Translations under genes and position numbers: made by a program | Assembly (NCBI RefSeq): GCF_041886205.1 | Contig: NZ_CP169029.1 | Length of the DNA stretch: 64,000 bases | Reading direction: 5' to 3' (one strand) | Origin: Escherichia coli | Lineage (GTDB): Bacteria > Pseudomonadota > Gammaproteobacteria > Enterobacterales > Enterobacteriaceae | The notes under the pieces: generated by a model | The model's database searches: none | What the model was told of the DNA's origin: nothing | What the model saw: the letters and a program-made list of their open reading frames with translations, nothing else | Part shown: piece by piece, positions 1 to 64,000 of the stretch | Numbering within the stretch: position 1 is the stretch's first letter | How the letters are laid out: the number at the start of each line of letters is the position of its first letter

Positions 1-3000
1 CCACCGTCAGGCCGCACGATGCCAGCCAGCGGCGGCTTTCCTCACTCACCCGGTCAGCCAGGATTTCACTTTCCAGCCGGTCGAGCATCTGCACCAGCAC
101 CGGCGGGAACACCACACTGCCACCGTCTTCGCCGCCGGACTGCTGAAGGGTATCCGCCAGGCTGCGGCGCTGCGTTTTCGCCTGCTCACCGGTGGCGGTT
201 TCAACCCTGATGAGTGGCGTGAAGCTCCCCGGCTGATAAATCGTCTGGATGCGGGTCCTGTCGTTCTGTATCGTGGTCAGCCGGTCGCCGTCCCAGCCGT
301 ACCAGGTCACTTGCGGTTTCCGTGACAGCGACATCCAGCCCGTCAGGTCCCGTTCACGCCGCCACACCCGTTTTGCCACCCTGCGGCCCAGCGGGTCGTA
401 AAGATAGCGACTTTCGACCAGCGGCTCTGCATATTGTGTCCGCGTGTAGTGCACCAGCCGGTGCTGACTGTCGTAATGGTACCGGTGGGTGCGCTCATCA
501 TCCGTGCGGATAACCCCTTCCGGGATGAGGTCGGTTTTCTCCGTCAGCCTGCCGTGACGGTCATACCGGTAAAGATAGTGCGCGTCACGGGCGATACGGT
601 TATCCGGCCACATGCTGAGGGTGCTGTCCGGGTGCAGCTCCGGGTCGGGCAGGCGGTTACCTGCCGGGTCTGTGGCATACGGGATGCGGATATCCAGATT
701 CGCTGCGGTGGTGTGAACGCTGGTCAGCCTGCCGGTGGTGCTGTAGCTGTAACTCCGGGTCTGGCGCGGGCTGCTGATGCGGATGAGTTCGCCGTTGTCG
801 TTCCAGGTGTAATCGCGGTCATACAGCAGGCTGTTCAGGTGCTGGCTCTGTAACTGCCCGGCAGGGGTGTAAGCGGTGGTGAGTTCATTAACGGCCGAAG
901 CTGCGCAGCGTTTCCCGGTGCAGGCGGTCGCGGGTGTACTCCACCAGCGGTGTGTCGCCGAGTTTCATGCCTGCCAGGTAACCGCTGCCGTAGGTCAGCC
1001 ATTCCACGGCGGGCAGGCTGTCCGGTATACAGCGGTTCGCCAGCCCCTGCGCGTTGTACGCATGTCTGGTCTCATGCTGCCAGAGCAGTGCTTCCGTCTG
1101 CGGGTGATGCACCGTCTGACGTTCACCGGTCAGGCGGCCTTTATCATCATACCCGTAGTGCACCGTCACCCGGTGCCCTTCGCTGATATGGCTGATGTCT
1201 GTCAGCCAGCCGCGTGTCGTCATACTGCCACCGCTCTGCCGGTTTCACCCTTCACGGTGCGGTGCGTGAGGCGGTCTGCTTCGTCATAGTGCCAGTGGGT
1301 GACCAGCCCCTCATCCTCACTGCTGGATGAGTTTGCCGGTCAGGTCGTGGTGATAACGCTGTGTGCGGCCGTCAAAGCCGGTTTCCTGTATCGAGCCGGT
1401 CAAGCACATCGTAACGGAAGGTGGTGTGGCTGCCGTTTTCACTGGTCAGGCGGATGACCCGTCCGGCAGCATCGTATTCCATACTGCGCGTCAAGCCCGC
1501 CCTGCGTGGTACAGACGGCCTTTCCCGCGCGCATCGTACTGTGTCCCGTTTCTGCTGCCGTCCGGGGCAATAACGGCGGTCAGGTCACCGGCGGCGTTGT
1601 ATTCATACCGCGTTTCATGGCCCTGCGTGTCTTTCACCGAGCAGTTAACTGTCCACGGCTGTCGTATGCGCGGTACTGGCTCATGCCCTTCCTCGCGGTG
1701 CACCGCCGTCATCTGACCGAAACGGTCATGGTCATAGCGGGTCGTGGTAACCGGAACAGTCAGTGAAGGTCAGCAACTGACCGTAACGGCTCCACGTCAT
1801 GGTTTTCCGGTACTGCCCGTCGCATCCGTCCGTTGTCGCAGGGAAGCTCACTGTGCGCGGATTATCATAACGGTAGCGGGTGATATCGCCGTCAGGGGCG
1901 AGTCTCCTGAATCAGACGTCCGTATTCATCATATTCCCGGCGCATTTCCAGCCCGTCCTGGCCCGGTAGCTGACGTTAACTGGTTGTGGTCGTTATAGTG
2001 AAACGCCGATGCCCTGCCATCCGGCGTGGTGATGCGCGTGATGAGCGCCGCGACACCACATCCGGGCTGTACTCTGTCTGTCCGGCCTGCGGCATCCGTC
2101 TGTGCCTTAAGCCTGCCCACCGCATCAAACTCGACTCTGCGTGACGCTGCCGTCCGCGTGTTCCTTTTTCACCACCCGCTTCAGCCCGGCTTCGCCCTGC
2201 GTGTGCAGCACTTCACGGCGGTTCAGGCTGTCGGTGATGGTGATGCGGTCCTTCTCATACTGATAGCGTGTAGCTCCAGAGCCTGCCGGGTTGAGCTGCT
2301 TCGTCACCCGCCCGGTCACTCGTCGTACCGGTAGCGGATTTCCGGCCGGCCCGCGTAACGGTGCGCCACCATCCGGCCCCGGTGTTGCATCATCGTAAGT
2401 GAAAGCTGCGCACCTGCGTTCCGCTGCGGTCATACACCGCCGCGCAGTTCGCCGCGCTGGCCGTCCAGCGTGTAGCGCGCCAGCGGCGCGGCAGGCTGAA
2501 TTCTCCGGGTATGCCGGGTCGTGCGTCAGCCACACCGCCGACAAGACGGATGCCGTTGTCCGGGCCGTATTCGGTGTACCCGGGCAGTGTGTCGAGGAAA
2601 AGCGGACGGTTCCGAGACCGGCGGGAAGATAAAGAGTGCGCGCTGCTCGGGCTTGTCCTGCCCGCTGCGCCTGCGTGGTCAGCACCAGCCGGAAGTGACG
2701 CCCGGCACCGTCCGTCACGCCGGTGATTTCGCCGCCGAATGTCACCCGCCGGCCTCGCGGTGGAACGTCAGCGTCCGCCCGAAGCGGTCCGCCAGCCCGG
2801 TCAGCACCCGGTACGGCGGCAGCGCGCGCAGGCAGCACCTCGTCCGCTTCCGGCACCCGCTCACGACCAGCCGAGCAGCCACCACGGCCCCTGCAGCGCT
2901 GTTCGTCGCCAGATAACGATGCGGACTTAAGCGGATATCTTCCGGCAGCGCCTGCCAGAGTGCGCCTAGCCGTGTGACCGTTCATCCAGCTCCGCCACGC

Positions 3001-3441
3001 CGCCGCGCACCAGCCACAGTGACTCGCTGCGGCTGTAGCCGTCCTCGCCGGGAAACAGCGTGCTCAAAGTGACAGGCTCCTGCCGCCGTTGTCAGCTGAG
3101 TATCAGTGCGTCATCGCGCAGCTGTAAGCGGATATCCGCAGGCGCTTTCAGCCGGGGCCGAGGCTCCCCACCGGCGCGGGCGTTCTGGTCCGGTAGCTGC
3201 TGTAGGTGCGGGAGAGGATGAACGGCAGCGGGCGCGGGCAGGGCGATGTCGGTCTCGCCGGGCAGGCACCTTCGCACCGAGCAGCGGATTGACCGGATGG
3301 CCGGACGTCACCCCGCCGGACACGCCGAACAGGCCACGCCGGTGGGCGCGCCGATGCGCACCCGGCTGCCGAACCCTCGGACAATGCCGCGGCCGCCTTG
3401 CGGGTCATGTCGCCCTGACGCGCCGCCGGTTTTCCGCTCAT
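1..3441 (-). pseudogene. Rhs-family YD-repeat protein, N-terminal and core part only; C-terminal toxin domain lies beyond the window start; reading frame broken many times
   Basis: Minus-strand ORF starting at 3441 begins MSGKPAARQGDMT (typical Rhs N-terminus); downstream fragments carry YD-repeat sequence (e.g. YGYDDKGRLTGE, RYEYNAAGDLTAV, ITTPDGR); fragments lie in different frames. Confidence 0.8.
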
Positions 3442-3479
3442 GAATCAATTCCTCTTTCTGCTTATTAATAATGGCTTGT

Positions 3480-5693
3480 CTGTTACTGCACCAGTACCGT
3501 TTTAACAGGTGCACCCGACCCTAGTACTGCTCGCATATCCGGCGTATCCGGGGGGTGAATCTTTCGGCATCAGGCGTCATCCGGTGCGGGATCGTCGAGG
3601 CTGCCACAGTTCCAGTTAATCAACTGGCGCAGTCACCGTTCACCTGCTCGACTCACCCTGCCAGAGTGAATGTGCGTGCCGTTGAGAAAGATTGCTGCCG
3701 TCCTTCGTCAGCACCAGCCTTGCCTCACCACAGCAGAGCTCCAGATGCCACAGGCGAGATAAACTCGCGGTCTGCCCGTGTGTCAGTCCTTCATTCGTCT
3801 TCTACCACCGGTGAAAGGCGGCGTGATTCCCCACATTGACGTCTGTAGCCCAGCCCGACCCTGAACCAGTGATCCGAAGCAGCCCTGCCTGTGAGGACTG
3901 CAACAGACGCCACCGAGGTGTGGTCGTAATGCCGCCTACCGTCGTCTGGTACGCCCACCGTCAGCGCACGAACGAGTCGCCACCGTTTCCACTCTGAACA
4001 GAACCCACGTTGATGATCTGGTTACCGCCCACCGTCTCCACACTGGTTCATCCCCCACTCGTCTGTATCTGATTAACGCCAATGTTCTGGATCTGGTTAT
4101 TGGTACCGGCGATCGCCTGGTTGTTGCCAATGGTCTCGGCATGGTTGTTTATCACATCCGTGGTGCGGTTATTCAGCACCTCAGGTGTTCATCTGTCTTC
4201 TGCGCGTGGATGTAGACCTGTTCTTTCCCTGTCGCATCGTCAAACTTCAGTTCATTAAACCCGCTGCCCGTATACGTTTTCGAGCGGATGGTCATCTGCG
4301 TCTTCGTTCCGGCAGGCTGCCGGGTGTGCGGTTTTCCTGGTGGTAGGTACGCCCCATAATGATCGGCTGGTCCGGATCGCCGTTGAGGAAGTCCACAATC
4401 ACCTCCTGACCCACACGCGGTATCGCCAGGTGGCCAAAACCGGTGCCTGCCCACGCCTGTGCCACACGGATCCAGCACGAACTGTCTTGGTCTGCCGGGT
4501 TATAACGGTCCCAGTTGAACTTCACCCGCACGCGACCATGTTCGTCGCAGAAGATTTCCTCGCCTGCCGGTCCTGTCACGACAGCGCTCTGCGGGCCGTC
4601 AACCAGCGGTTTCAGCAACGGCTGTGGTCGCCATGTTCTGTCTGCCGGGATCACCGCAAAATGGTTATCCAGCGCCGTCCCCGCTCCCTGCCGTCCTGGC
4701 ACCGCCTGTGGCTGTTCGCCGTGCAGTTCACTTGCCACCACCTGCCATTCCCGGTTCAGGTTCGCCTGCGGATGCCCCGTCAGCACAATTCGCCGTCCCG
4801 GCCATATCTCCGGCGAGCGGCTTGTTCCCCGCGCGGTTTCTGCGTTGTTGCGCCAGCCGTCCATCTGCCAGCGGGCAAAGTTCTGCCCGTGGGCACTCTC
4901 GAAACGTCCGGGGTAGTCATACACTTCATACTGCGTGCGCTGGTAGTCCTGGTGCTGGCCTTCCTGTTCAAAACGTCCGGCCCAGCCGGGTCGCTTAAAG
5001 GTGTAGTCTTTGTGTTCACCACGGAAGAAGGGCGGATTTGTGCGCTGTAGCGGAACTGGCTGATGCAGAGGGTGCTCACCTCGGTACGGGTGTTCGGATT
5101 CCAGGGATTTCAAAAGATTCGGGCAGATAACGCGACTGTGTCGCACAGCACCAGGCTCTGGTCGGTACTTTTGTAAGCATGCTCCTCATAAAAGAAGATG
5201 CCTTCCTCCGCCGCCATCCGGCACAGGAAATCGTAATCAGTCTCACCGTACTGGACACAAAACTCACGGGAAGGATGCGGCTCGCTGAACAGCGGACTCC
5301 ATTCGGTCACCCCGTTTTCCTGCAACATCGTGCCGAGGATGCTTTCGATGTCCTCGTTCTGGAAGATACGGAAGTTCTGGCGCAGACCGGCACGCCACAG
5401 CGGCGGGTGCACCTTCATGCTGTACAGCATCTGGTTTTTGTCGTTCTCCCCCAGTTCAAACCAGGTCACCACACCTTCACCCGGCGCTGTACGTCATCGC
5501 CCTGCCATACCGTCAGGTAGGCCATTTTGTCCAGCACCTGCGCAAATTCAAGGGAGAGAAACTGCTGGCTGACCAGAGAGAGATCGAGGGAAAAAAGCGA
5601 AGAGAGTGACTGGTTCAGATGAAAGGAAACCACCGCAAACGCATCCGGTGGCAGGCCGTCCACTTCCAGTGTGAAACGTAATCCGGTTGACAT
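3480..5693 (-). pseudogene. vgrG: VgrG spike protein (TssI), frameshifted; 3' end approximate
   Basis: Fragments at 5466-5693, 5110-5472, 4292-5146 and 4173-4478 (minus) read MSTGLRFTLEVDGLPPDAF..., ...GRTYHQENRTPGS..., MTIRSKTYTGSGFNELKFDDATGKEQVYIHAQK, matching VgrG gp27/gp5 modules; frames differ between fragments. Confidence 0.8.
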
Positions 5694-5850
5694 AGCAACC
5701 TCTGGGGTTAGGAAAAACAGACAGTTCGCTGTTAAAGCGGCTGTGACAGTACAGTGTTACGCTTGCGTTCAGGCACGCTACCGCCGAGTTTTCCGGCAGT
5801 CGCCATCTCCCTTGCTAGTACCCTAACTGACAACCTTTTTTTTATGGTGT

Positions 5851-5890
5851 AATACAAAAACAGCATCCGGCCTGATAGCCGGATGCTGTT
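5851..5890 (-). terminator. Rho-independent terminator immediately downstream of hcp, upstream of vgrG
   Basis: Inverted repeat cagcatccggc / gccggatgctg (5861-5888) with 6 nt loop, followed on the minus strand by a T-run (A-run 5851-5860 on plus). Confidence 0.55.
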
Positions 5891-5898
5891 GGCTTAAC

Positions 5899-6425
5899 TT
5901 ATGCTTCCAGCGGTGCGCGCCAGTCGTCGGCACCGGAGGTGCCAGATTTGACGTGTTCCCATTCAATTTTCGCGGTAGGCCAGTGAAACTTCGAGCAACT
6001 GGGTGAACTCGCGTTTCGCCGGGTCCTGGCAATGCGGCATATGCAGTTCTCATATCGCCAATCGTCGAATCAGTCAGGCGGGGAGCGAGATAGTGCTCCT
6101 GTTTGCCTTCCACAGAGGTACGCCACCAGTGAAGTTCAGCGGTTGGGCAGCATTTCGCCGGAGGCCAGTGCGTTGTACATCAGCGGAACCGCTTTGTTCA
6201 GCGCCACGGTAAAAATGAAAGGCTTGTGAGCGCACGCTGACCCGCAGGCTGACCGGACTGAGGATCGGTCCGCACAGATAACGTTATGCAGGAATTCCTG
6301 CACCAGCATCTCCGTCTTCGTGCCCCTGCACATAGATGTTGCCGACAGAATCAGCGGTAAATGCACCTGCAGTAATATTTCCCTGGGTCTGACCAGTGAT
6401 GGAAGATATAACACGGTGTTGGCAT
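5899..6425 (-). pseudogene. hcp: Hcp (TssD) tube protein, frameshifted
   Basis: Minus-strand translation from 6425 begins MPTPCY... and ends ...PLEA*; internal fragments ...EMLVQEFLHNV...HKPFIFTVALNKAVPLMYNALASGEML and VEGKQEHY...LTDSTIGDMRT match the Hcp family; length 527 nt is not a multiple of 3. Confidence 0.8.
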
Positions 6426-7134
6426 TTGTAAACTCCTTGTTAACGTGGTTAATTACTACTTACAATGACCTGCCGTTAATCCCAGACAGGCAGATGCAGC
6501 TCACTTCACGGAACCGCATCATTTTTCAGTATTTTTTACATACAAACCGAGCTAGAATTTACGGTTGTCGTAAAAACTATTTTTAAAATCATTACATAAC
6601 TCTCATTCAGCAAATAACTTAATAATATATATCTGGATAGCCATACCCAACTGTTCAAAGTCCGTATTGCCTCCATAAAATGGCCAACAGCGCGAACCAA
6701 CTGAAAATAAATATTGTATTTATCCTTTCTGAATTATCATTTTGATAATTTTTGAAGATATTCCTTAAAAATACCCACTTAATCAATCACAGTAAACACA
6801 TGTATAAATAAGCAATCATTAGATTAGCTCATGTTTAATGAAATTATTATATACTTCAATAAGTTACATAAAAAATCTATATTTAAATTATTGCCATAAT
6901 ACACCTGACGCGAATTGCACAGGTTCACACAATCTATTTAACGCTTGCAGAATACCCCTCTTTACCATCGATAAAAAGTCCTTTTCTTATTTATTTTGAA
7001 GCGTAAAATGCGGGGTGATGAAGGAGCTGGTGATTTTATTTTCACCGCCATTAGGGCGGCATTGCCGATATTTTTTTGCGGTACAAATATGCCGTGTTCA
7101 TGGCCTGTACGAGATAACATGACGGATTACTTTT
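6426..7134. promoter_or_regulatory. AT-rich divergent intergenic region between hcp-vgrG-rhs (minus) and tssB operon (plus); presumed promoters
   Basis: ~700 bp non-coding, visibly AT-rich compared with flanking genes; sits between divergently oriented T6SS genes; no specific promoter elements verified. Confidence 0.35.
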
Positions 7135-7646
7135 ATGAGCAAAAAATTTGAAGGCAGCGTCGCGCCTCGCGAGCGTATTAACATATCGTATGTCCCAAAA
7201 ACAGATGGCCAGACGGCTGAAGCGGAACTTCCGCTTAACATGCTCGTTGTCGGCGATACCGGAAATACGCAGGAAAACATCCCCACTGGATGAACGTCAG
7301 GCAGTTTCCGTTAACAAGCACAATTTCGGTGCAGTGATGGCTGAAGCAGCCATTGGCCTCAATTTTACTGTCCCCGCCACGCCTGAAGGGAAGCACAACA
7401 GACGATGAACTGAATGTGGCGCTGAATATCAAATCACTGGAAGCTGACTCTTTCACCAGATAGCGTGGCCCGGCAGGTTCCGGGAAGCGAGTAGTAATCG
7501 CTGGAACTGCGTGAAGCACTGACTGCACTGAAGGGGCTCGGCTGGGTAAACCTTCCGGCATTCCGTACCCAGCTCCAGGCATTGCTGGAAAATGAAGAGT
7601 CCCGCGAGCAGTTGCTCAAAGAAATCGGTCTGGTGAGCAATAAATA
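7135..7646 (+). pseudogene. tssB: TssB (VipA) small sheath subunit, frameshifted
   Basis: Translation from ATG 7135: MSKKFEGSVAPRERINISYVPKTDGQTAEAELPLNMLVVGDTGNTQENIP then stop; continues in another frame as LDERQAVSVNKHNFGAVMAEAAIGLNF; TssB-family N-terminal signature. Confidence 0.75.
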
Positions 7647-7958
7647 ACCACCACGATTCCATTAAACAGGGTTATCCAGGACATGACGGCACACAAAAAT
7701 ATCTCCGGGACATACCACCTCTCTGTTGCAGACATTCTGCAGGTGCTTTACCAGGTATGTTTCAGCCCGTCCGTTGAAATCAACCAGGACTGGTGTGGCT
7801 GCGCTGATTACAACACTGGATCGCCGTATCAGTGATCTATTGGATGAGATTATCCATTTTTGTGAGTTTCAGCAGAGCGCGTCGCACTGGCAGCGCGTAC
7901 TTCACTGATGGCGAAAGGCCGGTTCCAGAAACACAGCTAAAACAGAAGGATTTTCAGT

Positions 7959-9461
7959 ATGTCTTTACAGGAAGAGGAACTCTGTTCCCAGTCATGCCGG
8001 GCAGCCTGGAGCAGGCATCGTCGCTGCTTGATCAAATCATGGCACAGACCCGTATTCAGGCCCGGTTCGGAAGGTTATGACGTTGCCCGCCAGGGTGTGA
8101 CAGCCTTTATTGCCAGCATCCTGCAATCCACTGCATCTGCCGAACCGGTCAATAAACTGGCCGTGGACAGCATGATTGCAGATATTGATGAACGCATCAG
8201 CCGCCAGATGGATGTCATCATCCAGGGCGCGCCTGCCTTTCAGCAGGTCGAATCGTTCTGGCGCTCACTGAAAACCATGGTGGATCGCGTTGATTTCCGT
8301 GAAAACATCAAGGTCAACGTGCTTCATGTCACCAAAGCAGGGAACTTCTGGAAGACTTTGAGTTTGCGCCAGAAATTATTCAGTCCGGATTTGATCAAGC
8401 ACGTTTATTCGTCCGGATTCGGACAGTTTGGCGGTGAACCCATCGCTGCCGTGCTGGGCGCTTATGAGTTCAAAAATACCGCGCCTGACATGAGACTGTC
8501 GGCAAGACGCCAGTGCCGTGGGCGCAACGGCGCACGCACCGTTCCTGTCCTCCGTTTCCCCGGCGGAGTTTATGGGGCTGAACTCGTGGACCGAACTGCC
8601 TAATATCAAAGATCTTTATGCCATCTTTGAAGGTCCGGCCTACACCAAATGGCGCGCCCTGGCGTGACTCGGAAGATTCGCGCTGGATTCAGGGCTTACG
8701 GCACCCCGTTCTTCCTGCTTCGCCAGCCCTGGTCACCAGCAGATAACCCTGTTAAGAAGCTTTAACTATCACGAAGATGTCAGCCAGAACCACGAAGATT
8801 ATCTGTGGGGTAATACGGCCTGGATGCTGGCATGCAATATCGCAGACAGTTTTGCCGAATACCGCTGGTGTCCAAACATTATCGGCCCGCAAAGCGGCGG
8901 CGCGGTGAAAGATCTGCCGGTGCATCTGTTCGAAACGATGGGGCAGATTCAGGCCAAAATCCCAACCGAGGTGCTGGTCACCGATCGCCGCGAATTTGAA
9001 CTGGCTGAAGAGGGTTTTATCACCCTGACCATGCGTAAAGACTCTGATAATGCAGCCTTTTTCTCTGCAAACTCGGTACAAAAACCTGAAGCACTTTCCG
9101 GGAAAAGATGCAGAAACCAACTATAAGCTGGGTCTGCAGTCTCCCTGATCTCTTCATCATCAACCGGTTAGCGCACTACATCAAGGTGTTGCAGCGTGAA
9201 CATACTGGGGTCATGGAAAGAAAGGAGCGACTTAGAGAGGGCAGCTCAGACACCCTGGATCCGTCAGTATGTTGCCGACCAGGAAAACCCGCCGGACGGA
9301 CGTGCGCAGCCCGCAAACCTCTGCGCGCAGCCAGAGTTGAGGTTATGGATGTGGAAGGCGAACCCGGCTGGTACCAGGTTGCGCTAAGCGTGAGGCCTCA
9401 TTTTAAATTTATGGGGGCAAATTTTGAGCTTTCCCTGGTCGGCCGGTTAGACAGGGAGTAA
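7959..9461 (+). pseudogene. tssC: TssC (VipB) large sheath subunit, several frameshifts
   Basis: Fragments SLLDQIMAQTRIQ, EGYDVARQGVTAFIASIL, PVNKLAVDSMIADIDERISRQMDVIIQGAPAFQQVESFWRSLK and C-terminal ARVEVMDVEGEPGWYQVALSVRPHFKFMGANFELSLVGRLDRE match TssC; pieces are in three frames. Confidence 0.8.
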
Positions 9462-9466
9462 CACAC

Positions 9467-9893
9467 CATGAGAGTACCGGATCGGGAAAAGAACCACAGG
9501 TTCTCTTTTTTGAGCGTATGGAAGCCTCTTCGGCCAGAAACCGGGCAGGGAGGCAGTATTCATTCGCTCAGGCAATCCATTCGCCAGAACCTGACGAAAC
9601 ATTCTGAGTACCCGGTCCGGTAGTTGCCGGGGTGCGCCTGAGCTGGGCATTGATGAACCGGAAGGGGCTGAAAACTTCCGCGAATCCATGAGTCGGGCCA
9701 TCGAGCAATGTATAGAACGCTATGAACCCCGGATCTCACACGCTGAAGTGCAGGCAGTGGTTTCATCCGCCTCCAGCCCGCTGGATACGGCTGCTTCATA
9801 TTACAGCCTGGGTGACATTTCAGTCTGAAACGCATGAGGTGCTTGAATTTGATATGGCACCGAATGCAGCCAGCATTACCGGGTGGACTGACA
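9467..9893 (+). pseudogene. tssE: TssE baseplate (gp25-like) protein, frameshifted; assignment from position and size
   Basis: ~140-codon gene slot between tssC and tssF starting ATG 9467 (MRVPDREKNHRFSFLSVWKPL...); frame is interrupted; identity based mainly on synteny. Confidence 0.45.
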
Positions 9894-9894
9894 A

Positions 9895-11701
9895 ATGGAA
9901 TTTGAAGAACGCTATTTCCGGGAAGAACTCGATTACCTGCGCCAGCTGAGCAAGCTGCTCGGCAATGGATCTATCTGGCCCGCTTCCTGGCCGAAAAAGA
10001 TGCGGATCCGGATATCCAGAACGCCTGCTGGAAGGGGTGGGGCGTCTTTCTTAACCGGCAATCTCCGCCAGAAAATTGAGGATGAATTCCCAGAACTGAC
10101 GCACGGGCTCAATCAAAGATGCTATGGCCTGATCACCTGCGTCCGGTTCCTGGCAATGACCCTTGATCTATATACGCCGGATATGGATAAGTCTTCTGTA
10201 CCGGTGTTAATCCCCTCGTAGACTCAGCAGTTGAACATACCAACGCCGGGGAAATCAGAGTTGATGAAGTGCTGCCCTCTGATGCTAAAAAGGAGGAGCC
10301 GCCTCCCCTGTACCTTCAGCCCTCTGCCGGGATATCAGGCTGCTGGCCCGTTCGCCTGGAGCAGATTGACTGCAGTACGACCCGTAATGGTGTTATCATA
10401 CATCACCCTTTCGGTTCGCACCGGAAACGGACTTCCGCACGCTGGATCTGAACAAACTTCGCTTCTGCCGCTCGGCAATGACGACAACTATACCCGTGAC
10501 CAGCTTTATTTATGGTTCTGCGAATACTTGCAGGGTGCCGACCTGACTGTGGGTGAACAGCATATTCGCCTGCCTGAGTTTATGCTAAAAGCTGTCGGTT
10601 TTGAGCCGCAGGACGCCATGCTGGCCCTGGCCTGAAAAACGTCCACAGCGGCTACCGGATCCTTCAGGAGTATTTCCGTTACCCCGATGCGTTTCTCTTT
10701 TTTGATCTTTGTGGTTGTCCGGCTTTGCCTGACGGATTGCAGGCGGAATTCTTTACCCTGCAACTGCGTTTTTCGCGCCCTTTGCCCGTGGACATCCGGC
10801 TGCGCCGCGATTCCCTGCGCCTGTATCGCGCACCTGCCATTAATTTATTTATCCACCATGCAGAAGCCATCACGCTGGACAAACCGGCGGGCAAGACTAT
10901 CCGCTGGTTCCCAGCCGCCATTACCCACAACATTACGATGTATTTTCCGTTAACAGTGTGGTGAGCCAGGTCCAGGATATGTTCAGGAAAAAAGATCTGG
11001 GGCGTCCTGTTTCGACGCAGGCCGCGCGCCAGTGGCCAGCCTTTGAAAGTTTCAGCCATCAGATGGAATACAGCCGGAAGCGGGAAGTGGTGTACTGGCA
11101 ATCACCGGACCAAAACATCCCTGTTCCATCGCGGCTTTGATCATACCCTTGCCTTTATACATGCTGATGGCAGTTATCCGTCAGACGAATCTTCTCGCTC
11201 GAGTAAATGAAGTGGTTTCGGTATCGCTGACCTGTACCAACCGTGAGCTTCCGTCACAAATACGTTCCGGGCGATATCACCGGCACAACCGGTAAAAATG
11301 CGGCTGTTGCTTCATTTCGCAACATTACCCGCCCGACGCAACCACTCTGGCCGGTCATTGACTGGCAGCCTGCACTGGTCCCTGCTCTCCGCCATGAACC
11401 TGAATTATCTGTCATTACTGGATACGGACGCGCTGAAGCAGCTCATCGCCAGTCTTTGATCGCCACGCAATCCATCATCCGCAGACGGCACGGCTGTCAC
11501 AACAAAAGCTGGATGCCATTGAGCGTCTGGAGACCCGCCCCGTTGATCGCCTGTTTACGGGTATTCCCGTCCGGGGACTTGGCCTCCACGCTGTATCTGC
11601 ACCCGGAGCCGTTTGTCTGTGAAGGGAAATGTATCTGCTCGGTACGGTGCTTTCGCATTTTCTGTCGCTGTACGCCAGCGTTAACTCATTCCACATGCTG
11701 A
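9895..11701 (+). pseudogene. tssF: TssF baseplate protein, several frameshifts
   Basis: N-terminus MEFEERYFREELDYLRQL is the conserved TssF start; ~600-codon span fits TssF; ORF pieces at 9895-10221, 10231-10635, 10725-10964, 11243-11701 in different frames. Confidence 0.7.
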
Positions 11702-11729
11702 CCGTTGTGAACACAGAAAGCCAGGAGAC

Positions 11730-12817
11730 ATGGAAATGGACGGAAAGAATCGGGCAGCATCCTCTTATCTGAGTCCGGGAAATCCCCCGGCAGATAAAGA
11801 GCAGAATGATCCGCTGGCACAGGTTTTCCATAATGCCTGCTCTTACAATTTTTTTGCGATGGCGGGCTCGTTGCACCGCCTGGCAAAGGGTGAAAGGGGA
11901 CGCCAGAATTATCCCTGCGTGACGATCCGGCACAGGAAACCCTGCGTTTCAGCGCCGATGCCAGCCTTGCCTTCCCGTGCAGTGATATCAGTGCACTGAA
12001 ACGGGATACGTCAGGGGCATTCAGGATGACCACCACCTTTATGGGGTTACAGGGGAGCCAGTCGCCTCTCCCCGGTTATTACCTCGATCACCTGGCCTGG
12101 AAAGCGGTACATGAACAAAGTCCGGTAGGTGATTTTCTGGATATGTTCAGCCACCGCCTGACCCAGTTTGTCTGGCATATCTGGCGTAAGTACCGCTATC
12201 ACATCAGTTTTCGTAACGGCGGTGTGGATGCGTTCTCGCAGCGCATGTACTCCCTTGTCGGGCTGGGCCACCGCCAGCTTCGCGATAAGCTGGCGATTAA
12301 TCACAGCAAAATGCTGGCGTATTCCGGGATCCTGGCAAATCCGGGATGATCCCCGGAAATAATCTGTGGCCTGGTGTCCCACTGCTTTGATTTGTCAGAA
12401 GTGACGCTGCAAAACTGGCAACGTCGCAAGGTGGATATTGAACCGGATCAGCAAAATAGTCTGGGGAGCTATTCTCTTAAAAATGGCGAAAAACTGGCGG
12501 GAAGATCGGTACTGGGCAACTTTGTTCTGGGTACACGAGTGCCCGATCTCAGCGGAAAATTCCAGCTCAGTATTACCAGCCTGACCCGAAAACAGTTCCT
12601 CTCTTTCTGCCGTCTGGCGAAAACTTCCTGCCACTGACGATGTTCGTGTCCTTCATCCTGCGCGATCAGCTTGCCTGGGACTTACATCTGGGGCTGGCGC
12701 CGGAGCAGGTGGGCGCAATGCGCCTGGGCGATAACAAAAGTGCGCTGCTGGGCTGGACCAGCTTCCTCGGCACACCGGAAGAACGACCCTCAGTCACCAT
12801 CAGGGTACGGTCGTAAA
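11730..12817 (+). pseudogene. tssG: TssG baseplate protein, frameshifted
   Basis: Follows tssF; N-terminal fragment contains LAQVFHNACSYNFF (TssG-like YNFFQ motif region); ~360-codon slot; pieces at 11730-11999, 12026-12349, 12374-12637 in different frames. Confidence 0.55.
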
Positions 12818-12819
12818 TT

Positions 12820-14121
12820 ATGATAATCACGGAGCAGAATATGCCGGAAGAGAAACTACAGACGCTTTCATTGCAGGTCATTAACGGCAGTGAGCTGGAA
12901 AGCGGACGGGCGGCGCGCTGTCTGTTCACACAGCAGGGAAATGTCGGCCATGGCCCCGAATGCCACTGGTCGGTACAGGATCGTCAGCAGAGCATTCCGG
13001 CCCAGGCTTTTACCGTTATCCTGCACGATGGCACATTTTGTCTGCGCCCGCAGACGGCACAACTGTGGCTGAATCAGGCAAAAGTCACAGCAACATCAGA
13101 CCTAATACAGTTGCGCCAGGGCGATGAGATCCAGATCGGACGGCTGATGGTGAGGGTTCATCTGAACCGGGGAGATATTCCCCATTACGATGAGGAAATG
13201 GCCACTCCCGAAACCATCGTTACCAATCGCGATATGCTCACGGATACCCTGCTATCAACGGAGGGTACGCCACACTATCCGGGAATGACTCACCGGCACC
13301 AACTTGCAGACACCGTGGTAAACGGTTTTTCTGCCGATCCACTCCAGGCACTTCAGTCCGAAAGCCTGATTACCACGGGCGATCCGCTTTCAGGCATTGC
13401 GGCTGTCCGGCCATCGGCACCGCTGTCCGATCCGGCAAGTAATGGGGGGATCAATACTCCGTTTATGGATCTGCCGCCCATTTATGCCAGCCCCGGCGAT
13501 CGTAATGACGACGTCTCTGCGGCAGAAATGGCGCAACGCCACCTTGCGGTCACCCCCTTACTGCGCGGTCTTGGCGGCTCGCTTACCATGAGCAATTCCG
13601 ACGATGCGGATGATTTTCTGGAGGAGGCCGGACGAACGTTACAGGCCGCAATAAAAGGTCTGCTCGATTTGCAGCAGCAGCGTAACAGCCTCTCAGACAA
13701 ACATTTGCGCCCGCTGGAAGATAACCCGCTGCGCCTGAACATGGATTACGCCACCGCGCTCGACGTAATGTTTGCCGAAGGTAAAAGCCCGGTACATCTG
13801 GCGGCTCCCGCCGCCGTCAGTGAAAGCCTGCGCAATGTCCGCCACCACGAAGAAGCTAACCGGGCAGCGATTGTGGAGTCGCTTCGTGTCCTGCTGGATG
13901 CTTTCTCACCACAAAATCTGCTGCGCCGCTTTGTGCAGTACCGCCGCAGCCATGAACTGCGCCAGCCGCTGGATGATGCCGGAGCATGGCAAATGTACAG
14001 CCATTATTACGAAGAACTGGCCTCCGATCGCCAGCAGGGGTTTGAGATGCTGTTTAACGAGGTCTACGCCCAGGTCTATGACCGGGTGCTTCGTGAAAAA
14101 CAGCGGGAGCCGGAAGCATGA
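12820..14121 (+). CDS. tagH: T6SS-associated FHA-domain-like protein (TagH-like), 433 aa, intact
   Basis: Single long ORF; N-terminal region LSLQVINGSELESGRAARCLFTQQGNVGHGPECHWSVQD...TVILHDGTFCL resembles the FHA fold pattern of TagH/Fha proteins; embedded in T6SS operon; stop overlaps tssJ start (ATGA). Confidence 0.5.
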   Translation: MIITEQNMPEEKLQTLSLQVINGSELESGRAARCLFTQQGNVGHGPECHWSVQDRQQSIPAQAFTVILHDGTFCLRPQTAQLWLNQAKVTATSDLIQLRQGDEIQIGRLMVRVHLNRGDIPHYDEEMATPETIVTNRDMLTDTLLSTEGTPHYPGMTHRHQLADTVVNGFSADPLQALQSESLITTGDPLSGIAAVRPSAPLSDPASNGGINTPFMDLPPIYASPGDRNDDVSAAEMAQRHLAVTPLLRGLGGSLTMSNSDDADDFLEEAGRTLQAAIKGLLDLQQQRNSLSDKHLRPLEDNPLRLNMDYATALDVMFAEGKSPVHLAAPAAVSESLRNVRHHEEANRAAIVESLRVLLDAFSPQNLLRRFVQYRRSHELRQPLDDAGAWQMYSHYYEELASDRQQGFEMLFNEVYAQVYDRVLREKQREPEA

Positions 14122-14642
14122 ACAGGAAGGCGTTTCTGGCCTGCGTGCTGATGTGCGTCATATTAACCGGCTGCGAAACGGCGAAAAAAATCAGTGAGGT
14201 GATCAAAAACCCGGATATCCAGGTCGGGAGCCTGAAGGAGCAACCTTCGGAAATAACCGTCACCCTGCTGACCGAACCGGACACGCATACCAATGCGGAA
14301 GGTGAATCAGCCGCCGTGGATGTGCAACTGGTGTACCTGACTGACGACTCAAAATTGCTGGCAGCCGACTATGACCAGATAGCCAGTACGCCGCTACCGG
14401 ATGTGCTGGGTAAAAACTATATCGACCACCAGGATTTCAACCTGTTGCCGGACACCATCAAAACCCTGCCGCCGGTAAAGCTGGATGAGAAAACGCAGTT
14501 TATTGGTGTCGTGGCCGATTTCTCCGATGACCAGGCCACTGAATGGGAACAAATCGAGACGGTGGAAGGAACCGGCCACCATTACCGCCTGCTGGTGCAT
14601 GTACGTCAAAGCAGCATCGAAATGAAAAAAGAGGATGAATAA
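14118..14642 (+). CDS. tssJ: TssJ outer-membrane lipoprotein, 174 aa, intact
   Basis: Signal peptide with lipobox (MNRKAFLACVLMCVILTGC); size and position before tssK typical of TssJ. Confidence 0.7.
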   Translation: MNRKAFLACVLMCVILTGCETAKKISEVIKNPDIQVGSLKEQPSEITVTLLTEPDTHTNAEGESAAVDVQLVYLTDDSKLLAADYDQIASTPLPDVLGKNYIDHQDFNLLPDTIKTLPPVKLDEKTQFIGVVADFSDDQATEWEQIETVEGTGHHYRLLVHVRQSSIEMKKEDE

Positions 14643-14644
14643 TT

Positions 14645-15977
14645 ATGGCAACCACCCGCAACAAGGTGATGTGGCAGGAAGGGATGCTGATGCGCCCACA
14701 CCATTTCCAGCAACAGCAGCGTTACAACGACTACCTGGATAACCAGCGTTTCCGGGCCATGAATGATTTATCCTGGGGATTTACCGAACTCACCCTCAAC
14801 AATGAACTGCTGGCGCAGGGTAAGATCATGATTGACAGCGCGTCAGGCACACTGCCCGACGGCACCGTCTTTTCTATCCCCGACCAGGACGCACTGCCCG
14901 ATCCGCTGCACCCGCAAAATTTTCCGGACGAAAGAAGCCGCAATATCTACCTCGCTCTGCCGGTCGCCAGTGATGTGAGAAATGAAATCAGCGACGGACG
15001 GCGAATCGGGCGTTACCGGCTGAATTATGCCGATGTCCGGGATTTGCATTCAGAAGAAGGTGACGCGCGAACATTGACGCTGGGTCAACTGACGCCGCGC
15101 ATTATGAGCGGTGCAGAAGATATGAGCGCCTATATTACGCTCCCGCTTTGCCGTATCAGCGATCGCCATGCCGATGGCTCCCTGACGTTGGATGACGATT
15201 TTATCCCCTCCTGCCAGAATATTCAGGTCAGTAAGAAACTGCGTGTTTATCTCAAAGAGGTACAGGGGGCCATTGGCGGACGGGCAAGCGATCTGGCAAA
15301 CCGTATTGGCTCTCCGGCGCAGAGCGGCATCGCGGATGTGGCGGAATTTATGATGTTGCAGTTACTTAACCGTAACCAGACCCGGTTTACCCATCGCGCC
15401 CGCCGATCCCAGCTCCACCCGGAAGATTTCTACCTTGATCTTGCTGGGTTGCTGGGTGAACTGATGACCTTTACCGAGCCGTCGCGCCTGCCCTGCCCGC
15501 TTGATGTGTATGATCATCATGATCTGACCAAAACATTTAAAACACTGTTACCGGAAGTCAAACGGGCGCTACATACCGTACTGTCGCCAAGAGCGGTCAA
15601 TCTGCCGCTGCATCTGCGTGACGGTATCTGGCAGGCCGATATCCATGACACAGAACTGCTGCAATCTGCCACCTTTGTGCTGGCCGTGGCGGCAAACGTG
15701 CCGGTCGATCAGATCCAGCGTCAGTTTATCCAGCAGTCGAAAATTTCCTCGCCGGAAAAAATCCGCAATATGGTCAGTGTGCAGATCCCCGGTATTCCAT
15801 TGCGTGCCACTTATGGCGGCTCCCCGCCAGCTTCCTTATCATTCCGGGTTCAGCTATTTCGAACTCGACAAGAGCGGACAGGCCTGGACAGAAATGGCTG
15901 CCGCCGGGGCCGTTGCACTGCATGTATCCGGCAGTTTCCCGGATCTGAACATGCAACTGTGGGCGATAAGAGGGTAA
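14645..15977 (+). pseudogene. tssK: TssK baseplate protein, one apparent frameshift near the 3' end (~15.8 kb)
   Basis: N-terminus MATTRNKVMWQEGMLMRPHHFQQQQRYNDYLDNQRF... is TssK-like; C-terminal TssK sequence (FELDKSGQAWTEMAAAGAVALHVSGSFPDLNMQLWAIRG) is in the frame of ORF 15618-15977, not the frame of the long ORF. Confidence 0.8.
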
Positions 15978-15981
15978 GACG

Positions 15982-16742
15982 ATGGATGAGGGGTCACTGT
16001 CTCTGCCACCATTTACCGGATACGACGAAAAAAGCCAGCGCAACTACCATCTCGCGCTTCGTGGCAACAGCCTGAATCCGATGATCGACGCGGCCACGCC
16101 GCTACTCGGTATGGTAATGCGCCTTTCAACCATGAACAGCCAGACGATGCCGGAGCATCTTTTTGCTCAGGTGGTGACGGATGTTCAGGCCGTGGAGCAA
16201 CTGCTTCAGGAGCAGGGCTACGAACCGGGCGTGATTATCTCGTTTCGCTACATCCCCTGCACGTTTATTGATGAAGCTGGCGCTCGGTAACGGCTGGTCA
16301 AACAAGAACGAGTGGATCAAGCAGTCATTGCTGGTCCATTTCCACAACGAAGCCTGGGGTGGAGAGAAAGTTTTCATCCTGCTGGAGCGCCTGATCCGTG
16401 AACCCAAACGTTACCAGGATCTGCTGGAATTTCTCTGGATCTGTTTTTCTCTGGGATTTCGCGGGCGCTACAAAGTGGCAGCACAGGATCAGGGGGAATT
16501 TGAGCAGATCTACCGCCGTCTGTACCACGTTCTGCATAAACTGCGCGGCGATGCCCCTTTCCCGCTGTTACACCAGGACAAAAACCCAGGGCGGGCGTTA
16601 TCAGCTCATCAGTCGCCTGACTGTTAAACATATTTTTTGTGGTGGCGTTGTCGTGCTGGCGTTGTTTTACCTGTTCTATCTGTTGCGGCTGGACAGCCAG
16701 ACGCAGGACATCCTGCACCAGCTAAACAAATTACTTCGATAA
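15982..16742 (+). pseudogene. tssL: TssL (DotU-like) membrane protein, frameshifted
   Basis: N-terminal DotU-like sequence (NPMIDAATPLLGMVMRL...), C-terminal hydrophobic segment (VVVLALFYLFYLL) in a different frame; three ORF pieces. Confidence 0.7.
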
Positions 16743-16750
16743 GGACGTTT

Positions 16751-19521
16751 ATGATCCAGATTGATCTTCCCACGCTGGTAAAACGGCTGAACCTGTTCTC
16801 CCGCCAGGCGCTGGAGATGGCCGCCTCTGAATGTATGAGTCAGCAGGCAGCGGAAATTACCGTCAGCCATGTGCTCATTCAGATGCTCACCATGCCACGC
16901 AGTGACCTGCGGGTTATTACCCCGCCAGGGCGATATTGGCATGGAAGAAGTTGCGCCAGGCGCTGACGGTAGAGAACTACACGACCGCCCGTTCTGCGGA
17001 CAGCTACCCGGCGTTTTCCCCGATGCTGGTTGAGTGGCTGAAAGAGGGCTGGCTGCTGGCGTCGGCTGAGATGCAGCACAGCGAACTGCGCGGCGGCGTG
17101 TTGCTGCTGGCCCTGCTGCATTCGCCGCTGCGTTATATACCGCCTGCTGCCGCCCGGCTGACCGGCATGAACCGTGACCGTCTGCAAAGGACTTTGTGCA
17201 ATGGACACAGGAGTCGGCGGAATCAGTCGTGCCGGATGCAGACGGTAAAGGCGCAGGCACACATGACGGACGCCTCTGACACCCTGCTTGCCCGCTATGC
17301 CAAAAACATGACCGCAGACGCCCGTAACGGCAGGCTTGACCCGGTACTGTGCCGCGACCACGAAATCGACCTGATGATCGACATTCTCTGCCGCCGCCGT
17401 AAAAACAACCCGGTGGTGGTGGGCGAAGCGGGCGTGGGCAAAAGCGCACTGATTGAAGGGCTGGCGCTGCGCATCGTGGCAGGCCAGGTGCCGGACAAGC
17501 TGAAAAACACCGATATCATGACCCTGACCTGGGCGCATTGCAGGCCGGGGCGTCGGTGAAGGGTGAATTCGAAAAACGTTTCAAAGGGCTGATGGCGGAG
17601 GTCATTTCCTCCCCGGTGCCGGTCATTCTGTTTATCGACGAAGCACATACCCTGATTGGCGCGGGCAACCAGCAGGGCGGGCTGGATATCTCCAACCTGC
17701 TCAAACCGGCGCTGGCGCGCGGCGAGCTGAAAACCATCGCCGCCACCACCTGGAGCGGTACAAAAAATACTTCGAAAAAGATGCCGCCCTGTCGCGCCGC
17801 TTCCAGTTGGTGAAGGTCAGCGAACCCAACGCTGCCGAAGCCACCATTATTCTGCGCGGTCTGTCGGCGGTCTATGAACAGTCTCACGGCGTGCTGATTG
17901 ATGATGACGCCTTGCAGGCCGCTGCGACATTAAGCGAGCGTTATCTCTCCGGGCGTCAGTTACCGGACAAAGCGATTGATGTGCTGGATACCGCCTGCGC
18001 CCGTGTGGCCATCAACCTGTCGTCGCCGCCGAAGCAAATCTCGGCGCTGACCACTCTGAGCCACCAGCAGGAGGCGGGAAATTCGCCAGCTTGAGCGCGA
18101 GCTTCGCATCGGACTGCGTACCGACACATCACGGATGACCGAGGTGCTGGTGCAGTATGATGAAACGCTGACGGCGCTGGATGAACTGGAAGCGGCCTGG
18201 CACCAGCAGCAGACGCTGGTCCGGGAGATTATTGCGCTGCGCCAGCAGTTACTGGGCGTGGCAGAGGACGATGCGGCGCCGTTGCCGGACCGCAGATACC
18301 GTGGAGGATACGCAGCCAGAGTCAGAGTCAGAACAGGATAATACCGAGTGCCGTACCGGCTGGATGAGGCCGACAGAGAACAGCCGGAAGAGACCGCTGA
18401 AACAGTTTCCCCGGTACAACGTCTGGCGCCATCTCACTGCCGAACTGGACGCCCTGCATAACGACCGGTTGCTGGTTTCCCCGCACGTCGATAAAAAACA
18501 GATTGCGGCGGTGATTGCCGAATGGACCGGCGTGCCGCTTAACCGCCTGTCGCAGAATGAAATGTCGGTCATCACCGACCTGCCAAAATGGCTCGGCGAC
18601 ACCATCAAGGGCCAGGACCTGGCGATTGCCAGCCTGCACAAACACCTGCTGACCGCACGCGCCGACCTGCGCCGTCCGGGACGCCCGCTGGGCGCGTTCC
18701 TGCTGGCTGGCCCCAGCGGCGTGGGTAAAACTGAAACCGTCCTGCAACTGGCAGAGCTGCTCTACGGCGGTCGCCAGTACCTGACCACCATCAATATGTC
18801 CGAGTTCCAGGAGAAACATACCGTCTCGCGACTGATTGGTTCGCCTCCGGGCTACGTTGGCTACGGTGAAGGCGGCGTACTGACCGAAGCGATTCGCCAG
18901 AAACCCTACTCGGTAGTACTGCTCGATGAAGTGGAAAAAGCGCACCCGGATGTGCTCAACCTGTTCTACCAGGCGTTCGATAAGGGCGAAATGGCAGACG
19001 GTGAAGGCCGCCTGATTGACTGCAAAAATATCGTCTTCTTCCTGACGTCCAACCTCGGCTACCAGGTAATAGTCGAGCATGCCGATGACCCGGAAACCAT
19101 GCAGGAAGTACTGTATCCAGTTGTGCTGGCCGACTTCTTCAAACCTGCCCTGCTGGCGCGTATGGAAGTGGTGCCGTACCTGCCGCTGTCGAAAGAGACG
19201 CTCGCCACCATCATTGCCGGGAAACTGGCCCGCCTGGATAACGTGCTGCGCAGCCGCTTTGGCGCGGAGGTGATTATAGAACCGGAAGTGACGGACGAAA
19301 TCATGAGCCGCGTCACCCGCGCGGAAAACGGCGCGAGGATGCTGGAATCGGTCATCGACGGCAAGATGCCGCCGCTGCTCTCCCTGCTGCTGTTGCAGAA
19401 AATGGCGGCGAATACGGCGGTTGCCCGGATTCGGTTGTCGGCAGTGGACGGCGCATTTACGGCAGACGTGGAAGATGCTCAGAACGACGAGTCCGTCACA
19501 AAGGATGAAACGGTTTTATGA
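16751..19521 (+). pseudogene. clpV: ClpV (TssH) AAA+ ATPase, several frameshifts
   Basis: Two AAA+ Walker A motifs (GEAGVGKSA in fragment 16936-17559; GPSGVGKTE in fragment 18181-19521); ~920-codon span split over at least five ORF pieces in different frames. Confidence 0.85.
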
Positions 19522-20261
19522 GCAGGTTGCGCGTTTTCCGGCAGACAGGATGGTTTATCGCGGGCCTGATGACGGGCTTACCCGCCACTGCCGCGCCCGC
19601 AGAAGCATCGTCAATGGCCGGTGTGGCGGTTGCCGTCGCCACCACGACCCCGCCGGATGCGACAGCCACGTTACAGGCCATGCAGTCCTGTCGGCGGGAG
19701 TCCGCGGCGCTGGAGCGGCTTGACTGCTATGACCGCCTGCTGGCACCGCTGTCCCCGTCAGGGTTTGACGGGGCGCTGGTCAAAGCCGGTTTTGTGGGCG
19801 AAGCCTGGACCCGCGCCACAGAACAGGAAAAACACCGCCAGGGCAACACCACAGAGCTGCTGGTGACGCAGGTGCCGGGGGAGCGCCCGACGGTGGTGAT
19901 AACCACCCCGGCTATCGGTCATGTTCCGCCACGCCCGGTGCTGATGTTCAGTTGCGTGGACAATATCACCCGGATGCAGGTGGCGCTGATGCACCCTCTG
20001 GATGTCCATGATATCGCCGTCACTCTGAATGCCGACAACCGGGCATTGCGCAGCCACTGGTTTGTGCGCGAGAACGGCACCCTGCTGGAGTCCAGCCGGG
20101 GGTTATCCGGGATTGATGAAATTAAGCAACTGTTCGGCGCAAAAACGCTGACGGTGGATACCGGCGCAGACAATGCCGCCGGAAAGCTGACCTTTAACAT
20201 TGACGGGCTGGCAAGGGCGATTGCTCCCCTGCGCGATGCCTGCCACTGGGCGGGAGAGTAA
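19518..20261 (+). CDS. Predicted secreted/periplasmic protein of unknown function, 247 aa, intact, T6SS-cluster accessory
   Basis: Intact ORF with N-terminal signal-peptide-like hydrophobic segment (FIAGLMTGLPATAAPAEA); start overlaps clpV stop (ATGA) suggesting translational coupling. Confidence 0.55.
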   Translation: MSRLRVFRQTGWFIAGLMTGLPATAAPAEASSMAGVAVAVATTTPPDATATLQAMQSCRRESAALERLDCYDRLLAPLSPSGFDGALVKAGFVGEAWTRATEQEKHRQGNTTELLVTQVPGERPTVVITTPAIGHVPPRPVLMFSCVDNITRMQVALMHPLDVHDIAVTLNADNRALRSHWFVRENGTLLESSRGLSGIDEIKQLFGAKTLTVDTGADNAAGKLTFNIDGLARAIAPLRDACHWAGE

Positions 20262-20265
20262 AAAT

Positions 20266-21679
20266 ATGGCAATGGACTTACGCGATCCGAATGTCTGGAT
20301 ATCGCACCTGCTGGAAAACCTGCCGGAAGAGAAACTGGCATCGGCGCTGAAAGATGACAACCCGAACTGGGAGTATATCGACGGCGAAATCGTCAAGCTG
20401 GGATCGCTGGCCCACAGTCAACTGGATATCCCGGAACTCCAGCGCCGGGGGCTGGTCATTCTGGCTTCGGAGAGTAAGGATTTTCGTCTGCTGGCGCATC
20501 TGCTGAGAACCCTGCAACACGCCGGTGATCCTCACTCCCGCATTGCGCCTGCTGGCGCTGTATGTGGAGCATTACTGGGCGGTGGCTGCGCCGCAGAATA
20601 TGGCGCATAAAAAACGCTTTGCCAGCCAGGTCATTAAACGCTTTGAAACAGGTATTGAAGTTTTTTCACAGAACGCCGCCACAGCGCAGCGCGATGCGCT
20701 GTCAGGGGAACTGGCAAAACTGGCGCAATGCTGGCAGTCACATAACGCCCCGGAACTGGCACAGGCTACTGATGATCTTTTTGCCCCGTACCAGCGTGCG
20801 TTTAATCGTGCGGCACCGGTTCCTGTCCCCACTCCGGCGGCCTCCGGTAGTTCACCACAGACCACCGCCACGTCTGAAAGCGGCGTGACGCAACCCAGTG
20901 CTCCGGCTCCCCAAATCGTCATCGACAGTCACGACGACAAAGCCTGGCGCGACACGCTGTTAAAAGTGGCGGCCATTTTATGTGAACGCCAGCCGGATTC
21001 ACCGCAGGGCTACCGTCTGCGCCGCCATGCGCTTTGGCAGAACATCACCAGTACGCCCCAGGCGGAAAGCGATGGCCGTACTCCACTGGCTGCGGTCTCC
21101 GCCGATATGGTGGCAGATTACCATGCTCAGCTCGGTAGTGCCGATATGGCGCTGTGGCAGCAGGTGGAGAAAAGCGTACTGCTGGCTCCTTACTGGCTGG
21201 ATGGTCACTGCCTTTCTGCACAGACGGCGCTGCGTCTGGGTTACAAACAGGTGGCAGACGCCATCCGCGATGAGGTCATCCGCTTCCTTGAGCGTCTGCC
21301 CCAGCTTACCGGGCTGCTGTTTAATGACCACACACCGTTTATCAGTGAGCAGACGAAACAATGGCTGGCAGCTTCGCCCGACGCCAAAGTTGCACCGGTT
21401 GCGCAAATCGGTGAGGAATCGAAGGCAGCCAGAGCCTGTTTTGCTGAGCAGGGTCTGGAGGCGGCGCTGCGATATCTGGACATGCTACCCGAAGGCGATC
21501 CCCGCGATCAGTTTCACCGCCAGTACCTTGCCGCACAGTTGACGGAAGAGGCGGGGCTGGTACAGCTTGCGCAGCAGCAGTACCGGATGTTGTTCAGGAT
21601 GGGATTGCAGATGATGGTGGCAGACTGGGAGCCGTCCCTGCTTGAGCAGCTAGAACAAAAATTCACGGCAGAACAATAA
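20266..21679 (+). pseudogene. tssA: TssA (ImpA N-terminal domain) protein, one apparent frameshift near 20.53 kb
   Basis: N-terminal fragment MAMDLRDPNVWISHLLENLPEEKLASAL...SESKDFRLLAHLL (ImpA_N-like) in one frame, remainder (384 aa ORF 20525-21679) in another. Confidence 0.7.
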
Positions 21680-21697
21680 AAGAGAACAGGAGTTTTT

Positions 21698-24600
21698 GTG
21701 TTCAGATTACCAACACCCCGACTACTCAGCGGACTCAAATCAGCCCTGCGACCGGCGATGCCCCGGTTTAAAGTCTCTGCTTTCTGGCTGCTGATACTGG
21801 CGTGGATTTTTCTGCTGGTGTGGATCTGGTGGAAAGGCCCGACGTGGACGCTGTATGAAGAACAGTGGCTCTAAACCACTGGCGAACCGCTGGCTGGCAA
21901 CGGCGGCGTGGGGGATTATTGCCCTGATGTGGCTTACCGTCCGGGTGATGAAGCGCCTGCAACAGCTTGAAAAACAGCAAAAACAACAGCGCGAGGAAGC
22001 CGTTCGATCCGCTCAGTGTGGAACTGAACGCCCAGCAGCGTTACCTCGACCGCTGGCTGCTGCGCCTGCAACGCCATCTCGACAACCGCCGTTTCCTGTG
22101 GCAATTGCCGTGGTATATGGTCATCGGCCCGGCGGGCAGTGGCAAAACGACACTGCTGCGCGAGGGGTTTCCGTCAGACATTATTTATGCCCCGGAGGGC
22201 TCGCGCGGCGCAGAACAACGCCTGTACCTTACGCCCCATGTCGGTAAACAGGCGGTGATCTTTGATATCGACGGCACACTCTGCGCTCCCGCTGATGCGG
22301 ATATCCTGCATCGCCGTCTGTGGGAACATACCCTCGGCTGGCTGAAGGAAAAGCGCGCGCGCCAGCCCGCTGAACGGGATTATTCTGACACTCGATTTAC
22401 CCGATCTGCTGACCGCAGACAAGCGCCGCCGTGAGTATCTGCTACAGACGCTGCGCAGCCGCTTGCAGGATATACGCCAGCATCTTCACTGCCAGCTACC
22501 GGTTTACGTGGTACTGACCCGGCTTGATTTATTGCAGGGTTTTGCCGCCCTGTTCCAGTCCCTGAACAGACAGGATCGTGATGCGATTCTGGGTGTCACG
22601 TTCACCCGCCGTGCCCATGAAAATGATGACTGGCGAACAGAGTTGAATGCTTTCTGGCAGACATGGGTGGATCGAATGAATCTGGCGTTGCCGGATCTGA
22701 TGGTCGCTCAGACTCACACCCGCGCGTCTTTATTCAGTTTTTCCCGCCAGATGCAGGGAAGCCGTGAACCCCTGGTGTCACTGCTTGAAGGTCTGCTTGA
22801 CGGCGAAAATATGAACGTGATGCTGCGTGGTGTCTATCTCACCTCGTCACTGCAACGCGGCCAGATGGATGACATCTTTACCCAGTCCGCCGCCCGCCAG
22901 TACCGGCTGGGCAATAACCCACTGGCGTCCTGGCCCCTGGTGGACACCGCGCCTTATTTCACCCGCAGCCTGTTCCCGCAGGCATTACTCGCAGAGCCTA
23001 ATCTGGCAACGGAGAGCCGTGACTGGCTGATGCGTTCCCGTCGCCGCCTGACGGTTTTCTCTGCCACAGGCGGCGTGGCGGCACTGCTGCTCATCACCGG
23101 CTGGCATCACTATCACAACGGTAACTATCAGTCCGGCATCACCGTGCTTAAGCAGGCCAAAGCCTTTATGGACGTGCCGCCTCCGCAGGGGAAAGACGAC
23201 TACGGCAACCTGCAACTGCCGCTGCTGAACCCGGTACGCGATGCCACACTGGCCTATGGCGACTGGGGCGACCGCAGCCGTCTGGCCGATATGGGACTGT
23301 ACCAGGGACGACGTATCGGGCCTTATGTGGAACAGACCTATCTGCAACTACTAGAGCAGCGTTACCTGCCCTCGCTGTTTAACGGGCTGGTCAAAGCGAT
23401 GAACGCCGCGCCGCCGGAGAGTGAGGAAAAACTCGCCGTGCTGCGCGTGATGCGAATGCTGGAGGACAAAAGCGGACGCAATAATGAGGTGGTGAAGCAG
23501 TATATGGCAAAACGCTGGAGCGAAAAAGTTCCACGGCCAGCGTGATATCCAGGCACAACTGATGTCCCATCTTGACTACGCGCTGGCTCATACTGACTGG
23601 CATGCAGAGCGTCAGGCGGGCGACGGTGACGCCATCAGCCGCTGGATGCCATATGACAAGCCCGTGGTATCAGCACAGAAAGAACTGAGCAAACTGCCTG
23701 TCTACCAGCGGGTTTACCAGAGCCTGAAAACGCGGGCGCTGGGCGTTCTTACCTGCTGACCTCAATCTGCGTGACCAGGTAGGGCCAACCTTTGACCAGG
23801 TCTTTACATCTGCCGATGACAACAAACTGGTTGTTCCACAGTTTCTTACCCGTTACGGCCTGCAAAGCTATTTTGTAAAACAGCGCGATGAACTGGTTGA
23901 ACTGACGGCAATGGATTCCTGGGTACTCAACCTCACCCGCAGTGTGAAATACAGTGACGCCGACCGCGCGGAAATCCAGCGCCAGTTGACCGAGCAGTAT
24001 ATCAGCGACTACACCGCTACCTGGCGAGCCGGGATGTGACAATCTGAATATCCGCAATTTTGAGTCCATTGGACAACTGACCGGGGCGCTGGAGCAGGTT
24101 ATCAGCGGCGACCAGCCTTTGCAGCGGGCGCTGACTGTGTTGCGTGACAACACACAGCCAGGCGTCTTTTCTGAAAAACTTTCTGCCAAAGAACGGGATG
24201 AGGCTCTGGCAGAACCGGACTACCAGTTGCTCACCCGCCTCGGGCATGAATTTGCCCCGGAAAACAGTACTCTGGCAGTACAGAAAGACAAAGAAAGCAC
24301 GATGCAGGCCGTGTATCAGCAACTCACCGAGTTGCACCGCTATCTGCTGGCAATTCAGAACGCGCCTGTACCAGGGAAATCGGCGCTGAAAGCCGTGCAG
24401 TTGCGGCTTGATCAGAACAGCAGCGATCCGATATTCGCCACCCGCCAGATGGCAAAGACACTGCCTGCTCCGCTCAACCGCTGGGTTGGCAGACTGGCTG
24501 ACCAGGCCTGGCATGTGGTGATGGTGGAGGCCGTTCACTATATGGAAGTGGACTGGCGCGACAGCGTGGTGAAACCGTTTAACGAGCAACTGGCAAATAA

Positions 24601-25228
24601 CTATCCGTTTAATCCGCGTTCTGCACAGGATGCCTCACTGGATGCCTTCGAACGCTTCTTTAAACCGGATGGCATACTGGATACCTTCTACCAGCAGAAC
24701 CTGAAGCTGTTTATCGACAATGACCTGAGTCTGGAGGATGGCGATAACAGCGTCATTATTCGCGAAGATATTATTGCGCAACTGAAAACCGCGCAGAAAA
24801 TCCGTGACATCTTCTTCAGTAAACAGAACGGTCTGGGAACATCCTTTGCCGTGGAAACGGTATCGCTCTCCGGCAACAAACGCCGCAGTGTACTGAACCT
24901 TGACGGCCAGTTAGTCGATTACAGCCAGGGGCGCAACTATACCGCCCATCTGGTCTGGCCTAACAATATGCGCGAAGGCAACGAAAGCAAACTGACGCTC
25001 ATCGGCACCAGCGGCAACGCGCCGCGCAGTATCAGCTTCAGCGGGCCGTGGGCGCAGTTCCGCCTTTTCGGGGCCGGACAACTGACCGGAGTTCAGGATG
25101 GCAACGTTACCGTGCGCTTTAGCGTGGACGCTGGCGCGATGACCTACCGTGTGCATACCGACACTGAGGATAACCCATTCAGCGGTGGGTTATTCAGCCA
25201 GTTTGGTCTGTCAGACACACTGTACTGA
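21698..25228 (+). pseudogene. tssM: TssM (IcmF-like) membrane-complex protein, several frameshifts
   Basis: N-terminal transmembrane segments, Walker A motif GPAGSGKTTLL (fragment 21967-22434), ~1170-codon span ending with 369 aa fragment 24119-25228; at least five frame changes. Confidence 0.8.
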
Positions 25229-25238
25229 GGAGGCAGGG

Positions 25239-26593
25239 ATGGATAGTAACGGACTGACACAAACTATCGTTACCGGCAGTGACCCGCGCGGGGCTGCCGG
25301 AATTCAGTGCCATCCGCGAGGAAATAAACAAAGCCAGCCACCCGTCACAGCCTGAGCTGAACTGGAAACTGGTGGAGTCGCTGGCACTGGCGATTTTTAA
25401 AGCCAACGGTGTGGATTTACACACCGCCACCTACTAGACGCTTGCCCGGACACGGACACAGGGACTGGCGGGATTCTGCGAAGGTGCGGAACTGCTGGCG
25501 GCAATGGTAAGCCACGACTGGGATAAGTTCTGGCCGCAGGGCGGCCCGGCGCGTACTGAAACGCCGGACTGGTTTAACTCCCGAACCGGCAATATTCTGC
25601 GTCAGCAAATCTCCTTTGCGGAATCCGACCTACCACTGATCTACCGCACAGAGCGGGCATTGCAGCTTATCTGCGATAAGCTCCAGCAGGTGGAACTGAA
25701 GCGCGTTCCGCGCGTGGAGAATCTGCTCTATATTTATGCAGAACACGCGTAAACGGCTTGAACCCCAGACTGAAGAGTAACACTGAGAACGCCGCACAGA
25801 CCACGGTCAGAACGCTGATTTATGCCCCGGAAACACAGGCATCTTCCACACCAGAAGCGGTAGTGCCTCCCCTGCCCGGCCTGCCTGAGATGAAAGTGGA
25901 AGTGCGCAGTCTGACAGAGAATCCCCCACAGGCCAGTGTGATAAAGCAAGGCAGTACGGTAAGAGGGTTTATCGCAGGGATCGCCTGTTCAGTGGCTGTC
26001 GCCTCAGCATTGTGGTGGTGGCAGGTCTATCCGGTGCAGCAGCAACTGTTACAGGTTAACGACACCGCTCAGGGCGCAGCAACGGTGTGGATGGCCTCAC
26101 CTGAACTCGAAAACTATGAGCGCAGGCTGCAACAACTTCTTGATACCTCCCGGTACAGCCGCTGGAAACCGGGATGCAGATGATGCGTGTTGCCGACAGT
26201 CGCTGGCCGGAAAGCCTGCAACAGCAACAGGCCTCGACACAATGGAATGAGGCACTCAAAACCCGCGCACAGAGTAGCCCGCAGTTGCGTGGCTGGTTGC
26301 AGACCCGCCAGGACTTACATGCTTTTGCAGATCTAGTGATGCAGCGCGAGAAAGAGGGACTAACCCTTTCCTATATCAAAAATGTCATCTGGCAGGCGGA
26401 GCGGGGACTGGGGCAGGAAACACCCGTTGAGTCTCTGTTGACGCAGTACCAGGATGCCCGTGCGCAGAAGCAGAATACAGATGCGCTGGAAAAACAAATT
26501 AATGAGCGACTCGAAGGCGTGTTAAGCCGCTGGCTGCTGCTGAAGAATAACGTCATGCCAGAGGCGGCAACCGGTACCACGGCCGAAAAATAA
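25239..26593 (+). pseudogene. Second ImpA_N-domain T6SS accessory protein (VasL/TagA-like), frameshifted
   Basis: Alternate-frame translation near 25.3 kb gives LPEFSAIREEINKASHPSQPELNWKLVESLALAIFKANGVDLHTATY (ImpA_N signature); followed by a hydrophobic segment (FIAGIACSVAVASALWWW) and a C-terminal region; fragments in three frames. Confidence 0.5.
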
Positions 26594-26616
26594 TTATTTA
26601 ATTAAAGGAGATTATC

Positions 26617-27099
26617 ATGGCAAATATAAGTTATTTATCTTTGAGTGGAGAGACACAAGGGCTGATTTCAGCAGGTTGCTCAACGCTTGATTCTGTCGGA
26701 AACAAAGCGCAGCCAGAACATAAAGATCGAGATCATGGTTTATGCGTTAATGCATTCCATCTCAAGAAGTCAAAATGTCAATCATCATGAATTAATTATC
26801 ACCAAACCGGTTGATAAATCCTCACCATTGCTGGCAAAAGCACTTAGTGACAATGAAAAAATGGCAATATGTGAATTTATACTCTACCGAACCAGTAAAG
26901 CGGGTATTTACCAGCCTTATTATAAAATAAATCTGTCAAAAGCCCGAATATCAAGTATTGATTTTGTCACACCGCATGCTGTCCTGGAAAAGAACTGGAA
27001 CCACAGGAGAGAATTGCCTTTATTTATGAAGATATTTCCTGGGAGCATACGTTAGCCGGTACGAATGCAATGAGTAAATGGCAGGATCGTGTACAGTAA
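26617..27099 (+). pseudogene. hcp: Second Hcp (TssD) copy, two apparent frameshifts
   Basis: Strong RBS (aaggag) then MANISYLSLSGETQGLISAGCSTLDSVGNKAQPEH; continues in other frames as ...SISRSQNVNHHELIITKPVDKSSPLLAKALSDNEKMAICEFILYRTSKAG... and ...RIAFIYEDISWEHTLAGTNAMSKWQDRVQ*, all matching Hcp. Confidence 0.8.
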
Positions 27100-27142
27100 C
27101 TTACTGTAATAACATAATAAATTACTATTGCGGAGAGATAAA

Positions 27143-28039
27143 ATGGCTGGTTTAAGGAATAACAACAACACACAGAATGCACAGTGGGCTGATTATGTGG
27201 GTGACATTCTTCGGGGGGCTCAGCCGATAAACCAGCTAGTACCTCAGCACCCTTATCTTAACGACGTCCCACTCATTGATGAGTTAAGGCATCAGAACAC
27301 TCATCATGTTATTCTCTTGACACTTGATGTTGCAAAAAAAATACTCAGCCCAATAACATCATTTGATTACATTCATTTTATCACTACACATCCTTCAGGT
27401 ATAAAAGATACACTCGCCTGGTTAGTTAACGCGGGTAAATTAATGACTGAGTTTGATGACAATGGGAAAATTATATTTAACCTTAATGCCTTAAAGTATA
27501 CAAAAGCAAGTTACTTTGAAATACTTGGAGAGAAATATATAAAAATCACAACATCCAGCCCCTGGCTTTTAGAAAAGCTCGGTAAATATATTTTCTCTTC
27601 ACGAGCGCCTCAAGTTCTGGAACTCGCTATTGGCTGGCGAGGAGCTTTATCTGAATCAATAAAAGGAGTTAAGTTCTGTATCTGGTTTTCAGTAGCCTGG
27701 AGAACCATAGAATTTATTATGAGTTCAGAGCGAGATCTGGTTAATTTTCTTGGCGATTTTTCAATGGATGTGGCCAAAGCAGTTATAGCCGGTGGTGTTG
27801 CAACCGCTATTGGAAGCCTGGCTTCTTTTGCCTGTGTTAGCTTTGGCTTTCCAGTAATTCTTGTCGGAGGAGCAATTTTACTGACAGGGATAGTGTGTAC
27901 AGTTGTTTTAAATGAAATCGATGCTCAATGCCATTTATCAGAAAAATTAAAATATGCAATTAGAGATGGACTAAAACGGCAACAGGAACTTGATAAATGG
28001 AAAAGGGAAAACATGACTCCATTTATGTATGTTCTTTAA
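27143..28039 (+). CDS. Hypothetical protein with C-terminal glycine-zipper transmembrane hairpin; candidate Hcp-linked membrane-targeting effector
   Basis: Intact ORF (frame opens at 27128; ATG 27143 has a better RBS ggagag); AT-rich; C-terminal hydrophobic helices AVIAGGVATAIGSLASFACVSF and FPVILVGGAILLTGIVCTVVL; immediately downstream of hcp2. Confidence 0.6.
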   Translation: MAGLRNNNNTQNAQWADYVGDILRGAQPINQLVPQHPYLNDVPLIDELRHQNTHHVILLTLDVAKKILSPITSFDYIHFITTHPSGIKDTLAWLVNAGKLMTEFDDNGKIIFNLNALKYTKASYFEILGEKYIKITTSSPWLLEKLGKYIFSSRAPQVLELAIGWRGALSESIKGVKFCIWFSVAWRTIEFIMSSERDLVNFLGDFSMDVAKAVIAGGVATAIGSLASFACVSFGFPVILVGGAILLTGIVCTVVLNEIDAQCHLSEKLKYAIRDGLKRQQELDKWKRENMTPFMYVL

Positions 28040-28067
28040 CACTCCACCCGTGATATGAGGATTAACC

Positions 28068-28433
28068 ATGCGTTTACATGTTAAATTAAAAGAGTTTCTT
28101 TCGATGTTTTTTATGGCCATATTATTTTTCCCTGCATTCAATGCTTCTTTGTTTTTTACCGGAGTTAAACCTCTATATTCAATAATAAAATGCTCCACGG
28201 AAATATTTTATGATTGGAGAATGTTGATTCTGTGCTTTGGTTTCATGTCGTTTTCCTTTTTAAATATTCATGTAATTTTACTTACGATAATAAAATCATT
28301 CTTAATCAAAAAAACGAAGGTAGTCAATTTCGCCACAGACATAAACAATACAGCTAACTCTTATATTTTTACTAATAGCTATCGTAATAGCACCTTTAAT
28401 AGCTCCTTTTGTCACAGGATATGTCAATGCTAA
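28068..28433 (+). CDS. Small hypothetical inner-membrane protein (121 aa); candidate immunity protein
   Basis: Intact ORF with RBS (gagga) and two hydrophobic segments (FFMAILFFPAFNASLFF; MLILCFGFMSFSFLNIHVILLTII); directly follows the putative effector gene. Confidence 0.5.
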   Translation: MRLHVKLKEFLSMFFMAILFFPAFNASLFFTGVKPLYSIIKCSTEIFYDWRMLILCFGFMSFSFLNIHVILLTIIKSFLIKKTKVVNFATDINNTANSYIFTNSYRNSTFNSSFCHRICQC

Positions 28434-28703
28434 TTATCACCCCTGCGGTAATAATGCGGGGATTTTCCCAGCGAGCAATCTGATATTAAAAATGGCATGA
28501 AATGTAGTAACTGAATATATTTCTCGCAAGGAAGATTCAGCAGTTAAATAACTAAATATTCTAAAACAAACAGTTTTTAACTCCGGTATTCCATGTCCTT
28601 TCTTGCACTGTCTTTGTCAAGAAAGATTTCTTATGCAAAGAATTTTGTATTATTGCCGCCCAGAGATTCCTGGCGGCAGATAGAATCTATTATTGATAGC
28701 GAG

Positions 28704-29486
28704 TTAACCAAATCTTTTCACCATCGCTTTATAGGTCTTTTGCTTAAGTTGCATGATTTGCTGCTCTGTCATATCAGTCGTACTGGCTTCATTCTTGTCG
28801 GGCAATGGTGGAAGCACTTTATATTCATACTTCACCGGCGACCAGGTACGTAGCCCACTCACCTGTTGCCACATCCACCAGCGTGAAACGTACCAGGTAG
28901 CGCAGGGAGATAGCGTCGGTGAGTTTTTCATTTTTATAGTCGGACCATACTGTTGATTTCAGCGCAGAGTCATATTTTCCTGTCTGCAACGTATCCTGGA
29001 AAACAATAATCGCTTTCTGATGCCCTTTTGCAGCCCACAAAACGCAGTGCCTGCATCCAGTTCATATTCTCAGCACTGGCAACATCCTCGTTCTCATTTT
29101 TATCTTTGTTTTTGTTACAAGTCAGAGGCTTTTGCCTGTCCGGGATACTCAGAAAAGAACGTGGAAACAGTATAATATTTTCGCATCTCCTCCTGCATAA
29201 TGGTTTCCGGTGCGCGGTTGCCGGATTGAACAAGTATTACAGGAGAATTAAGGGGAACGCGGAACTCATCTCCATCAAGCGCAGCTTGAATATCCTCTTC
29301 GGATACGGCCAGAGTGGTTTCATTACCGAATAAATCTTTGTCTGTCAGTTGCTGGGGAGTGTTTTTATTAATATTACTTTGTGTGACTTGAGCTTTTTTC
29401 TTCTTTTCATCAATAGAAGATTCAGAGGCACATCCTGCAAGCAGCGAGAATAACACACATATGCAACAAAGCTTTTTTGAATTCAT
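28704..29486 (-). pseudogene. yafT: Lipoprotein YafT-like gene adjacent to aspV, frameshifted
   Basis: Minus-strand ORF from 29486 begins [21 protein letters not shown] (lipobox); continues in other frames down to 28704 (~261 codons total); position next to tRNA-Asp as for K-12 yafT. Confidence 0.65.
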
Positions 29487-29752
29487 AATTGGACACTCCC
29501 TCGCCTGTCATAATCATGGTAATGTTTAGCTAACGATTTTTAATTATATACTCCACTTGAATCAGAACAAACAAAAATAACAGTATATATAAATTCATTA
29601 AATCAATAGAAAAATGAAAATCATAACATTCAAATATATTTAAATTGAATGATTCGATAGTATGATTAAATATTAATGATATGGTCTACCATATGTGATT
29701 AACACATTTACAGCATAACAAAACCATAGACCGAAGAAATAGCGGGATTTAA

Positions 29753-29789
29753 ATGCAAAAAAAACCGCAAAATTAAAAATCTTGCGGTT
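29753..29789 (-). terminator. Rho-independent terminator downstream of aspV
   Basis: Inverted repeat aaccgcaa / ttgcggtt (29763-29789) followed on the minus strand by a T-run. Confidence 0.6.
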
Positions 29790-29816
29790 CTCTGAACTCA
29801 TTTTCATGAGTGAATC

Positions 29817-29893
29817 TGGCGGAACGGACGGGACTCGAACCCGCGACCCCCTGCGTGACAGGCAGGTATTCTAACCGACTGAACTACCGCTCC
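29817..29893 (-). tRNA. aspV: tRNA-Asp (GUC)
   Basis: 77 nt; reverse complement reads GGAGCGGTAGTTCAGTCGGTTAGAATACCTGCCTGTCACGCAGGGGGTCGCGGGTTCGAGTCCCGTCCGTTCCGCCA. Confidence 0.97.
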
Positions 29894-30025
29894 GCGTTGT
29901 GTTCCGTTGGGAACGAGGCGAATATTACGGATTGCCTCGTCCTTCGTCAATGGTTTTTCTCATCTTTTGAATCATTTGCTGCAAAAATCGCCCAAGTCGC
30001 TATTTTTATCGCCTTTTACATGTAT

Positions 30026-30757
30026 TTATGCCCGCCAGAGGCAGCTTCCGCCTTTCTTCTGCACCAGATCGAGACGGGCTTCATGTGCTGCAAGCTCGTC
30101 ATCTGTCGCAAAAACAACGCGTAACTTACTTGCCTGACGTACAATGCGCTGAATTGTTGCTTCACCTTGTTGCTGCTGTGTCTCTCCTTCCATCGCAAAA
30201 GCCATCGACGTTTGACCACCGGTCATCGCCAGATAAACTTCCGCAAGGATCTGGGCATCGAGTAATGCCCCGTGCAGCGTTCGTTTACTGTTATCTATTT
30301 CGTAGCGGGCACATAACGCATCGAGGCTGTTGCGTTTACCGGGAAACATTTTCCTCGCCACCGCAAGGCTATCGGTGACCTTACAGAAGGTATTAGTCTT
30401 CGGAATATCGCGCTTAAGCAACGAGAACTCGTAGTCCATAAAGCCGATATCGAACGCTGCGTTATGGATCACCAACTCCGCGCCGCGGATATAGTCCATG
30501 AACTCATCGGCTACTTCGGCAAACGTGGGCTTATCGAGCAAAAATTCATCGGCAATACCATGTACGCCAAAGGCTTCCGGATCCACCAGCCGATCGGGTT
30601 TGAGATAAACATGGAAGTTATTGCCCGTCAGGCGACGGTTCACCACTTCAACGGCCCCAATCTCAATGATCTTGTGGCCTTCATAGTGCGCACCAATCTG
30701 GTTCATACCGGTGGTTTCGGTATCGAGAACGATCTGGCGTGTAATTGCAGTGCTCAT
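30026..30757 (-). CDS. dnaQ: DNA polymerase III epsilon subunit (3'-5' proofreading exonuclease)
   Basis: 243 aa from [19 protein letters not shown]...; DEDDh exonuclease motifs; divergent from rnhA as in E. coli. Confidence 0.95.
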
Positions 30758-30821
30758 AGCGGTCATTTATGTCAGACTTGTCATTTTACAGTTCGATTCA
30801 ATTACAGGAAGTCTACCAGAG

Positions 30822-31289
30822 ATGCTTAAACAGGTAGAAATTTTCACCGATGGTTCGTGTCTGGGTAATCCTGGACCTGGGGGTTACGGCGCTATTTTAC
30901 GCTATCGCGGACGCGAGAAAACCTTTAGCGCAGGCTACACCCGCACCACCAACAACCGTATGGAGTTGATGGCCGCTATTGTCGCGCTGGAGGCGTTAAA
31001 AGAACATTGCGAAGTCATTTTGAGTACCGACAGCCAGTATGTCCGCCAGGGTATCACCCAGTGGATCCATAACTGGAAAAAACGTGGCTGGAAAACAGCA
31101 GACAAAAAACCAGTAAAAAATGTCGATCTCTGGCAACGTCTTGATGCTGCATTGGGGCAGCATCAAATCAAATGGGAATGGGTTAAAGGCCATGCCGGAC
31201 ACCCGGAAAACGAACGCTGTGATGAACTGGCTCGTGCCGCGGCGATGAATCCCACACTGGAAGATACGGGCTACCAAGTCGAAGTTTAA
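30822..31289 (+). CDS. rnhA: Ribonuclease HI
   Basis: 155 aa from [28 protein letters not shown]...; the ORF track's upstream extension overlaps dnaQ and is rejected. Confidence 0.95.
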
Positions 31290-32008
31290 GCCTGTGGTTT
31301 ACGACATTGCCGGGTGGCTCCAACCGCCTGGCGAATTCGTGGCTTGTTTTTACTCTGTTTCATCGGATTTAGCGTTAAAGGAATAGTCCGTTTCCGGGCA
31401 ACAATAAGTTGTAAGCAACCAAGCGCAGGAATATGCGCATTCAATAGTTTTCCTCCGTGTTTGTTCCACGGGAGAACGTGGAAACGGCTGGCGTGTAGCA
31501 CTTCAAAATTCAACAAAGAGAGCCAGTCCAGTTGCCGCATCAGAGTAAACATCCGGCTGTTATAGGGCGAGGTTTTTCGCAATACCGGCACAAGTTTGCG
31601 TAATCCCATTAAACTGATGGGATTGAAGCCACTAATCACCAGCCAGCCATCATCAATCAGTACCCGATCGGCTTCACGTAATAAACGATGCGGATCGGTG
31701 CACCACGGCAATGTATGTGCCAGTAGACAAACATCAACGGATTTATCGGCAAAAGGAAGATGAAGTGGATCCGCCTGCACCTGGACGGGCATTCCTTGCG
31801 CAGAAACATTCACTTGATGAGAAACCGCGCACGCTTCGCAATTGATTTCTGCGCTTAAATTGCCAATCTTAAGCAGATGAAAACCATACATTTTAGTGAA
31901 CCACGGGTTGAGCTGGCGCTCCAGCGCCTTGCGATAAAGCTCTCCCCAGGGCAAATCGCCCCAGCGATCAGGAGCCACGACAGTTTGAGGGACTCTTGCC
32001 GGTTTCAT
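31286..32008 (-). CDS. yafS: SAM-dependent methyltransferase YafS
   Basis: ORF 31286-32026 minus; start chosen at MKPARVPQ... (240 aa); synteny between rnhA and gloB. Confidence 0.85.
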
Positions 32009-32038
32009 CACAACCTTCCGTTTCACACTGAGAGGTAA

Positions 32039-32797
<759 letters not shown>

Positions 32798-32868
32798 TAA
32801 AACTTTCTTGTCATCGGCTCCGTTCGCCGTTATGATCGGTCGTCTTTTAAGCAACTATTGACACACAC

Positions 32869-34227
32869 ATGAAGGCAAAAGCGATATTACTCGCCTCTGT
32901 CCTGCTCGTGGGTTGCCAGAGTACCGGCAACGTTCAACAGCACGCACAGAGCCTTTCTGCAGCTGGTCAAGGGGAAGCAGCAAAGTTTACAAGTCAGGCA
33001 CGATGGATGGACGATGGGACGTCTATCGCGCCAGATGGTGACTTGTGGGCTTTCATTGGCGACGAGCTAAAGATGGGAATTCCGGAAAATGACCGGATTC
33101 GCGAACAGAAACAGAAATATTTACGCAATAAGAGCTATCTCCACGATGTAACTTTACGGGCAGAGCCGTATATGTACTGGATAGCCGGGCAAGTTAAAAA
33201 ACGTAACATGCCTATGGAACTGGTACTACTACCCATAGTGGAGAGCGCTTTTGATCCTCACGCAACGTCTGGCGCCAATGCCGCAGGCATCTGGCAGATC
33301 ATTCCGAGCACGGGGCGCAATTATGGTTTGAAACAGACCCGCAATTATGACGCGCGTCGCGATGTTGTTGCTTCAACAACTGCCGCGCTGAACATGATGC
33401 AGCGTCTGAACAAGATGTTTGACGGCGACTGGCTTCTGACCGTAGCGGCTTATAACAGCGGCGAAGGTCGGGTCATGAAGGCAATTAAAACGAACAAAGC
33501 GCGTGGGAAATCCACGGACTTCTGGTCGTTACCGTTGCCGCAGGAAACGAAGCAGTACGTGCCTAAAATGCTGGCATTGAGTGATATTCTCAAAAACAGC
33601 AAGCGTTATGGCGTACGTCTGCCAACGACCGATGAAAGCCGTGCTCTGGCGCGTGTGCACCTGAGCAGCCCGGTTGAAATGGCGAAGGTTGCAGATATGG
33701 CGGGGATTTCCGTCAGCAAGCTGAAGACATTCAACGCTGGCGTGAAAGGCTCCACGCTGGGCGCAAGTGGCCCGCAGTACGTGATGGTGCCAAAGAAGCA
33801 TGCAGATCAACTGCGTGAATCTCTGGCTTCAGGCGAAATTGCTGCTGTACAGTCGACGCTGGTTGCCGACAATACGCCGCTTAACAGCCGTGTTTACACC
33901 GTACGCTCTGGCGACACGCTTTCAAGTATCGCTTCACGTCTCGGCGTAAGCACCAAAGATTTGCAGCAGTGGAACAAACTGCGCGGATCTAAGCTGAAGC
34001 CAGGCCAAAGTTTGACGATTGGTGCAGGCAGTAGCGCACAGCGGTTGGCAAACAACAGCGATAGCATTACGTATCGTGTGCGCAAAGGCGATTCGCTTTC
34101 AAGCATTGCTAAACGCCACGGCGTGAACATCAAAGATGTGATGCGCTGGAACAGCGACACTGCGAATCTGCAACCAGGCGATAAGCTGACGTTGTTTGTG
34201 AAAAACAACAACATGCCAGATTCCTGA
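32869..34227 (+). CDS. mltD: Membrane-bound lytic murein transglycosylase D
   Basis: 452 aa; lipoprotein signal (LLVGC), transglycosylase domain and C-terminal LysM repeats (YTVRSGDTLSSIA..., YRVRKGDSLSSIA...). Confidence 0.93.
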   Translation: MKAKAILLASVLLVGCQSTGNVQQHAQSLSAAGQGEAAKFTSQARWMDDGTSIAPDGDLWAFIGDELKMGIPENDRIREQKQKYLRNKSYLHDVTLRAEPYMYWIAGQVKKRNMPMELVLLPIVESAFDPHATSGANAAGIWQIIPSTGRNYGLKQTRNYDARRDVVASTTAALNMMQRLNKMFDGDWLLTVAAYNSGEGRVMKAIKTNKARGKSTDFWSLPLPQETKQYVPKMLALSDILKNSKRYGVRLPTTDESRALARVHLSSPVEMAKVADMAGISVSKLKTFNAGVKGSTLGASGPQYVMVPKKHADQLRESLASGEIAAVQSTLVADNTPLNSRVYTVRSGDTLSSIASRLGVSTKDLQQWNKLRGSKLKPGQSLTIGAGSSAQRLANNSDSITYRVRKGDSLSSIAKRHGVNIKDVMRWNSDTANLQPGDKLTLFVKNNNMPDS

Positions 34228-34241
34228 CAAACCAGATAATA

Positions 34242-34274
34242 AAAAGGCACCGATTCCCCCGGTGCCTTTTTTAT
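34242..34274. terminator. Bidirectional rho-independent terminator between convergent mltD and yafE
   Basis: Stem ggcaccg / cggtgcc with 7 nt loop, flanked by A-run upstream and T-run downstream. Confidence 0.7.
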
Positions 34275-35045
34275 TTATGCCGCTTTATGTGCTTCTACCA
34301 TGATGATATCACTGGTGAAAGAGCCATCATTCTGCAAGGAAAAATACGTTCTCACCTCTGTCGATGCGCTCTGTTGGTAAATGCGAATAGCGTCTACTAA
34401 CGCTTCTGGCGTACGCATTCTCACGACCCATGAAGAAAATTCCAGCGGTAACTTATCTGTAATTAAATTATCAACTATCAGATTGGCTTCATTGATTAAC
34501 GTCAACCACTCACCGCTGGCGTAGTTTCGTACGTGAGAGGTATCGCGTAATGCTTCTACCGTCTGTAACCAGATGTCGCGCACTGGGTGGCCCGGAGACA
34601 TTACGTCCATCACAATCAGCCTACCGCCAGGTTTCAATATCCTATTCACTTCACGCAGTGCTGCACCAACATCATGCCAGTGATGGGCAGAATAACGGCT
34701 GATAACAATATCAAATGCGTTATCGGCAAATGGCAGACTTTCGGCATAACCCTGGCGGGTGGTGATATTTTTCAGTTGCCGGGCTTCGGCAGCTTGTGCC
34801 ACGACATCCAGCATTTGGGCAGATAAGTCATACGCCACCACCGCGCTCACGTTTTGCGCAGCGACAAAGCTGGCATGCCCTGCTCCGCAGCCCATATCAA
34901 GTACACTTGCATCAGGATAATCAGCCAGACGCACCGCCAGGCGCTGTAAATCTCGTCCGGATGCATGTACGGTACTAGTCAGATATTCGCTGGCTTGAGA
35001 GCTAAACTGCTTTTCTACGTGGTCATGGTGGGATTGTGTTGTCAT
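34275..35045 (-). CDS. yafE: Class I SAM-dependent methyltransferase YafE
   Basis: 256 aa; SAM-binding motif VLDMGCGAGH; synteny between mltD and yafD. Confidence 0.88.
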   Translation of the reverse strand: MTTQSHHDHVEKQFSSQASEYLTSTVHASGRDLQRLAVRLADYPDASVLDMGCGAGHASFVAAQNVSAVVAYDLSAQMLDVVAQAAEARQLKNITTRQGYAESLPFADNAFDIVISRYSAHHWHDVGAALREVNRILKPGGRLIVMDVMSPGHPVRDIWLQTVEALRDTSHVRNYASGEWLTLINEANLIVDNLITDKLPLEFSSWVVRMRTPEALVDAIRIYQQSASTEVRTYFSLQNDGSFTSDIIMVEAHKAA

Positions 35046-35122
35046 TGCGCTGTCCTTTTGTTGTTTGAGTATAAAAGGGCAGCGCCAAACGTTGGTCTGC
35101 CCTGTGGCAGACCTGACATACC

Positions 35123-35974
<852 letters not shown>

Positions 35975-36163
35975 CTACTGTTATAGGGATTTTAGCTCAC
36001 TCTTTCAACGAGCAATTGTATATTGTTATGTAAGCAAGTGCTTACACCGGTCAGAATTTTGCTCATTATTGAGAACATTAAATCGGATGACATATCACGC
36101 ATCCTGATGGTTTAATGACAAATAAATTCAAAATATCTCTTCTATTTTGCAACAGGAGCAAAA

Positions 36164-37078
36164 ATGAAAGCCACGTCGGAAGAACTCGCCATTTTTGTTT
36201 CGGTCGTCGAAAGCGGCAGCTTTAGCCGGGCAGCGGAACAATTAGGGCAAGCAAACTCAGCGGTAAGCCGGGCGGTGAAAAAGCTGGAGATGAAACTTGG
36301 CGTTAGCCTGCTTAATCGGACCACGCGACAACTTAGCCTGACGGAAGAAGGCGAGCGTTATTTTCGTCGCGTACAGTCAATTTTGCAGGAGATGGCAGCG
36401 GCAGAATCAGAAATTATGGAGACGCGTAATACACCGCGTGGACTGTTACGGATCGATGCCGCAACTCCAGTGGTGCTGCACTTTCTAATGCCGTTAATTA
36501 AGCCTTTCCGTGAACGCTATCCGGAAGTCACTTTATCGCTAGTCTCCTCCGAAACGATTATTAATTTGATCGAAAGAAAAGTGGATGTCGCGATACGCGC
36601 CGGTACGTTAACGGATTCCAGCTTACGTGCCAGACCGTTATTTAACAGTTATCGAAAAATTATCGCCTCCCCCGATTATATTTCCCGCTACGGGAAGCCA
36701 GAAACGATCGACGATTTAAAGCAACATGTTTGCCTGGGATTCACTGAACCCGCTTCCCTCAATACCTGGCCGATAGCCTGTAGTGATGGACAATTACATG
36801 AGGTGAAGTACGGTTTGTCATCCAATAGTGGGGAAACACTGAAACAGCTTTGCCTGAGTGGCAACGGGATTGCGTGTTTGTCCGACTACATGATCGACAA
36901 AGAAATCGCTCGCGGAGAATTGGTGGAGTTAATGGCAGATAAAGTGTTGCCAGTGGAAATGCCATTCAGTGCAGTCTATTACAGCGACCGTGCGGTAAGT
37001 ACGCGCATCCGGGCTTTTATCGATTTCCTTAGCGAGCATGTAAAAACAGCTCCCGGAGGAGCTGTCAGAGAGGCTTAA
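36164..37078 (+). CDS. yafC: LysR-family transcriptional regulator YafC
   Basis: 304 aa; N-terminal HTH ([35 protein letters not shown]); divergent from yafD, convergent with dkgB. Confidence 0.92.
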
Positions 37079-37878
37079 TCCCATTCAGGAGCCAGACCTT
37101 CCGGACTAACCAGGCGGTCGTTGCAATCCAGTGCGGCGATCGCTTTTTTATCTTCGACATCAAGCTGTAAATTTTGTGCCTTAAGATTACTCTCCAGGTT
37201 TTCACGTTTAGTAGAAGAAGGAATTACTGAGTAACCTTCCCCCATAGCCCACGCCAGAATCACTTGAGCCGGAGTCGCATTGTGTTTAGCTGCAATACGA
37301 GCAATAACCTCATCTTTCAGTGCCTTGCCATACGCCAGCGTCATATAGGAAGTAATATGGATGCCGTGCTGTTTAGCCCAAGCGACTACTTTACGGTTTT
37401 GCAGATAAGGAGAGAGTTCAATCTGGTTAGTAGCGATGTTTTCAGCGCCAACAGCAGCAATCGCTTTTTCCATCAACGGGATCGTGAAGTTGGAAATACC
37501 GATCTCACGCGTCAGCCCTTGTTTTTTGGCTTCCAGCAGCGCCTGCATAAACTCTTCAACAGAGACTTCATCGCTTGGTGACGGCCAGTGGATTAGCGTC
37601 AGATCAACATAATCGGTACGCAATTTTTGCAGGCTCTCTTTCAGACTCGGGATCAATTTGTCTTTGCTGAGATTTTCAATCCAGATTTTAGTGGTGATGT
37701 AGAGTTCATGACGTGGTACGCCACTTTCTGCAATCGCCTGACCTACTGCGGCTTCGTTATCATAGATTTGTGCGGTATCAATTGCGCGATAACCAAGTTC
37801 AAGCGCCGTTTTCACAGATGAAATAACAACGTCGTCTTTCAGACGGAAAGTACCTAAACCAAATGCAGGGATAGCCAT
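37075..37878 (-). CDS. dkgB: 2,5-diketo-D-gluconate reductase B (aldo-keto reductase)
   Basis: 267 aa; aldo-keto reductase family sequence ([16 protein letters not shown]...[10 protein letters not shown]). Confidence 0.93.
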
Positions 37879-38000
37879 AATATGCCTCTTTTAATGCTAT
37901 TTTCGTTAACTGAGGTGATTATGGGCTTCAGACTGTTGCGGAAAAAGAGCGTAAAACGCAGAGGATTTTTGCGATTCTGGCAATAATAGATATCCAGACG

Positions 38001-38028
38001 AAAAAAAACCTCGAGCGTTAACTCGAGG
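38001..38028 (-). terminator. Rho-independent terminator at the end of the rrnH-aspU transcript
   Basis: Stem cctcgag / ctcgagg with 6 nt loop; followed on minus strand by a T-run (A-run 38001-38008 on plus). Confidence 0.7.
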
Positions 38029-38040
38029 CTTCTTAATAAG

Positions 38041-38117
38041 TGGCGGAACGGACGGGACTCGAACCCGCGACCCCCTGCGTGACAGGCAGGTATTCTAACC
38101 GACTGAACTACCGCTCC
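38041..38117 (-). tRNA. aspU: tRNA-Asp (GUC)
   Basis: 77 nt, identical in sequence to the aspV copy at 29817-29893; located just distal to 5S rRNA. Confidence 0.97.
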
Positions 38118-38169
38118 ACCGAATTCTTTTACAACCACCGGTTTTATGACCGGCTTAATGCTTAATTTG

Positions 38170-38289
38170 ATGCCTGGCAGTTCCCTACTCTCGCATGGGG
38201 AGACCCCACACTACCATCGGCGCTACGGCGTTTCACTTCTGAGTTCGGCATGGGGTCAGGTGGGACCACCGCGCTACGGCCGCCAGGCA
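38170..38289 (-). rRNA. rrfH: 5S ribosomal RNA
   Basis: Reverse complement matches E. coli 5S rRNA (TGCCTGGCGGCCGTAGCGCGGTGGTCCCACCTGACCCCATGCCGAACTCAG...GGAACTGCCAGGCAT). Confidence 0.97.
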
Positions 38290-38371
38290 AATTCTTTTTT
38301 ATCAGACCGCTTCTGCGTTCTGATTTAATCTGTATCAGGCTGAAAATCTTCTCTCATCCGCCAAAACACCT

Positions 38372-41285
<2,914 letters not shown>

Positions 41286-41468
41286 TCACAACCCGAAGAT
41301 GTTTCTTTCGATTCATCATCGTGTTGCGAAAATTTGAGAGACTCACGAACAACTTTCGTTGTTCAGTGTTTCAATTTTCAGCTTGATCCAGATTTTTAAA
41401 GAGCAAAACTTCGCAGTGAACCTTTGCAGGTACACTCTGAAGTATTTTTTATTTAATCACTACAGAGA

Positions 41469-41544
41469 TGGTGGAGCTATGCGGGATCGAACCGCAGACC
41501 TCCTGCGTGCAAAGCAGGCGCTCTCCCAGCTGAGCTATAGCCCC
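41469..41544 (-). tRNA. alaV: tRNA-Ala (UGC), 16S-23S spacer
   Basis: Reverse complement GGGGCTATAGCTCAGCTGGGAGAGCGCCTGCTTTGCACGCAGGAGGTCTGCGGTTCGATCCCGCATAGCTCCACCA. Confidence 0.97.
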
Positions 41545-41586
41545 ATAACATGTAGTTAAAACCTCTTCAAATTTGCGGTGCAAATT

Positions 41587-41663
<77 letters not shown>

Positions 41664-41731
41664 GTAGAGGTTTTACTGCTCATTTTCATCAGACAATCTG
41701 TGTGAGCACTGCAAAGTACGCTTCTTTAAGG

Positions 41732-43273
<1,542 letters not shown>

Positions 43274-43454
43274 AAAAGTTTGATGCTCAAAGAATTAAAC
43301 TTCGTAATGAATTACGTGTTCACTCTTGAGACTTGGTATTCATTTTTCGTCTTGCGACGTTAAGAATCCGTATCTTCGAGTGCCCACACAGATTGTCTGA
43401 TAAATTGTTAAAGAGCAGTTGCGACGCGGCTTTCAGCTCACTGTCGCGAGGTGG

Positions 43455-43640
43455 CGTATATTACGCTTTCCTCTTTCAGAGTCAACCCTGAATTTCAGGA
43501 TTTTTCTCTTCAACCGAACCGGCTGTTTGTGTGAAGTGATTCACATCCGCCGTGTCGATGGAGGCGCATTATAGGGAGTCGTCTCAGGAAGACAAGTGGA
43601 AAAATGCATTTTTATTTCAATCGCTCATCTTTTAATCATT
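43455..43640 (-). promoter_or_regulatory. rrnH tandem promoters P1 and P2 with AT-rich UP element
   Basis: Minus strand: P1 ttgtct-16 nt-tataat (-35 at 43590-43595, -10 at 43568-43573) preceded by an AT-rich UP element; P2 ttgact-16 nt-taatat (-35 at 43480-43485, -10 at 43458-43463); matches the classical rrn P1/P2 layout. Confidence 0.75.
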
Positions 43641-44211
43641 ATGCCGGTTTTTGCTGCTTTTTTATCGCTTGCGGCAGGTCTGCCAGGCTATTTAACACCC
43701 AATCCGCCGCGTTTTCTGCTTCAGGCGTAATAGGTTTACCCGTACGCACCAGCACTTTTGTTCCCACGTTCGCCGCAGCCGCTGCCTGCATATCTTCTAA
43801 TTTATCGCCCACCATATAAGAAGCGGCCATATCAATATGCAAATAATCGCGTGCTGACAAAAGCATCCCCGGATGTGGTTTACGGCAGTCGCAGACCTGG
43901 CGAAACTCTTCAACACTACCCTGCGGATGATGCGGGCAATAATAGATACCATCCAGATCGACATCTCGGTCCGCCAGCGACCAGTCCATCCACTCGGTCA
44001 GCGTTTCAAACTGTGCTTCGGTAAATTTACCGCGAGCAATGCCAGACTGGTTGGTTACTACCACCAGCGCAAAGCCCATTTTTTTTAGCTCGCGCATGGC
44101 GTCAATAACACCGTCGATAAATTCAAAGTTGTCGATCTCATGGACATAGCCGTGATCGACATTAATGGTGCCATCACGGTCAAGAAAAATTGCGGGTACG
44201 CTCTTTGCCAC
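43639..44211 (-). CDS. gmhB: D-glycero-beta-D-manno-heptose-1,7-bisphosphate 7-phosphatase
   Basis: 190 aa ORF; HAD-phosphatase motif FLDRDGTIN; synteny between rrnH and metN. Confidence 0.93.
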
Positions 44212-44398
44212 CTTTTATAGCTCCTTAATAAGGCATGTGACGCTAGTATCGCATGTTTCGACCTGCAAGAAAGTGCTCTTCGCATAAACCTGATTGATTT
44301 AGACGTCTGGATGCCTTAACATCCATTTCATTGACGGCGTTGCCCGTTTCAGGCATTCGAGATGCCACGACTAACTTAATGACGATAATAAATAATCA

Positions 44399-45430
44399 AT
44401 GATAAAACTTTCGAATATCACCAAAGTGTTCCACCAGGGCACCCGCACCATCCAGGCGTTGAACAACGTCAGCCTGCATGTGCCAGCTGGACAAATTTAT
44501 GGCGTTATCGGTGCCTCAGGCGCGGGTAAGAGTACGCTTATACGTTGTGTAAACCTGCTGGAGCGCCCAACCGAGGGTAGCGTGCTGGTCGATGGCCAGG
44601 AACTGACCACGCTGTCAGAATCCGAGTTGACCAAAGCTCGCCGCCAGATTGGTATGATTTTCCAGCATTTTAACCTGCTCTCTTCGCGTACTGTTTTTGG
44701 CAACGTGGCTCTGCCGCTGGAGCTGGACAACACACCGAAAGACGAGATCAAACGTCGCGTGACGGAATTGCTGTCATTGGTTGGTCTTGGCGATAAGCAT
44801 GATAGCTACCCATCGAATCTTTCCGGTGGGCAGAAACAGCGTGTGGCGATTGCCCGTGCGTTAGCCAGCAATCCCAAAGTATTGCTGTGTGATGAAGCCA
44901 CCAGCGCGCTGGACCCGGCAACGACACGTTCTATTCTCGAGCTGCTGAAAGACATTAACCGCCGTCTGGGTTTGACGATTCTGTTGATCACCCACGAAAT
45001 GGACGTTGTAAAGCGTATTTGTGATTGCGTGGCGGTCATCAGCAATGGCGAACTGATCGAGCAGGACACGGTAAGTGAAGTGTTTTCGCATCCGAAAACG
45101 CCGTTGGCGCAGAAGTTTATTCAGTCGACCCTGCATCTGGATATCCCGGAAGATTACCAGGAACGTCTGCAAGCGGAGCCATTCACTGACTGCGTGCCGA
45201 TGCTGCGTCTGGAGTTTACCGGTCAGTCGGTCGATGCCCCACTGCTTTCTGAAACCGCGCGTCGTTTCAACGTCAACAACAACATTATTAGCGCGCAGAT
45301 GGACTACGCCGGTGGCGTTAAGTTCGGCATCATGCTGACTGAAATGCACGGCACACAACAAGATACGCAAGCCGCCATTGCCTGGCTGCAGGAACACCAT
45401 GTAAAAGTAGAGGTACTGGGTTATGTCTGA
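44399..45430 (+). CDS. metN: Methionine ABC transporter ATP-binding protein
   Basis: 343 aa; Walker [13 protein letters not shown] signature LSGGQKQR; synteny. Confidence 0.95.
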
Positions 45431-46076
45431 GCCGATGATGTGGCTGCTGGTTCGTGGCGTATGGGAAACGCTGGCAATGACCTTCGTATCCGGTTTTTTT
45501 GGCTTTGTGATTGGTCTGCCGGTTGGCGTTCTGCTTTATGTCACGCGTCCGGGGCAAATTATTGCTAACGCGAAGCTGTATCGTACCGTTTCTGCAATTG
45601 TGAACATTTTCCGTTCCATCCCGTTCATTATCTTGCTGGTATGGATGATTCCGTTTACCCGAGTTATTGTCGGTACATCGATTGGTTTGCAGGCAGCGAT
45701 TGTTCCGTTAACCGTTGGCGCAGCGCCGTTTATTGCCCGTATGGTCGAGAACGCTCTTCTGGAGATCCCAACCGGGTTAATTGAAGCTTCCCGCGCAATG
45801 GGTGCCACGCCAATGCAGATCGTCCGTAAAGTGCTGTTACCGGAAGCGTTGCCGGGTCTGGTGAATGCGGCAACTATCACCCTGATTACCCTAGTCGGTT
45901 ATTCCGCGATGGGTGGTGCAGTCGGTGCCGGTGGTTTAGGTCAGATTGGCTATCAGTATGGCTACATCGGCTACAACGCGACGGTGATGAATACGGTACT
46001 GGTATTGCTGGTCATTCTGGTTTATTTAATTCAGTTCGCAGGCGACCGCATCGTCCGGGCTGTCACTCGCAAGTAA
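45423..46076 (+). CDS. metI: Methionine ABC transporter permease
   Basis: 217 aa polytopic membrane protein; overlaps metN stop; synteny. Confidence 0.95.
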
Positions 46077-46115
46077 CGTTCAACACAACATAAATAATTG
46101 AAGAAGGAATAAGGT

Positions 46116-46931
46116 ATGGCGTTCAAATTCAAAACCTTTGCGGCAGTGGGAGCCCTGATTGGATCACTGGCACTGGTAGGCTGCGGTCAGGATGAAAAAG
46201 ATCCAAACCACATTAAAGTCGGCGTGATTGTTGGTGCCGAACAGCAGGTTGCAGAAGTCGCGCAGAAAGTTGCGAAAGACAAATATGGCCTGGACGTTGA
46301 GCTGGTAACCTTCAACGACTATGTTCTGCCAAACGAAGCATTGAGCAAAGGCGATATCGACGCCAACGCCTTCCAGCATAAACCGTACCTTGATCAGCAA
46401 CTGAAAGATCGTGGCTACAAACTGGTCGCAGTAGGCAACACTTTTGTTTATCCGATTGCTGGTTACTCCAAGAAAATCAAATCACTGGATGAACTGCAGG
46501 ATGGTTCGCAGGTTGCCGTGCCAAACGACCCAACTAACCTTGGTCGTTCACTGCTGCTGCTGCAAAAAGTGGGCTTGATCAAACTGAAAGATGGCGTTGG
46601 CCTGCTGCCGACCGTTCTTGATGTTGTTGAGAACCCCAAAAATCTGAAAATTGTTGAACTGGAAGCACCGCAACTGCCGCGTTCTCTGGACGACGCGCAA
46701 ATCGCTCTGGCAGTTATCAATACCACCTATGCCAGCCAGATTGGCCTGACTCCGGCGAAAGACGGTATCTTTGTTGAAGATAAAGAGTCCCCGTACGTAA
46801 ACCTGATCGTGACGCGTGAAGATAACAAAGACGCCGAGAACGTGAAGAAATTCGTCCAGGCTTATCAGTCTGACGAAGTTTACGAAGCAGCAAACAAAGT
46901 GTTTAACGGCGGAGCTGTTAAAGGCTGGTAA
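46116..46931 (+). CDS. metQ: Methionine-binding lipoprotein (ABC transporter substrate-binding)
   Basis: 271 aa; lipoprotein signal (LALVGC); synteny. Confidence 0.95.
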   Translation: MAFKFKTFAAVGALIGSLALVGCGQDEKDPNHIKVGVIVGAEQQVAEVAQKVAKDKYGLDVELVTFNDYVLPNEALSKGDIDANAFQHKPYLDQQLKDRGYKLVAVGNTFVYPIAGYSKKIKSLDELQDGSQVAVPNDPTNLGRSLLLLQKVGLIKLKDGVGLLPTVLDVVENPKNLKIVELEAPQLPRSLDDAQIALAVINTTYASQIGLTPAKDGIFVEDKESPYVNLIVTREDNKDAENVKKFVQAYQSDEVYEAANKVFNGGAVKGW

Positions 46932-47048
46932 TTTTTAGGCTGTTTCCACAATTTGTAATATCATTCAGGACGGGCGCTTGCCCGTCTTGTCATTTTTACA
47001 AGCTCCTGATTCAATATTGACGTTTTGATCATACATTGAGGAAATACT

Positions 47049-47453
47049 ATGCGTGCTTTACCGATCTGTTTAGTAGCACTCATGCTAAGCGGCTGTTCCA
47101 TGTTAAGCAGATCCCCTGTCGAACCCGTTCAAAGCACTGCACCCCAGCCGAAAGCGGAGCCTGCAAAACCGAAAGCGCCGCGCGCCACGCCGGTCCGAAT
47201 TTATACCAATGCAGAAGAATTAGTCGGCAAACCGTTCCGCGATCTCGGTGAAGTCAGTGGCGACTCTTGCCAGGCCTCTAATCAGGACTCTCCGCCGAGC
47301 ATTCCAACCGCACGTAAGCGGATGCAAATCAACGCCTCTAAAATGAAAGCCAATGCTGTATTACTGCATAGCTGCGAAGTCACCAGCGGTACGCCAGGCT
47401 GCTATCGTCAGGCTGTATGTATCGGTTCTGCGCTTAACATTACGGCGAAATGA
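47049..47453 (+). CDS. rcsF: Outer-membrane lipoprotein RcsF (Rcs phosphorelay sensor)
   Basis: 134 aa; lipobox (LMLSGC); synteny metQ-rcsF-tsaA. Confidence 0.93.
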   Translation: MRALPICLVALMLSGCSMLSRSPVEPVQSTAPQPKAEPAKPKAPRATPVRIYTNAEELVGKPFRDLGEVSGDSCQASNQDSPPSIPTARKRMQINASKMKANAVLLHSCEVTSGTPGCYRQAVCIGSALNITAK

Positions 47454-48157
47454 GCAGTTTCCAGTTCGAGCAAATAGGCGTTATTCGCTCGCCCTATAAA
47501 GAAAAGTTCGCCGTTCCGCGCCAGCCAGGTCTGGTAAAAAGCGCCAACGGCGAACTGCATCTCATTGCTCCCTACAACCAGGCCGACGCCGTTCGCGGCT
47601 TGGAAGCGTTCAGCCATTTATGGATCCTTTTCGTCTTTCATCAAACGATGGTAGGCGGCTGGCGTCCGACTGTGCGTCCACCGCGCCTCGGCGGTAACGC
47701 CAGAATGGGGGTTTTCGCAACACGCTCTACTTTCCGCCCTAACCCAATTGGCATGTCGCTGGTAGAGCTGAAAGAGGTTGTTTGCCATAAAGACAGCGTG
47801 ATTCTGAAGCTCGGCAGTCTGGATCTGGTCGATGGTACGCCGGTAGTGGATATCAAACCGTATCTCCCCTTTGCCGAATCGCTTCCCGATGCCAGTGCCA
47901 GCTATGCGCAAAGTGCGCCAGCTGCAGAGATGGCGGTGAGTTTTACCGCAGAGGTCGAAAAGCAGCTTTTGACGCTGGAGAAGCGTTATCCGCAGTTAAC
48001 GCTGTTTATCCGCGAAGTACTGGCGCAGGACCCGCGCCCGGCCTATCGTAAAGGTGAGGAAACGGGCAAAACCTATGCCGTCTGGCTACATGATTTTAAC
48101 GTTCGCTGGCGCGTCACCGACGCAGGTTTTGAAGTCTTTGCGCTGGAACCGCGTTAA
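47450..48157 (+). CDS. tsaA: tRNA (adenine37-N6)-methyltransferase TsaA (YaeB)
   Basis: 235 aa; overlaps rcsF stop; synteny. Confidence 0.9.
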   Translation: MSSFQFEQIGVIRSPYKEKFAVPRQPGLVKSANGELHLIAPYNQADAVRGLEAFSHLWILFVFHQTMVGGWRPTVRPPRLGGNARMGVFATRSTFRPNPIGMSLVELKEVVCHKDSVILKLGSLDLVDGTPVVDIKPYLPFAESLPDASASYAQSAPAAEMAVSFTAEVEKQLLTLEKRYPQLTLFIREVLAQDPRPAYRKGEETGKTYAVWLHDFNVRWRVTDAGFEVFALEPR

Positions 48158-48268
48158 ATTCACGCCCTTCTCTTTTGACATTTCTTTTGCACTGGTAAAC
48201 TAAATCACTTTTTTTTGTCCCAGGCTCGCCTTGAGCCTGTTCTACCTTCCAACTGGAACCGTAACAAC

Positions 48269-49987
48269 ATGCGTACTAGCCAATACCTGCTCTCCACTCT
48301 CAAGGAGACACCTGCCGACGCCGAGGTGATCAGCCATCAGCTGATGCTGCGCGCCGGGATGATCCGCAAGCTGGCCTCCGGGTTATATACCTGGCTGCCG
48401 ACCGGCGTGCGCGTTCTGAAAAAAGTCGAAAACATCGTGCGTGAAGAGATGAACAACGCCGGTGCGATCGAGGTGTCGATGCCGGTGGTTCAGCCAGCCG
48501 ATTTGTGGCAAGAGAGTGGTCGTTGGGAACAGTACGGTCCGGAACTGCTGCGTTTTGTTGACCGTGGCGAGCGTCCGTTCGTACTCGGCCCAACTCATGA
48601 AGAAGTTATCACTGACCTGATTCGTAACGAGCTTAGCTCTTACAAACAGCTGCCGCTGAACTTCTATCAGATCCAGACCAAGTTCCGCGACGAAGTGCGT
48701 CCGCGTTTCGGCGTCATGCGTTCCCGCGAATTCCTGATGAAAGATGCTTACTCTTTCCATACTTCTCAGGAATCCCTGCAGGAAACCTACGATGCAATGT
48801 ATGCGGCCTACAGCAAAATCTTCAGCCGCATGGGGCTGGATTTCCGCGCCGTACAAGCCGACACCGGTTCTATCGGCGGCAGCGCCTCTCACGAATTCCA
48901 AGTGCTGGCGCAGAGCGGTGAAGACGATGTGGTCTTCTCCGACACCTCTGACTATGCAGCGAACATTGAACTGGCAGAAGCTATCGCGCCGAAAGAACCG
49001 CGCGCTGCTGCTACCCAGGAAATGACGCTGGTTGATACGCCGAACGCGAAAACCATCGCGGAACTGGTTGAACAGTTCAATCTGCCGATTGAGAAAACGG
49101 TTAAGACTCTGCTGGTTAAAGCGGTTGAAGGCAGCAGCTTCCCGCTGGTTGCGCTGCTGGTGCGCGGTGATCACGAGCTGAACGAAGTTAAAGCAGAAAA
49201 ACTGCCGCAGGTTGCAAGCCCGCTGACTTTCGCGACCGAAGAAGAAATTCGTGCCGTGGTTAAAGCCGGTCCGGGTTCACTGGGTCCGGTAAACATGCCG
49301 ATTCCGGTGGTGATTGACCGTACCGTTGCGGCGATGAGTGATTTCGCTGCTGGTGCTAACATCGATGGTAAACACTACTTCGGTATCAACTGGGATCGCG
49401 ATGTCGCTACCCCGGAAGTTGCGGATATCCGTAACGTGGTGGCTGGCGATCCAAGCCCGGATGGCCAGGGTACGCTGCTGATCAAACGCGGTATCGAAGT
49501 TGGTCACATCTTCCAGCTGGGTACCAAGTACTCCGAAGCACTGAAAGCCTCCGTACAGGGTGAAGATGGCCGTAACCAAATCCTGACGATGGGTTGCTAC
49601 GGTATCGGGGTAACGCGTGTGGTAGCTGCGGCGATTGAGCAGAACTACGACGAACGCGGCATCGTATGGCCTGACGCTATCGCGCCGTTCCAGGTGGCGA
49701 TTCTGCCGATGAACATGCACAAATCCTTCCGCGTACAAGAGCTTGCTGAGAAACTGTACAGCGAACTGCGCGCGCAAGGTATCGAAGTGCTGCTGGATGA
49801 CCGCAAAGAGCGTCCGGGCGTGATGTTTGCTGATATGGAACTGATCGGTATTCCGCACACTGTTGTGCTGGGCGACCGTAACCTCGACAACGACGATATC
49901 GAATATAAATATCGTCGCAACGGCGAGAAACAGTTAATTAAGACTGGTGACATCGTCGAATATCTGGTGAAACAGATTAAAGGCTGA
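48269..49987 (+). CDS. proS: Prolyl-tRNA synthetase
   Basis: 572 aa from [20 protein letters not shown]...; the 590 aa ORF-track version uses an upstream in-frame ATG judged less likely. Confidence 0.95.
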
Positions 49988-49994
49988 TGCCAGA

Positions 49995-50024
49995 AAGGGT
50001 CCTGAATTTCAGGGCCCTTTTTTT
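49995..50024 (+). terminator. Rho-independent terminator after proS
   Basis: Imperfect stem gggtcctgaa / ttcagggccc followed by T7 run. Confidence 0.6.
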
Positions 50025-50040
50025 ACATGGATTGTATAAA

Positions 50041-50865
50041 ATGGATAAACCAAAGGCGTACTGCCGCCTGTTTCTCCCCAGCTTTCTTTTACTTTCGGCC
50101 TGTACCGTTGATATCAGCCAGCCAGACTCATCAGCCACGGCGGTAGATGCCGAGGCGAAAACATGGGCTGTCAAATTCCAGCATCAAAGCTCTTTCACCG
50201 AACAATCAATAAAAGAAATAACGGTACCTGATCTCAAACCCGGCGATTTGCTGTTCTCCTCAAGCCTTGGGGTAACCTCATTTGGAATCCGCGTCTTCAG
50301 CACTTCCTCTGTGAGTCACGTTGCAATCTATCTGGGTGATAATAACGTTGCAGAAGCGACAGGCGCTGGCGTCCAGATCGTTTCCCTTAAAAAAGCGATG
50401 AAGCATAGTGATAAGCTTTTCGTCTTACGAGTCCCGGATCTTACCCCGCAACAAGCCACAGATATCACCGCGTTTGCCAATAAAATCAAAGATAGCGGTT
50501 ATAACTATCGCGGCATTGTCGAATTTATTCCCTTTATGGTGACTCGCCAGATGTGCTCACTGAATCCGTTCTCCGAGGATTTTCGCCAACAGTGCGTCAG
50601 CGGCCTGGCGAAAGCGCAGTTAAGCAGTGTGGGCGAAGGAGACAAAAAGTCGTGGTTTTGTTCGGAATTTGTCACTGATGCATTTGCCAAAGCCGGGCAT
50701 CCGCTTACGCTGGCGCAATCAGGCTGGATTAGCCCTGCCGATCTGATGCATATGCGTACTGGCGATGTCTCTGCGTTTAAGCCAGAAACGCAGTTACAGT
50801 ATGTTGGGCACCTGAAGCCAGGGATTTATATCAAGGCGGGTCGCTTTGTTGGTTTGACCCGGTGA
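50041..50865 (+). CDS. yaeF: Lipoprotein YaeF (NlpC/P60-like peptidase family)
   Basis: Start chosen at MDKPKAYCRLFLPSFLLLSAC (lipobox) giving 274 aa; synteny after proS. Confidence 0.85.
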   Translation: MDKPKAYCRLFLPSFLLLSACTVDISQPDSSATAVDAEAKTWAVKFQHQSSFTEQSIKEITVPDLKPGDLLFSSSLGVTSFGIRVFSTSSVSHVAIYLGDNNVAEATGAGVQIVSLKKAMKHSDKLFVLRVPDLTPQQATDITAFANKIKDSGYNYRGIVEFIPFMVTRQMCSLNPFSEDFRQQCVSGLAKAQLSSVGEGDKKSWFCSEFVTDAFAKAGHPLTLAQSGWISPADLMHMRTGDVSAFKPETQLQYVGHLKPGIYIKAGRFVGLTR

Positions 50866-50895
50866 TAAAAACAAGCCTCAGAGTGTTTATATAAA

Positions 50896-51010
50896 TGCCT
50901 TATCCGCCTTAAGGTATGAGGGGGTTGTAGGCATGATAAGACGCGTCAGCGTCGCATCAGGCGTTGAGCGCCATTGCCGGATGCGGCGTGAACGCCTTAT
51001 CCGGCCTACG
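50896..51010. repeat. REP/BIME repetitive extragenic palindromic elements
   Basis: Imperfect palindromic units such as gccggatgcggcgtgaacgccttatccggcctac and tgccttatccgccttaagg...gacgcgtcagcgtcgcatcaggcg between yaeF and nlpE. Confidence 0.8.
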
Positions 51011-51084
51011 AAAAGCGTGTAAAATCAAAATGTTGAGATACATCCTTCTAGCCTGTTTTGCGTTTTTTTCTGCCTTAAGCAGGT

Positions 51085-51795
51085 TTACTGCCCCAAACTA
51101 CTGCAATCCTGGTTTGGGTAAAATTTCCCTACCGTATCGGGTGCCAATACTTTAGTCGGCGCACCGGTATCCGGATTAGCTTCAAGCGTAAAGTGACCTT
51201 CTACTGACAGTAACACCGGTTTTTCACTGTGGCCGCGCGCAGCCAGGTAGCCACGCTCCAGCTCTGCGTTATTCGCTACCATGAAACGTTTTCCGGTCGC
51301 GCAATCAGTGAAGGTCGCCGCATCAGCCATATAAAAATACATGCCCCGCAGGGTCATCGGCGTCAGGGGTAAACTGGATTGTGCCGGTTCCAGCGTATAG
51401 TTGAACTGCGATTCAATCGGATTGCCTTCACGATCGAGCATCTCCAGCGCATCGCCTTTCGCCCGATAATATGACTTTTCACCTTTGCTGTCGGTTAATA
51501 CCAGCTTGTCAGCGGTTCGCGCCCATGTACCGTAGGAAGCGAAGGAGGAAGGTTCTTCACGAGCACCAAGATAACGCTCATTCATCACCCATGTTCCGTC
51601 TTTTTCGAGGAACAGAGAGGTTTCGATTCCTTCGCAATCGGCACACGGTAGCACGCCGCGCCAACTTTGCGGCATCGGTTTCAGTTCGGCAGCCTGCGCC
51701 GGAGAAAGCGTATCGACTTCGGCCCGATTATTACATCCCATCAGAGTAAAAAGGCTGATTACAGCCATCGCTGTCACTATCGCTTTTTTCACCAT
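51085..51795 (-). CDS. nlpE: Outer-membrane lipoprotein NlpE (Cpx pathway activator)
   Basis: 236 aa; lipobox (LMGC) and CXXC motif (LPCADCEG); synteny. Confidence 0.93.
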   Translation of the reverse strand: MVKKAIVTAMAVISLFTLMGCNNRAEVDTLSPAQAAELKPMPQSWRGVLPCADCEGIETSLFLEKDGTWVMNERYLGAREEPSSFASYGTWARTADKLVLTDSKGEKSYYRAKGDALEMLDREGNPIESQFNYTLEPAQSSLPLTPMTLRGMYFYMADAATFTDCATGKRFMVANNAELERGYLAARGHSEKPVLLSVEGHFTLEANPDTGAPTKVLAPDTVGKFYPNQDCSSLGQ

Positions 51796-51808
51796 CCATT
51801 CCTTCTTT

Positions 51809-52231
51809 TTATTCCCGACCGCTGCGTACTTTGCCGCGCATCGCCTTCACGCTTGATTTTTGTGCTTTCGATGCCAGCCTGCGCTCTTTCGATGCACGGG
51901 TGGGCCGCGTGGGTCGTCGGGCTTTTTGTTCTTTTGTTAAATCTTTAATCACTGCCACCAGCCGGGCCAGAGCGGCTTCGCGGTTCAGTTCCTGACTGCG
52001 GTATTCCTGTGCCTTAATGACAATCACGCCATCACTGCTGATCAAATGATGGCTGGCGGCGAGCAGACGCTCTTTGTAATACTCTGGCAGGCTGGACGCC
52101 CGAATGTCAAAACGCAGATGAATAGCCGTTGAGGTCTTATTAACATGCTGCCCGCCAGCGCCCTGCGCACGAATGGCGGTGATCTCAAGCTCACCATCGG
52201 GAATAGCAACATGTCGGGAAATCACAATCAT
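51809..52231 (-). CDS. arfB: Peptidyl-tRNA hydrolase ArfB (YaeJ), ribosome rescue factor
   Basis: 140 aa; GGQ motif ([10 protein letters not shown]); synteny. Confidence 0.93.
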
Positions 52232-52773
52232 GAAGGTTGTTGCCAGGCAGTTAAGTTAACTTCCAGATTATTCTTATCATCCGATAACCAGATCACACCA
52301 TCCTGAATCGTTGCCTGCAGCGTCATGGTACGATCGGCAAAGGCGCTTACTTTCGCCAGTTGTTCATCGTCCAGATACCAGACGGAAAGATTGGCAAACT
52401 GCACACATTTGCTCTGATTTTGCTGCCACCAGATTTGCGCCGCCCGACTATTATAGGTAAACAGCGCCACTTCTGCGGCCTGGGTGCAGGCTTTCTTAAT
52501 CCGCCGCTCATCCGGCAGCCCCAGCTCAATCCACAAATCAATGCCCAGGTGATCGTTACGCAGCCACGCTTCCGGCTCATCATCGGCACACAAACCACGG
52601 GTAAATTGCAGACGTTCATCAGCATATTTCAGCCACGCCAGCAAGCGCAGCATCATACGCTCCTGGGTTTCTGAAGGGTGGCGCGCCAGCGTCAGAGAGG
52701 CATCGAGAAACTGGTTGCGGTCGAGATCGGCCACATTAACCGTCGCTTTATAAATTGTCGCTTTAAGCGCCAT
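52228..52773 (-). CDS. yaeQ: YaeQ family protein
   Basis: 181 aa; overlaps arfB start; synteny. Confidence 0.9.
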
Positions 52774-52938
52774 AAGAAAACTCCTTTCGAATCAGGAGGC
52801 CATTGTAACGGAATACGTGCAGTTGCGGCGCTGATATTGCAGAAATGAGTGTGGTATAGTCACCTTGCGAAACAGAGTTTATCTTCGTAGGCTTAGACTT
52901 GCATCCACGGTTAAGTCAGAGTGCTGACAGGAGGGCAT

Positions 52939-53139
52939 GTGGAAAAATATTGTGAGTTAATACGCAAGCGGTACGCGGAAATCGCCAGCGGAGACTTAGG
53001 ATACGTTCCGGACGCGCTGGGCTGCGTTTTGAAAGTGCTGAATGAAATGGCTGCCGACGACGCCCTTTCTGAGGCTGTCAGGGAAAAAGCAGCATACGCT
53101 GCGGCAAACTTACTGGTGAGCGATTATGTCAATGAATGA
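52939..53139 (+). CDS. yaeP: Small protein YaeP (UPF0253)
   Basis: 66 aa if started at GTG 52939 ([12 protein letters not shown]...); ORF track starts 18 nt upstream. Confidence 0.8.
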
Positions 53140-53386
53140 TACGTATCAACCAATCAATTGTGATGATTACGATAATCTTGAGCTAGCCTGCCAGCATCAT
53201 TTAATGCTGACACTTGAGCTGAAAGATGGCGAAAAATTGCAGGCAAAAGCCAGCGATTTAGTCTCCCGCAAAAATGTGGAGTATCTGGTCGTCGAGGCCG
53301 CTGGCGAAACCCGTGAGCTACGTCTGGATAAAATTACCAGCTTTAGCCACCCGGAAATCGGTACGGTGGTGGTGAGCGAGTCCTGA
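53132..53386 (+). CDS. rof: Rho-binding antiterminator Rof
   Basis: 84 aa from [23 protein letters not shown]...; overlaps yaeP end. Confidence 0.9.
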
Positions 53387-53394
53387 TTGACTTT

Positions 53395-53430
53395 CGCCGG
53401 ATGCGACGTTTGATGCGTCTTATCCGGCTT
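53395..53430. repeat. REP-like palindromic element between rof and tilS
   Basis: cgccggatgcgacgtttgatgcgtcttatccggc (REP consensus-like). Confidence 0.7.
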
Positions 53431-53434
53431 TCAC

Positions 53435-54733
53435 TTAACTAAGCGTTTTCTGCCAGACAAAACTTACGCCATTCTCACCTTCAGCCACACCTTCTTGCGT
53501 CACAAATACCCCTGCCGCCGCAATCAGCGTTTCGCCATAAAACAGCAGTGGCGTGGTGTCACGTAGCCACGGCGGCACGCCTAACTCTTGCCAGATTTTC
53601 TTCAGCTTACGTCCGCCGTTGCGCCCGACAATATGCAGCAATCCTGCCGCTTTGAAACGCACGCTGACCGCTTCGTCTGCACGCGGAGGGCGAATATCGA
53701 CTCCCGCAGTAAGCTGTACACTTCCCAGCCCCGCCGGTAATTCCAGCGGTTGTAGCCACGTCTGCCACGGCACAATGGTTTCGCTTTGCCCGGCAACGGA
53801 TTTAATCCACCACAGTTGCGATTGATAGCGGCGTATTTCAAACGCGCCAAAGCGTAAACAGGGGGAGGCATCTTCCCGCGCCAGCGCCACTTCCTGCCAG
53901 ATCCGCACCAGCGCGTCGCGGGAAGGCATCGGTGCATTCTGCCCTGCCAGCCAGCGGCGGATAATTGCCGCGCGACGGGCATCACTCATCGCCAGCATTG
54001 GCGCAATCTGCAGCGTCCCCTGCGGCGTTTGGCAGTGCGCTAAATCATCTGCCAGCAATTCATCCAGCAGGCTCTCTTGTTCAGCACAAAGTGCGGCGCT
54101 GCGAGCCGTTGCTTCGGCAAAATGCGGCCAACGCTGCTGCAATAACGGCACTACACGCAGGCGCAGAAAGTTACGATCGTATGAGTCGTCCTGATTACTT
54201 TCGTCTTCAATCCAGCGTAAACCATGCGCTAATGCCCACTGCTCCAGTTCCCCCCGCGTGCGGGCGAGCAACGGGCGGATAAGCCGTGTTCCGGCAAACT
54301 CCGAAACTTCCCCCATAGCCGAAAGCCCGGCAGGACCGCTACCGCGTTTTAGCGCCAGCAGAAAAGTTTCACATTGATCGTCGAGATGTTGCGCGGTGAC
54401 CAGCACTTCACCGGGCAACAAGGTGCGGGCAAATGCCTGATAACGCACCTGCCGCGCCTGGGCCTCAATCCCCAGCCCCTCTTGCGCAAGTTGTACGCGT
54501 TCGACCACCAGCGGCACCTGCCACTGTTGGCAGACGTTTTCGCAATGCGTAACCCAGGCATCGGCATTGGCACTTAAACCGTGATGCACATGAATAGCGC
54601 GCAGAGTGACGCCCGGATTTTCCGTCCGCCACTGCACCAACTGATGCAGCAGAACGGTGGAGTCAAGCCCGCCGCTAAAGGCCACCAGAATCTGGCGTGA
54701 GGTGAGAAGTTGTCTATTGAGCGTGAGTGTCAT
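53435..54733 (-). CDS. tilS: tRNA(Ile)-lysidine synthase
   Basis: 432 aa; PP-loop motif SGGLDS near N-terminus; synteny. Confidence 0.95.
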
Positions 54734-54797
54734 GATGGTGCGATTTTACAGTAGCAATGCCCGGCACGTTACCGGGCAAATGCGGCGATGACAAGCC

Positions 54798-55187
54798 TTA
54801 CTGCTCATACAGTTCCAACGGCAGCCCGTCCGGATCGTTAAAGAAGGTGAAGCGTTTTTGCGTGTATGGATCGACACGGATGGCTTCACACTTCACGTTA
54901 TGGCTTTCAAGGTGCGCCACTGCCGCATCGATGTCATCAACGCTAAAAGCCAGATGACGCAGGCCGCAAGCTTCCGGTCGGCTGGGGCGCTCCGGCGGGA
55001 ACGGAAAAGAGAAAAGCTCAATCACATATTGCCCATTAAGCGCCAAATCCCCTTTCCACGAGTCGCGCGCTTCGCGATAGACTTCGCTTTGCAGCGTGAA
55101 ACCAAGAATATCGCAGTAGAAAGCTTTGCTCACCGCATAATCCGTCGCAATAATCGCAATATGGTGAACCTGTTTTAAACCCAGCAT
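54798..55187 (-). CDS. yaeR: Glyoxalase/VOC-family protein YaeR
   Basis: 129 aa from MLGLKQVHHIAIIATDY...; ORF track extends 9 codons upstream. Confidence 0.88.
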   Translation of the reverse strand: MLGLKQVHHIAIIATDYAVSKAFYCDILGFTLQSEVYREARDSWKGDLALNGQYVIELFSFPFPPERPSRPEACGLRHLAFSVDDIDAAVAHLESHNVKCEAIRVDPYTQKRFTFFNDPDGLPLELYEQ

Positions 55188-55243
55188 AACGTCTCCTTTA
55201 TTTGTTAACAGCACGTTACTCGCCCGGAAGCCGCTCTGGCAAG

Positions 55244-57385
55244 TTATCCCGCCATTTTTAGGACTCGTACGCGGTAAACGCCGTCTTCGTCCTGTTTCGC
55301 GCCGTGAATATCCGTTTCAAAACCGGGGTAATGTTGCCCTACGGAACAAAGCATCAGTAGAAAATCGAGTACCGTGCGGCTCTCTTTGGTCAGCATTTCT
55401 CCTGGCATCAACAGCGGTACGCCCGGTGGATAAGGCAGGATCATATTTGCCGATACTCTACCGACCAGTTGTTCCAGCGCAATGGTTTCTACTTCACCTT
55501 TAATCTGTCTCTGCCATGCCTGATGTGGCGTCATGATCATTTCCGGCAAAGTATCGAATGCCCGCAACATCAAACCGGGAAGATCGTGTTTACGAATCAG
55601 CTTATGGATCCCTTGCGCCAGATCCTGGATACGCATATTGCGGTAGAAATCGGGATCTTCAGCATAGAGATCGGGTAGCATATTTTTGATCCGCAGGTTG
55701 AGATCGTAAGAGCGTTTAAATTCCGTCAACCCACGCAATAATCCCATTGCTTTGGTTTTATCGATACCAATACTAAAGAGAAACAGCAGGTTATAAGGGC
55801 CGGTTTTCTCTACTACGATCCCACGTTCGTCGAGGAATTTTGCCACCAGCGCCGCCGGGATCCCCTCCTCGCTCATATTGCCCTGTTCGTCCATCCCCGG
55901 TGTCAAAATAGTGACTTTAACCGGATCGAGAAACATATGATCGGCATCCGCATCGTTAAAGCCGTGCCACTGTTCGCCAGGCGCAACGGGCCAGCATTCG
56001 GCTTCATCCACCTGCGGCGGTTGCCAGATATCGAAAAACCAACCGTCAGACTCTTCCCGCAACCGCTGGACCTCTTTGCGAAAATGCAGCGCCCGCTCCA
56101 CCGAACGGTTAATCAGCCGTTTGCCCGGATTACCACGCAGCATCGCCGCCGCCGTCTCAACCGAAGCAACAATGGGATAACTGGGCGAGGTGGTGGTATG
56201 CATCATAAAGGCTTCGTTAAACGCCTCTTCGTCATACTCGCCTTTAATGTGGATCAGCGAAGCCTGCGATAACGCCGCCAGCATTTTGTGGGTCGATTGC
56301 GTTTCGAAGATCACTTTTCCCGCAACACGCTCGCCGCTCATACCACTTTTCCCCTGGTAGATCGGATGAAAATGGGTGTACGGCACCCAGGCGGAATCGA
56401 AGTGGATCGACGGGACATCCAGCGTCTGTTTGATCCAGTCGGTGTTGTAGAGCAAGCCATCATAGGTGGAGTTGGTAATCACCGCATGAACCGGCCATTG
56501 TGCCTGCGTGGTGGCAGCGACTTTCTCTTCGATGCTGTCGCGAGTAAATTCACGGCGCGGGATCCCACCAAGAATCCCCAACGCATTACGCGTCGGTTTC
56601 AGCCAGACTGGCACTACATCGTTCATCATCAACAGATGCGCCAGCGATTTATGACAATTGCGGTCGATCAACAGCGTACTGCCGGATGGCGCGGCGTACA
56701 TACCCACAATTTTGTTCGACGTCGATGTTCCGTTGGTAACGATATAACTCTGTTCCGCGCCAAAAGTCCGCGCGATGTACTCTTCCGCTTCCAGGTGTGG
56801 CCCGGTGTGGTCGAGCAACGAACCAAGCTCGGTAACCGAAATAGAGACATCAGCCTTGAGGGTATTCCCGCCGAAAAAATCATAAAACAGACAGCCAACC
56901 GGGCTTTTTTGATAGGCGGTACCGCCCATATGCCCCGGCGTACAAAAGGTGTACTTCCGCTCTTTGACGTAGGTAAACAAGGCTTTCGTGAACGGCGGTG
57001 TAATGTTATCAAGATATTCGTCGGTGTACTGACGCATACGAATGGCGATATCTTCCGCCTGCCCCAGCGCATATTCAAAAAACCAGAGCGCCATCCGCAT
57101 ATCCTGCACGCTGACATCCATCGTCGAGTGGGTGTTGATGAAGGCATAAAGCGGGAGATATTCATTAAGCTGATTGATATCGCTACATAAATCGAGACTG
57201 TACTCATCCCAGTCAAAAATCACGCCGCAAATTCGAGGGTTATGTTCGATAAATTTCAGCAAATCAACGCTGTTTTGTGGCCAGATAATCTGAAAGCCTT
57301 GCGCCAGCAGCGCCGACTCCAGTTCTTTGATGGGCTCATCTTTATAAAAGACGCCATGCGGTCCCATAATGGCAATGATGTTCAT
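55244..57385 (-). CDS. ldcC: Constitutive lysine decarboxylase
   Basis: 713 aa; Orn/Lys/Arg decarboxylase family sequence incl. PLP-binding region (FETQSTHKMLAALSQASLIHIKG); synteny beside accA. Confidence 0.95.
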   Translation of the reverse strand: MNIIAIMGPHGVFYKDEPIKELESALLAQGFQIIWPQNSVDLLKFIEHNPRICGVIFDWDEYSLDLCSDINQLNEYLPLYAFINTHSTMDVSVQDMRMALWFFEYALGQAEDIAIRMRQYTDEYLDNITPPFTKALFTYVKERKYTFCTPGHMGGTAYQKSPVGCLFYDFFGGNTLKADVSISVTELGSLLDHTGPHLEAEEYIARTFGAEQSYIVTNGTSTSNKIVGMYAAPSGSTLLIDRNCHKSLAHLLMMNDVVPVWLKPTRNALGILGGIPRREFTRDSIEEKVAATTQAQWPVHAVITNSTYDGLLYNTDWIKQTLDVPSIHFDSAWVPYTHFHPIYQGKSGMSGERVAGKVIFETQSTHKMLAALSQASLIHIKGEYDEEAFNEAFMMHTTTSPSYPIVASVETAAAMLRGNPGKRLINRSVERALHFRKEVQRLREESDGWFFDIWQPPQVDEAECWPVAPGEQWHGFNDADADHMFLDPVKVTILTPGMDEQGNMSEEGIPAALVAKFLDERGIVVEKTGPYNLLFLFSIGIDKTKAMGLLRGLTEFKRSYDLNLRIKNMLPDLYAEDPDFYRNMRIQDLAQGIHKLIRKHDLPGLMLRAFDTLPEMIMTPHQAWQRQIKGEVETIALEQLVGRVSANMILPYPPGVPLLMPGEMLTKESRTVLDFLLMLCSVGQHYPGFETDIHGAKQDEDGVYRVRVLKMAG

Positions 57386-57440
57386 GTGTTCCTCCTGGAA
57401 AATCCTTCCTTAATCATAGCCTGCTCAAACCGTGGCGATA

Positions 57441-57470
57441 AAAAAGGGCCACCGAAGTGACCCTTTTTCA
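57441..57470 (-). terminator. Rho-independent terminator after accA
   Basis: Minus-strand hairpin gggtcac / gtggccc with UUCG-type tetraloop followed by T-run. Confidence 0.7.
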
Positions 57471-57483
57471 GAACTTTTGCGAA

Positions 57484-58443
57484 TTACGCGTAACCGTAGC
57501 TCATCAGGCGCTGATAACGACGATTTTTTAAATCTTCAGTGCTTAACACGTCGAGATCGGCCAGATCCGCCAACAGTTGCGCTTTCAACGATGCCGCCAT
57601 CGCTTCCGGGTTACGGTGAGCACCACCCAGCGGTTCTGGGATGATGGAGTCGATCAGTTTTAGTTCTTTCAGACGCGGAGCGATGATACCCATCGCTTCA
57701 GCCGCCAGCGGCGCTTTATCAGCGCTCTTCCACAGAATGGACGCACAACCTTCCGGCGAGATAACGGAATAGGTGCTGTATTGCAGCATATTCACTTTAT
57801 CGCCCACGCCAATCGCCAGCGCGCCGCCAGAACCACCTTCACCGATAACGGTACAAATAGTCGGTACGCTAAGGCGAGACATTTCACGCAGGTTGCGTGC
57901 AATGGCTTCAGACTGACCGCGCTCTTCTGCGCCCACGCCCGGATAAGCCCCCGGGGTGTCGATAAAGGTGATGATTGGCATCTTAAAGCGTTCAGCCATT
58001 TGCATCAGACGCAGTGCTTTGCGGTAACCTTCTGGCGCTGGCATACCAAAGTTACGGCGAATTTTTTCTTTGGTTTCACGACCTTTTTGATGACCAATGA
58101 TCATCACCGGACGACCATCGAGACGGGCGATACCACCGACGATAGCTTTATCGTCTGCATACGCGCGGTCGCCAGCCAGTTCGTCAAATTCATCAAATGC
58201 CAGGCGAACGTAATCCAGGGTATAAGGACGCTGTGGATGGCGTGCCAGTTGCGCAATCTGCCATGCACCGAGATCGGCGAAGATTTTACGTGTCAGTTCT
58301 ACGCTTTTTTCACGCAGACGATGCACTTCTTCATCGATGTTAATATCCAGTTTCTCATCCTGACGGCTAACCGCAGTCAGAGAATCGATTTTCGCTTCCA
58401 GCTCTGCAATCGGCTGTTCAAAATCAAGGAAATTCAGACTCAT
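57484..58443 (-). CDS. accA: Acetyl-CoA carboxylase carboxyltransferase alpha subunit
   Basis: 319 aa from [22 protein letters not shown]...; synteny. Confidence 0.97.
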
Positions 58444-58455
58444 AGTATTCCTGTA

Positions 58456-61400
58456 TTAGTCAAACTCCAGTTCCACCTGCTCCGAACCAATGAGGCCACG
58501 GAGATCGTTTAATAAACGATCGCTCGGAGAGACACGCCACGTCGCGCCAAAACGCAACCGCGCGCGTGCATCCGCCCTCTGATAGTAGAGATGTACTGGA
58601 ATTGTCCCAGAGCGGTGGGGTTCCAGAGACTGACGGAGTCGGTTTAAAAGCTGGTCATCAATTTGCCTGTCCGTCAGCGAGATAGCAAGCCCGCGAGCAT
58701 ATTTTTCCCGGGCTTCGTCAATATCCATCACTTCGCGAGCGGTCATTTTAAGCCCACCGCTGAAGTCATCAAAGCTGACCTGTCCGCTGACGATAAGTAT
58801 GCGGTCTTTTTCCAGCAATTGCTGGTATTTATCCAGGGCGTCAGTAAACAACATCACTTCCAGCCGCCCGGAACGGTCATCCAGCGTGCAGATACCGATA
58901 CGATTGCCGCGCTTGGTGACCATAACCCGCGCGGCAACAACGAGCCCCGCAGCCGTGATGACTTTACCACGTTCTGTCGGGTGCATGTCTTTCAGCCTTA
59001 CGCCTCCGACATAACGCTCAATCTCTTTTAAATACTGGTTGATAGGGTGTCCCGTCAGGTACAGACCTAACGTTTCACGTTCCCCATCTAATACCACCTG
59101 CTCCGGCCACGGTTGGCAGCTGGCGTAGGATTGTTCAATTTGTTCCGGCTCTTCGGCCAGCACGCCGAACATATCGGCCTGACCGATAGCTTCCGCTTTC
59201 GCGTGTTGATCTGCCGCTTTTAACGCATCGCCCAGCGAGTTCATCAGTGCCGCGCGGTGTGGCCCAAGACGGTCAAACGCCCCGGACATAATCAGTTTTT
59301 CCAGCACCCGCCGGTTTAACTTTTTGGTGTCGGTTCGGGCGCAGAGATCAAACAGTTCGCGGAAGTAGCCGCCTTTATTACGGGCTTCGATGATGGCCTC
59401 AATCGGACCTTCACCGACCCCTTTGATCGCGCCAATACCATACACGATTTCGCCGTCGTCGTTGACGTGGAAATGGTAAAGACCGGAGTTTATATCTGGT
59501 GGCAGGATTTTCAGCCCCATCCGCCAGCACTCATCCACCAGGCCCACCACCTTCTCGGTGTTGTCCATATCGGCGGTCATTACCGCCGCCATAAACTCTG
59601 CCGGATAGTGCGCTTTCAGCCATAACGTTTGATATGACACCAAAGCATAGGCCGCAGAGTGCGATTTGTTAAATCCGTAACCAGCGAATTTCTCCACCAG
59701 GTCGAAGATTTTCATCGCCAGTTCGGCGTTGATTCCGTTCTTTTCTGCACCTTCAGCAAATACAGAACGCTGCTTAGCCATCTCTTCCGGCTTTTTCTTA
59801 CCCATCGCACGACGCAGCATATCCGCGCCACCGAGGGTATAACCAGAAAGCACCTGCGCAATCTGCATGACCTGTTCCTGATACAGGATGATACCGTAGG
59901 TTGGCTCCAGTACCGGTTTCAGGCTTTCATGCTGCCACTGTACGTCCGGATAGGAGATCTCTTCGCGACCATGTTTACGGTCGATAAAGTTATCCACCAT
60001 CCCTGATTGCAACGGACCAGGGCGGAACAGTGCCACCAGTGCGATCATATCTTCGAAGCAGTCAGGTTGCAGACGCTTGATCAGGTCCTTCATGCCGCGC
60101 GATTCAAGCTGGAATACCGCCGTGGTTTCCGAGCGTTGCAGCATGTCGAAGCTTTTCTTGTCATCCAGCGGGATCGCGGCGATATCCAGCGGCGGCTCGC
60201 CATTCTTCGCCCGCCGCTTGTTGATCATCTCCAGCGCCCAGTTGATGATGGTGAGCGTACGCAAACCAAGGAAGTCGAACTTCACCAGTCCGGCGTATTC
60301 AACGTCGCTTTTATCAAACTGGGTGACCGGATGTTTGCCCTCTTCATCGCAATAAAGCGGCGCAAAATCGGTAATTTTGGTCGGCGCGATAACCACCCCA
60401 CCGGCGTGCTTACCGGCGTTACGGGTGACCCCTTCCAGTTTGCGCGCCATGTCGATCAGCGCCTTAACTTCTTCATCCGCTTCGTAGATTTCCGGCAGCT
60501 GCGGCTCGGCTTCAAACGCTTTCGCCAGCGTCATGCCAGGATCGGGCGGGATCAGTTTCGAGATACGGTCGACAAAGCCGTACGGATGCCCCAGCACGCG
60601 GCCTACGTCGCGGATCACCGCTTTCGCCGCCATCGTACCGAAGGTGATAATCTGCGATACCGCATCACGACCGTACATGTCCGCTACGTGCTCGATAACC
60701 TGGTCGCGTTTCTCCATACAGAAGTCAACGTCGAAGTCAGGCATGGAGACACGTTCCGGGTTAAGGAAACGTTCGAACAGCAGGTCAAATTCCAGCGGAT
60801 CGAGGTCGGTGATTTTCAGCGCGTAGGCCACCAGTGACCCTGCACCAGAACCACGGCCCGGCCCTACCGGTACGCCGTTATCTTTCGACCACTGGATAAA
60901 TTCCATAACGATGAGGAAGTAGCCCGGGAAGCCCATCTGGTTGATAACCTGAAGTTCAGTCTCCAGACGTTCGTCATATTCCGGGCGGCGCTTAACACGT
61001 TCTTCCTCGTCAGGGAATAAAAAGGCCAGACGCTCTTCCAGGCCCTCTTTTGCACGCTTGACCAGATAATCTTCGGTGCTCATGTCCCCGGTCGGGAACT
61101 GCGGCAGGAAGTATTCACCAAGACGCACAGTTACGTTACAGCGTTTGGCGATCTCAACGGTGTTGGCAAGGGCTTCTGGGATGTCGGCAAACAGCTCGCA
61201 CATCTCCTCTTCGCTACGCATATATTGCTGCGGCGAATAGTTACGCGGGCGTTTAGGATCGTCGAGGGTAAAGCCGTCGTGGATCGCGACGCGGATTTCG
61301 TGTGCGTCAAAGTCGCTGCTGTCGATAAAGCGCACGTCGTTGGTCGCCACGACGGGCAAACCGCGCGCTTCCGCCAGTTCCACCGCCGCGTGCAAATAGC

Positions 61401-61938
61401 TTTCTTCATCCGGCCTGCCGGTGCGGATCAGCTCGAGAAAATAGCGATCCGGGAAGTGTTCTTCATAAAACGCGACACACTCATCTACCAGCGCGCTGTT
61501 ACCACGCAAAAGACTGCGTCCGACGTCGCCCATGCGCCCGCCGGAAAGAAGGATCAACCCTTCGTTTAATTCGATAAGCCAGTCGCGATCGATGATCGGC
61601 CCGGCGGCACCGTACCCGCGCTGATACGCTTTTGAGATCAGCAACGTCAGATTCTGATAGCCGGTATTGTTCGCCGCCAGTACCGTCAGGTGGGTTAACT
61701 CATCACCCAGCAGGTCGCACTGGACATTAAAATCTGCCCCGACGATAGGCTTAATCCCTGCGCCATGTCCCGCTCCGTAGAACTTCACCAGACCGCAAAG
61801 GTTGGTGAAATCGGTGATCGCCAGTGCTGGCATACCCAACGCCGCCGCCTTTTTTACCAGCGGTGCGGTTTTGGCCAGGCCATCGATCATCGAGTAGTCG
61901 CTGTGCACCCGCAGGTGTACGAAACGTGGTTCAGACAT
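58456..61938 (-). CDS. dnaE: DNA polymerase III alpha subunit
   Basis: 1160 aa uninterrupted ORF from [23 protein letters not shown]... (PHP domain N-terminus). Confidence 0.98.
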
Positions 61939-61974
61939 CTTCAGATTCCGGTTTACTTAATCTCGACACAAGAA

Positions 61975-62571
61975 TCAGGACGCAAGTCCCAGTGCGCGTT
62001 TGACAGGCCCAAAGCTGCGACGATGATGTTCAGTCGCGCCATATTCAGCCAGTTTTTCCAGATGAAAAGCGGTTGGATACCCTTTATGTTGGGCAAAACC
62101 ATATTGCGGGAAAACAATATCCAGCGCCGCCATTTCGGCGTCGCGCGTCACTTTCGCCAGGATAGACGCGGCACTGATTTCCGGTACGCGGCTATCGCCT
62201 TTCACCACTGCCATCGAAGGCATCGGTAATTTCGGGCAGCGGTTACCATCAATCAACACATATTCCGGCGCAATATGCAGCCCAGCGACGGCTCGCTGCA
62301 TCGCCAGCATGGTCGCATGAAGAATGTTCAGCTCGTCGATTTCGTAGGGTTCCGCGCGGCCCAGACTCCAGCTCAACGCTTTCTCTTTGATCTCTTCACA
62401 GAGCGCCAGACGACGTTTTTCGCTCAGCTTTTTGGAATCATTCAGCCCGGCAATCGGGCGCGCCGGGTCGAGAATCACCGCAGCGGTGACGACCGCGCCA
62501 ACTAACGGCCCGCGTCCGACTTCATCCACACCCGCAACCAGGTGCGTGTGCGGATAAACAAATTCGATCAT
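61975..62571 (-). CDS. rnhB: Ribonuclease HII
   Basis: 198 aa from [28 protein letters not shown]...; synteny. Confidence 0.96.
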
Positions 62572-63716
62572 TGTGCTAACTCCAGAACGGCTTGTGCCGC
62601 CTGCTCATCGGCATTGCAGCGGATCTGCTGATGCAGTTCACGGAAGGTATCGTGCATCGCGTGGCTGGTTTTCCCGTTCGCCAACAGCGGTAACAGCGCC
62701 GCAGCCAGTTTTTGCGGCTCACACTCTTCCTGCAATAACTCTTTGACTAACTCTCTGCCCGCCAGCAGATTTGGCAGCGAGACATAATCAGTTTTCACCA
62801 GCCGCTTCGCCAACCAGAAGGTAAAAGGCTTCATGCGATATCCCACCACCATCGGGCATTTCGCCAGCATACACTCCAGGGCTGCCGTCCCCGACGCCAG
62901 TAGTGCCGCATCGCTGGCGACCATCGCCTCACGGCCCATTCCATCCAGCAAATGAACCGACAGGTCTGGCGCGACTTCAGCTTTGATGCGTTCAAACTGC
63001 TCGCGGCGTTTGGCATTCACCAGCGGCACCACGATTTCGAGATCCGGATATGTCTGGCGCAAAAGCTGGGCAGTTTTCAGGAAATCGGCACTAAGCATTT
63101 CGACTTCTGCACCACGGCTGCCCGGCAACAATGCCAGACAGTGGGCATCGTAAGGGATCCCCAGCACATCACGGGCACCATTTTTATCTGGATCTAACGG
63201 CATGGCATCAGCCATGGTATGACCGATAAAGCGGCACGGTACATTGTATTTGTCATAAAACGCTTTTTCGAAAGGCAGAAATGCGAGCACCAGATCGGTG
63301 GCTCTGCCTATTTTGAAAACGCGTTTCTGTCGCCACGCCCAGACGGATGGACTGACGTAATGAATGGTTTTGATACCCTGCTTTTTGAGGTTACCTTCAA
63401 GAGTAATATTGAAGTCGGGCGCATCAATACCAACAAAAACATCTGGCTTCAGTTCGCCAAAACGCTTTGTCAGATCGGCACGAATATGCAGTAAGCGACG
63501 CAGACGACCGAGCACTTCAACAATGCCCATCACCGCCAGTTCTTCCATTTCGTACCAGGCTTCGCAGCCTTCAGCCTGCATTCGTGGCCCGGCAACGCCA
63601 ACAAAGCGGGCGTTGGGCACACGTTCTTTCAGAGCGCGGATTAAACCGGCCCCCAGGATATCGCCGGAGGTTTCTCCGGCGACCAGGGCAATCGTTAATG
63701 GACGCTGTTCAGTCAT
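62568..63716 (-). CDS. lpxB: Lipid-A-disaccharide synthase
   Basis: 382 aa from [30 protein letters not shown]...; overlaps rnhB start. Confidence 0.96.
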
Positions 63717-64000
63717 TAACGAATCAGACCGCGCGTTGAGCGTGCAAAGAAATCGGTAAAAGCTTTCACTTCCGGATACGTTTCCGCCAGTTCAGCAATT
63801 TCCGGTTTCACTTCATCGAGCGTTTTACCGCTGCGATAAATCAGCTTATACGCATTGCGGATAGCGGTAATCGCCTCGCGGCTGAATCCGCGGCGCTTCA
63901 GCCCTTCGATATTGACACCGAACGGCGTTGCGTGGTTACCCTGCGCAATGACATAAGGAGGGACGTCCTGCGCCACACCGGAGCAACCGCCAACCATCAC
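63716..64000 (-). CDS. lpxA: UDP-N-acetylglucosamine acyltransferase, C-terminal 94 codons only (gene continues beyond window end)
   Basis: Partial minus-strand ORF ending ...[11 protein letters not shown]; hexapeptide-repeat acyltransferase C-terminus; overlaps lpxB start. Confidence 0.9.

Follow-up and report, generated by a model that had tools for sequence, protein, structure and literature searches.

Natural losses of T6SS-1 in E. coli concern the same aspV locus and gene set as the DNA discussed here, and loss of function is common. One such case is the yafT-ykfM remnant of K-12 type, and in strain PI6 the T6SS-1 genes were lost through large deletions. Natural T6SS loss has also been described in ST410 and ST131 (PMC10711316). 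These losses proceed by multi-kilobase deletions, recombination, and IS insertion, with few frameshifts at most. A different kind of gene breakage is found in the false pseudogenes of long-read assemblies (Homopolish, PMC8011154; Kastor, PMC12007338), where many genes are broken by unshared 1-nt indels, gene order is perfect, identity to intact orthologues is high, and errors remain wherever correction has no input. The usual nanopore case consists of homopolymer deletions spread genome-wide, nanopore errors being known to favour deletions and homopolymers (PMC4719071). In PacBio RS/CLR reads, most errors are indels, which fall at random along the read and are independent of homopolymers (PMC4719071).

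The window analysed here, a stretch of 64,000 nucleotides from E. coli (NZ_CP169029.1), carries a T6SS-1 island (rhs, vgrG, hcp, tssB to tssM, hcp2, yafT) at tRNA-Asp aspV, followed by core genes. The aspV gene (29817-29893, minus strand, ARAGORN) is the insertion site of the island; homology to the closest core genomes begins at 29811, and the core chromosome (29894-64000), which runs from dnaQ to lpxA and includes the rrnH operon, is clean and collinear with strain wlxctx60. All the core T6SS-1 genes (tssA to tssM, hcp, vgrG, clpV) are present in conserved order beside aspV, and the island is collinear with the annotated T6SS-1 cluster at aspV of O103:H2 12009 (NC_013353), every protein of which was recovered by tblastn. 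Both share the order hcp, tssB, C, E, F, G, tagH, tssJ, K, L, clpV, vasI, tssA, tssM, vasL, hcp2, yafT, aspV, with an identity of 99.6% over 12000-28000, errors included. The window differs from O103:H2 12009 in its rhs, which is of the RhsB/C type, in its vgrG, which is nearer to a second vgrG-rhs locus, and in its reading frames, which are broken in the record. Contrary to natural T6SS-1 loss, every gene is kept in order while more than 200 point insertions are scattered among them.

As the record is written, 19 of the 22 genes in the island contain one or more indels that change the frame, according to tblastn of the O103:H2 12009 proteins and a per-gene table: rhs, vgrG, hcp1, tssB, a 75-aa ORF, tssC, E, F, G, K, L, clpV, tssA, tssM, vasL, hcp2, a 304-aa ORF, ykfM, and yafT. 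The unbroken genes are tagH, tssJ, and the 247-aa vasI, the first two because they fall in a clean block. An earlier note on this DNA had correctly listed these three as intact, but it had added two ORFs linked to hcp2, and these are damaged: an insertion at 28035 alters the last 6 codons of the 304-aa ORF, and ykfM carries 4 insertions. Judging from the pattern alone, we consider it very likely that the organism itself does not carry these frameshifts as mutations and that they entered the deposited sequence as technical errors. The changes form a distinct pattern, are private to this record, and do not match natural mutation.

The frameshifts are restricted to the island, and the core genes beyond aspV are intact, as the earlier note had claimed. 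In a composite alignment against the best references, 208 insertions and 26 deletions lie in 888-29155, whereas 29156-64000 holds no insertion and two single-A deletions, both outside genes (Fisher p ~1e-73). The 30 protein genes of the core, including dnaE, are collinear with wlxctx60 with zero indels over 29811-64000, and the core differs from this strain by ~26 substitutions, mostly in rRNA. A sharp border does exist, but it does not coincide with aspV: the last private change is found at ~29150-29160, ~660 bp inside the island, and the lack of any event in these last ~660 bp has a probability of 5e-4 at the local density. The left side has an edge too, since rhs bases 1-887 are clean and the first insertion occurs at 888.

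The indels had been thought to sit at homopolymer runs, and tabulating the frame changes against homopolymer context contradicts this for the insertions. Within 5661-29810, 66 of 113 single-base insertions (58%) have no identical neighbouring base, compared with 57% for a random base at a random site, and there is no enrichment at reference runs of at least 1 (p = 0.78) or at least 3 (7/113 versus 5.5% expected, p = 0.68). The inserted bases are C (36), G (27), A (25), and T (25). Only the deletions, the rarer class, favour runs, with 8 of 16 single-base deletions in runs of at least 4. As to the three junctions previously placed in runs, the one in tssB, assigned to cccc at 7281-7284, is in fact an extra A in AAAA at 7274-7277; the first one in hcp2, assigned to aaa at 26722-26724, is a G inserted at 26729, outside any run; and the second one in hcp2 is indeed a change from AAAAA to AAAA at 26988-26991. 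Homopolymer-length miscalls missed in polishing, as known from 454, Ion Torrent, or nanopore data, would fit the two of these three junctions that lie in A runs, as well as the half of single-base deletions in runs, but they are very unlikely as the general cause: insertions make up 89% of the events without the concentration in runs that such miscalls would leave in 5661-29810, the de novo insertions of GGG at 8225, GTAC at 28846, and AGC at 7442 are not length changes, nanopore sequencing favours deletions (PMC4719071), and the substitutions are unlinked to Dam/Dcm motifs. The artefact reading is supported in outline, whereas its homopolymer form has to be replaced by insertions of random bases at random positions accompanied by substitutions. 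The long homopolymer or short tandem repeat tract that marks the frame switch of a phase-variable contingency locus, usually one per gene, is also missing, since frame changes reach up to 31 per gene and lie mostly outside runs.

The spectrum of the indels likewise departs from natural mutation. Insertions outnumber deletions by 8:1 (binomial p 4e-39), and 164 of the 208 insertions (79%) are 1 nt long. In bacterial pseudogenes, the insertion:deletion ratio is 0.76-0.94 and deletion sizes are long-tailed (PMC6054270), and the indel rate of E. coli depends on homopolymer run length (PMC8510543); decay would be expected to leave deletions at least as numerous as insertions, with long-tailed sizes, and small indels arising from slippage in runs or repeats, none of which is the case in the island. 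Placement is also blind to function: 142 of 149 indels in 5661-29810 have lengths that are not multiples of 3, with no excess of such multiples, and the hcp1-tssB spacer has 12.7 indels per kb versus 13-17 per kb in the adjacent genes.

The indels are, moreover, private to the record. Over 5900-12000, the 109 inserted and 11 deleted bases of the window are missing from all five diverse references compared, and these same references, despite 240 sites of difference among them, have only 0 or 1 private indel each. This 6.1-kb stretch measures 6,101 bp in the window versus 6,001-6,003 bp in the 13 full-length matches listed, which are spread over 2,104 genomes, and its best identity among the matches listed is 96.6%. 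Among ~2,300 genomes, there are no intermediate decay states. Exact searches aimed at the source record, with an error-bearing 39-mer (10208-10246) in genome_contigs and metagenome_contigs and with the proteins of the frameshift-fused TssK ORF and the TssJ variant, gave no match.

Substitutions accompany the insertions, their densities covarying in 500-bp bins (Spearman 0.63, p ~2e-6, or 1.7e-6). Private substitutions amount to ~2% in the hcp1-tssG block (5971-11869) versus ~0.2% in the adjacent blocks, and the core lies ~0.02% from its nearest relative outside the rRNA genes, a distribution at odds with the uniform neutral divergence, compatible with lineage age, of a unit inherited together. 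Changes from AT to GC (261) exceed those from GC to AT (67) by 4:1, and 79% of the substitutions in 5701-29200 are at A:T pairs. Bacterial mutation is biased from GC to AT, so the observed direction is the opposite one. Their spread over the three codon positions (27/22/24 in the hcp1-tssG block versus 18/8/82 in the core) was also considered as a discriminator and set aside as not decisive, the uniformity fitting error and neutral decay alike.

Genuine decay in place, in which an unselected T6SS-1 island would accumulate real small indels and the system would be dead, is in keeping with the frequency of T6SS loss in E. coli (PMC10711316; strain PI6), and the even codon-position spread would suit relaxed constraint (no selection) and error equally well. 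We nevertheless regard it as highly improbable, and its form proposed in the earlier note, decay by slipped-strand indels, is not supported: the events show no association with runs or repeats, are nearly all of 1 nt, favour insertions by 8:1 (compare PMC6054270, PMC8510543), are blocky and private with no intermediates, and come without the large deletions or IS elements of real cases (strain PI6; PMC10711316), none of which is present in the island. Furthermore, neutral divergence would have to differ ten-fold between adjacent blocks and to stand ~100-fold above the nearest-relative distance of the core, with substitutions running in the wrong direction.

The density of indels changes in blocks, from 0 to 27 per kb. 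The first block (1-887, minus strand) is the C-terminal-side part of the rhs core, of RhsB/C type; it is clean, matching RhsB/RhsC cores at 99% identity and without indels, and one frame runs across 2-916. It is followed by the densest block (888-4400, minus strand), with 94 indels in 3.5 kb (27 per kb), comprising what remains of rhs, up to 3441, and, from 3531 on, the C-terminal portion of vgrG. Here, the density climbs from 888 to a peak at 3501-4000, and nearly all events are insertions relative to L004 and L003. The best match for 1-5700 is 85%, and because no close reference exists, some of the differences in the rhs-vgrG part may be natural, divergence and error being not cleanly separable there. 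The next block (4401-5970, minus strand) is low in errors, with 7 indels in 1.6 kb, and covers the N-terminal two thirds of vgrG (ending at 5693) and the start of the hcp1 region.

Error density rises again in the hcp1-tssG block (5971-11869), where 89 indels, almost all insertions and spaced in a Poisson-like manner (CV 1.03), amount to 15 per kb. This block spans hcp1 (5902-6425, minus strand), the intergenic region, tssB (7135-7644), the 75-aa ORF, tssC (7959-9461), tssE (9471-9891), tssF (9895-11772), and the start of tssG; tssB alone has 8 insertions, 7 of them frame-changing. Directly after it comes a clean block (11870-15808, plus strand) with the rest of tssG, tagH (12841-14121), tssJ (14118-14642), and most of tssK. 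Over its 3.9 kb, this block is free of insertions and has 2 single-base deletions, of which one lies in a T run at 12604; the density of the preceding block would predict 59 events and the neighbouring density would predict 9.3 (P = 9e-4). TagH and TssJ are 100% and 98.3% identical to those of O103. A moderate block (15809-19122, plus strand; 16 indels, 4.8 per kb) includes the end of tssK, tssL (15982-16742), and tssH/clpV (16751-19521), which falls into 7 tblastn pieces. The sparse block (19123-28034, plus strand; 13 indels, 1.5 per kb) extends from the intact vasI (19518-20261) through tssA (20266-21679), tssM (21788-25228), vasL (25239-26593), and hcp2 (26617-27099) to the 304-aa ORF (27143-28060); its indels, 6 in tssM, 4 in vasL, 2 in hcp2, and 1 in tssA, are each enough to break a gene. 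The last error block (28035-29155; 11.6 per kb) holds ykfM (28068-28551, plus strand) and yafT (28700-29486, minus strand), with 13 insertions that are all missing from O103 and PI6 and private substitutions that are AT to GC in 9 of 9 cases. The clean end of the island (29156-29816), consisting of the 5' part of yafT and the spacer to aspV, shows a single poly-A length difference at 29756, which is shared with PI6 and is therefore natural.

If the island had decayed for long in an unknown donor before reaching this lineage at aspV, this would account for the sharp border close to a tRNA integration site and for an island type unlike that of the closest relatives. This reading meets the same objections from the spectrum, and the clean blocks, 99.8-100% identical to living O103 islands, cannot be reconciled with long neutral decay across the entire island, whose final 660 bp are clean; we consider this history extremely improbable. 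Just as improbable is a reading in which the insertions are real and stem from a local insertion-biased, slippage-independent mutational process acting on the island alone. A very low-fidelity polymerase during transfer or repair would be an example, and would have to produce non-templated 1-base insertions and AT-to-GC changes over 28 kb yet leave the chromosome untouched a few hundred bases off, a combination to which we give hardly any credence.

The preferred reading, technical error, would operate as follows. The consensus of ~888-29160 would have kept residual read errors, as is typical when a consensus of single-molecule long reads has low depth or is not polished effectively, these errors being single bases of random identity inserted at random sites, with few deletions and with substitutions alongside, while the flanking core was raised to finished quality. 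Blocks of 1 to 9 kb would be expected if stretches rest on differing read numbers or qualities, and genes would seem intact where a block happens to be clean and nowhere else. The platform may be PacBio-CLR-like. This assignment is weak because the AT-to-GC excess, which is not a described feature of PacBio, and the indel:substitution ratio of ~1:1 (~0.6:1 over 888-29200 as a whole) are not those of textbook raw PacBio reads, which have ~15 times more indels than substitutions; the window is also a consensus and not a raw read. The window differs from the usual nanopore case in its random insertions, AT-to-GC excess, block-wise density, and confinement to one 28-kb island.

The confinement itself is likely due to a correction that used closely related genomes or data without the island. 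Polishing against close genomes requires that these carry a homolog of the region (PMC8011154), and the two genomes closest in the core, both of phylogroup A and ~99.98% identical to the window there, have another island, of T6SS-2 type, at aspV. This agrees with the reference-guided polish lacking a template that the earlier note had suggested, even though the clean island blocks do not follow from it. Two features of the island stand apart from the missing-template idea, which leaves them unexplained: the clean blocks at 4401-5970, 11870-15808, and 29156-29816, and the error-ridden rhs core past 888, despite the many close E. coli copies of it.

Alternatively, the errors may be artefacts confined for another reason, namely that the island was present at very low depth, from a minority of cells or a contaminating B1-type strain, and that the assembler threaded it between aspV and the Rhs core repeat. 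Lineage affinity and quality switch together, from a phylogroup A core to an island closest to B1 STEC, the left edge lies inside a multi-copy RhsB/C-type core that is not the rhs usual for the island, and the blocky, ramping error density resembles fluctuating low depth. On the other hand, aspV islands are often swapped among E. coli lineages, which makes the discordance weak evidence, and the island of a minor strain is normally assembled onto a separate contig, so we hold this origin to be possible but rather doubtful.

Under the reading of technical error, what the strain really carries is most likely an ordinary, unbroken T6SS-1 cluster, ~99.8% identical to those of O103/O45/O121 strains, and the T6SS is probably intact in the organism. 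The finding is almost certainly a data-quality problem that provides no evidence of island decay, and has no biological import beyond a well-known, probably intact E. coli cluster. Taken at face value, the record would cause the strain to be scored T6SS-negative with ~19 pseudogenes, and false gene-loss calls of this type would enter pangenome or T6SS-prevalence surveys. It also provides a worked example of how artefact and decay can be distinguished without reads, by homopolymer association against a random model, insertion:deletion ratio, privacy against diverse relatives, intergenic versus genic density, and uniformity of neutral divergence along the unit.

Several other causes were tried and rejected. 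Methylation-linked nanopore errors do not apply, with 2 of 142 substitutions in GATC and 0 in CCWGG, at or below expectation. An adenine-directed, strand-specific process of the diversity-generating-retroelement type makes no insertions, and the strands are symmetric overall (A>G 92 versus T>C 99), a strand skew being confined to the hcp1-tssG block. A polishing reference with a partial island, as in PI6 or the K-12 remnant, is not supported: the segments retained in PI6 (rhs, vgrG, tssJ, part of tssK, and hcp2 to yafT) mismatch the clean blocks, and yafT is error-ridden. The Rhs gene in the aspV island of the closest core genomes, considered as a left anchor, has zero homology to window positions 1-6000. 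Finally, the rhs of the O103 aspV island gives a misleading 20% divergence when used as the reference for 1-3441, whereas an RhsB-type reference shows 1-887 to be clean.

Across its left 29.8 kb, the window is collinear with the T6SS-1 island annotated in E. coli O103:H2 12009, with the gene order rhs, vgrG, hcp, tssB, tssC, tssE, tssF, tssG, tagH, tssJ, tssK, tssL, tssH/clpV, vasI, tssA, tssM, a VasL-domain gene, hcp2, two small ORFs and yafT, followed by the tRNA-Asp gene aspV (29817-29893). The right 34 kb are core chromosome, spanning dnaQ, the rrnH operon, dnaE and lpxA in that order, with a tRNA-Asp gene at 38041-38117; the core is equal in length and 99.9% identical to that of strains wlxctx60 and 6EVA. 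The full island gene complement is in place, with neither an IS nor a large deletion. This T6SS-1 cluster is of a kind already known and is probably intact in the organism.

When O103 proteins were used as tblastn queries, nearly all island genes appeared split over two to seven frames, the intact exceptions being TagH (426/426 residues identical), TssJ and the 247-aa VasI. Indels were counted against the best reference for each segment: 1-3168 was compared with an RhsB-type core (locus L004), 3169-5700 with a second vgrG-rhs locus (L003), 5701-29810 with the O103 island (L001), and the core with wlxctx60. On this basis, 888-29155 holds 208 insertions and 26 deletions, a count that mixes natural divergence and error in the rhs-vgrG part, where the closest reference to 1-5700 reaches only 85%, whereas 29156-64000 holds no insertion and two single-A deletions, both outside genes (Fisher p about 1e-73). 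The confinement of frameshifts to the island, claimed in an earlier note, is therefore real and far past chance, and the core genes beyond aspV are free of them, as had been proposed. A frame-changing indel is present in 19 of the 22 island genes, with 31 such indels in tssF, 19 in tssC, 11 in clpV and 6 in tssM.

The sharp boundary was previously placed at aspV itself; an edge does exist, but it lies about 660 bp short of this gene, the rightmost private change (one absent from the compared genomes) being near 29150-29160. A clean final stretch of this length has a probability of 5e-4 given the local density. Its sole difference, a poly-A length at 29756, is natural, since it is common to strain PI6. 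At the other end, the first 4 kb appeared 20% divergent against the O103 island's own rhs, whereas 1-1000 matches RhsB/RhsC cores at 99%; with a core of this type as reference, 1-887 is free of indels, and insertions begin at 888, their density climbing thereafter. The rhs core of the window is of the RhsB/C type (99% over 1-887, against only 76-80% for the island's usual rhs), and its vgrG is nearer to that of the second vgrG-rhs locus, located by yncH in O103-type genomes. Either this effector end (1-5700) is a mosaic, or an Rhs repeat mediated its joining.

The frameshifts had also been assigned to homopolymer runs, which did not hold. Of the single-base insertions in 5661-29810, 66 of 113 (58%) have no identical neighbouring base, compared with 57% when a random base is put at a random reference site, and these 113 insertions show no enrichment by reference run length (runs of at least 1, p = 0.78; at least 2, p = 0.10; at least 3, p = 0.68). 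The inserted bases are nearly equal in frequency (C36, G27, A25, T25), and several insertions longer than one base, among them GGG at 8225, AGC at 7442 and GTAC at 28846, are clearly non-templated. A preference for runs is restricted to the minority class, the deletions, with 8 of 16 in runs of at least 4. As for the junctions reconstructed by hand, the one in hcp2 at 26988 is AAAAA shortened to AAAA, as described; that in tssB (7135-7644) does involve a homopolymer, but the inserted base lies in the A run at 7274-7277 and not in the nearby cccc; and at the remaining hcp2 junction there is an extra G at 26729, which is not part of a run.

The ratio of insertions to deletions is 8:1, and single-base events make up 79% of the insertions. 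Curated bacterial pseudogenes have insertion:deletion ratios of 0.76-0.94 and long-tailed deletion sizes (PMC6054270), and the observed ratio departs from such values with a binomial p = 4e-39. Spontaneous indel rates in E. coli vary with homopolymer run length (PMC8510543), whereas the insertions of the window are blind to runs. The changes are also private: over 5900-12000, 109 inserted and 11 deleted bases are absent from all five diverse natural islands, which differ among themselves at 240 sites and have 0 or 1 private indels each. The counterpart of this stretch measures 6,001-6,003 bp in the 13 full-length matches listed, spread across the ranking of the 2,104 genomes with a match of this kind, compared with 6,101 bp in the window, whose top identity in any genome is 96.6%.

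The indels are distributed in blocks, with densities per kb of 0 at 1-887, 27 at 888-4400, 4 at 4401-5970, 15 at 5971-11869, 0.5 at 11870-15808, 4.8 at 15809-19122, 1.5 at 19123-28034, 11.6 at 28035-29155 and about 0 beyond 29155. Inside the 5971-11869 block, the 39 nt of 10208-10246 alone hold five insertions. Substitution density tracks insertion density (Spearman 0.63, p = 2e-6), and the hcp1-tssB spacer has the indel density of its adjoining genes. The intact state of tagH and tssJ is due to their position inside the clean 11870-15808 block, and not to selection. Private substitutions amount to about 2% at 5971-11869 and about 0.2% in the adjoining blocks, while divergence of the core from the nearest relative is about 0.02% with the rRNA genes excluded. 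A ten-fold spread of neutral divergence is impossible for one island inherited as a unit, and the island cannot be 100 times older than the last common ancestor of its host chromosome and that relative.

Bacterial mutation bias runs from GC to AT, opposite to the substitutions of the window: over 888-29200, 261 are AT-to-GC and 67 GC-to-AT, and at 28035-29155, where GC is 38%, all nine go from AT to GC. About 79% of the substitutions in 5701-29200 are at A:T pairs. Errors at methylation motifs were excluded, as no association of substitutions with GATC or CCWGG was found. Substitutions in 5701-11900 are strand-asymmetric (plus strand: T>C 34 vs A>G 18, T>G 15 vs A>C 9, C>T 11 vs G>A 1), while those of the other blocks are symmetric; the consensus in 5701-11900 might rest on one-strand reads. 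TssJ (14118-14642) differs from that of O103 at 3 of 174 residues despite its clean block; its exact sequence has no match in a collection of 15 billion proteins, and therefore the clean blocks too may hold a few substitution errors.

Natural decay of this island is known in a different form. PI6 carries a T6SS-1 remnant at aspV (L010, NZ_CP074042, 13658-25151) that retains rhs, vgrG, a tagH fragment, tssJ, part of tssK, and hcp2 through yafT; two large deletions took the hcp1-tagH and tssK-vasL segments, and its rhs has a frameshift. Likewise, T6SS loss in ST410 and ST131 involved deletions plus an IS insertion in tssM (PMC10711316). PI6 thus lost genes by large deletions, whereas the window keeps them all. 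In two RefSeq genomes, tssF of ETEC1731 (L008, NZ_CP122816, 3924-5773) is frameshifted by one private 1-nt deletion and tssC of O157 AR-0429 (L007, NZ_CP044143, 2025-3416) is shortened, both natural-looking; such single defects are the damage scale of real genomes. Genuine slipped-strand decay, one of two readings offered earlier, is at odds with the run-blind, private and blocky changes with their insertion bias and AT-to-GC direction, and we consider it highly improbable. Six features (size and direction, mechanism, privacy, blockiness, clock and substitution direction) speak against natural mutation.

The best explanation of the island frameshifts is, very probably, a technical artefact, in which the deposited record would retain uncorrected read errors across the island. 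PacBio RS errors are indel-dominated, random in position and homopolymer-insensitive, a profile like that of the window; in nanopore reads, deletions and homopolymers dominate (PMC4719071), unlike here. A PacBio-type platform is assigned only tentatively, because neither an indel:substitution ratio near 1:1 nor an excess of AT-to-GC changes is a textbook feature. The case is of low interest overall, its use being as a caution for gene-loss surveys.

Regarding the restriction of errors to the island, wlxctx60 and 6EVA carry at aspV a T6SS-2-type island instead of T6SS-1: a remnant in the former (L002, NZ_AP045833, 10000-16700) and an almost complete cluster in the latter (L011, NZ_CP138428, 1203-20500). 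The T6SS-1 island of the window is closest to B1 STEC strains, which implies either a same-tRNA island swap within a very young lineage or a chimeric assembly. Because both closest core genomes carry a different island, correction via close relatives, or via the data of an island-free relative, would find no template there, a limitation acknowledged for homology-based polishing (PMC8011154). We infer that this may have caused the confinement, although it leaves the clean blocks inside the island unexplained; the earlier idea of polishing without a template is thereby kept in spirit, but its homopolymer-length form is unsupported. Alternatively, the island could have been assembled at low depth from a minor subpopulation or from a B1-type contaminant strain, which we regard as rather unlikely, even though lineage and quality switch together at aspV and the left edge falls inside a multi-copy Rhs core. 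Both are artefacts, with differing expectations for the other accessory regions of the assembly.

Within the core, most differences from wlxctx60 fall in two patches of the rrnH 23S rRNA gene (39551-39561 and 40734-40746), which include a compensating 1-nt insertion and deletion and probably reflect rRNA operon sequence heterogeneity or gene conversion.

Follow-up and report, generated by a model that had tools for sequence, protein, structure and literature searches.

The first 29,816 nt of a 64,000-nt stretch of the E. coli contig NZ_CP169029.1 (hereafter the window) carry a T6SS island of a kind that has already been described, the EHEC-type island of the E. coli 'T6SS-2' family known from the aspV-yafV interval, and what is unusual about it is probably the product of a low-quality, possibly chimeric assembly. 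The identity and synteny of the island, its junction with the tRNA, its broken reading frames, the spectrum of its changes, their absence from other genomes and the mismatch between island and flank are direct observations. From them we infer a technical origin, in which the roughly 250-340 private indels and the accompanying AT->GC changes are consensus errors from a stretch of the assembly with poor support. The useful result is a caution on data quality: the region bears the marks of an assembly or polishing step that failed locally, and possibly of a strain chimera at a multi-copy tRNA.

A described T6SS island next to aspV

Positions 1-37019 of the window align to the aspV T6SS locus of E. 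coli O103:H2 12009 as one HSP with 96.1% identity including gaps, and the aspV island of O157:H7 Sakai likewise aligns as one HSP at 93.2%. Positions 1-29816 are colinear with the annotated islands of both strains, and the alignment of the island to O103:H2 12009 contains no gap larger than 8 bp. By this colinear alignment, all 13 core genes (TssA-M) have homologous DNA in a single cluster, together with two hcp genes, vgrG and an Rhs core. The order runs Rhs, VgrG, Hcp, TssB, a small ORF, TssC, E, F, G, TagH, TssJ, K, L, TssH/ClpV, VasI, TssA, TssM, VasL, Hcp, a hypothetical protein, YkfM, a YafT-like protein and aspV, which is the EHEC-type arrangement with its accessory TagH, VasI and VasL and its divergent hcp-vgrG-rhs and tssB-led operons. 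Fragments of window ORFs also match NCBIfam models for TagH, TssJ, TssK, TssH, VasI, TssA, TssM and TssC.

The island thus corresponds to EDL933 z0243-z0275, Sakai ECs_0212-0245 and O103:H2 12009 ECO103_RS01105-01220, sharing with them the dnaQ-aspV side of its site (which in those strains runs dnaQ-aspV, island, yafV), gene order and orientation, the two hcp genes, the vgrG-rhs module and the yafT-like gene beside the tRNA. It differs from them in some 300 small private indels, by which 12 of 13 core genes are broken, in an Rhs core that is RhsB/C-like (93.9-98.7%) and unlike the aspV-linked Rhs family of O103 and Sakai (~80%), and in a flank belonging to a lineage that normally has another T6SS. 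In K-12, a remnant reading aspV-yafT-ykfM-yafU'-yafF'-yafV preserves the last 2.1 kb and the aspV junction, 96% homologous to the window; there the T6SS was removed by a single deletion of ~30 kb, whereas the window retains all of the DNA with its frames broken.

The biology of such islands is textbook material. TssJ, TssL and TssM form an envelope-spanning complex, and TssE, F, G and K form the baseplate with VgrG. TssA initiates the polymerisation of Hcp into a tube and of TssBC into a sheath, whose contraction drives Hcp, VgrG and an attached Rhs toxin into adjacent cells. The sheath is then recycled by ClpV/TssH, and TagH, VasI and VasL serve as accessory proteins. Work on EHEC has described the aspV T6SS of intestinal E. 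coli and tested its function, in EDL933 by an assay of Hcp secretion in an hns mutant. EDL933 has a 37-kb aspV-associated T6SS (PMC5363993). The family name T6SS-2 is that of Journet & Cascales, as cited in PMC7216683.

At its right edge the island begins directly after the 3' end of tRNA-Asp(GTC), aspV (29817-29893, minus strand), which faces it, as the earlier note had read. A terminator-like hairpin (29759-29793, minus strand) lies just downstream of aspV on the island side. Colinearity with annotated relatives bears out two further points of that note: the neighbour of the tRNA is a yafT-like lipoprotein gene and not an integrase, and the window contains no integrase, IS or phage gene. An integrase is also missing from the complete O103 and Sakai islands, and the search that the note had proposed for a repeat of the aspV 3' end, run over the whole O103 island and 11 kb beyond it with up to 3 mismatches allowed, returned no second copy. 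The two marks of an integrase-mobilised tRNA island are thus missing where they were sought, the integrase beside the tRNA in the window and the tRNA 3' repeat at the far end in O103. The far (yafV) side of the interval consists in O103 and Sakai of Rhs tips and ISAs1 elements, and the window ends before it; in these relatives the ISAs1 (H-repeat) elements separate the Rhs gene from yafV just past the window start, which qualifies the note's reading of an island without IS.

Broken reading frames across the island

The earlier note had credited the island with a complete repertoire of core genes, which is true at the level of DNA homology only: DNA for all 13 core genes is present, and an intact frame remains in 1 of 13, tssJ. 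Among all island genes only TagH, TssJ and VasI can be translated at full length from the orthologous start codons, and no ORF of the island is longer than 476 aa. In TssK the C-terminus is frameshifted, and the other 11 core genes stop at 2-47% of their length, as do the remaining broken accessory genes apart from ykfM and a 304-aa ORF. Fragments of TssC, TssH and TssM score under the curated NCBIfam cutoffs. A potentially functional machine with intact core frames is thus not what the sequence of the window encodes, though a similarity-based gene scan calls a complete T6SS.

The minus-strand end of the island starts with the Rhs core of the RhsB/RhsC family (1-3441), which has its start codon at 3441 and is cut by the window start, leaving ~800 nt of its 3' end, the toxin tip and the immunity gene outside. 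Its start codon lies 79 bp from vgrG, a YD-repeat core directly downstream of vgrG being what is expected of T6SS cargo, and Pfam RHS_repeat families are found on homologs of this Rhs protein. DNA identity to rhsC of strain R1 is 93.9% over 3,441 nt with 62 gap openings, rising to 98.7% against rhsB/rhsC cores over positions 1-1300. The Rhs adjacent to aspV in wlxctx60 was ruled out as a source, as it has no DNA similarity to that of the window. Frameshifts leave the Rhs N-terminus, where a PAAR domain would be expected, untranslatable, and a 286-aa 'ORF' at 2125-2985 shares only 53% identity with Rhs proteins and is therefore out of frame. The frameshifted vgrG (tssI; 3520-5693, minus strand), aligned to the O103 VgrG CDS, meets its first stop at codon 75 of 713 and is closest to the VgrG paralog of L003. 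The first hcp (tssD) copy (5899-6425, minus strand) carries 7 insertions and stops at codon 24 of 172. Between it and tssB lies an AT-rich divergent intergenic region (6426-7134; GC 41.5%) with the same indel density as coding DNA, at the place where work on EHEC locates a bidirectional promoter (PMC13141884).

On the plus strand, tssB (7135-7647; 9 insertions, stop at codon 52 of 166), tssC (7959-9461; 21 insertions, with an N-terminal fragment matching TIGR03355 below its cutoff), tssE (9468-9891, placed by alignment to the O103 CDS), tssF (9895-11772; 33 insertions and 4 deletions) and tssG (11736-12816) are all frameshifted, and indel density breaks from high to low inside tssG at ~11.9 kb. 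The intact tagH, encoding an FHA protein (12841-14121; TIGR03354, 344 bits), shows 0 differences from O103. It is followed by tssJ (14118-14642), which has 4 substitutions absent from all other records searched; an exact-sequence lookup found no record of its protein. In tssK (14645-15977) a +1 insertion at 15809 replaces the C-terminus, and the profile match ends at 387 of 429. Next come a frameshifted tssL (DotU; 15982-16742, by alignment to the O103 CDS), tssH (clpV; 16751-19521) with 14 indels, an intact vasI (19518-20261, by alignment and NCBIfam), tssA (20266-21679) with a +1 insertion at 20535, and tssM (icmF; 21788-25228) with 6 insertions.

The remainder of the plus-strand run comprises a frameshifted VasL-domain gene (25239-26593, aligned to O103), the second hcp (tssD) copy (26617-27099), in which a +1 and a -1 indel lie 259 bp apart, and two low-GC accessory genes (27143-28551), both frameshifted and without a Pfam or NCBIfam match. 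The first of these is a 304-aa hypothetical (yafU in K-12) that falls short by its last 6 residues only, and an exact lookup of the resulting 298-aa product returned as its only matches genes cut off at contig ends; the second, ykfM, stops at 76% of its length. The yafT-like lipoprotein gene (28690-29486, minus strand), recognised by homology to O103 and K-12, is frameshifted as well.

Indels and substitutions confined to the island

The abnormal indel load, which does not figure in the earlier note, is restricted to the island. Against O103 we counted 344 gap openings, mostly 1-bp insertions of random bases, all within 1-29757 and all but one by 29155, the last (at 29757) being a 1-base difference in an A-run; the 7.2 kb of flank at 29817-37019 have 0. 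Compared with wlxctx60, the flank shows 4 single-base gaps in 34.2 kb, three of them within the rRNA operon and the fourth where the island begins, and the probability of so few flank gaps at the lowest rate seen in the island is ~1e-32. The stretch from 5.7 to 29.8 kb contains 143 substitutions and 149 indels (~1:1), with 129 insertions against 20 deletions. Substitutions run AT->GC rather than GC->AT by 101 to 22 (4.6:1), with strand asymmetry. Substitution divergence from O103 is nonetheless 0-0.5% over 12-28 kb, and the low overall identity of 94.8% arises because of the indels and a different Rhs/VgrG allele. Origin from a divergent Escherichia species or as a distinct allele was ruled out as its explanation, given a flank that is 99.9% E. 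coli and substitutions of at most 0.5% over 12-28 kb.

These changes are private to the window. Among 5,426 complete E. coli genomes no other carries any of them, and the best match for 6-12 kb is 96.5%. Four window-specific products (the frameshifted TssK, the TssJ variant, the YafT fragment and the TssH fragment) are absent from a 153-billion-gene index, and a 34-mer spanning four insertions has no match in JGI metagenomes.

Could the island instead be a genuine decayed relic in this strain, with the ~300 indels and the substitutions accumulated as real neutral mutations after inactivation? Mismatches in hcp-tssF fall evenly on the three codon positions (26/21/23) and intergenic DNA is affected as often as coding DNA, as expected without selection, whereas flank genes have the normal third-position bias; neutral decay of a dead cluster would erase codon-position bias just as sequencing errors do, which counts against our preferred reading. 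Decay of T6SS at this locus is also documented, in K-12, in the tssA pseudogene of the Sakai island and in the reported degeneration of the O157 system (PMC12981562). We nevertheless regard a relic as quite unlikely. Indels are as common as substitutions in an island otherwise 0-0.5% diverged by substitution from functional O103-type islands (12-28 kb), insertions exceed deletions 6:1 and are placed at random relative to repeats, no indel exceeds 8 bp, and large deletions and IS insertions are absent. Bacterial mutation accumulation yields 4-23 substitutions per indel, with indels concentrated in simple repeats and a bias to deletion (PMC6330053), so that the insertion excess, the non-repeat placement and the 1:1 ratio are all opposite to bacterial spectra. 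The roughly tenfold variation in density with its break inside tssG, the lack of the changes in every other genome and the existence of near-clonal relatives without the island altogether also argue against decay. The AT->GC excess points the same way, as this direction is the opposite of the E. coli mutation bias.

The sharp boundary of the changes at the island edge, the directional and strand-asymmetric substitutions and the random insertions would also fit a localised biological hypermutation, insertion-prone and AT->GC biased, that acted on a newly arrived T6SS island and left the core genome beside it untouched. We consider this exceedingly improbable: the density varies in patches that follow neither genes nor transcription units, a second example is absent among >2,000 island carriers, and no mechanism known to us in enterobacteria would scatter insertions of single random bases across 30 kb at a density of 0.2-4%. 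A mismatch-repair-deficient mutator would fit the A:T->G:C transitions, but not the untouched flank or the indels outside base runs.

Assembly error, the reading we favour, has difficulties of its own. Density varies patchily over a ~tenfold range with no simple gradient, from clean stretches at 1-1000 and 12.6-15.8 kb to a peak at 1.5-4.2 kb within the Rhs-vgrG part, and it rises again at 28-29.2 kb before the noise ends ~660 bp ahead of the tRNA; no single simple artefact model predicts this pattern. Quality decay toward a contig end is weakened as an explanation, with positions 1-1000 clean against an rhsB/rhsC reference and the worst stretch further in. Homopolymer-type errors of the 454, Ion Torrent or nanopore style were ruled out by the random placement of insertions relative to base runs (observed 66/22/18/7; random expectation 57/27/11/5%), as were Dam/Dcm methylation-motif errors by inspection of substitution contexts, in which no such motif was apparent. 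To our knowledge, no documentable sequencing-platform signature combines random insertions with AT->GC changes.

A haplotype switch at the tRNA

The note's description of the island as fixed does not hold in E. coli: ~2,100 of 5,426 complete genomes (39%) carry an island of this type, and in K-12 a deletion has left only its last 2.1 kb. Absence from close relatives with the same flank, which the note had named as the sign of a recent gain, is what we observed. All six genomes with the closest flanks (99.2-99.9% identity) carry a different T6SS at aspV, among them the best flank match, wlxctx60, which outside the rRNA operon differs by 5 SNPs in ~29 kb. Alignments to genomes that carry the other island break off at 29811, and the switch from O103-like to wlxctx60-like sequence falls between 29816 and 29939, ~120 bp that include the 77-bp tRNA. 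Reading the damage as that of a pseudogenised or 'ancient fixed' island would bring an artefact into evolutionary inference.

A chimeric assembly could account for the sharp boundary. Low-coverage or unpolished long reads may have been the source of the island DNA, possibly from another strain than the one that set the flank sequence, and joining or polishing might have run from one sequence into the other over the tRNA that they share and the Rhs/VgrG repeats. The aspV tRNA exists as a repeat in several copies, and public short-read contigs break off at it.

A mismatch between flank and island could also arise by natural recombination at aspV, because different T6SS islands occupy this site in nature. 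A real, intact island might have newly replaced the usual T6SS of the lineage at or through the tRNA, by homologous recombination or site-specifically with an integrase acting in trans, with the indels as overlaid sequencing noise. Such a replacement, which we consider unlikely, would agree with the other T6SS in all closest flank relatives, with a switch located at the tRNA and with both island types starting no more than 6 bp from the 3' end of the tRNA. It leaves unexplained the restriction of the noise to the island and its end ahead of the tRNA; a crossover within ~120 bp is unlikely for homologous recombination, and neither the window nor the complete O103 and Sakai islands hold an integrase or att repeat.

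The use of tRNA genes by different T6SS islands, a further point in favour of a natural replacement, extends beyond this lineage. SPI-6 and SPI-20 of Salmonella, similar to the window island by their description, are both at aspV and represent different T6SS acquired at the same tRNA, SPI-20 without obvious direct repeats (PMC2907695); they belong to other T6SS lineages and carry other cargo, such as the saf/tcf fimbriae of SPI-6. Related T6SS clusters adjoin tRNA-Asp, tRNA-Phe or tRNA-Ser in other genera, 9 of 10 with the same polarity. Within E. coli, the TagJ/TagK-type T6SS (ExPEC/AIEC PAI I of LF82; 6EVA; wlxctx60) is inserted at the identical point, immediately 3' of aspV. Like the window island it has no integrase, yet it is of a different family without DNA homology to the window island. 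Only 117 of the 5,426 genomes carry it at a megablast coverage of at least 80%. The survey presents aspV as a swap site for different T6SS islands rather than a fixed locus.

The aspV island and its gene order

The island at window positions 1-29816 is an already-described system, the aspV T6SS of EDL933 (37 kb; PMC5363993), of the family named T6SS-2 (PMC7216683), and near-total loss of reading frames is its sole unusual feature. A megablast search of 5,426 complete E. coli genomes with positions 1-25000 matched annotated T6SS loci, and positions 1-37019 aligned to O103:H2 12009 in a single HSP with gaps of at most 8 bases. Projecting the O103 annotation through this alignment, we placed Rhs (<1-3441), VgrG (3520-5693) and a first Hcp (5899-6425), all on the minus strand, followed by TssB, a 74-codon ORF, TssC, TssE, TssF and TssG; then TagH, TssJ, TssK, TssL, TssH/ClpV, VasI, TssA and TssM; and finally a VasL-domain gene, a second Hcp, a 304-aa hypothetical gene, YkfM and a YafT-like lipoprotein gene (28690-29486, minus strand) ahead of aspV, dnaQ and rnhA. 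NCBIfam models matched the window's own ORFs or fragments to TagH, TssJ, TssK, TssH, VasI, TssA, TssM and TssC. ARAGORN located a minus-strand tRNA-Asp(GTC) at 29817-29893, its 3' end towards the island, and an identical copy at 38041-38117 within an rRNA operon; the two 77-nt genes lie 8.1 kb apart.

The aspV locus of O157:H7 Sakai has the same gene order; other small hypothetical genes (4888-7514 of that locus) stand in for part of the module between the second hcp and aspV. In the window, this low-GC (37-39%) module (27143-29486; the 304-aa hypothetical, YkfM and YafT-like genes) had no Pfam or NCBIfam match, and the region 3' of the second hcp could be a variable cargo slot, possibly with effector/immunity pairs. 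The claim in the earlier note that the window holds no integrase, IS or phage gene was borne out: annotated relatives have no such gene in the corresponding DNA, and the window is colinear with them over its full length.

Loss of reading frames and its limits

The longest ORF in the island, by mechanical listing, is 476 aa, whereas TssM, TssH, VgrG and Rhs are expected to reach 700-1,400 aa. Translation from the orthologous starts gives full-length products for TagH, TssJ and VasI only. TssK is frameshifted close to its end, ykfM stops after 76% of its length, the 304-aa accessory ORF loses just its final 6 residues, and all other genes stop after 2-47%. The complete T6SS repertoire described earlier thus holds as gene homology but not as reading frames: one of 13 core genes is intact, a loss that the first reading overlooked. 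At the 304-aa gene, 15 public contigs in the index carry a truncated product, and all six examined (from NCBI, ENA and Logan) end within 2 nt of one site (...ATGTATGTTCTT). The window's own +T frameshift near the 3' end of this gene (~28033-28039) coincides with that site. The shared contig end points to a repeat, or the edge of an IS insertion, common to some lineages at this position.

The frames are lost because of 344 gap openings relative to O103, including 217 insertions and 80 deletions of a single base; the alignment revealed no large deletion or IS insertion in the island. All but one of these openings lie by 29155, the exception being a 1-base difference in an A-run at 29757, and the 7.2 kb past the tRNA is free of them. 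Over 34.2 kb, only four single-base gaps separate the flank from its closest genome, three of them within the rRNA operon and the fourth at the island boundary. A flank this clean would have a probability of about 1e-32 if gaps arose at the lowest rate seen in the island.

At the Rhs/VgrG end (1-5.6 kb), the best identity to any genome is 84.9% (84.5% across the vgrG-rhs junction among complete genomes), and this low identity has two components, a different Rhs family and superimposed indels. By sequence the Rhs core belongs with RhsB/RhsC (93.9% identity to the rhsC gene of strain R1, and 98.7% to rhsB/rhsC cores over 1-1300) and not with the Rhs family that O103 and Sakai carry at aspV, to which it is ~80% identical; hence the third-position-biased mismatches in this stretch. 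Indels are densest in 1.5-4.2 kb, where they reach 36 per 500 bp, and an apparent 286-aa ORF at 2125-2985 is read out of frame, as its protein is 53% identical to Rhs and its DNA 90%. Almost no indels fall in positions 1-1000 or 4.5-5.0 kb, so the error density is patchy and shows no simple decay towards the window start. This weakened our initial idea of quality decay at a contig end.

Origin of the island sequence

Several independent properties of the changes speak against a biological origin. Between 5.7 and 29.8 kb we counted 143 substitutions and 149 indel events, with insertions outnumbering deletions 129 to 20. Mutation accumulation in ten bacteria yielded 4-23 substitutions per indel, with indels mostly in simple repeats and a deletion bias that pseudogene comparisons share (PMC6330053). 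Inserted bases bore no relation to neighboring runs (run classes observed 66/22/18/7, random expectation 57/27/11/5%), which rules out replication slippage as their source. The substitutions are directional (AT->GC 101 versus GC->AT 22 in 5700-29816), opposite to the natural bias of E. coli, and strand-asymmetric (T>C 34 versus A>G 16 in 5.7-12 kb). By inspection their contexts contained no Dam or Dcm motif, and we could match the AT->GC excess and asymmetry to no documented sequencing-platform or biological signature.

Mismatches in hcp-tssF are spread evenly over codon positions (26/21/23), whereas flank genes have the normal third-position excess. Intergenic and coding DNA are affected at the same rate, and density changes from high to low inside tssG rather than at a gene border. 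The changes are also private to this sequence. None of the more than 2,300 carriers exceeds 96.5% identity over 6-12 kb, and even the indel-free stretch 12650-15800 has no exact match (best 99.9%); it differs from O103 at five positions, four of them in tssJ. None of four window-specific protein products occurs in an index of 153 billion genes, and a single 34-mer covering four of the insertions had no match in JGI metagenomes. Given these properties, we regard genuine decay as very unlikely. A natural case of T6SS decay at aspV, by deletion, is seen on comparing two strains close in the flank: the TagJ/TagK-type T6SS of 6EVA (1410-12001 of its locus) is largely intact except for a frameshifted tssH, and that of wlxctx60 (6207-12660) is reduced to partial tssF, tssE, tagJ and an IS256 fragment.

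The flank (29811-64000) is 99.91% identical to wlxctx60, with only five SNPs in ~29 kb outside the rRNA operon. The few differences fall mostly within that operon (38277-43198), among them a cluster over 12 nt of the 23S gene (40734-40745), and probably reflect heterogeneity among rrn copies, not strain divergence. Yet the six closest flank relatives, wlxctx60 and 6EVA among them, all have the TagJ/TagK-type T6SS directly after aspV; this absence of the island from close relatives is the outcome that the earlier note set as refuting its picture of an old, fixed insertion. The best T6SS-2 carrier reaches only 98.6% flank identity. Relative to O103, the island has 0-0.5% substitutions and the flank 1-2% difference, and the first discriminating SNP lies 46 bp past the tRNA. 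The SNP positions therefore place a haplotype switch within ~120 bp that include the 77-bp tRNA. This multi-copy exact repeat is a routine assembly breakpoint, since three public short-read contigs with T6SS-2-type clusters (L014, L018 and L027) end exactly there, and it is a plausible mis-join site.

A genuine recent island swap plus noise would fit the switch at aspV; we consider it unlikely. We think it probable that the near-total frame loss is a sequence-quality or chimera problem. The island would rest on poor data (low coverage or unpolished reads), possibly from another strain, and would have been joined to, or polished against, a flank from good data, so that one cause could explain both the error load and the mismatch between flank and island. 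The Rhs and VgrG stretches have genomic paralogs, and polishing with island-free reads would also fit their partial cleaning.

T6SS islands and tRNA genes

The complete O103 island contains no integrase or att repeat (the aspV 3' end, allowing up to 3 mismatches, occurs just once in 48.9 kb), and no integrase was found in the Sakai island. Their far ends carry Rhs tips and ISAs1/H-repeat elements beside yafV, so IS remnants are to be expected just outside the window. It remains reasonable that the island was not recently mobile by its own means, but "fixed" does not stand: 2,092-2,119 of the 5,426 genomes carry the T6SS-2 core at 80% coverage or more. T6SS-2 and TagJ/TagK-type islands diverge no more than 6 bp from where the tRNA ends at its 3' side, and the window island contributes a terminator-like hairpin for aspV (29759-29793). 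Another T6SS occupies aspV in ExPEC/AIEC (PMC2941450), and in Salmonella aspV is described as a site at which different T6SS were gained, SPI-20 having no obvious direct repeats (PMC2907695).

We surveyed 20 loci from other species with relatives of the VasL gene, including Citrobacter, Pseudocitrobacter, Trabulsiella, Phytobacter, Yokenella, Superficieibacter and E. whittamii. Ten have a tRNA downstream, at six tRNA-Asp (among them L019, L023, L027 and L032; one locus also has tRNA-Gly), three tRNA-Phe (L015 from C. sedlakii, L016, and L025 from Trabulsiella) and two tRNA-Ser sites (L022 from Phytobacter, L030 from Yokenella), and nine of the ten share the E. coli polarity towards the tRNA. 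The distance between the end of the related cluster and the tRNA gene is 1.6-8 kb in the other enterobacterial genera. No integrase lay between cluster and tRNA in the C. sedlakii (pheU context with dsbD), Phytobacter and E. whittamii loci inspected. The arrangement in E. whittamii (yafT-like, aspV, dnaQ) is that of E. coli, but the VasL of this species is just 72% identical. T6SS islands thus have an old association with tRNA 3' ends, with repeated replacement rather than fixation, and the adjacency recurs across genera, in the inspected loci without an integrase in cis. In the MAG "Citrobacter sp." HRGM_Genome_0066 (L014, L018), VasL is 97% identical to the E. coli protein on one contig and 74% on another, and the former may be a mis-binned E. 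coli contig.

Follow-up and report, generated by a model that had tools for sequence, protein, structure and literature searches.

Frameshifts in a vgrG-linked rhs gene of Escherichia coli are most likely part of a non-biological error tract in its T6SS-1 island

We analysed a 64,000-nucleotide stretch of the Escherichia coli contig NZ_CP169029.1 (the window), whose first 3441 nucleotides hold, on the minus strand, the first four fifths of a known PAAR/DUF6531-YD-repeat Rhs effector gene of clade I in an hcp-vgrG-rhs setting. This rhs is the last gene of the module, which closes the T6SS-1 island inserted at tRNA-Asp (aspV); it is probably intact underneath and overlaid by a consensus or polishing artefact, a reading to which we assign a probability of about 0.85. 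Its frameshifts are most likely non-biological, and would belong to a 29-kb error tract that is private to this sequence, biased towards insertions, independent of sequence context and limited to the island. The artefact was inferred from the sequence pattern. Rhs effector genes of this kind are already known, and biologically nothing here is new. The features of the region are as follows.

1 to 3441, minus strand: rhs gene, 5' 80% (ORF start, tblastn to K-12 RhsC, Pfam, NCBIfam)
2 to 886, minus strand: clean rhs core of pure rhsB/rhsC type (295 codons, one frame)
888 to 3441, minus strand: noisy part of rhs, reading as a mixture of alleles of the rhsB/C type and alleles of the vgrG-linked type (stops in every frame)
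3442 to 3519, minus strand: vgrG-rhs spacer of 78 nt with a ribosome-binding site (side-by-side upstream sequences)
3520 to 5693, minus strand: vgrG, the T6SS spike, frameshifted as given (five tblastn pieces in three frames)
5899 to 6425, minus strand: hcp, the T6SS tube, with 8 inserted bases (tblastn, per-gene table)
7135 to 29486, no strand assigned: rest of the T6SS-1 island (per-kb profile, tblastn pieces, per-gene table, synteny with E. coli O103:H2 12009)
29817 to 29893, minus strand: tRNA-Asp (aspV), where both the island and the noise end on the right (ARAGORN)

In PAAR-Rhs effectors, the N-terminus binds the spike and a shell of YD repeats encloses the toxin at the C-terminus. The PAAR-like N-terminus and the DUF6531 region dock the Rhs protein on the VgrG spike, and the YD-repeat core surrounds the variable C-terminal toxin, which is cleaved off where the core ends, at PxxxxDPxGL. 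When the T6SS sheath contracts, the spike is driven into neighbouring bacteria together with its cargo, and a small immunity gene downstream of rhs protects siblings.

An ORF at 3148..3441 on the minus strand opens with MSGKPAARQGDMT, in agreement with the start at 3441 proposed by an earlier, sequence-only reading of this DNA. Alignment of K-12 RhsC by tblastn spans the window from 3441 down to 2; as given, the sequence does not offer the uninterrupted frame of an RHS core protein, since about 56 indel events leave five pieces in three reading frames. We judged these breaks to be artefactual. The indel-corrected translation alone matched RHS_core (NF041261), scoring 2365.8 bits, above the NCBI cut-off of 2000, over profile positions 1-1140 of 1261. 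The corrected translation also matched DUF6531 (E = 3.5e-18) and, in 10 stretches, Pfam RHS_repeat (PF05593, E = 4.8e-72), a family that was likewise detected in the untouched frame 2-886 (E = 2.5e-9); the YD_repeat model TIGR01643 was matched in the rhs translation as well. The PAAR-like N-terminus is seen as a literal KPAARQGD, with K-P-A-A-R at residues 4-8, and gave no match to the Pfam PAAR_motif model at E ≤ 0.001. The homology is well above chance, with matches to this stretch in about 3,900 E. coli genomes.

Positions 1-3441 are the equivalent of RhsC residues 1-1126, and the window edge cuts the gene before the core-end motif. The earlier view that the window contains only the N-terminus and YD-repeat core, with the toxin end absent, was therefore correct, the window stopping at residue 1126 of the 1397 in RhsC. 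The core-end motif of K-12 RhsC, PISNIDPLGL, occupies residues 1238-1247, and by analogy would be expected about 335-365 nt to the left of position 1. It is a reasonable inference from homologues that the toxin tip and the immunity gene also lie to the left of position 1, which would place the informative part of this rhs outside the window.

The rhs gene follows hcp and vgrG immediately and in the same orientation, and a T6SS cluster adjoins the three genes. The hcp-vgrG-rhs order is common in E. coli, so the description of this arrangement as the usual one was upheld. Compared with the VgrG of O103:H2, vgrG carries 41 inserted and 9 deleted bases; the corrected gene has 0 stops and its product contains the Pfam domains Phage_GPD, Phage_base_V and Gp5_trimer_C. 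The remainder of the island (7135-29486) comprises tssB, tssC, tssE, tssF, tssG, tagH, tssJ, tssK, dotU, tssH, vasI, tssA, tssM, vasL, hcp2 and three small genes, most of which are broken by the same noise as rhs. At least 80% of window positions 1-6500 could be aligned in 2,618 genomes. In reference genomes, the left flank of the aspV island comprises ISAs1, yafV, ivy and fadE.

The gene had also been described as heavily frameshifted. The breaks are there, but they are not peculiar to rhs, which is the end portion of 29 kb of insertion-type noise with a technical and not an evolutionary signature. Between 888 and about 29,150 we counted 206 small insertion events and 30 deletion events (p = 2e-33), in a tract that extends to tRNA-Asp and takes in rhs, vgrG, hcp and almost all of the T6SS-1 genes. 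The small indels of the window were shared by none of the complete E. coli genomes in our comparison set (n = 5,426). The best alignments in this set reached 84.9% identity over 1-6500 and 96.9% over 6500-12800. The flank at 29811-64000 was 99.909% identical to that of strain wlxctx60, with 29 mismatches and 2 gap bases, the clean alignment starting at 29811.

Noise was dense up to about 11.9 kb, sparse at 12-28 kb and denser again at 28-29.2 kb; its level was about 4% for 6-12 kb, fell to 0.3% for 12-28 kb and was 2% for 28-29 kb. This unevenness counts against an artefact. A decay of sequence quality towards a contig end at position 1, suggested by the profile against O103:H2, was rejected, as 1-886 is clean when compared with the right reference type. 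One of six ORFs that were looked up was present in the protein collection: the frameshift-derived ORF 7959-8603, a product of tssC, corresponds to WP_374028418.1 / XGC72294.1, a singleton from one E. coli contig.

Genuine decay would read the same observations as the death of the T6SS-1 island, its hcp, vgrG and rhs among the casualties, with the 3' 886 nt of the rhs core refreshed later by gene conversion from another rhs copy. Confinement of the noise between aspV and the rhs core speaks for such a history, as island-specific decay could also produce limits at these biological landmarks. The substitutions in hcp-tssF are spread evenly over the codon positions (26/23/26) with more non-synonymous than synonymous changes, and the low-noise stretch at 12-28 kb shows the same non-synonymous excess along with a transition bias of 24:7 (Ts/Tv 3.4). 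Two private nonsense changes were found, in tssG at 12347 and in vasL at 25437. Together, the transition bias, the non-synonymous excess and the nonsense changes resemble relaxed selection. Long-read miscalls can also be transition-biased.

The indel spectrum, on the other hand, argues against decay. The ratio of insertion to deletion events was 6.9:1, compared with 0.76-0.94 in real bacterial pseudogenes, where about half of the insertions form direct repeats (PMC6054270). Tandem duplications accounted for only 3 of the 37 multi-base insertions, and a length that is a multiple of three for 8 of the 206 insertions. Single-base insertions lacked the same base next to them in 66% of cases (56% expected) and hence show no preference for homopolymers; errors of the homopolymer type (454, Ion Torrent, nanopore) were rejected as a source on these grounds. 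Indel events were about as numerous as substitutions, whereas two intact natural T6SS-1 clusters differed by 369 substitutions and only one indel, of 24 bp. Natural decay should give deletions at least as often as insertions, insertions that are mostly duplications and more substitutions than indels, and none of this was observed. All events are private among the 5,426 genomes, while the adjoining 34 kb are 99.9% identical to a relative. The 0 stops in 1126 corrected rhs codons and their third-position bias speak against decay as well, and we regard it as very unlikely. A published PacBio error profile does not settle the proportions of insertions and deletions (PMC5964698), and for that reason we claim no sequencing platform.

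A sharp transition inside rhs separates the clean left part from the noisy right part. Window positions 2-886 encode a sequence with 98.3% amino acid identity to RhsC residues 832-1126 and zero indels; at the nucleotide level, 1-886 is 99.3-99.4% identical to rhsB/rhsC of B1 strains (886 versus 886 bases), and 83 of the 90 diagnostic sites in 2-886 are of rhsC type. Compared with rhsC, the gene has 51 insertion and 5 deletion events, the leftmost insertion being at 888; in 888-3441, about 51 small insertions and 3-5 deletions create the stops. Alleles of the other type thin out at about 974, which is the same place as the end of the insertions. When the bases found only in the window were deleted, 1126 open codons with 0 stops were obtained, 93.8% identical to K-12 RhsC, with substitutions distributed 42/30/103 over codon positions 1/2/3. 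The rhs gene beneath the noise is thus probably intact; the exact sequence of 888-3441 is untrustworthy.

The abrupt change at 888-980, from a blended and noisy sequence to a clean one of pure rhsB/C type, might alternatively mark a structural mis-join at which the assembly passed, through the conserved core, from the vgrG-linked rhs to a different rhsB/C-type copy, so that everything left of about 900, including the tip, would belong to another locus. A close relative of this rhs was not found behind the T6SS-1 vgrG in any of the 5,426 genomes, where the vgrG-rhs junction was matched at 83.7% at best. The median number of rhs core copies per genome is 5-7. Natural recombination between rhs cores would, however, give the same clean left part. 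We hold a mis-join to be possible though unlikely, and it is compatible with a consensus or polishing artefact and not exclusive of it. Clade I rhs loci are known to share tips (PMC2935791). We rejected the idea that the sequence re-enters, at the left boundary, the Rhs gene which wlxctx60, the closest core relative, has at aspV; there is no nucleotide similarity, and wlxctx60 carries a different T6SS remnant at that place.

A further signature was provided by allele doublets, in which an inserted base places two alleles side by side. In rhs, 29 of the 41 single-base insertions set the allele of the other Rhs type beside the rhsC-type allele (9.8 ± 2.7 expected), a pattern that is also visible by eye in the alignment, and in vgrG 14 of 27 were doublets (1.4 expected). 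For either gene, 0 of 2000 randomisations reached the observed value. Only the doublets were counted here; the interleaving of rhsC-type and other-type alleles was set aside as proof of a blend, since it would also be seen in a natural lineage of intermediate type. We know of no mutational process that, at a site where paralogues differ, writes the two alleles next to each other, and this too weighs against decay.

Genomes contain, apart from the multiple rhs cores, a median of 2 vgrG-like places. Under an artefact of consensus or polishing, reads from multi-copy rhs and vgrG would form a mixed pile-up, and the paralogue or other-type allele would then be written beside the resident one. In hcp-tssF, a comparison with JNE23, the sole alternative haplotype tested, gave 2 doublets in 65 and no enrichment; the artefact reading thus needs two error components, which counts against it. 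In appearance, the errors of the single-copy T6SS genes are those of long reads at low depth that have been garbled. A second T6SS-1 haplotype was rejected as the source of noise in these genes, as JNE23 alleles are not enriched and hcp-tssF resembles garbled single reads.

In the vgrG doublets, an allele of the O103 type stands with one of the JNE23 type, two variants that different strains have at one and the same locus, as would be expected if a second E. coli strain had contaminated the sample and yielded a mixed consensus. Such a strain would differ in core genes as well, which the few differences in the flank at 29811-64000 do not indicate, and vgrG and rhs paralogues within one genome explain the doublets equally well; we consider contamination very improbable. 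It is scarcely credible that the roughly 200 small insertions, which look untemplated, are real; some novel process would then have struck the aspV T6SS-1 genes, vgrG and rhs and spared the adjoining core genome, and in the multi-copy genes it would have set paralogue alleles next to the resident ones, for instance by aberrant repair or by conversion between rhs and vgrG copies.

A reader or an annotation pipeline would call the T6SS-1 of this strain dead and its rhs decayed, and the tract thus calls for a quality warning. At least one spurious protein from it, the tssC frameshift product WP_374028418.1, is already public. The ratio of insertions to deletions, their context, allele doublets and the reopening of frames offer a way to separate assembly noise from true pseudogenes without reads.

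We compared the region with known systems. The window rhs shares with K-12 RhsC/RhsB (b0700; NF041261) the N-terminal MSGKPAARQGDMT, DUF6531 and the YD repeats. K-12 rhsC follows ybfA, whereas the window rhs follows vgrG; in its first codons after the start (TRK...) and its spacer, it resembles vgrG-linked rhs loci, unlike K-12 rhsC, and the spacer is homologous to the former and not to the region upstream of the latter. Over the 5' 1 kb, identity to the rhs genes of the 5,426 genomes reaches no more than 89%, a value that is partly due to noise. The structurally characterised RhsA of Pseudomonas protegens with VgrG1 (PMC8765631) has the same general build and, by analogy, presumably the same delivery route. 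In contrast to that system, the window has no Eag/DUF1795 chaperone gene between vgrG and rhs, which are separated by only 78 nt.

Close counterparts of the island end are, for example, E. coli O103:H2 12009 (ECO103_RS01205-RS01220) and JNE23-011, which have the same gene order, orientation and tRNA-Asp boundary as the window. Identity to islands of this type is 99.5% in the T6SS genes at 12.8-20 kb, and the vgrG-rhs spacer is homologous. At the same position, these strains carry an rhs of another core type, about 77-79% identical to that of the window. In both strains the genes are unbroken; a toxin tip and, downstream of it, a small ORF are annotated (ydcD, dsORF-e4), and ISAs1 copies come next.

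The rhs open reading frame started at 3441 on the minus strand, beginning MSGKPAARQGDMT, and a tblastn search with K-12 RhsC (1397 aa) covered the window from 3441 down to 2 in five pieces lying in three frames, of which the last (886-2) ran in one clean frame and matched RhsC residues 832-1126 at 98.3% identity. The T6SS-1 island containing rhs had the following layout.

Features of the T6SS-1 island in the window
3520-5693, minus strand (same orientation as rhs): vgrG, directly upstream of rhs
5899-6425, minus strand (same orientation as rhs): hcp, upstream of rhs
7135-29486, divergent from hcp-vgrG-rhs: complete T6SS-1 gene set, from tssB to a 786-nt hypothetical gene
29817-29893: tRNA-Asp, end of the island
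within 888-29150: genes split over frames, namely vgrG, hcp, tssB, C, E, F, G, K, dotU, tssH, A, M, vasL, hcp2 and ykfM

Window 1-6500 aligned over at least 80% in 2,618 of 5,426 complete E. coli genomes, with annotation as Hcp, VgrG and RHS element core protein, and the hcp-vgrG-rhs arrangement is thus common in E. coli. The sequence-only reading of an rhs frame running from 3441 just downstream of vgrG was therefore confirmed. Its view that the window holds the N-terminal and YD-repeat core alone was also correct, as position 1 is equivalent to residue 1126 of RhsC; the match to the NCBIfam RHS_core profile spanned positions 1-1140 of 1261. The core-end motif PISNIDPLGL occupies residues 1238-1247 in K-12 RhsC, and the motif lies at 1257-1266 in the vgrG-linked Rhs of O103:H2. 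Given these positions, the motif, the toxin tip and a possible immunity gene would be expected outside the window, at ~335 nt or more to the left of position 1. G+C fell sharply to 0.30 at 6501-7000, in the divergent hcp/tssB intergenic region, and this AT-rich stretch is presumably the promoter and regulatory region of the cluster.

The gene had also been described as heavily frameshifted. Indels were indeed present in rhs, but they were not specific to it. In a single collinear alignment of window 1-38026 to E. coli O103:H2 12009, indels ran from rhs to ~29,150, with none beyond, and nearly all T6SS genes were broken across frames, tagH, tssJ and vasI alone being wholly indel-free. The frameshifts are island-wide and no property of rhs itself. 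Noise density was uneven, at ~4% for 6-12 kb, ~0.3% for 12-28 kb and ~2% for 28-29.2 kb, and it peaked around the vgrG 3' end and the rhs 5' end, for which the closest genome matches reached 85.5-89% identity. The leftmost insertion lay at 888. Decay of quality towards a contig end at position 1 was rejected, since window 1-886 was free of indels against rhsC-type references. Window 29811-64000 was 99.909% identical to wlxctx60, the closest core-genome relative (29 mismatches and 2 gap bases in 34.2 kb), and this clean alignment began 6 nt from tRNA-Asp; for 30-54 kb, the best match among 5,426 RefSeq genomes was 99.9%.

A complete rRNA operon at 38041-43273 on the minus strand (16S, tRNA-Ile, tRNA-Ala, 23S, 5S, then a second tRNA-Asp at 38041-38117) was noise-free despite being a multi-copy repeat. 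Rfam matches were StyR-44 (41293-41401) and naRNA4 (50930-51006). At the tRNA-Asp that ends the island (aspV, 29817-29893), wlxctx60 (99.9% core relative; NZ_AP045833.1 826000-833000) carried another, degraded T6SS remnant with tssA, tssG and pieces of tssF, tssE and tagJ, after which come a DcrB-like gene and a truncated Rhs with DUF6531. This Rhs showed no nucleotide similarity to the rhs of the window. Close relatives therefore have alternative islands at aspV.

Across the island there were 206 insertion versus 30 deletion events (262 versus 45 bases; p = 2e-33), whereas the insertion:deletion ratio in real bacterial pseudogenes is 0.76-0.94 and around half of the insertions there create direct repeats (PMC6054270). 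Just 3 of the 37 longer insertions copied adjacent sequence, 66% of the 169 single-base insertions had no same base adjoining (56% expected if random), and 8 of 206 insertions had a length that was a multiple of three. Indel events were about as many as substitutions; between two intact T6SS-1 clusters, 10.9 kb held 369 substitutions and one 24-bp in-frame indel.

Single-base insertions were enriched for an adjoining transition partner (55% versus 43%, p = 0.002), and the same base was depleted. In rhs, 29 of 41 inserted bases were the allele of vgrG-linked Rhs types (O103, JNE23, O178) at an adjacent site differing from rhsC, a count reached in 0 of 2000 randomisations (9.8 +/- 2.7 expected by random position). 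At one such doublet, the alignment reads AAGGT-CCTT in rhsC, AAGGT-GCTG in the other types and AAGGTGCCTG in the window. Likewise, 14 of 27 vgrG insertions were the JNE23 vgrG allele beside the O103 allele (1.4 expected; 0 of 2000 randomisations). We know of no mutational process that puts the two alleles at a paralogue difference next to each other. Genomes carry a median of 5-7 rhs places and 2 vgrG-like places, and the doublet signal was missing in single-copy hcp-tssF (2 of 65). Differences in hcp-tssF looked like locally garbled stretches, with substitutions even over codon positions (26/23/26). Doublets do arise when reads from different rhs or vgrG copies pile up together and a consensus or polishing step is run on the mixture, and a low-depth long-read consensus would produce the garbled stretches and the evenly spread substitutions.

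We corrected rhs under the guidance of K-12 rhsC by deleting window-only bases and filling the few deletions. This gave 1126 open codons with no stops, 93.8% identical to RhsC, with substitutions of 42/30/103 at codon positions 1/2/3. Some 56 real frameshifts in a gene would be expected to be accompanied by many neutral substitutions and some in-frame stops. The corrected product contained DUF6531 and 10 RHS_repeat stretches and scored above the RHS_core equivalog cut-off, and the underlying rhs looks intact. Corrected VgrG (714 aa, no stops) contained Phage_GPD, Phage_base_V and Gp5_trimer_C. The vgrG 3' end (3480-4350) was the stretch least like any of the 5,426 genomes (best 85.5%, 30 extra bases in 869). 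Corrected VgrG shared 91.6% identity with the VgrG of O103:H2, and its substitutions favoured third codon positions; a truly different vgrG allele may thus underlie the noise there.

The changes in the tract were found in no other genome among the 5,426 complete E. coli genomes, where best full-length identity was 84.9% for 1-6500, 96.9% for 6500-12800 and 99.5% for 12800-20000. Two nonsense substitutions in low-noise parts of the island, tssG 12347 C>T (CGA>TGA) and vasL 25437 T>G (TAT>TAG), were in none of the >1,300 and >2,100 genomes, respectively, otherwise at least 99% identical there, and may be either genuine or further errors. Real decay of the island would fit these two changes, the coincidence of the tract edges with biological landmarks, the transition bias in low-noise stretches (24:7) and the excess of non-synonymous over synonymous changes. 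These points carry minor weight and are outweighed by the indel spectrum, by the fact that every event is private, by the allele doublets and by the reopened frames, which makes decay very unlikely. Taken together, the apparent degeneration is best explained, as far as sequence can tell, as an assembly or polishing artefact. The noisy tract is already in the public record itself: the 214-aa frameshift product of tssC (7959-8603, plus strand) is WP_374028418.1 / XGC72294.1, a one-member cluster whose sole source is an E. coli contig of 4,855,826 bp, annotated as 'type VI secretion system contractile sheath domain-containing protein' and probably a spurious entry.

Within rhs, other-type alleles thinned out at ~974 and insertions ended at 888, leaving pure rhsB/C type to the left. 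Reliable sequence may simply resume at ~888-974, or the assembly path may switch there into another rhs copy. Natural recombination may also have joined two copies at this site; clade I loci are known to exchange cores and tips (PMC2935791). Hence, assigning the toxin tip just left of the window to the vgrG-linked rhs carries some risk.

The main use of these results is as a warning that pseudogene calls across window 888-29,200 are not credible without reads. The rhs locus holds nothing new in kind. By its sequence, it belongs to the clade I Rhs family of E. coli and sits in a standard T6SS-1 hcp-vgrG-rhs module, with the membership features found inside the window except for an uninterrupted frame, which is broken as given. 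Members of this family dock on VgrG through PAAR/DUF6531, their YD shell surrounds a toxin that is released by autoproteolysis, and an immunity gene lies downstream (PMC8765631, PMC2935791); the Rhs of the window would presumably be delivered likewise. The spacer between vgrG and rhs (78 nt) and the codons just past the shared start had homologues at vgrG-linked rhs loci in other strains but none in the upstream region of K-12 rhsC.

What the first reader, a model, noticed from the sequence alone, without database searches (positions are those of the whole stretch)
5851..5890. Strong intrinsic terminator between hcp and vgrG
An 11 bp GC-rich stem (cagcatccggc/gccggatgctg) followed by a T-run on the minus strand lies immediately after the hcp stop and before vgrG-rhs. 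It would terminate most hcp transcripts and leave vgrG/rhs expressed by read-through, a plausible stoichiometry control (tube protein in excess over spike).
Basis: seen in the sequence. Interest (0 to 1): 0.3.

Follow-up and report, generated by a model that had tools for sequence, protein, structure and literature searches.

The report
Known hcp terminator hairpin before vgrG
This is the transcription-terminator hairpin that follows the type VI secretion tube gene hcp in many E. coli; the identical sequence was characterised experimentally in EHEC in 2026, so the finding is real but ordinary and already known.

Summary
The hairpin is real and better than described. It has 14 consecutive pairs (minus strand 5890..5859, loop AUCA, about -25 kcal/mol, z = -8.6 against shuffles). 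A tail UUUGUAUUAC (5858..5849) follows it. It starts 8 nt after the hcp stop and ends 155 nt before the vgrG ATG.

The locus is the tRNA-Asp-linked E. coli T6SS. From the stop codon through the tail, the sequence is identical to the EDL933 hcp3-vgrG3 spacer and to 1,829 of 5,426 complete E. coli genomes, one copy each.

That element is "h3R region I" of Vazquez-Lopez et al. 2026 (PMC13141884). There, no joint hcp3-vgrG3 transcript was detected. Deleting region I raised read-through and cut hcp3 mRNA to 6%.

My comparison adds support. In 24 Enterobacteriaceae sequences, 8 of 14 stem pairs show compensatory changes. Among 80 loci encoding close Hcp relatives, 55 have a hairpin plus U-tract within 75 nt of the stop.

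The terminator call is supported. "vgrG expressed by read-through" is only partly supported.

Two caveats apply. In this window hcp, vgrG and tssB-tssF carry dense small insertions, probably an assembly artefact, so no stoichiometry is being set as the sequence stands. A roughly 95-nt non-coding block just downstream (5833..5739) is under purifying selection and remains unexplained.

The parts
5859..5890 (-). Terminator hairpin: 14-pair stem AACAGCAUCCGGCU/GGCCGGAUGCUGUU with loop AUCA
   Evidence: dG -25.2 kcal/mol, z -8.2. Identical in EDL933 and in 1,829 E. coli genomes. Compensatory changes at 8 of 14 pairs.
5849..5858 (-). U-rich tail UUUGUAUUAC; with the last two stem U's it gives five consecutive U's
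   Evidence: The T columns just after the stem are invariant or at least 90% conserved in 24 sequences.
5891..5898 (-). 8-nt spacer GUUAAGCC between the hcp stop and the hairpin
5899..6425 (-). hcp (T6SS tube protein gene). Here it is 527 nt with 8 extra bases, and the frame is lost from codon 8.
   Evidence: Alignment to intact E. coli hcp, translation, annotation of the orthologous genes.
3520..5693 (-). vgrG (T6SS spike gene). ATG at 5693, preceded by the Shine-Dalgarno sequence AGAGG; the frame is lost after about codon 75.
   Evidence: Annotation of the orthologues.
1..3441 (-). rhs core gene downstream of vgrG; it runs off the window start and is frame-broken
5739..5833 (-). Conserved non-coding block between the terminator and vgrG. 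It corresponds, by position and inference, to h3R regions II-III of the EHEC paper. Function unknown.
   Evidence: Alignments. nhmmer found it once per locus in 25 places, counting the window. Core identity is 86%, against 58% at hcp third codon positions. No Rfam match.
6426..7134 (.). AT-rich divergent promoter region between hcp and tssB, the source of the transcripts that the hairpin terminates
   Evidence: GC content 0.457 in 6001-8000. Gene layout. The bidirectional promoter is described in PMC13141884.

Best explanation
The element is the Rho-independent terminator at the 3' end of hcp in the tRNA-Asp-linked E. coli T6SS. It has the same sequence as region I of the 'h3R' spacer studied in EHEC EDL933. 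Transcripts start at the divergent hcp/tssB promoter. As RNA polymerase clears the hcp stop codon, the 14-pair GC-rich hairpin forms in the nascent RNA, directly ahead of a U-rich stretch, and most complexes release there (inferred from the anatomy; supported indirectly by published RT-PCR and reporter data). The same hairpin then sits at the 3' end of the short hcp mRNA and shields it from 3'-to-5' exonucleases, which raises Hcp output (shown in EHEC: hcp3 mRNA falls to 6% without region I). The net effect is abundant hcp message that is insulated from vgrG-rhs. Expression of vgrG-rhs depends on a small amount of read-through, on separate control exerted by the conserved block downstream, or on both. 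In this window the hairpin is intact, but hcp, vgrG, rhs and tssB-tssF are frame-broken, so as sequenced the element serves no working system.
For: Anatomy: 14 pairs, 4-nt loop, five consecutive U's, starting 8 nt after the stop, on the sense strand only. Not chance: z = -8.6, and among the most stable candidates in 64 kb. Same locus and identical sequence as the EDL933 hcp3-vgrG3 spacer. Published tests on that sequence: no joint transcript by RT-PCR; deleting region I raises junction RNA, doubles downstream mCherry, halves upstream GFP/Hcp3 and lowers hcp3 mRNA to 6%. Evolution: in 24 Enterobacteriaceae sequences 93% of cells pair, against 35-58% in slid registers; 8 of 14 pairs carry compensatory changes; 0 of 500 shuffles reach the observed covariation score; the U-tract columns are near-invariant. 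Generality: 55 of 80 loci encoding close Hcp relatives have a hairpin plus U-tract (dG <= -10) within 75 nt of the stop. The controls gave 1 of 160 inside hcp, 9 of 240 shuffles and 9 of 80 on the antisense strand.
Against: No 3'-end mapping or in vitro termination assay exists for this sequence. The EHEC evidence comes from deletions, end-point RT-PCR and reporters. Deleting region I alone gave only a modest rise in read-through and little VgrG3; regions I and II together were needed for a clear effect. In Yersinia pseudotuberculosis T6SS4, mutating the stem-loop after hcp4 lowered only hcp4 mRNA and left downstream transcripts unchanged, so it was read as a protective loop and not a terminator. 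A few relatives keep the hairpin but lack the U-tract (L020, L023). In this window the flanking genes are not intact.
Confidence: 0.85

Rival explanations
1. Pure mRNA-decay barrier. The hairpin does not stop RNA polymerase to any useful degree. A long hcp-vgrG-rhs transcript is cleaved, and the hairpin only protects the hcp fragment from 3' exonucleases, as proposed for hcp4 in Yersinia T6SS4.
For: Deleting region I cuts hcp3 mRNA to 6% and Hcp3 to about 50%. The Yersinia stem-loop mutant lowers only hcp4 mRNA. Some relatives have the hairpin without a U-tract (L020, L023).
Against: A run of five U's directly follows the stem, and those columns are conserved across genera; a decay barrier does not need this. 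Deleting region I raises junction RNA and doubles the downstream reporter. No joint transcript is detectable in wild type. The two roles are compatible, so this rival only competes as the exclusive explanation.
Confidence: 0.1
2. One reading: a leaky attenuator. vgrG-rhs has no promoter of its own and is expressed only by the fraction of hcp transcripts that read through, which fixes a high Hcp:VgrG ratio.
For: In some relatives only about 20 nt separate the U-tract from the vgrG start, leaving no room for a downstream promoter (L034, L028). No sigma-70 consensus promoter (at least 9 of 12 matches) is found on the sense strand of the spacer, in the window or in EDL933. Faint read-through RNA is seen when the unit is driven from a strong promoter.
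Against: In wild-type EHEC, vgrG3 RNA was amplified while the hcp3-vgrG3 junction was not, which points to separate transcription. Inducing the hcp promoter raised Hcp3 but gave no detectable VgrG3. The EHEC paper cites a V. cholerae study for separate transcription of vgrG from hcp. A conserved roughly 95-nt block lies between the terminator and vgrG, consistent with independent control.
Confidence: 0.25
3. DNA-level palindrome: a 14-bp inverted repeat that serves as the operator for a dimeric regulator and not as an RNA structure.
For: A perfect inverted repeat lies in a regulatory spacer. The EHEC paper predicts several transcription-factor sites in the spacer.
Against: Across genera the arms change sequence while keeping complementarity, including G-U pairs that exist only in the sense-strand RNA. 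Loop length and sequence vary freely. The structure is always followed by a T-run on the hcp strand.
Confidence: 0.03
4. A REP-like repeated palindrome, a mobile-element remnant, or a chance palindrome.
For: The arm GCCGGATG resembles the start of E. coli REP sequences (from memory). A REP-like hairpin occurs elsewhere in the window at 53396-53428.
Against: There is exactly one copy per genome in 2,193 genomes, always at the hcp 3' end. No other paired copy exists in the window. The position is syntenic across genera. Shuffles give z = -8.6.
Confidence: 0.01

Closest known systems
h3R region I, the hcp3 3'-UTR hairpin/terminator of EHEC O157:H7 EDL933 (Vazquez-Lopez et al., Microbiol Spectr 2026, PMC13141884)
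   Same: Same locus: hcp-vgrG-rhs arm of the tRNA-Asp-linked T6SS. Identical sequence from the hcp stop through the hairpin and U-tail. The published description matches: a 32-base hairpin with 14 pairs starting about 8 nt after the stop.
   Different: The window differs from EDL933 just downstream of the tail, with several substitutions and 1-nt and 2-nt deletions at 5842 and 5820. Its hcp and vgrG are frame-broken.
Canonical E. coli intrinsic (Rho-independent) terminators
   Same: A GC-rich stem of 14 pairs, a short loop and an immediately adjacent U-tract, placed just after a stop codon.
   Different: Nothing unusual. The stem is at the long, stable end of the usual range. The upstream A-tract is only AA, so the element is unidirectional.
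Stem-loop after hcp4 in Yersinia pseudotuberculosis T6SS4 (PMC12503267)
   Same: A GC-rich hairpin directly after the tube-protein gene. Its loss lowers hcp mRNA, giving an excess of hcp transcript over neighbouring T6SS genes.
   Different: The Yersinia element was judged not to terminate transcription: downstream transcripts were unchanged when it was mutated. It lies inside a polycistronic operon before tssE4. The E. coli element has a conserved U-tract, and its deletion raises downstream expression.
Separate transcription of vgrG from hcp in Vibrio cholerae orphan clusters (Zhang et al. 2021, as cited in PMC13141884)
   Same: hcp and the following vgrG are distinct transcription units despite being adjacent.
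   Different: A different organism and sequence. I did not read that paper. In my survey the Photobacterium and Aeromonas loci have unrelated hairpins at the same position.

Membership tests
Intrinsic (Rho-independent) terminator | Stable GC-rich stem with a short loop in the nascent RNA | tested here: met
   14 pairs (8 G-C), 4-nt loop, dG -25.2 kcal/mol, z = -8.2 to -8.6.
Intrinsic (Rho-independent) terminator | U-rich tract immediately 3' of the stem | tested here: met
   Five consecutive U's, then GUAUU. The T columns after the stem are invariant or at least 90% conserved in 24 sequences.
Intrinsic (Rho-independent) terminator | Sense-strand position just downstream of a stop codon | tested here: met
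   Starts 8 nt after the hcp TAA on the hcp strand. The plus-strand version has a poor tail.
Intrinsic (Rho-independent) terminator | Structure, not sequence, maintained in orthologous positions | tested here: met
   93% of cells paired, against 35-58% in slid registers. 8 of 14 pairs have changes on both sides. 0 of 500 shuffles reach the covariation score.
Intrinsic (Rho-independent) terminator | RNA 3' ends at the U-tract; factor-independent release in vitro | not testable with these tools
   Only indirect published data exist for the identical sequence: RT-PCR, deletions and reporters. No 3'-end mapping has been reported.
h3R region I of EHEC EDL933 | Same genomic locus, between hcp3 and vgrG3 of the tRNA-Asp-linked T6SS | tested here: met
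   The gene order rhs-vgrG-hcp / tssB...tssM...tRNA-Asp-dnaQ matches.
h3R region I of EHEC EDL933 | Same sequence | tested here: met
   Identical from the stop codon through the tail.
h3R region I of EHEC EDL933 | Flanked by intact hcp and vgrG, so that it can regulate them | tested here: not met
   hcp carries 8 extra bases with the frame lost at codon 8. vgrG loses frame after codon 75. This may be an assembly artefact.
3'-protective (decay-barrier) hairpin without termination | Loss lowers the upstream mRNA but leaves downstream expression unchanged | not testable with these tools
   Published EHEC data: the upstream mRNA falls to 6%, but downstream RNA and reporter rise. It therefore acts as a stabiliser, but not only as one.
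3'-protective (decay-barrier) hairpin without termination | No requirement for, or conservation of, a U-tract | tested here: not met
   The U-tract is present and conserved.
REP/BIME repeated palindromes | Many dispersed copies per genome | tested here: not met
   One place per genome in 2,193 genomes. No second paired copy in the window.
Small protein gene (annotated 45-aa ORF WP_001297813 / EDL933_0238, starting in the 3' arm) | Reading frame and amino-acid sequence conserved | tested here: not met
   The window shifts frame over about 13 codons through -1 and -2 indels. Other genera have indels of 1, 2, 4 and 8 nt inside it.

The most novel reading that the evidence does not exclude
The hairpin may be only the first half of a conserved two-part module that travels with hcp in Enterobacteriaceae. 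The second half is a roughly 95-nt non-coding block (window 5833..5739). That block is under stronger constraint than hcp synonymous sites (86% against 58% identity). It has no Rfam family. It persists even where the gene after it is not vgrG (L031, L019). If the block is a new cis-regulatory RNA leader or an operator/promoter gating whatever cargo gene follows hcp, then the module as a whole, and not read-through alone, sets the tube-to-spike/effector ratio.
Probability: 0.35. Interest if true: 0.4.

Novelty: already known. Interest (0 to 1): 0.15.

Why it matters
A T6SS tube needs far more Hcp than VgrG per firing. A terminator that also stabilises hcp mRNA is a simple way to obtain that excess and to put the spike and Rhs toxin genes under separate control. 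This has now been shown for the identical sequence in EHEC, so the window adds no new principle. My analysis adds comparative support that the EHEC paper lacks: compensatory evolution of the stem across genera, and a hairpin plus U-tract after hcp in about two thirds of loci encoding close Hcp relatives across Gammaproteobacteria. It also flags a strongly conserved non-coding block downstream, which is the likelier place for anything new.

Tried and rejected
- Rfam (E-value mode) on window 4500-7500 and on the EDL933 spacer: nothing meaningful. The best hit had E = 0.48 and only 14 bits.
- A sigma-70 promoter for vgrG in the spacer: no site with at least 9 of 12 matches on the sense strand, in the window or in EDL933. 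The promoter predicted in the paper could not be corroborated.
- The annotated 45-aa ORF across the hairpin, and a shorter internal ORF: rejected because of frame-shifting indels between relatives.
- REP-like or repeated element: rejected, single copy.
- RNA structure for the conserved downstream block: the RNAalifold consensus is weak (-9.5 kcal/mol, 1 compensatory pair). My hand-built model (helix GUUACG/CGUAAC plus hairpin GCCGG/UCGGC) pairs in 86% of cells but is no better than column shuffles. The result is inconclusive because the sequence is too conserved.
- A CsrA-type leader (GGA motifs): considered but not tested. The EHEC authors report no CsrA effect on vgrG3.
- Finding the source genome: housekeeping DNA at 30000-37000 is 100% identical to six E. 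coli genomes. The one I inspected, VE-T9, carries a different T6SS island at tRNA-Asp. No genome shares the window's insertions.
- Two Python calls failed on a file-name assumption.

Full report
**Observation.** Reading the window and the consensus scan confirm a hairpin on the minus strand at 5890..5859. The stem is AACAGCAUCCGGCU / GGCCGGAUGCUGUU and the loop is AUCA. The tail UUUGUAUUAC (5858..5849) follows directly, so with the last two stem U's there are five U's in a row.

The hairpin folds at -25.2 to -25.8 kcal/mol. Dinucleotide shuffles average -7 to -8, giving z = -8.2 to -8.6, and none of 200 shuffles folds as well. It heads the terminator-like list for window 1-12000. In a scan of the whole window it is the second most stable hairpin-plus-U-tract candidate on the minus strand, and the only compact, uninterrupted one of that stability on either strand. 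On the plus strand the same hairpin is followed by GGCUUAACUU, so it is a one-way signal.

**Context.** The hcp stop TAA is at 5901..5899, 8 nt before the hairpin. The vgrG ATG is at 5693, preceded by the Shine-Dalgarno sequence AGAGG, 155 nt after the tail. The region matches the E. coli T6SS next to tRNA-Asp. The order is rhs, vgrG and hcp on one strand, and tssB, tssC, tssE, tssF, tssG ... tssM on the other, followed by tRNA-Asp and dnaQ.

**It is a described element.** A full-text search found Vazquez-Lopez et al. 2026 (PMC13141884). That paper analyses the hcp3-vgrG3 spacer of EHEC EDL933 and names it h3R. I fetched EDL933 and aligned it. From the stop codon through the hairpin and tail, the window and EDL933 are identical.

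The paper describes a 32-base hairpin with 14 pairs, starting about 8 nt after the stop, as "region I". Its results are as follows:
- RT-PCR detects hcp3 and vgrG3 separately, but no product spanning both.
- Deleting region I raises the junction RNA. Deleting regions I and II raises it more.
- Hcp3 protein halves and hcp3 mRNA falls to 6% without region I.
- In a gfp-h3R-mCherry reporter, deleting region I halves GFP and doubles mCherry.

The authors conclude that region I both terminates transcription and stabilises hcp3 mRNA, and that vgrG3 is a separate unit with a predicted promoter of its own. The 53-nt stretch of stop, hairpin and tail is at least 99% identical in 1,829 of 5,426 complete E. 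coli genomes. It occurs once per genome and always at the hcp 3' end.

**Comparative evidence, not in the paper.** I fetched 80 loci encoding Hcp proteins 81-100% identical to the E. coli one, from Enterobacteriaceae out to Dickeya, Pectobacterium, Providencia, Photobacterium, Aeromonas and Halomonas. In 55 of 80, a hairpin with dG <= -10 plus a U-tract lies within 75 nt after the stop. The controls were 1 of 160 segments inside hcp, 9 of 240 shuffles and 9 of 80 on the antisense strand.

In Enterobacteriaceae the hairpins are homologous, and the arms change while staying complementary. In a 24-sequence alignment, 93% of cells pair, against 35-58% when the 3' arm is slid by 1-3 columns. Eight of 14 pairs carry changes on both sides, and no column shuffle out of 500 reaches the observed covariation score. 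RNAalifold recovers the same helix. The T columns after the stem are invariant or nearly so. A pure stability hairpin would not require that.

**Mechanism and rivals.** The best reading is an intrinsic terminator that doubles as a 3' protective hairpin.

The main rival is a protective hairpin without real termination. This comes from Yersinia T6SS4, where mutating the stem-loop after hcp4 lowered only hcp4 mRNA. A few relatives here also have the hairpin without a U-tract (L020, L023). For the E. coli sequence, however, the conserved U-tract and the rise in downstream expression on deletion argue for termination as well.

It is supported by relatives where the vgrG start lies only about 20 nt after the U-tract (L034, L028). 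It is also consistent with the absence of a consensus sigma-70 promoter in the spacer. In EHEC, however, vgrG3 RNA exists without detectable junction RNA, and inducing the hcp promoter does not yield VgrG3. Read-through alone is therefore not the story there.

An operator palindrome, a REP-like repeat and the annotated 45-aa ORF were each rejected.

**Caveat specific to this window.** hcp is 527 nt instead of 519, with 8 extra bases, and loses frame at codon 8. vgrG loses frame after codon 75. Between 5971 and 11869 there are 84 insertion events of 1-4 nt and only 6 deletions relative to E. coli O111. The inserted bases have an even composition, and only half sit next to an identical base. Substitutions in hcp-tssF are not biased to third codon positions, and rhs and vgrG carry another 81 insertion events.

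The pattern stops sharply near 11870, and tssG onwards is clean. No complete E. coli genome shares these insertions. In contrast, housekeeping DNA at 30000-37000 is 100% identical to six genomes. Natural gene decay is deletion-biased, so I favour an unpolished stretch of the assembly, though this is unproven. Either way, the hairpin itself is untouched.

**Side observation.** Aligning the whole spacer across 15 loci shows a roughly 95-nt block (window 5833..5739) that is more conserved than the hairpin sequence. A profile of it hits once per locus in 25 places, counting the window. Its core is 86% identical between species, while hcp third codon positions are 58% identical. Indels of 1, 2, 4 and 8 nt exclude coding.

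The block has no Rfam match. RNA-structure tests are inconclusive because so little varies. It persists where the downstream gene is not vgrG (L031, L019). By its position between the terminator and the vgrG start, it appears to fall within h3R regions II-III, which repress vgrG3 in EHEC. What it binds or does is unknown.

**Verdict.** The read-through claim is only partly supported. The element is already described for an identical sequence, so interest is low. The downstream conserved block is the only part that might hold something new.

Noticed in passing
window 5739-5833 (minus strand): A roughly 95-nt non-coding block between the hcp terminator and vgrG is conserved across Enterobacteriaceae genera: core identity 86%, against 58% at hcp third codon positions. 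It has no Rfam family, is not coding, and shows no demonstrable covariation. It also follows hcp where the next gene is not vgrG (L031, L019).
   Followed up: partly
window 1-11870: About 165 small insertion events (1-4 nt, even base composition) and few deletions pepper rhs, vgrG, hcp, tssB, tssC, tssE and tssF, breaking every frame. The pattern ends abruptly before tssG and is found in none of 5,426 complete E. coli genomes. It looks like an unpolished assembly stretch and not natural decay.
   Followed up: partly
window 5731-5868 (minus strand): RefSeq annotates a 45-aa hypothetical protein (WP_001297813 / EDL933_0238) whose ATG lies inside the 3' arm of the hairpin. Indels between strains and genera shift its frame, so it is almost certainly a spurious call.
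   Followed up: yes
window 30000-37000 versus locus L004: Housekeeping genes next to tRNA-Asp are 100% identical to six E. coli genomes. The one I inspected (VE-T9) carries a different T6SS type at the same tRNA-Asp site, so the island has been swapped between very close lineages.
   Followed up: partly
L020 and L023 (Enterobacter MAG, Rahnella laticis), first 60 nt after the hcp stop: These relatives keep a strong hairpin right after hcp but lack the U-tract, and vgrG starts about 80 nt after the stop. This suggests the hairpin (stability) is the more universal part and the U-tract (termination) is optional.
   Followed up: partly
window 26000-30000: A low-GC stretch (0.38-0.43) lies at the tRNA-Asp end of the T6SS island (tRNA-Asp at 29817-29893). 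It includes a 60-base net insertion relative to E. coli O111 near 28000-29000.
   Followed up: no
window 38041-43500: An rRNA operon lies on the minus strand (tRNA-Ile and tRNA-Ala at 41469-41663, a second tRNA-Asp at 38041-38117), with strongly negative GC skew.
   Followed up: no
window 53396-53428 (plus strand): A REP-like palindrome GCCGGAUGCGACG...CGUCUUAUCCGGC. It is unrelated to the hcp hairpin, although it shares the GCCGGATG motif.
   Followed up: no

What the first reader, a model, noticed from the sequence alone, without database searches (positions are those of the whole stretch)
6426..7134. AT-rich divergent control region with an inverted GATAAT repeat resembling a Fur box
The ~700 bp region between hcp (minus) and tssB (plus) is markedly AT-rich, as expected for xenogeneic-silencer-bound (H-NS type) promoters of horizontally acquired operons. 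At 6732-6750 aattatcattttgataatt carries two inverted GATAAT-like hexamers, resembling a Fur operator. Iron/Fur control of enterobacterial T6SS clusters has been reported. I found no GATC sites in this region on a manual scan.
Basis: partly seen in the sequence, partly recalled or inferred. Interest (0 to 1): 0.4.

Follow-up and report, generated by a model that had tools for sequence, protein, structure and literature searches.

The report
H-NS-silenced T6SS promoter region, doubtful Fur box
This is the already described AT-rich, H-NS-silenced two-way promoter region between the hcp and tssB genes of the E. coli type VI secretion cluster 2, and its neat 19-base palindrome looks like an iron-regulator (Fur) site by only one loose measure, so it is most likely ordinary.

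Summary
Window 6426-7134 lies between hcp (-) and tssB (+). It is 34% GC against about 52-54% in the flanks. It holds a perfect 8-3-8 palindrome at 6732-6750 and has no GATC.

The region is the divergent promoter of the E. coli T6SS-2 cluster on the aspV island. It is 97-100% identical in about 2,230 complete E. coli genomes, including O157 Sakai. Published work on EDL933, a different O157:H7 strain, shows that deleting hns raises hcp and tssB transcripts.

The Fur half is not supported.
- A weight matrix built from 17 verified K-12 Fur sites, which themselves score 11-28 bits, gives the palindrome 4.6 bits.
- 94.5% of composition-matched shuffles reach that score, and other AT-rich DNA in the window does too.
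- The arms point outward, the reverse of Fur's 7-1-7 site.
- The left arm is not kept in E. albertii, and the palindrome is absent from Citrobacter, Yokenella and the B2/APEC allele.
- It lies 316 and 394 bp from the two start codons.

Fur is not excluded. The loose (NATWAT)x3 match is 17/18, reached by 1.1% of shuffles. The validated EAEC sci1 Fur boxes also score only 4.0-4.6 bits on my matrix.

The parts
6426..7134 (.). Intergenic divergent control region between hcp (-) and tssB (+) of the T6SS-2 (aspV-island) cluster. It is the same allele as O157 Sakai; published work on EDL933 calls it 't6sP'.
   Evidence: Annotation of matching E. coli records and alignment. GC is 0.339.
6501..7000 (.). 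AT-rich core (70% AT), the predicted tract for H-NS binding and spreading.
   Evidence: It is the most AT-rich 500-bp window of the 64 kb (profile). The mean for H-NS ChIP peaks is 61.4% AT (PMC2094087). The hns-deletion phenotype in EDL933 comes from the literature.
6732..6750 (.). Perfect 8-3-8 palindrome AATTATCA-ttt-TGATAATT, the putative 'Fur box'.
   Evidence: Fur M9 PWM 4.6 bits; shuffles; NATWATx3 17/18. The right arm TTGATAATTT matches the H-NS motif tCGATAAATT at 8/10.
6706..6727 (-). Block conserved perfectly between clean E. coli and E. albertii (ATGAATAAATATTGTATTTATCC). It contains a -10-like TACAAT on the minus strand (6718 to 6713). The paired -35-like ATGATA (6740 to 6735) overlaps the left arm of the palindrome.
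   Evidence: Promoter-like scan (5 hits against 3.9 expected, so not significant). Alignments. Exact-match scan of metagenome contigs.
6948..7010 (+). tssB-proximal block conserved across four genera and both E. coli alleles: AGAATAC...TCGATAAAAAGT.CTT.TC...GCGTAAAATG. I infer it to be the core tssB promoter (-10-like TAAAAT at 7004-7009, an A-tract in UP-element position, a poor -35).
   Evidence: Alignment A3 with invariant columns and A2. The promoter assignment is inference.
6968..6977 (+). Best match to the H-NS high-affinity motif (TCGATAAAAA, 11.0 bits; the proV sites score 11.4).
   Evidence: PWM built from the 11 sites in Table 1 of Lang et al. 2007.
7016..7134 (+). Putative structured tssB leader, if transcription starts just after the -10-like element.
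   Evidence: The folded stretch was 7016-7140, i.e. this leader plus the first six bases of tssB. RNA fold -37.7 kcal/mol, z = -2.86, 0 of 200 shuffles fold as well. The consensus structure from 5 orthologues is weak.
6470..6493 (-). Inverted repeat in the hcp leader (CTGCC...GGCAG), kept in all lineages compared.
   Evidence: Alignments. Single-sequence fold z = -1.3.
5899..6425 (-). hcp, frameshifted in this window.
   Evidence: 97.0% identical to Sakai hcp, with 7 gap runs, all not multiples of three.
7135..7647 (+). tssB, frameshifted in this window.
   Evidence: 94.7% identical to Sakai tssB, with 9 gap runs, 8 of them not multiples of three. The ORF list shows only 52 aa from the ATG.

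Best explanation
The region is the bidirectional promoter and silencing region of the E. coli T6SS-2 cluster.

Proposed mechanism. H-NS binds the roughly 500-bp, 70%-AT tract. It probably nucleates at motif-like sites such as TCGATAAAAA (6968-6977). It then spreads over both divergent promoters and keeps the hcp-vgrG-rhs and tssB-tssM operons off until unknown signals relieve it.

The core tssB promoter most likely sits in the cross-genus conserved block at 6948-7010, about 260 bp from the palindrome.

The 6732-6750 palindrome is most likely an incidental AT-rich dyad, at most part of the H-NS-preferred sequence or of a minor hcp-direction promoter. It is probably not a working Fur operator.

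Shown here: the composition, the identity of the locus, the PWM and shuffle statistics, and the conservation pattern. Taken from the literature: de-repression in hns mutants. Inferred: H-NS nucleation sites, promoter positions, and the non-function of the palindrome.
For: Locus identity.
- The intergenic region is found in 2,235 of 5,426 complete E. coli genomes at 97.3-100% identity.
- The palindrome is present in O157 Sakai.

H-NS.
- The core is 70% AT, the window maximum.
- H-NS-motif hits run at 4.2 per kb against 0.79 per kb in the rest of the window.
- In EDL933, hns deletion raises hcp 60-fold (PMC5363993).
- It also raises tssB and hcp3 mRNAs and the reporters in both directions (PMC13141884).
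- The related APEC T6SS2 cluster is de-repressed in an hns mutant (PMC5874247).

Against a Fur operator.
- My PWM reproduces the published Ri values. Verified sites score 11.2-28.3 bits, and 8.1-27.8 bits when left out of the model.
- The palindrome scores 4.6 bits, and its hexamer-register offsets score 2.1, 1.2 and 3.9 bits.
- 94.5% of 2,000 shuffles reach 4.6 bits, and the mean shuffle maximum is 9.2 bits.
- The clean E. coli intergenic region reaches only 6.5 bits.
- Other AT-rich DNA in the window gives 5.3-8.1 hits of at least 4.6 bits per kb, against 5.8 per kb here.
- The classical 19-mer match is 12/19, below the mean shuffle maximum of 12.3.
- The arms read ATTATCA-N3-TGATAAT, whereas Fur's site is TGATAAT-N-ATTATCA (direct reading; models summarised in PMC2189734).
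- The left arm is changed at 3 positions, with a 4-bp insertion, in E. albertii. One arm-breaking change occurs in L002.
- The palindrome is absent from C. youngae, Yokenella and the B2 allele.
- Within E. coli it is no more conserved than the average 19-nt window.
- A 2023 review lists Fur control only for E. coli T6SS-1.
Against: - (NATWAT)x3 matches 17/18. That occurs in only 1.1% of shuffles.
- It is the only match of at least 16/18 in the 64-kb window.
- It equals the best of the 14 verified K-12 Fur sites I scored this way (gpmA 17; the others 14-16). In 72.6 kb of K-12 DNA the only hit of at least 17/18 is that true gpmA site.
- The validated sci1 Fur boxes score only 4.0 and 4.6 bits on my PWM, and the whole sci1 promoter reaches only 7.3 bits. 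A low PWM score therefore does not exclude function.
- The left arm coincides with the -35-like hexamer of a minus-strand promoter-like site whose -10 lies in a block conserved in E. albertii. A repressor bound there would be well placed.
- Direct H-NS binding to this DNA has not been shown in the papers I could read.
- H-NS motif hits are not enriched over composition-matched shuffles (27% of shuffles reach the observed count).
- The APEC 'no Fur effect' result comes from an allele whose intergenic region is unalignable with this one.
Confidence: 0.7

Rival explanations
1. The palindrome is a genuine low-affinity Fur operator, comparable to the weak sci1 boxes. Fe-Fur bound there could repress a distal hcp-direction promoter by covering its -35. 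Alternatively it could act from upstream by competing with H-NS, as described for ftnA. Either way it would link iron to T6SS-2.
For: - NATWATx3 matches 17/18, reached by 1.1% of shuffles, unique in the window, and equal to the best verified K-12 site scored.
- Four overlapping PWM positions above 0 bits lie 3, 3 and 6 nt apart over 6729-6759.
- Validated sci1 boxes score the same 4.0-4.6 bits and 12-13/19.
- The left arm overlaps a -35-like ATGATA paired with a conserved TACAAT.
- C. youngae has GATAATGATAAAAAG (7.7 bits) near the aligned position, and E. albertii has an 18.4-bit hit elsewhere in its intergenic region.
Against: - The PWM score is indistinguishable from AT-rich background.
- The half-sites are everted, and each lacks its partner half (offsets -9 and +9 score -4.0 and 3.9 bits).
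- The dyad is not kept in E. albertii or in other lineages.
- It lies 316 and 394 bp from the start codons and about 263 bp from the conserved tssB -10-like element.
- No iron or Fur effect was seen on APEC T6SS2.
- None of the conditions tried in EHEC induced the cluster.
- No Fur site was reported by Virtual Footprint.
Confidence: 0.12
2. The dyad, or only its conserved right half TCATTTTGATAATTTTTGAGATA, is the site of another dimeric regulator or anti-silencer, or a promoter element of one of the several start sites reported in this region.
For: - The right arm and its flank form a 23-nt block identical in E. coli and E. albertii. It sits next to a 35-nt identical block, while the linker between the two blocks is rearranged.
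- Several transcription start sites are reported for this divergent promoter (Kim et al. 2022, as cited in PMC13141884).
- CpxR binds the hcp2B promoter of the APEC allele.
- The EHEC authors state that the factors displacing H-NS are unknown.
Against: - I recognised no known E. coli factor motif that fits ATTATCA-N3-TGATAAT (from my own knowledge, not a database scan).
- The block is not alignable in Citrobacter, Yokenella or the B2 allele.
- Promoter-like hits are not above the shuffle expectation (5 against 3.9).
- Within E. coli there is no extra constraint.
Confidence: 0.15

Closest known systems
EHEC O157:H7 T6SS bidirectional promoter 't6sP' between hcp3 (Z0265/ECs0234) and tssB (PMC13141884; PMC5363993; Kim, Lee and Yoon 2022, J Microbiol 60:928, which I could not read)
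   Same: I take it to be the same locus and allele. The palindrome is present in O157 Sakai, and the intergenic region is 97-100% identical across E. coli. It has the same divergent hcp/tssB layout. It is repressed by H-NS and silent in vitro.
   Different: I compared the window with Sakai, not with EDL933 itself. The window copy differs by 28 private changes and sits among frameshifted T6SS genes. Nobody has reported a Fur site there. [quoted passage not shown]
EAEC sci1 (T6SS-1) promoter with two Fur boxes overlapping GATC/Dam sites (Brunet et al. 2011, PMC3145626)
   Same: It is a T6SS tssB-upstream region in E. coli with AT-rich, weak-consensus Fur-like 19-mers (12-13/19; 4.0-4.6 bits on my PWM, the same as the palindrome).
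   Different: The sci1 boxes lie at -77 and -141 from the start codon, and one covers the -10. They overlap GATC sites and were validated by FURTA, EMSA and a fur mutant. Here the dyad is more than 300 bp from both start codons, no GATC overlaps it, and there is no genetic evidence. It is a different T6SS family and the sequences are unrelated.
APEC/ExPEC T6SS2 hcp2B-vipA2 divergent region (Ma et al. 2018, PMC5874247; Yi et al. 2019, PMC6534853)
   Same: It has the same architecture, with a 705-bp intergenic region at 32% GC. Hcp is 94% identical. It is de-repressed in an hns mutant.
   Different: TssB is only 54% identical, and the intergenic region is unalignable except near both ends. It has no palindrome, and its best Fur PWM hit is 7.4 bits. 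It was shown not to respond to iron or Fur, and CpxR binds its hcp2B promoter.
Canonical E. coli Fur operators (fepA-fes, entC, cir, fhuA, ryhB and others; Chen et al. 2007 M9 model)
   Same: Both are AT-rich with GATAAT/ATTATC hexamers and a 19-nt dyad.
   Different: Canonical sites score 11-28 bits, read AATGATAAT-N-ATTATCATT, and overlap core promoters. This dyad has the G and C positions swapped inward and scores 4.6 bits.
H-NS silencing of Salmonella SPI-6 T6SS (Brunet et al. 2015) and other xenogeneic islands
   Same: An AT-rich promoter region of a horizontally acquired T6SS is silenced by H-NS.
   Different: It is a different cluster. I did not analyse SPI-6 here; the comparison rests on citations within the papers I read.

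Membership tests
Fur operator (Fur box) | PWM or information score within the range of experimentally verified E. coli Fur sites | tested here: not met
   The palindrome scores 4.6 bits, against 11.2-28.3 bits for 17 verified sites (8.1-27.8 when left out of the model). Caveat: the validated sci1 boxes score 4.0-4.6 bits.
Fur operator (Fur box) | Score exceeds composition-matched background | tested here: inconclusive
   PWM: 94.5% of shuffles reach 4.6 bits, and the hit density equals that of other AT-rich DNA in the window. Classical consensus: 12/19, below the shuffle mean of 12.3. By contrast, NATWATx3 at 17/18 occurs in only 1.1% of shuffles.
Fur operator (Fur box) | 7-1-7 / 9-1-9 inverted repeat TGATAAT-N-ATTATCA (G and C 12 bp apart) | tested here: not met
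   The sequence reads ATTATCA-N3-TGATAAT, with C and G only 6 bp apart. The registers that use each arm as a half-site score -4.0 and 3.9 bits.
Fur operator (Fur box) | Overlaps the -35/-10 of the regulated promoter | tested here: inconclusive
   It lies about 263 bp upstream of the conserved tssB -10-like element and 316/394 bp from the start codons. It does overlap the -35-like hexamer of one weak minus-strand promoter-like site. I could not obtain mapped transcription start sites.
Fur operator (Fur box) | Conserved in orthologous promoters | tested here: not met
   The left arm is lost in E. albertii, and the dyad is absent from C. youngae, Yokenella and the B2 allele. Within E. coli there is no excess conservation.
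Fur operator (Fur box) | Iron- and Fur-dependent expression, and Fur binding in vitro or in vivo | not testable with these tools
   The literature has a negative result for the APEC T6SS2 allele. I found no test on the EHEC-type allele.
Fur/Dam epigenetic switch (sci1 type) | GATC site inside the Fur box or core promoter | tested here: not met
   There is no GATC from 6267 to 7818 in the window. The reference E. coli GATCs lie near 6966 and 7128, not in the dyad.
H-NS-silenced xenogeneic promoter region | AT content at or above that of H-NS-bound regions (mean 61.4% AT) | tested here: met
   The core is 70% AT over 6501-7000, the window maximum. The reference value is from PMC2094087.
H-NS-silenced xenogeneic promoter region | Presence of high-affinity H-NS motif (tCGATAAATT-like) | tested here: inconclusive
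   TCGATAAAAA at 6968-6977 scores 11.0 bits, and four sites match the consensus at 8/10 or better. The counts are not above shuffles (27% and 16% of shuffles reach them).
H-NS-silenced xenogeneic promoter region | Horizontally acquired, variably present island | tested here: met
   The cluster lies in the island beside tRNA-Asp aspV. It is present in 2,269 of 5,426 complete E. coli genomes.
H-NS-silenced xenogeneic promoter region | De-repression in hns mutants, and H-NS occupancy | not testable with these tools
   The literature reports a 60-fold rise in hcp in EDL933 hns, and raised mRNAs and two-way reporters. I found no direct binding data.

The most novel reading that the evidence does not exclude
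The palindrome is a real low-affinity Fur site of the same weak class as the sci1 boxes, which a PWM built from K-12 sites cannot see. It would couple iron to the otherwise 'uninducible' T6SS-2 of EHEC-type E. coli. It could do this by occluding a distal hcp promoter. Alternatively Fe-Fur could counter H-NS from an upstream position. That could explain why no single laboratory condition switches the cluster on.
Probability: 0.1. Interest if true: 0.45.

Novelty: already known. Interest (0 to 1): 0.15.

Why it matters
If the Fur reading were true, it would give a concrete, testable signal (iron) for a T6SS that EHEC researchers have been unable to switch on in vitro.

As the evidence stands, the region is the known H-NS-silenced divergent promoter, and the dyad adds nothing firm.

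The useful by-products are methodological and local:
- A Fur PWM built from verified K-12 sites cannot separate weak validated T6SS Fur boxes from AT-rich background.
- A cross-genus conserved block at 6948-7010 is a better candidate for the core tssB promoter and regulator site than the palindrome.

Tried and rejected
- Rfam scan of 5800-7700 at E-value up to 1 found nothing.
- The best PWM hit in the window's intergenic region (10.8 bits, 6700-6718) was rejected. It lies in a window-private patch (6688-6705) and drops to 6.5 bits in clean E. coli, and 27% of shuffles reach it anyway.
- I tried to use the APEC 'no Fur effect' result as direct evidence. I downgraded it, because the APEC/B2 allele (L018) is unalignable in the intergenic region and its TssB is only 54% identical.
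- The genome-contig scan with TssB gave only 4 loci.
- The metagenome scan anchored on the conserved block gave 76 contigs, nearly all E. coli: 73 of 75 had an intact dyad, one had a 1-nt spacer deletion, and one was of the E. albertii type. It therefore had little power.
- Kim et al. 2022, which mapped start sites in this very promoter, is not held. The supplements of the Sy et al. 2020 dRNA-seq paper are not held.
- Two literature searches for iron or fur transcriptomics touching EHEC T6SS found nothing relevant.
- Small ORFs in the intergenic region (for example 6838-6999 and 6996-7151) were rejected. They are broken by indels in E. coli references or deleted in E. albertii.
- I compared the dyad by eye with known motifs (IHF, Fis, ArgR, RcsAB, FNR, CpxR, SlyA). 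None was convincing. This rests on my own knowledge, not on a database scan.
Full report
**1. What is in the sequence**

Window 6426-7134 is the gap between a minus-strand hcp and a plus-strand tssB. This follows from alignment to annotated E. coli 2013C-3277 (L001) and O157:H7 Sakai (L019).

The gap is 33.9% GC, against 54.3% and 51.5% in the flanking kilobases. Positions 6501-7000 are the most AT-rich 500 bp of the whole 64-kb window, at 70% AT against a median of 46%.

At 6732-6750 the sequence reads AATTATCA-ttt-TGATAATT, a perfect 8-nt inverted repeat with a 3-nt spacer. It occurs only once in the window. There is no GATC between 6266 and 7819.

**2. Is it more than chance?**

As a palindrome it is not. 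Of the dinucleotide-preserving shuffles of the region, 19% contain a perfect inverted repeat of at least 8 nt with a loop of 10 nt or less, and 12% with a loop of 3 nt or less.

The absence of GATC is also unremarkable. Shuffles average 1.42 sites and 23% have none. Reference E. coli have two GATCs here. The window lacks both through private single-base changes.

**3. Identity of the locus**

The intergenic region occurs in 2,235-2,269 of 5,426 complete E. coli genomes. It is always single copy and 97.3-100% identical to the STEC reference.

It belongs to the T6SS island that begins just after tRNA-Asp aspV, as in O157 Sakai. Sakai carries the palindrome exactly.

This is the T6SS-2 cluster whose 'unknown bidirectional promoter' (t6sP) between hcp3 and tssB was studied in EDL933 (PMC13141884). 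I compared the window with Sakai, not with EDL933 itself.

**4. The H-NS part of the interpretation**

The composition fits. H-NS ChIP peaks average 61.4% AT (Lang et al. 2007, PMC2094087), and this core is 70% AT.

I built a PWM from the 11 footprinted H-NS sites in that paper. Its best hit is TCGATAAAAA at 6968-6977, at 11.0 bits (the proV sites score 11.4). Hits run at 4.2 per kb here against 0.79 per kb in the rest of the window. This is no more than composition predicts, because 27% of shuffles reach the same count.

The functional evidence is published:
- In EDL933, hns deletion raises hcp about 60-fold, and complementation reverses it (PMC5363993).
- It also raises tssB and hcp3 mRNAs, and both arms of a gfp/mCherry reporter of this very region (PMC13141884).

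I found no direct H-NS binding assay on this DNA.

**5. The Fur part: weight-matrix test**

I rebuilt the single-dimer 19-nt 'M9' model of Chen et al. 2007 (PMC2189734). I used their coordinates for 17 footprinted or gel-shifted K-12 sites, mapped to NC_000913.3. The matrix reproduces their published scores closely (for example gpmA 28.3 against 27.4, ryhB 25.8 against 25.2, fur 11.2 against 12.3). Verified sites score 11.2-28.3 bits, and 8.1-27.8 bits when left out of the model.

The results for the palindrome and its surroundings are:

| Measure | Result |
|---|---|
| Palindrome score | 4.6 bits |
| Registers putting its GATAAT/ATTATC hexamers in the model's hexamer phase | 2.1, 1.2 and 3.9 bits |
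| Shuffles of the region (2,000) reaching 4.6 bits | 94.5% |
| Mean best score per shuffle | 9.2 bits |
| Best score in the clean E. coli intergenic region | 6.5 bits |
| Hits of at least 4.6 bits per kb, other AT-rich (60% AT or more) DNA in the window | 5.3-8.1 |
| Hits of at least 4.6 bits per kb, this region | 5.8 |
| Highest score elsewhere in the window | 12.4 bits |
| Match to the classical 19-mer | 12/19 (mean best shuffle 12.3) |

The reason is visible in the sequence. Fur's dimer site is TGATAAT-N-ATTATCA. Here the arms are everted, ATTATCA-N3-TGATAAT, so the informative G and C are 6 bp apart instead of 12. Each arm also lacks its partner half-site.

**6. Two results that stop me from calling it excluded**

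First, the older and looser hexamer description, (NATWAT)x3, matches at 17/18. Only 1.1% of shuffles reach this. It is the only match of at least 16/18 in the 64-kb window. It equals the best of the 14 verified K-12 sites I scored this way (gpmA 17; the others 14-16). In 72.6 kb of K-12 DNA the only hit of at least 17/18 is the true gpmA site.

Second, I recovered the two experimentally validated Fur boxes of the EAEC sci1 T6SS promoter from the cloning oligonucleotides of Brunet et al. 2011 (PMC3145626). I located them at -141 and -77 from the start codon in an E. coli genome (L020). On my matrix they score 4.0 and 4.6 bits, and the whole sci1 promoter reaches only 7.3 bits.

So a PWM built from K-12 sites cannot tell weak functional T6SS Fur boxes from AT-rich noise. 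The in-silico verdict is 'no positive evidence', not 'disproved'.

**7. Context leans against a Fur operator**

Position. The dyad centre is 316 bp from the hcp start codon and 394 bp from the tssB start codon. The sci1 boxes sit on and next to the core promoter.

Conservation.
- The palindrome is exact in STEC and O157.
- It has an arm-breaking A-to-G change in a near-identical 'Citrobacter' metagenome-assembled genome (L002).
- In E. albertii the left arm has three changes plus a 4-bp insertion.
- There is no counterpart in Citrobacter youngae, in Yokenella regensburgei, or in the B2/ExPEC/APEC allele of E. coli.

Between E. coli and E. albertii, two blocks are perfectly conserved: a 35-nt block ending at about 6727, and a 23-nt block, TCATTTTGATAATTTTTGAGATA. 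The left arm lies in the rearranged linker between them. The conserved unit is therefore not the palindrome.

Within E. coli:
- A 32-mer around the dyad is exact in 2,008 of the 2,235 genomes that carry the region, and shares a 28-nt word in 2,135.
- 73 of 75 metagenome contigs keep the dyad.
- This equals the background, because 40% of 19-column windows of the alignment are at least as invariant.

Literature.
- In APEC, T6SS1 is repressed by Fur, but T6SS2 (clpV2, hcp2B) does not respond to iron limitation or fur deletion and is de-repressed by hns deletion (PMC5874247).
- That APEC allele is not alignable with this one in the intergenic region and lacks the dyad, so this is only indirect evidence.
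[quoted passage not shown] No tested medium activated either promoter.
- A 2023 review lists Fur control in E. coli only for T6SS-1.

**8. What else is in the region**

The strongest phylogenetic footprint is a block at 6948-7010: AGAATAC...TCGATAAAAAGT.CTT.TC...GCGTAAAATG. Its invariant columns are shared by E. coli (both alleles), E. albertii, C. youngae and Yokenella. I infer that it holds the core tssB promoter, with a -10-like TAAAAT at 7004-7009, an A-tract in UP-element position and a poor -35. The poor -35 would fit a need for an activator. This block is about 263 bp from the dyad.

The 125 nt from the inferred start through the first six bases of tssB (7016-7140) fold more stably than any of 200 shuffles (z = -2.86). 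Five orthologues give only a weak consensus structure. It includes pairing of a GYUCAU element with the AUGAGC start region.

On the hcp side, a CTGCC...GGCAG inverted repeat in the leader is kept in all lineages.

One minus-strand promoter-like match (ATGATA-16-TACAAT, 6740 to 6713) uses the left arm of the dyad as its -35. Its -10 lies in the block conserved with E. albertii. However, promoter-like hits are not above chance in this DNA (5 against 3.9 expected). A paper that mapped several start sites here (Kim, Lee and Yoon 2022) was not available to me.

**9. State of the cluster in this window**

Relative to Sakai, the flanking core genes mltD, gloB, yafS, rnhA and dnaQ are 98.8-99.8% identical with no indels. 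The T6SS genes between about 3,500 and 11,800 are different. They carry gap runs against Sakai, mostly single-base insertions in the window, at 1.3-2.1 per 100 bp, in genes and in the intergenic region alike:

| Feature | Gap runs vs Sakai |
|---|---|
| vgrG | 46 |
| tssF | 37 |
| tssC | 21 |
| intergenic region | 11 |
| tssB | 9 |
| tssE | 8 |
| hcp | 7 |

Genes further along have 0-0.5 per 100 bp. Across the 11 features with indels that I examined, there are 146 insertions in the window. The single-base ones are spread evenly over the four bases, and only a third of all insertions extend a run of the same base.

This looks like a low-quality stretch of the assembly rather than biological decay, but I cannot prove that. 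Either way, the 28 window-private differences in the intergenic region, including the loss of both GATCs and the 10.8-bit PWM hit, should not be trusted. The dyad itself is identical to high-quality references.

**10. Verdict**

The finding is a correct description of a known object: the H-NS-silenced divergent promoter region of E. coli T6SS-2.

The Fur-box idea is a reasonable resemblance. It survives only under the loosest model. It is not supported by a calibrated matrix, by half-site geometry, by position, by conservation or by the available literature.

I put about 10-12% on a physiological Fur role, about 15% on the conserved right half being another factor's site or a promoter element, and about 70% on the dyad being incidental within H-NS-bound DNA.

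Novelty: already known. Interest: low.

Noticed in passing
window 3528-11772 (vgrG, hcp, intergenic region, tssB, tssC, tssE, tssF), compared with 30026-34227 (dnaQ to mltD): The T6SS genes carry dense, mostly single-base, base-unbiased insertions relative to O157 Sakai (1.3-2.1 per 100 bp, in genes and in the intergenic region alike), which frameshift them. Genes further along the cluster have 0-0.5 per 100 bp, and the flanking core genes have none. This is probably a low-quality patch of the assembly rather than real pseudogenisation.
   Followed up: partly
window 6966 and 7128: Both GATC sites present in reference E. coli (CGATCGAT and GGATCAC) are removed in the window by private substitutions (G to C, C to T). 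The 'no GATC' observation is therefore strain- or assembly-specific.
   Followed up: yes
window 6948-7010: This is the most conserved block of the intergenic region across E. coli (two alleles), E. albertii, C. youngae and Yokenella: AGAATAC...AAAAAGT.CTT.TC...GTAAAAT. It is a likely core tssB promoter and regulator site, and to my knowledge nobody has described it.
   Followed up: partly
window 7016-7140: The putative tssB leader folds unusually stably (z = -2.86, 0 of 200 shuffles as stable). In orthologues an upstream GYUCAU element can pair with the AUGAGC start region. This may relate to the published observation that tssB mRNA rises without TssB protein appearing.
   Followed up: partly
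window 6470-6493 (minus strand, hcp leader): An inverted repeat CTGCC...GGCAG about 45-70 nt upstream of the hcp start is kept in five lineages. Some changes are compatible only with G-U pairs in the hcp-sense RNA.
   Followed up: partly
L003:1048-1066 (E. albertii) and L004:2617-2635 (C. youngae): E. albertii has an 18.4-bit Fur-PWM hit (ATTAAAAATACTTATCAAT) at -263 from tssB, at a position that scores low in E. coli. C. youngae has GATAATGATAAAAAG (7.7 bits) near the position aligned with the E. coli dyad.
   Followed up: no
L020:1625-1710 (EAEC-type sci1 promoter): The experimentally validated sci1 Fur boxes score only 4.0 and 4.6 bits on a PWM built from 17 verified K-12 Fur sites. Such matrices are therefore blind to this class of weak Fur boxes.
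   Followed up: yes
L018:3026-3730 (E. coli ATCC 11775, B2/APEC-type T6SS2): Hcp is 94% identical to the EHEC-type protein, but TssB is only 54% identical. The 705-bp intergenic region is unalignable except about 60 bp at each end. The two 'T6SS-2' alleles therefore have largely different control regions.
   Followed up: partly
window about 26600-29600 and 32250-32950: There are further AT-rich (at least 61% AT) segments at the far end of the T6SS island and within the mltD-yafS core-gene stretch. They carry Fur-PWM hits up to 12.4 bits (27911-27929).
   Followed up: no
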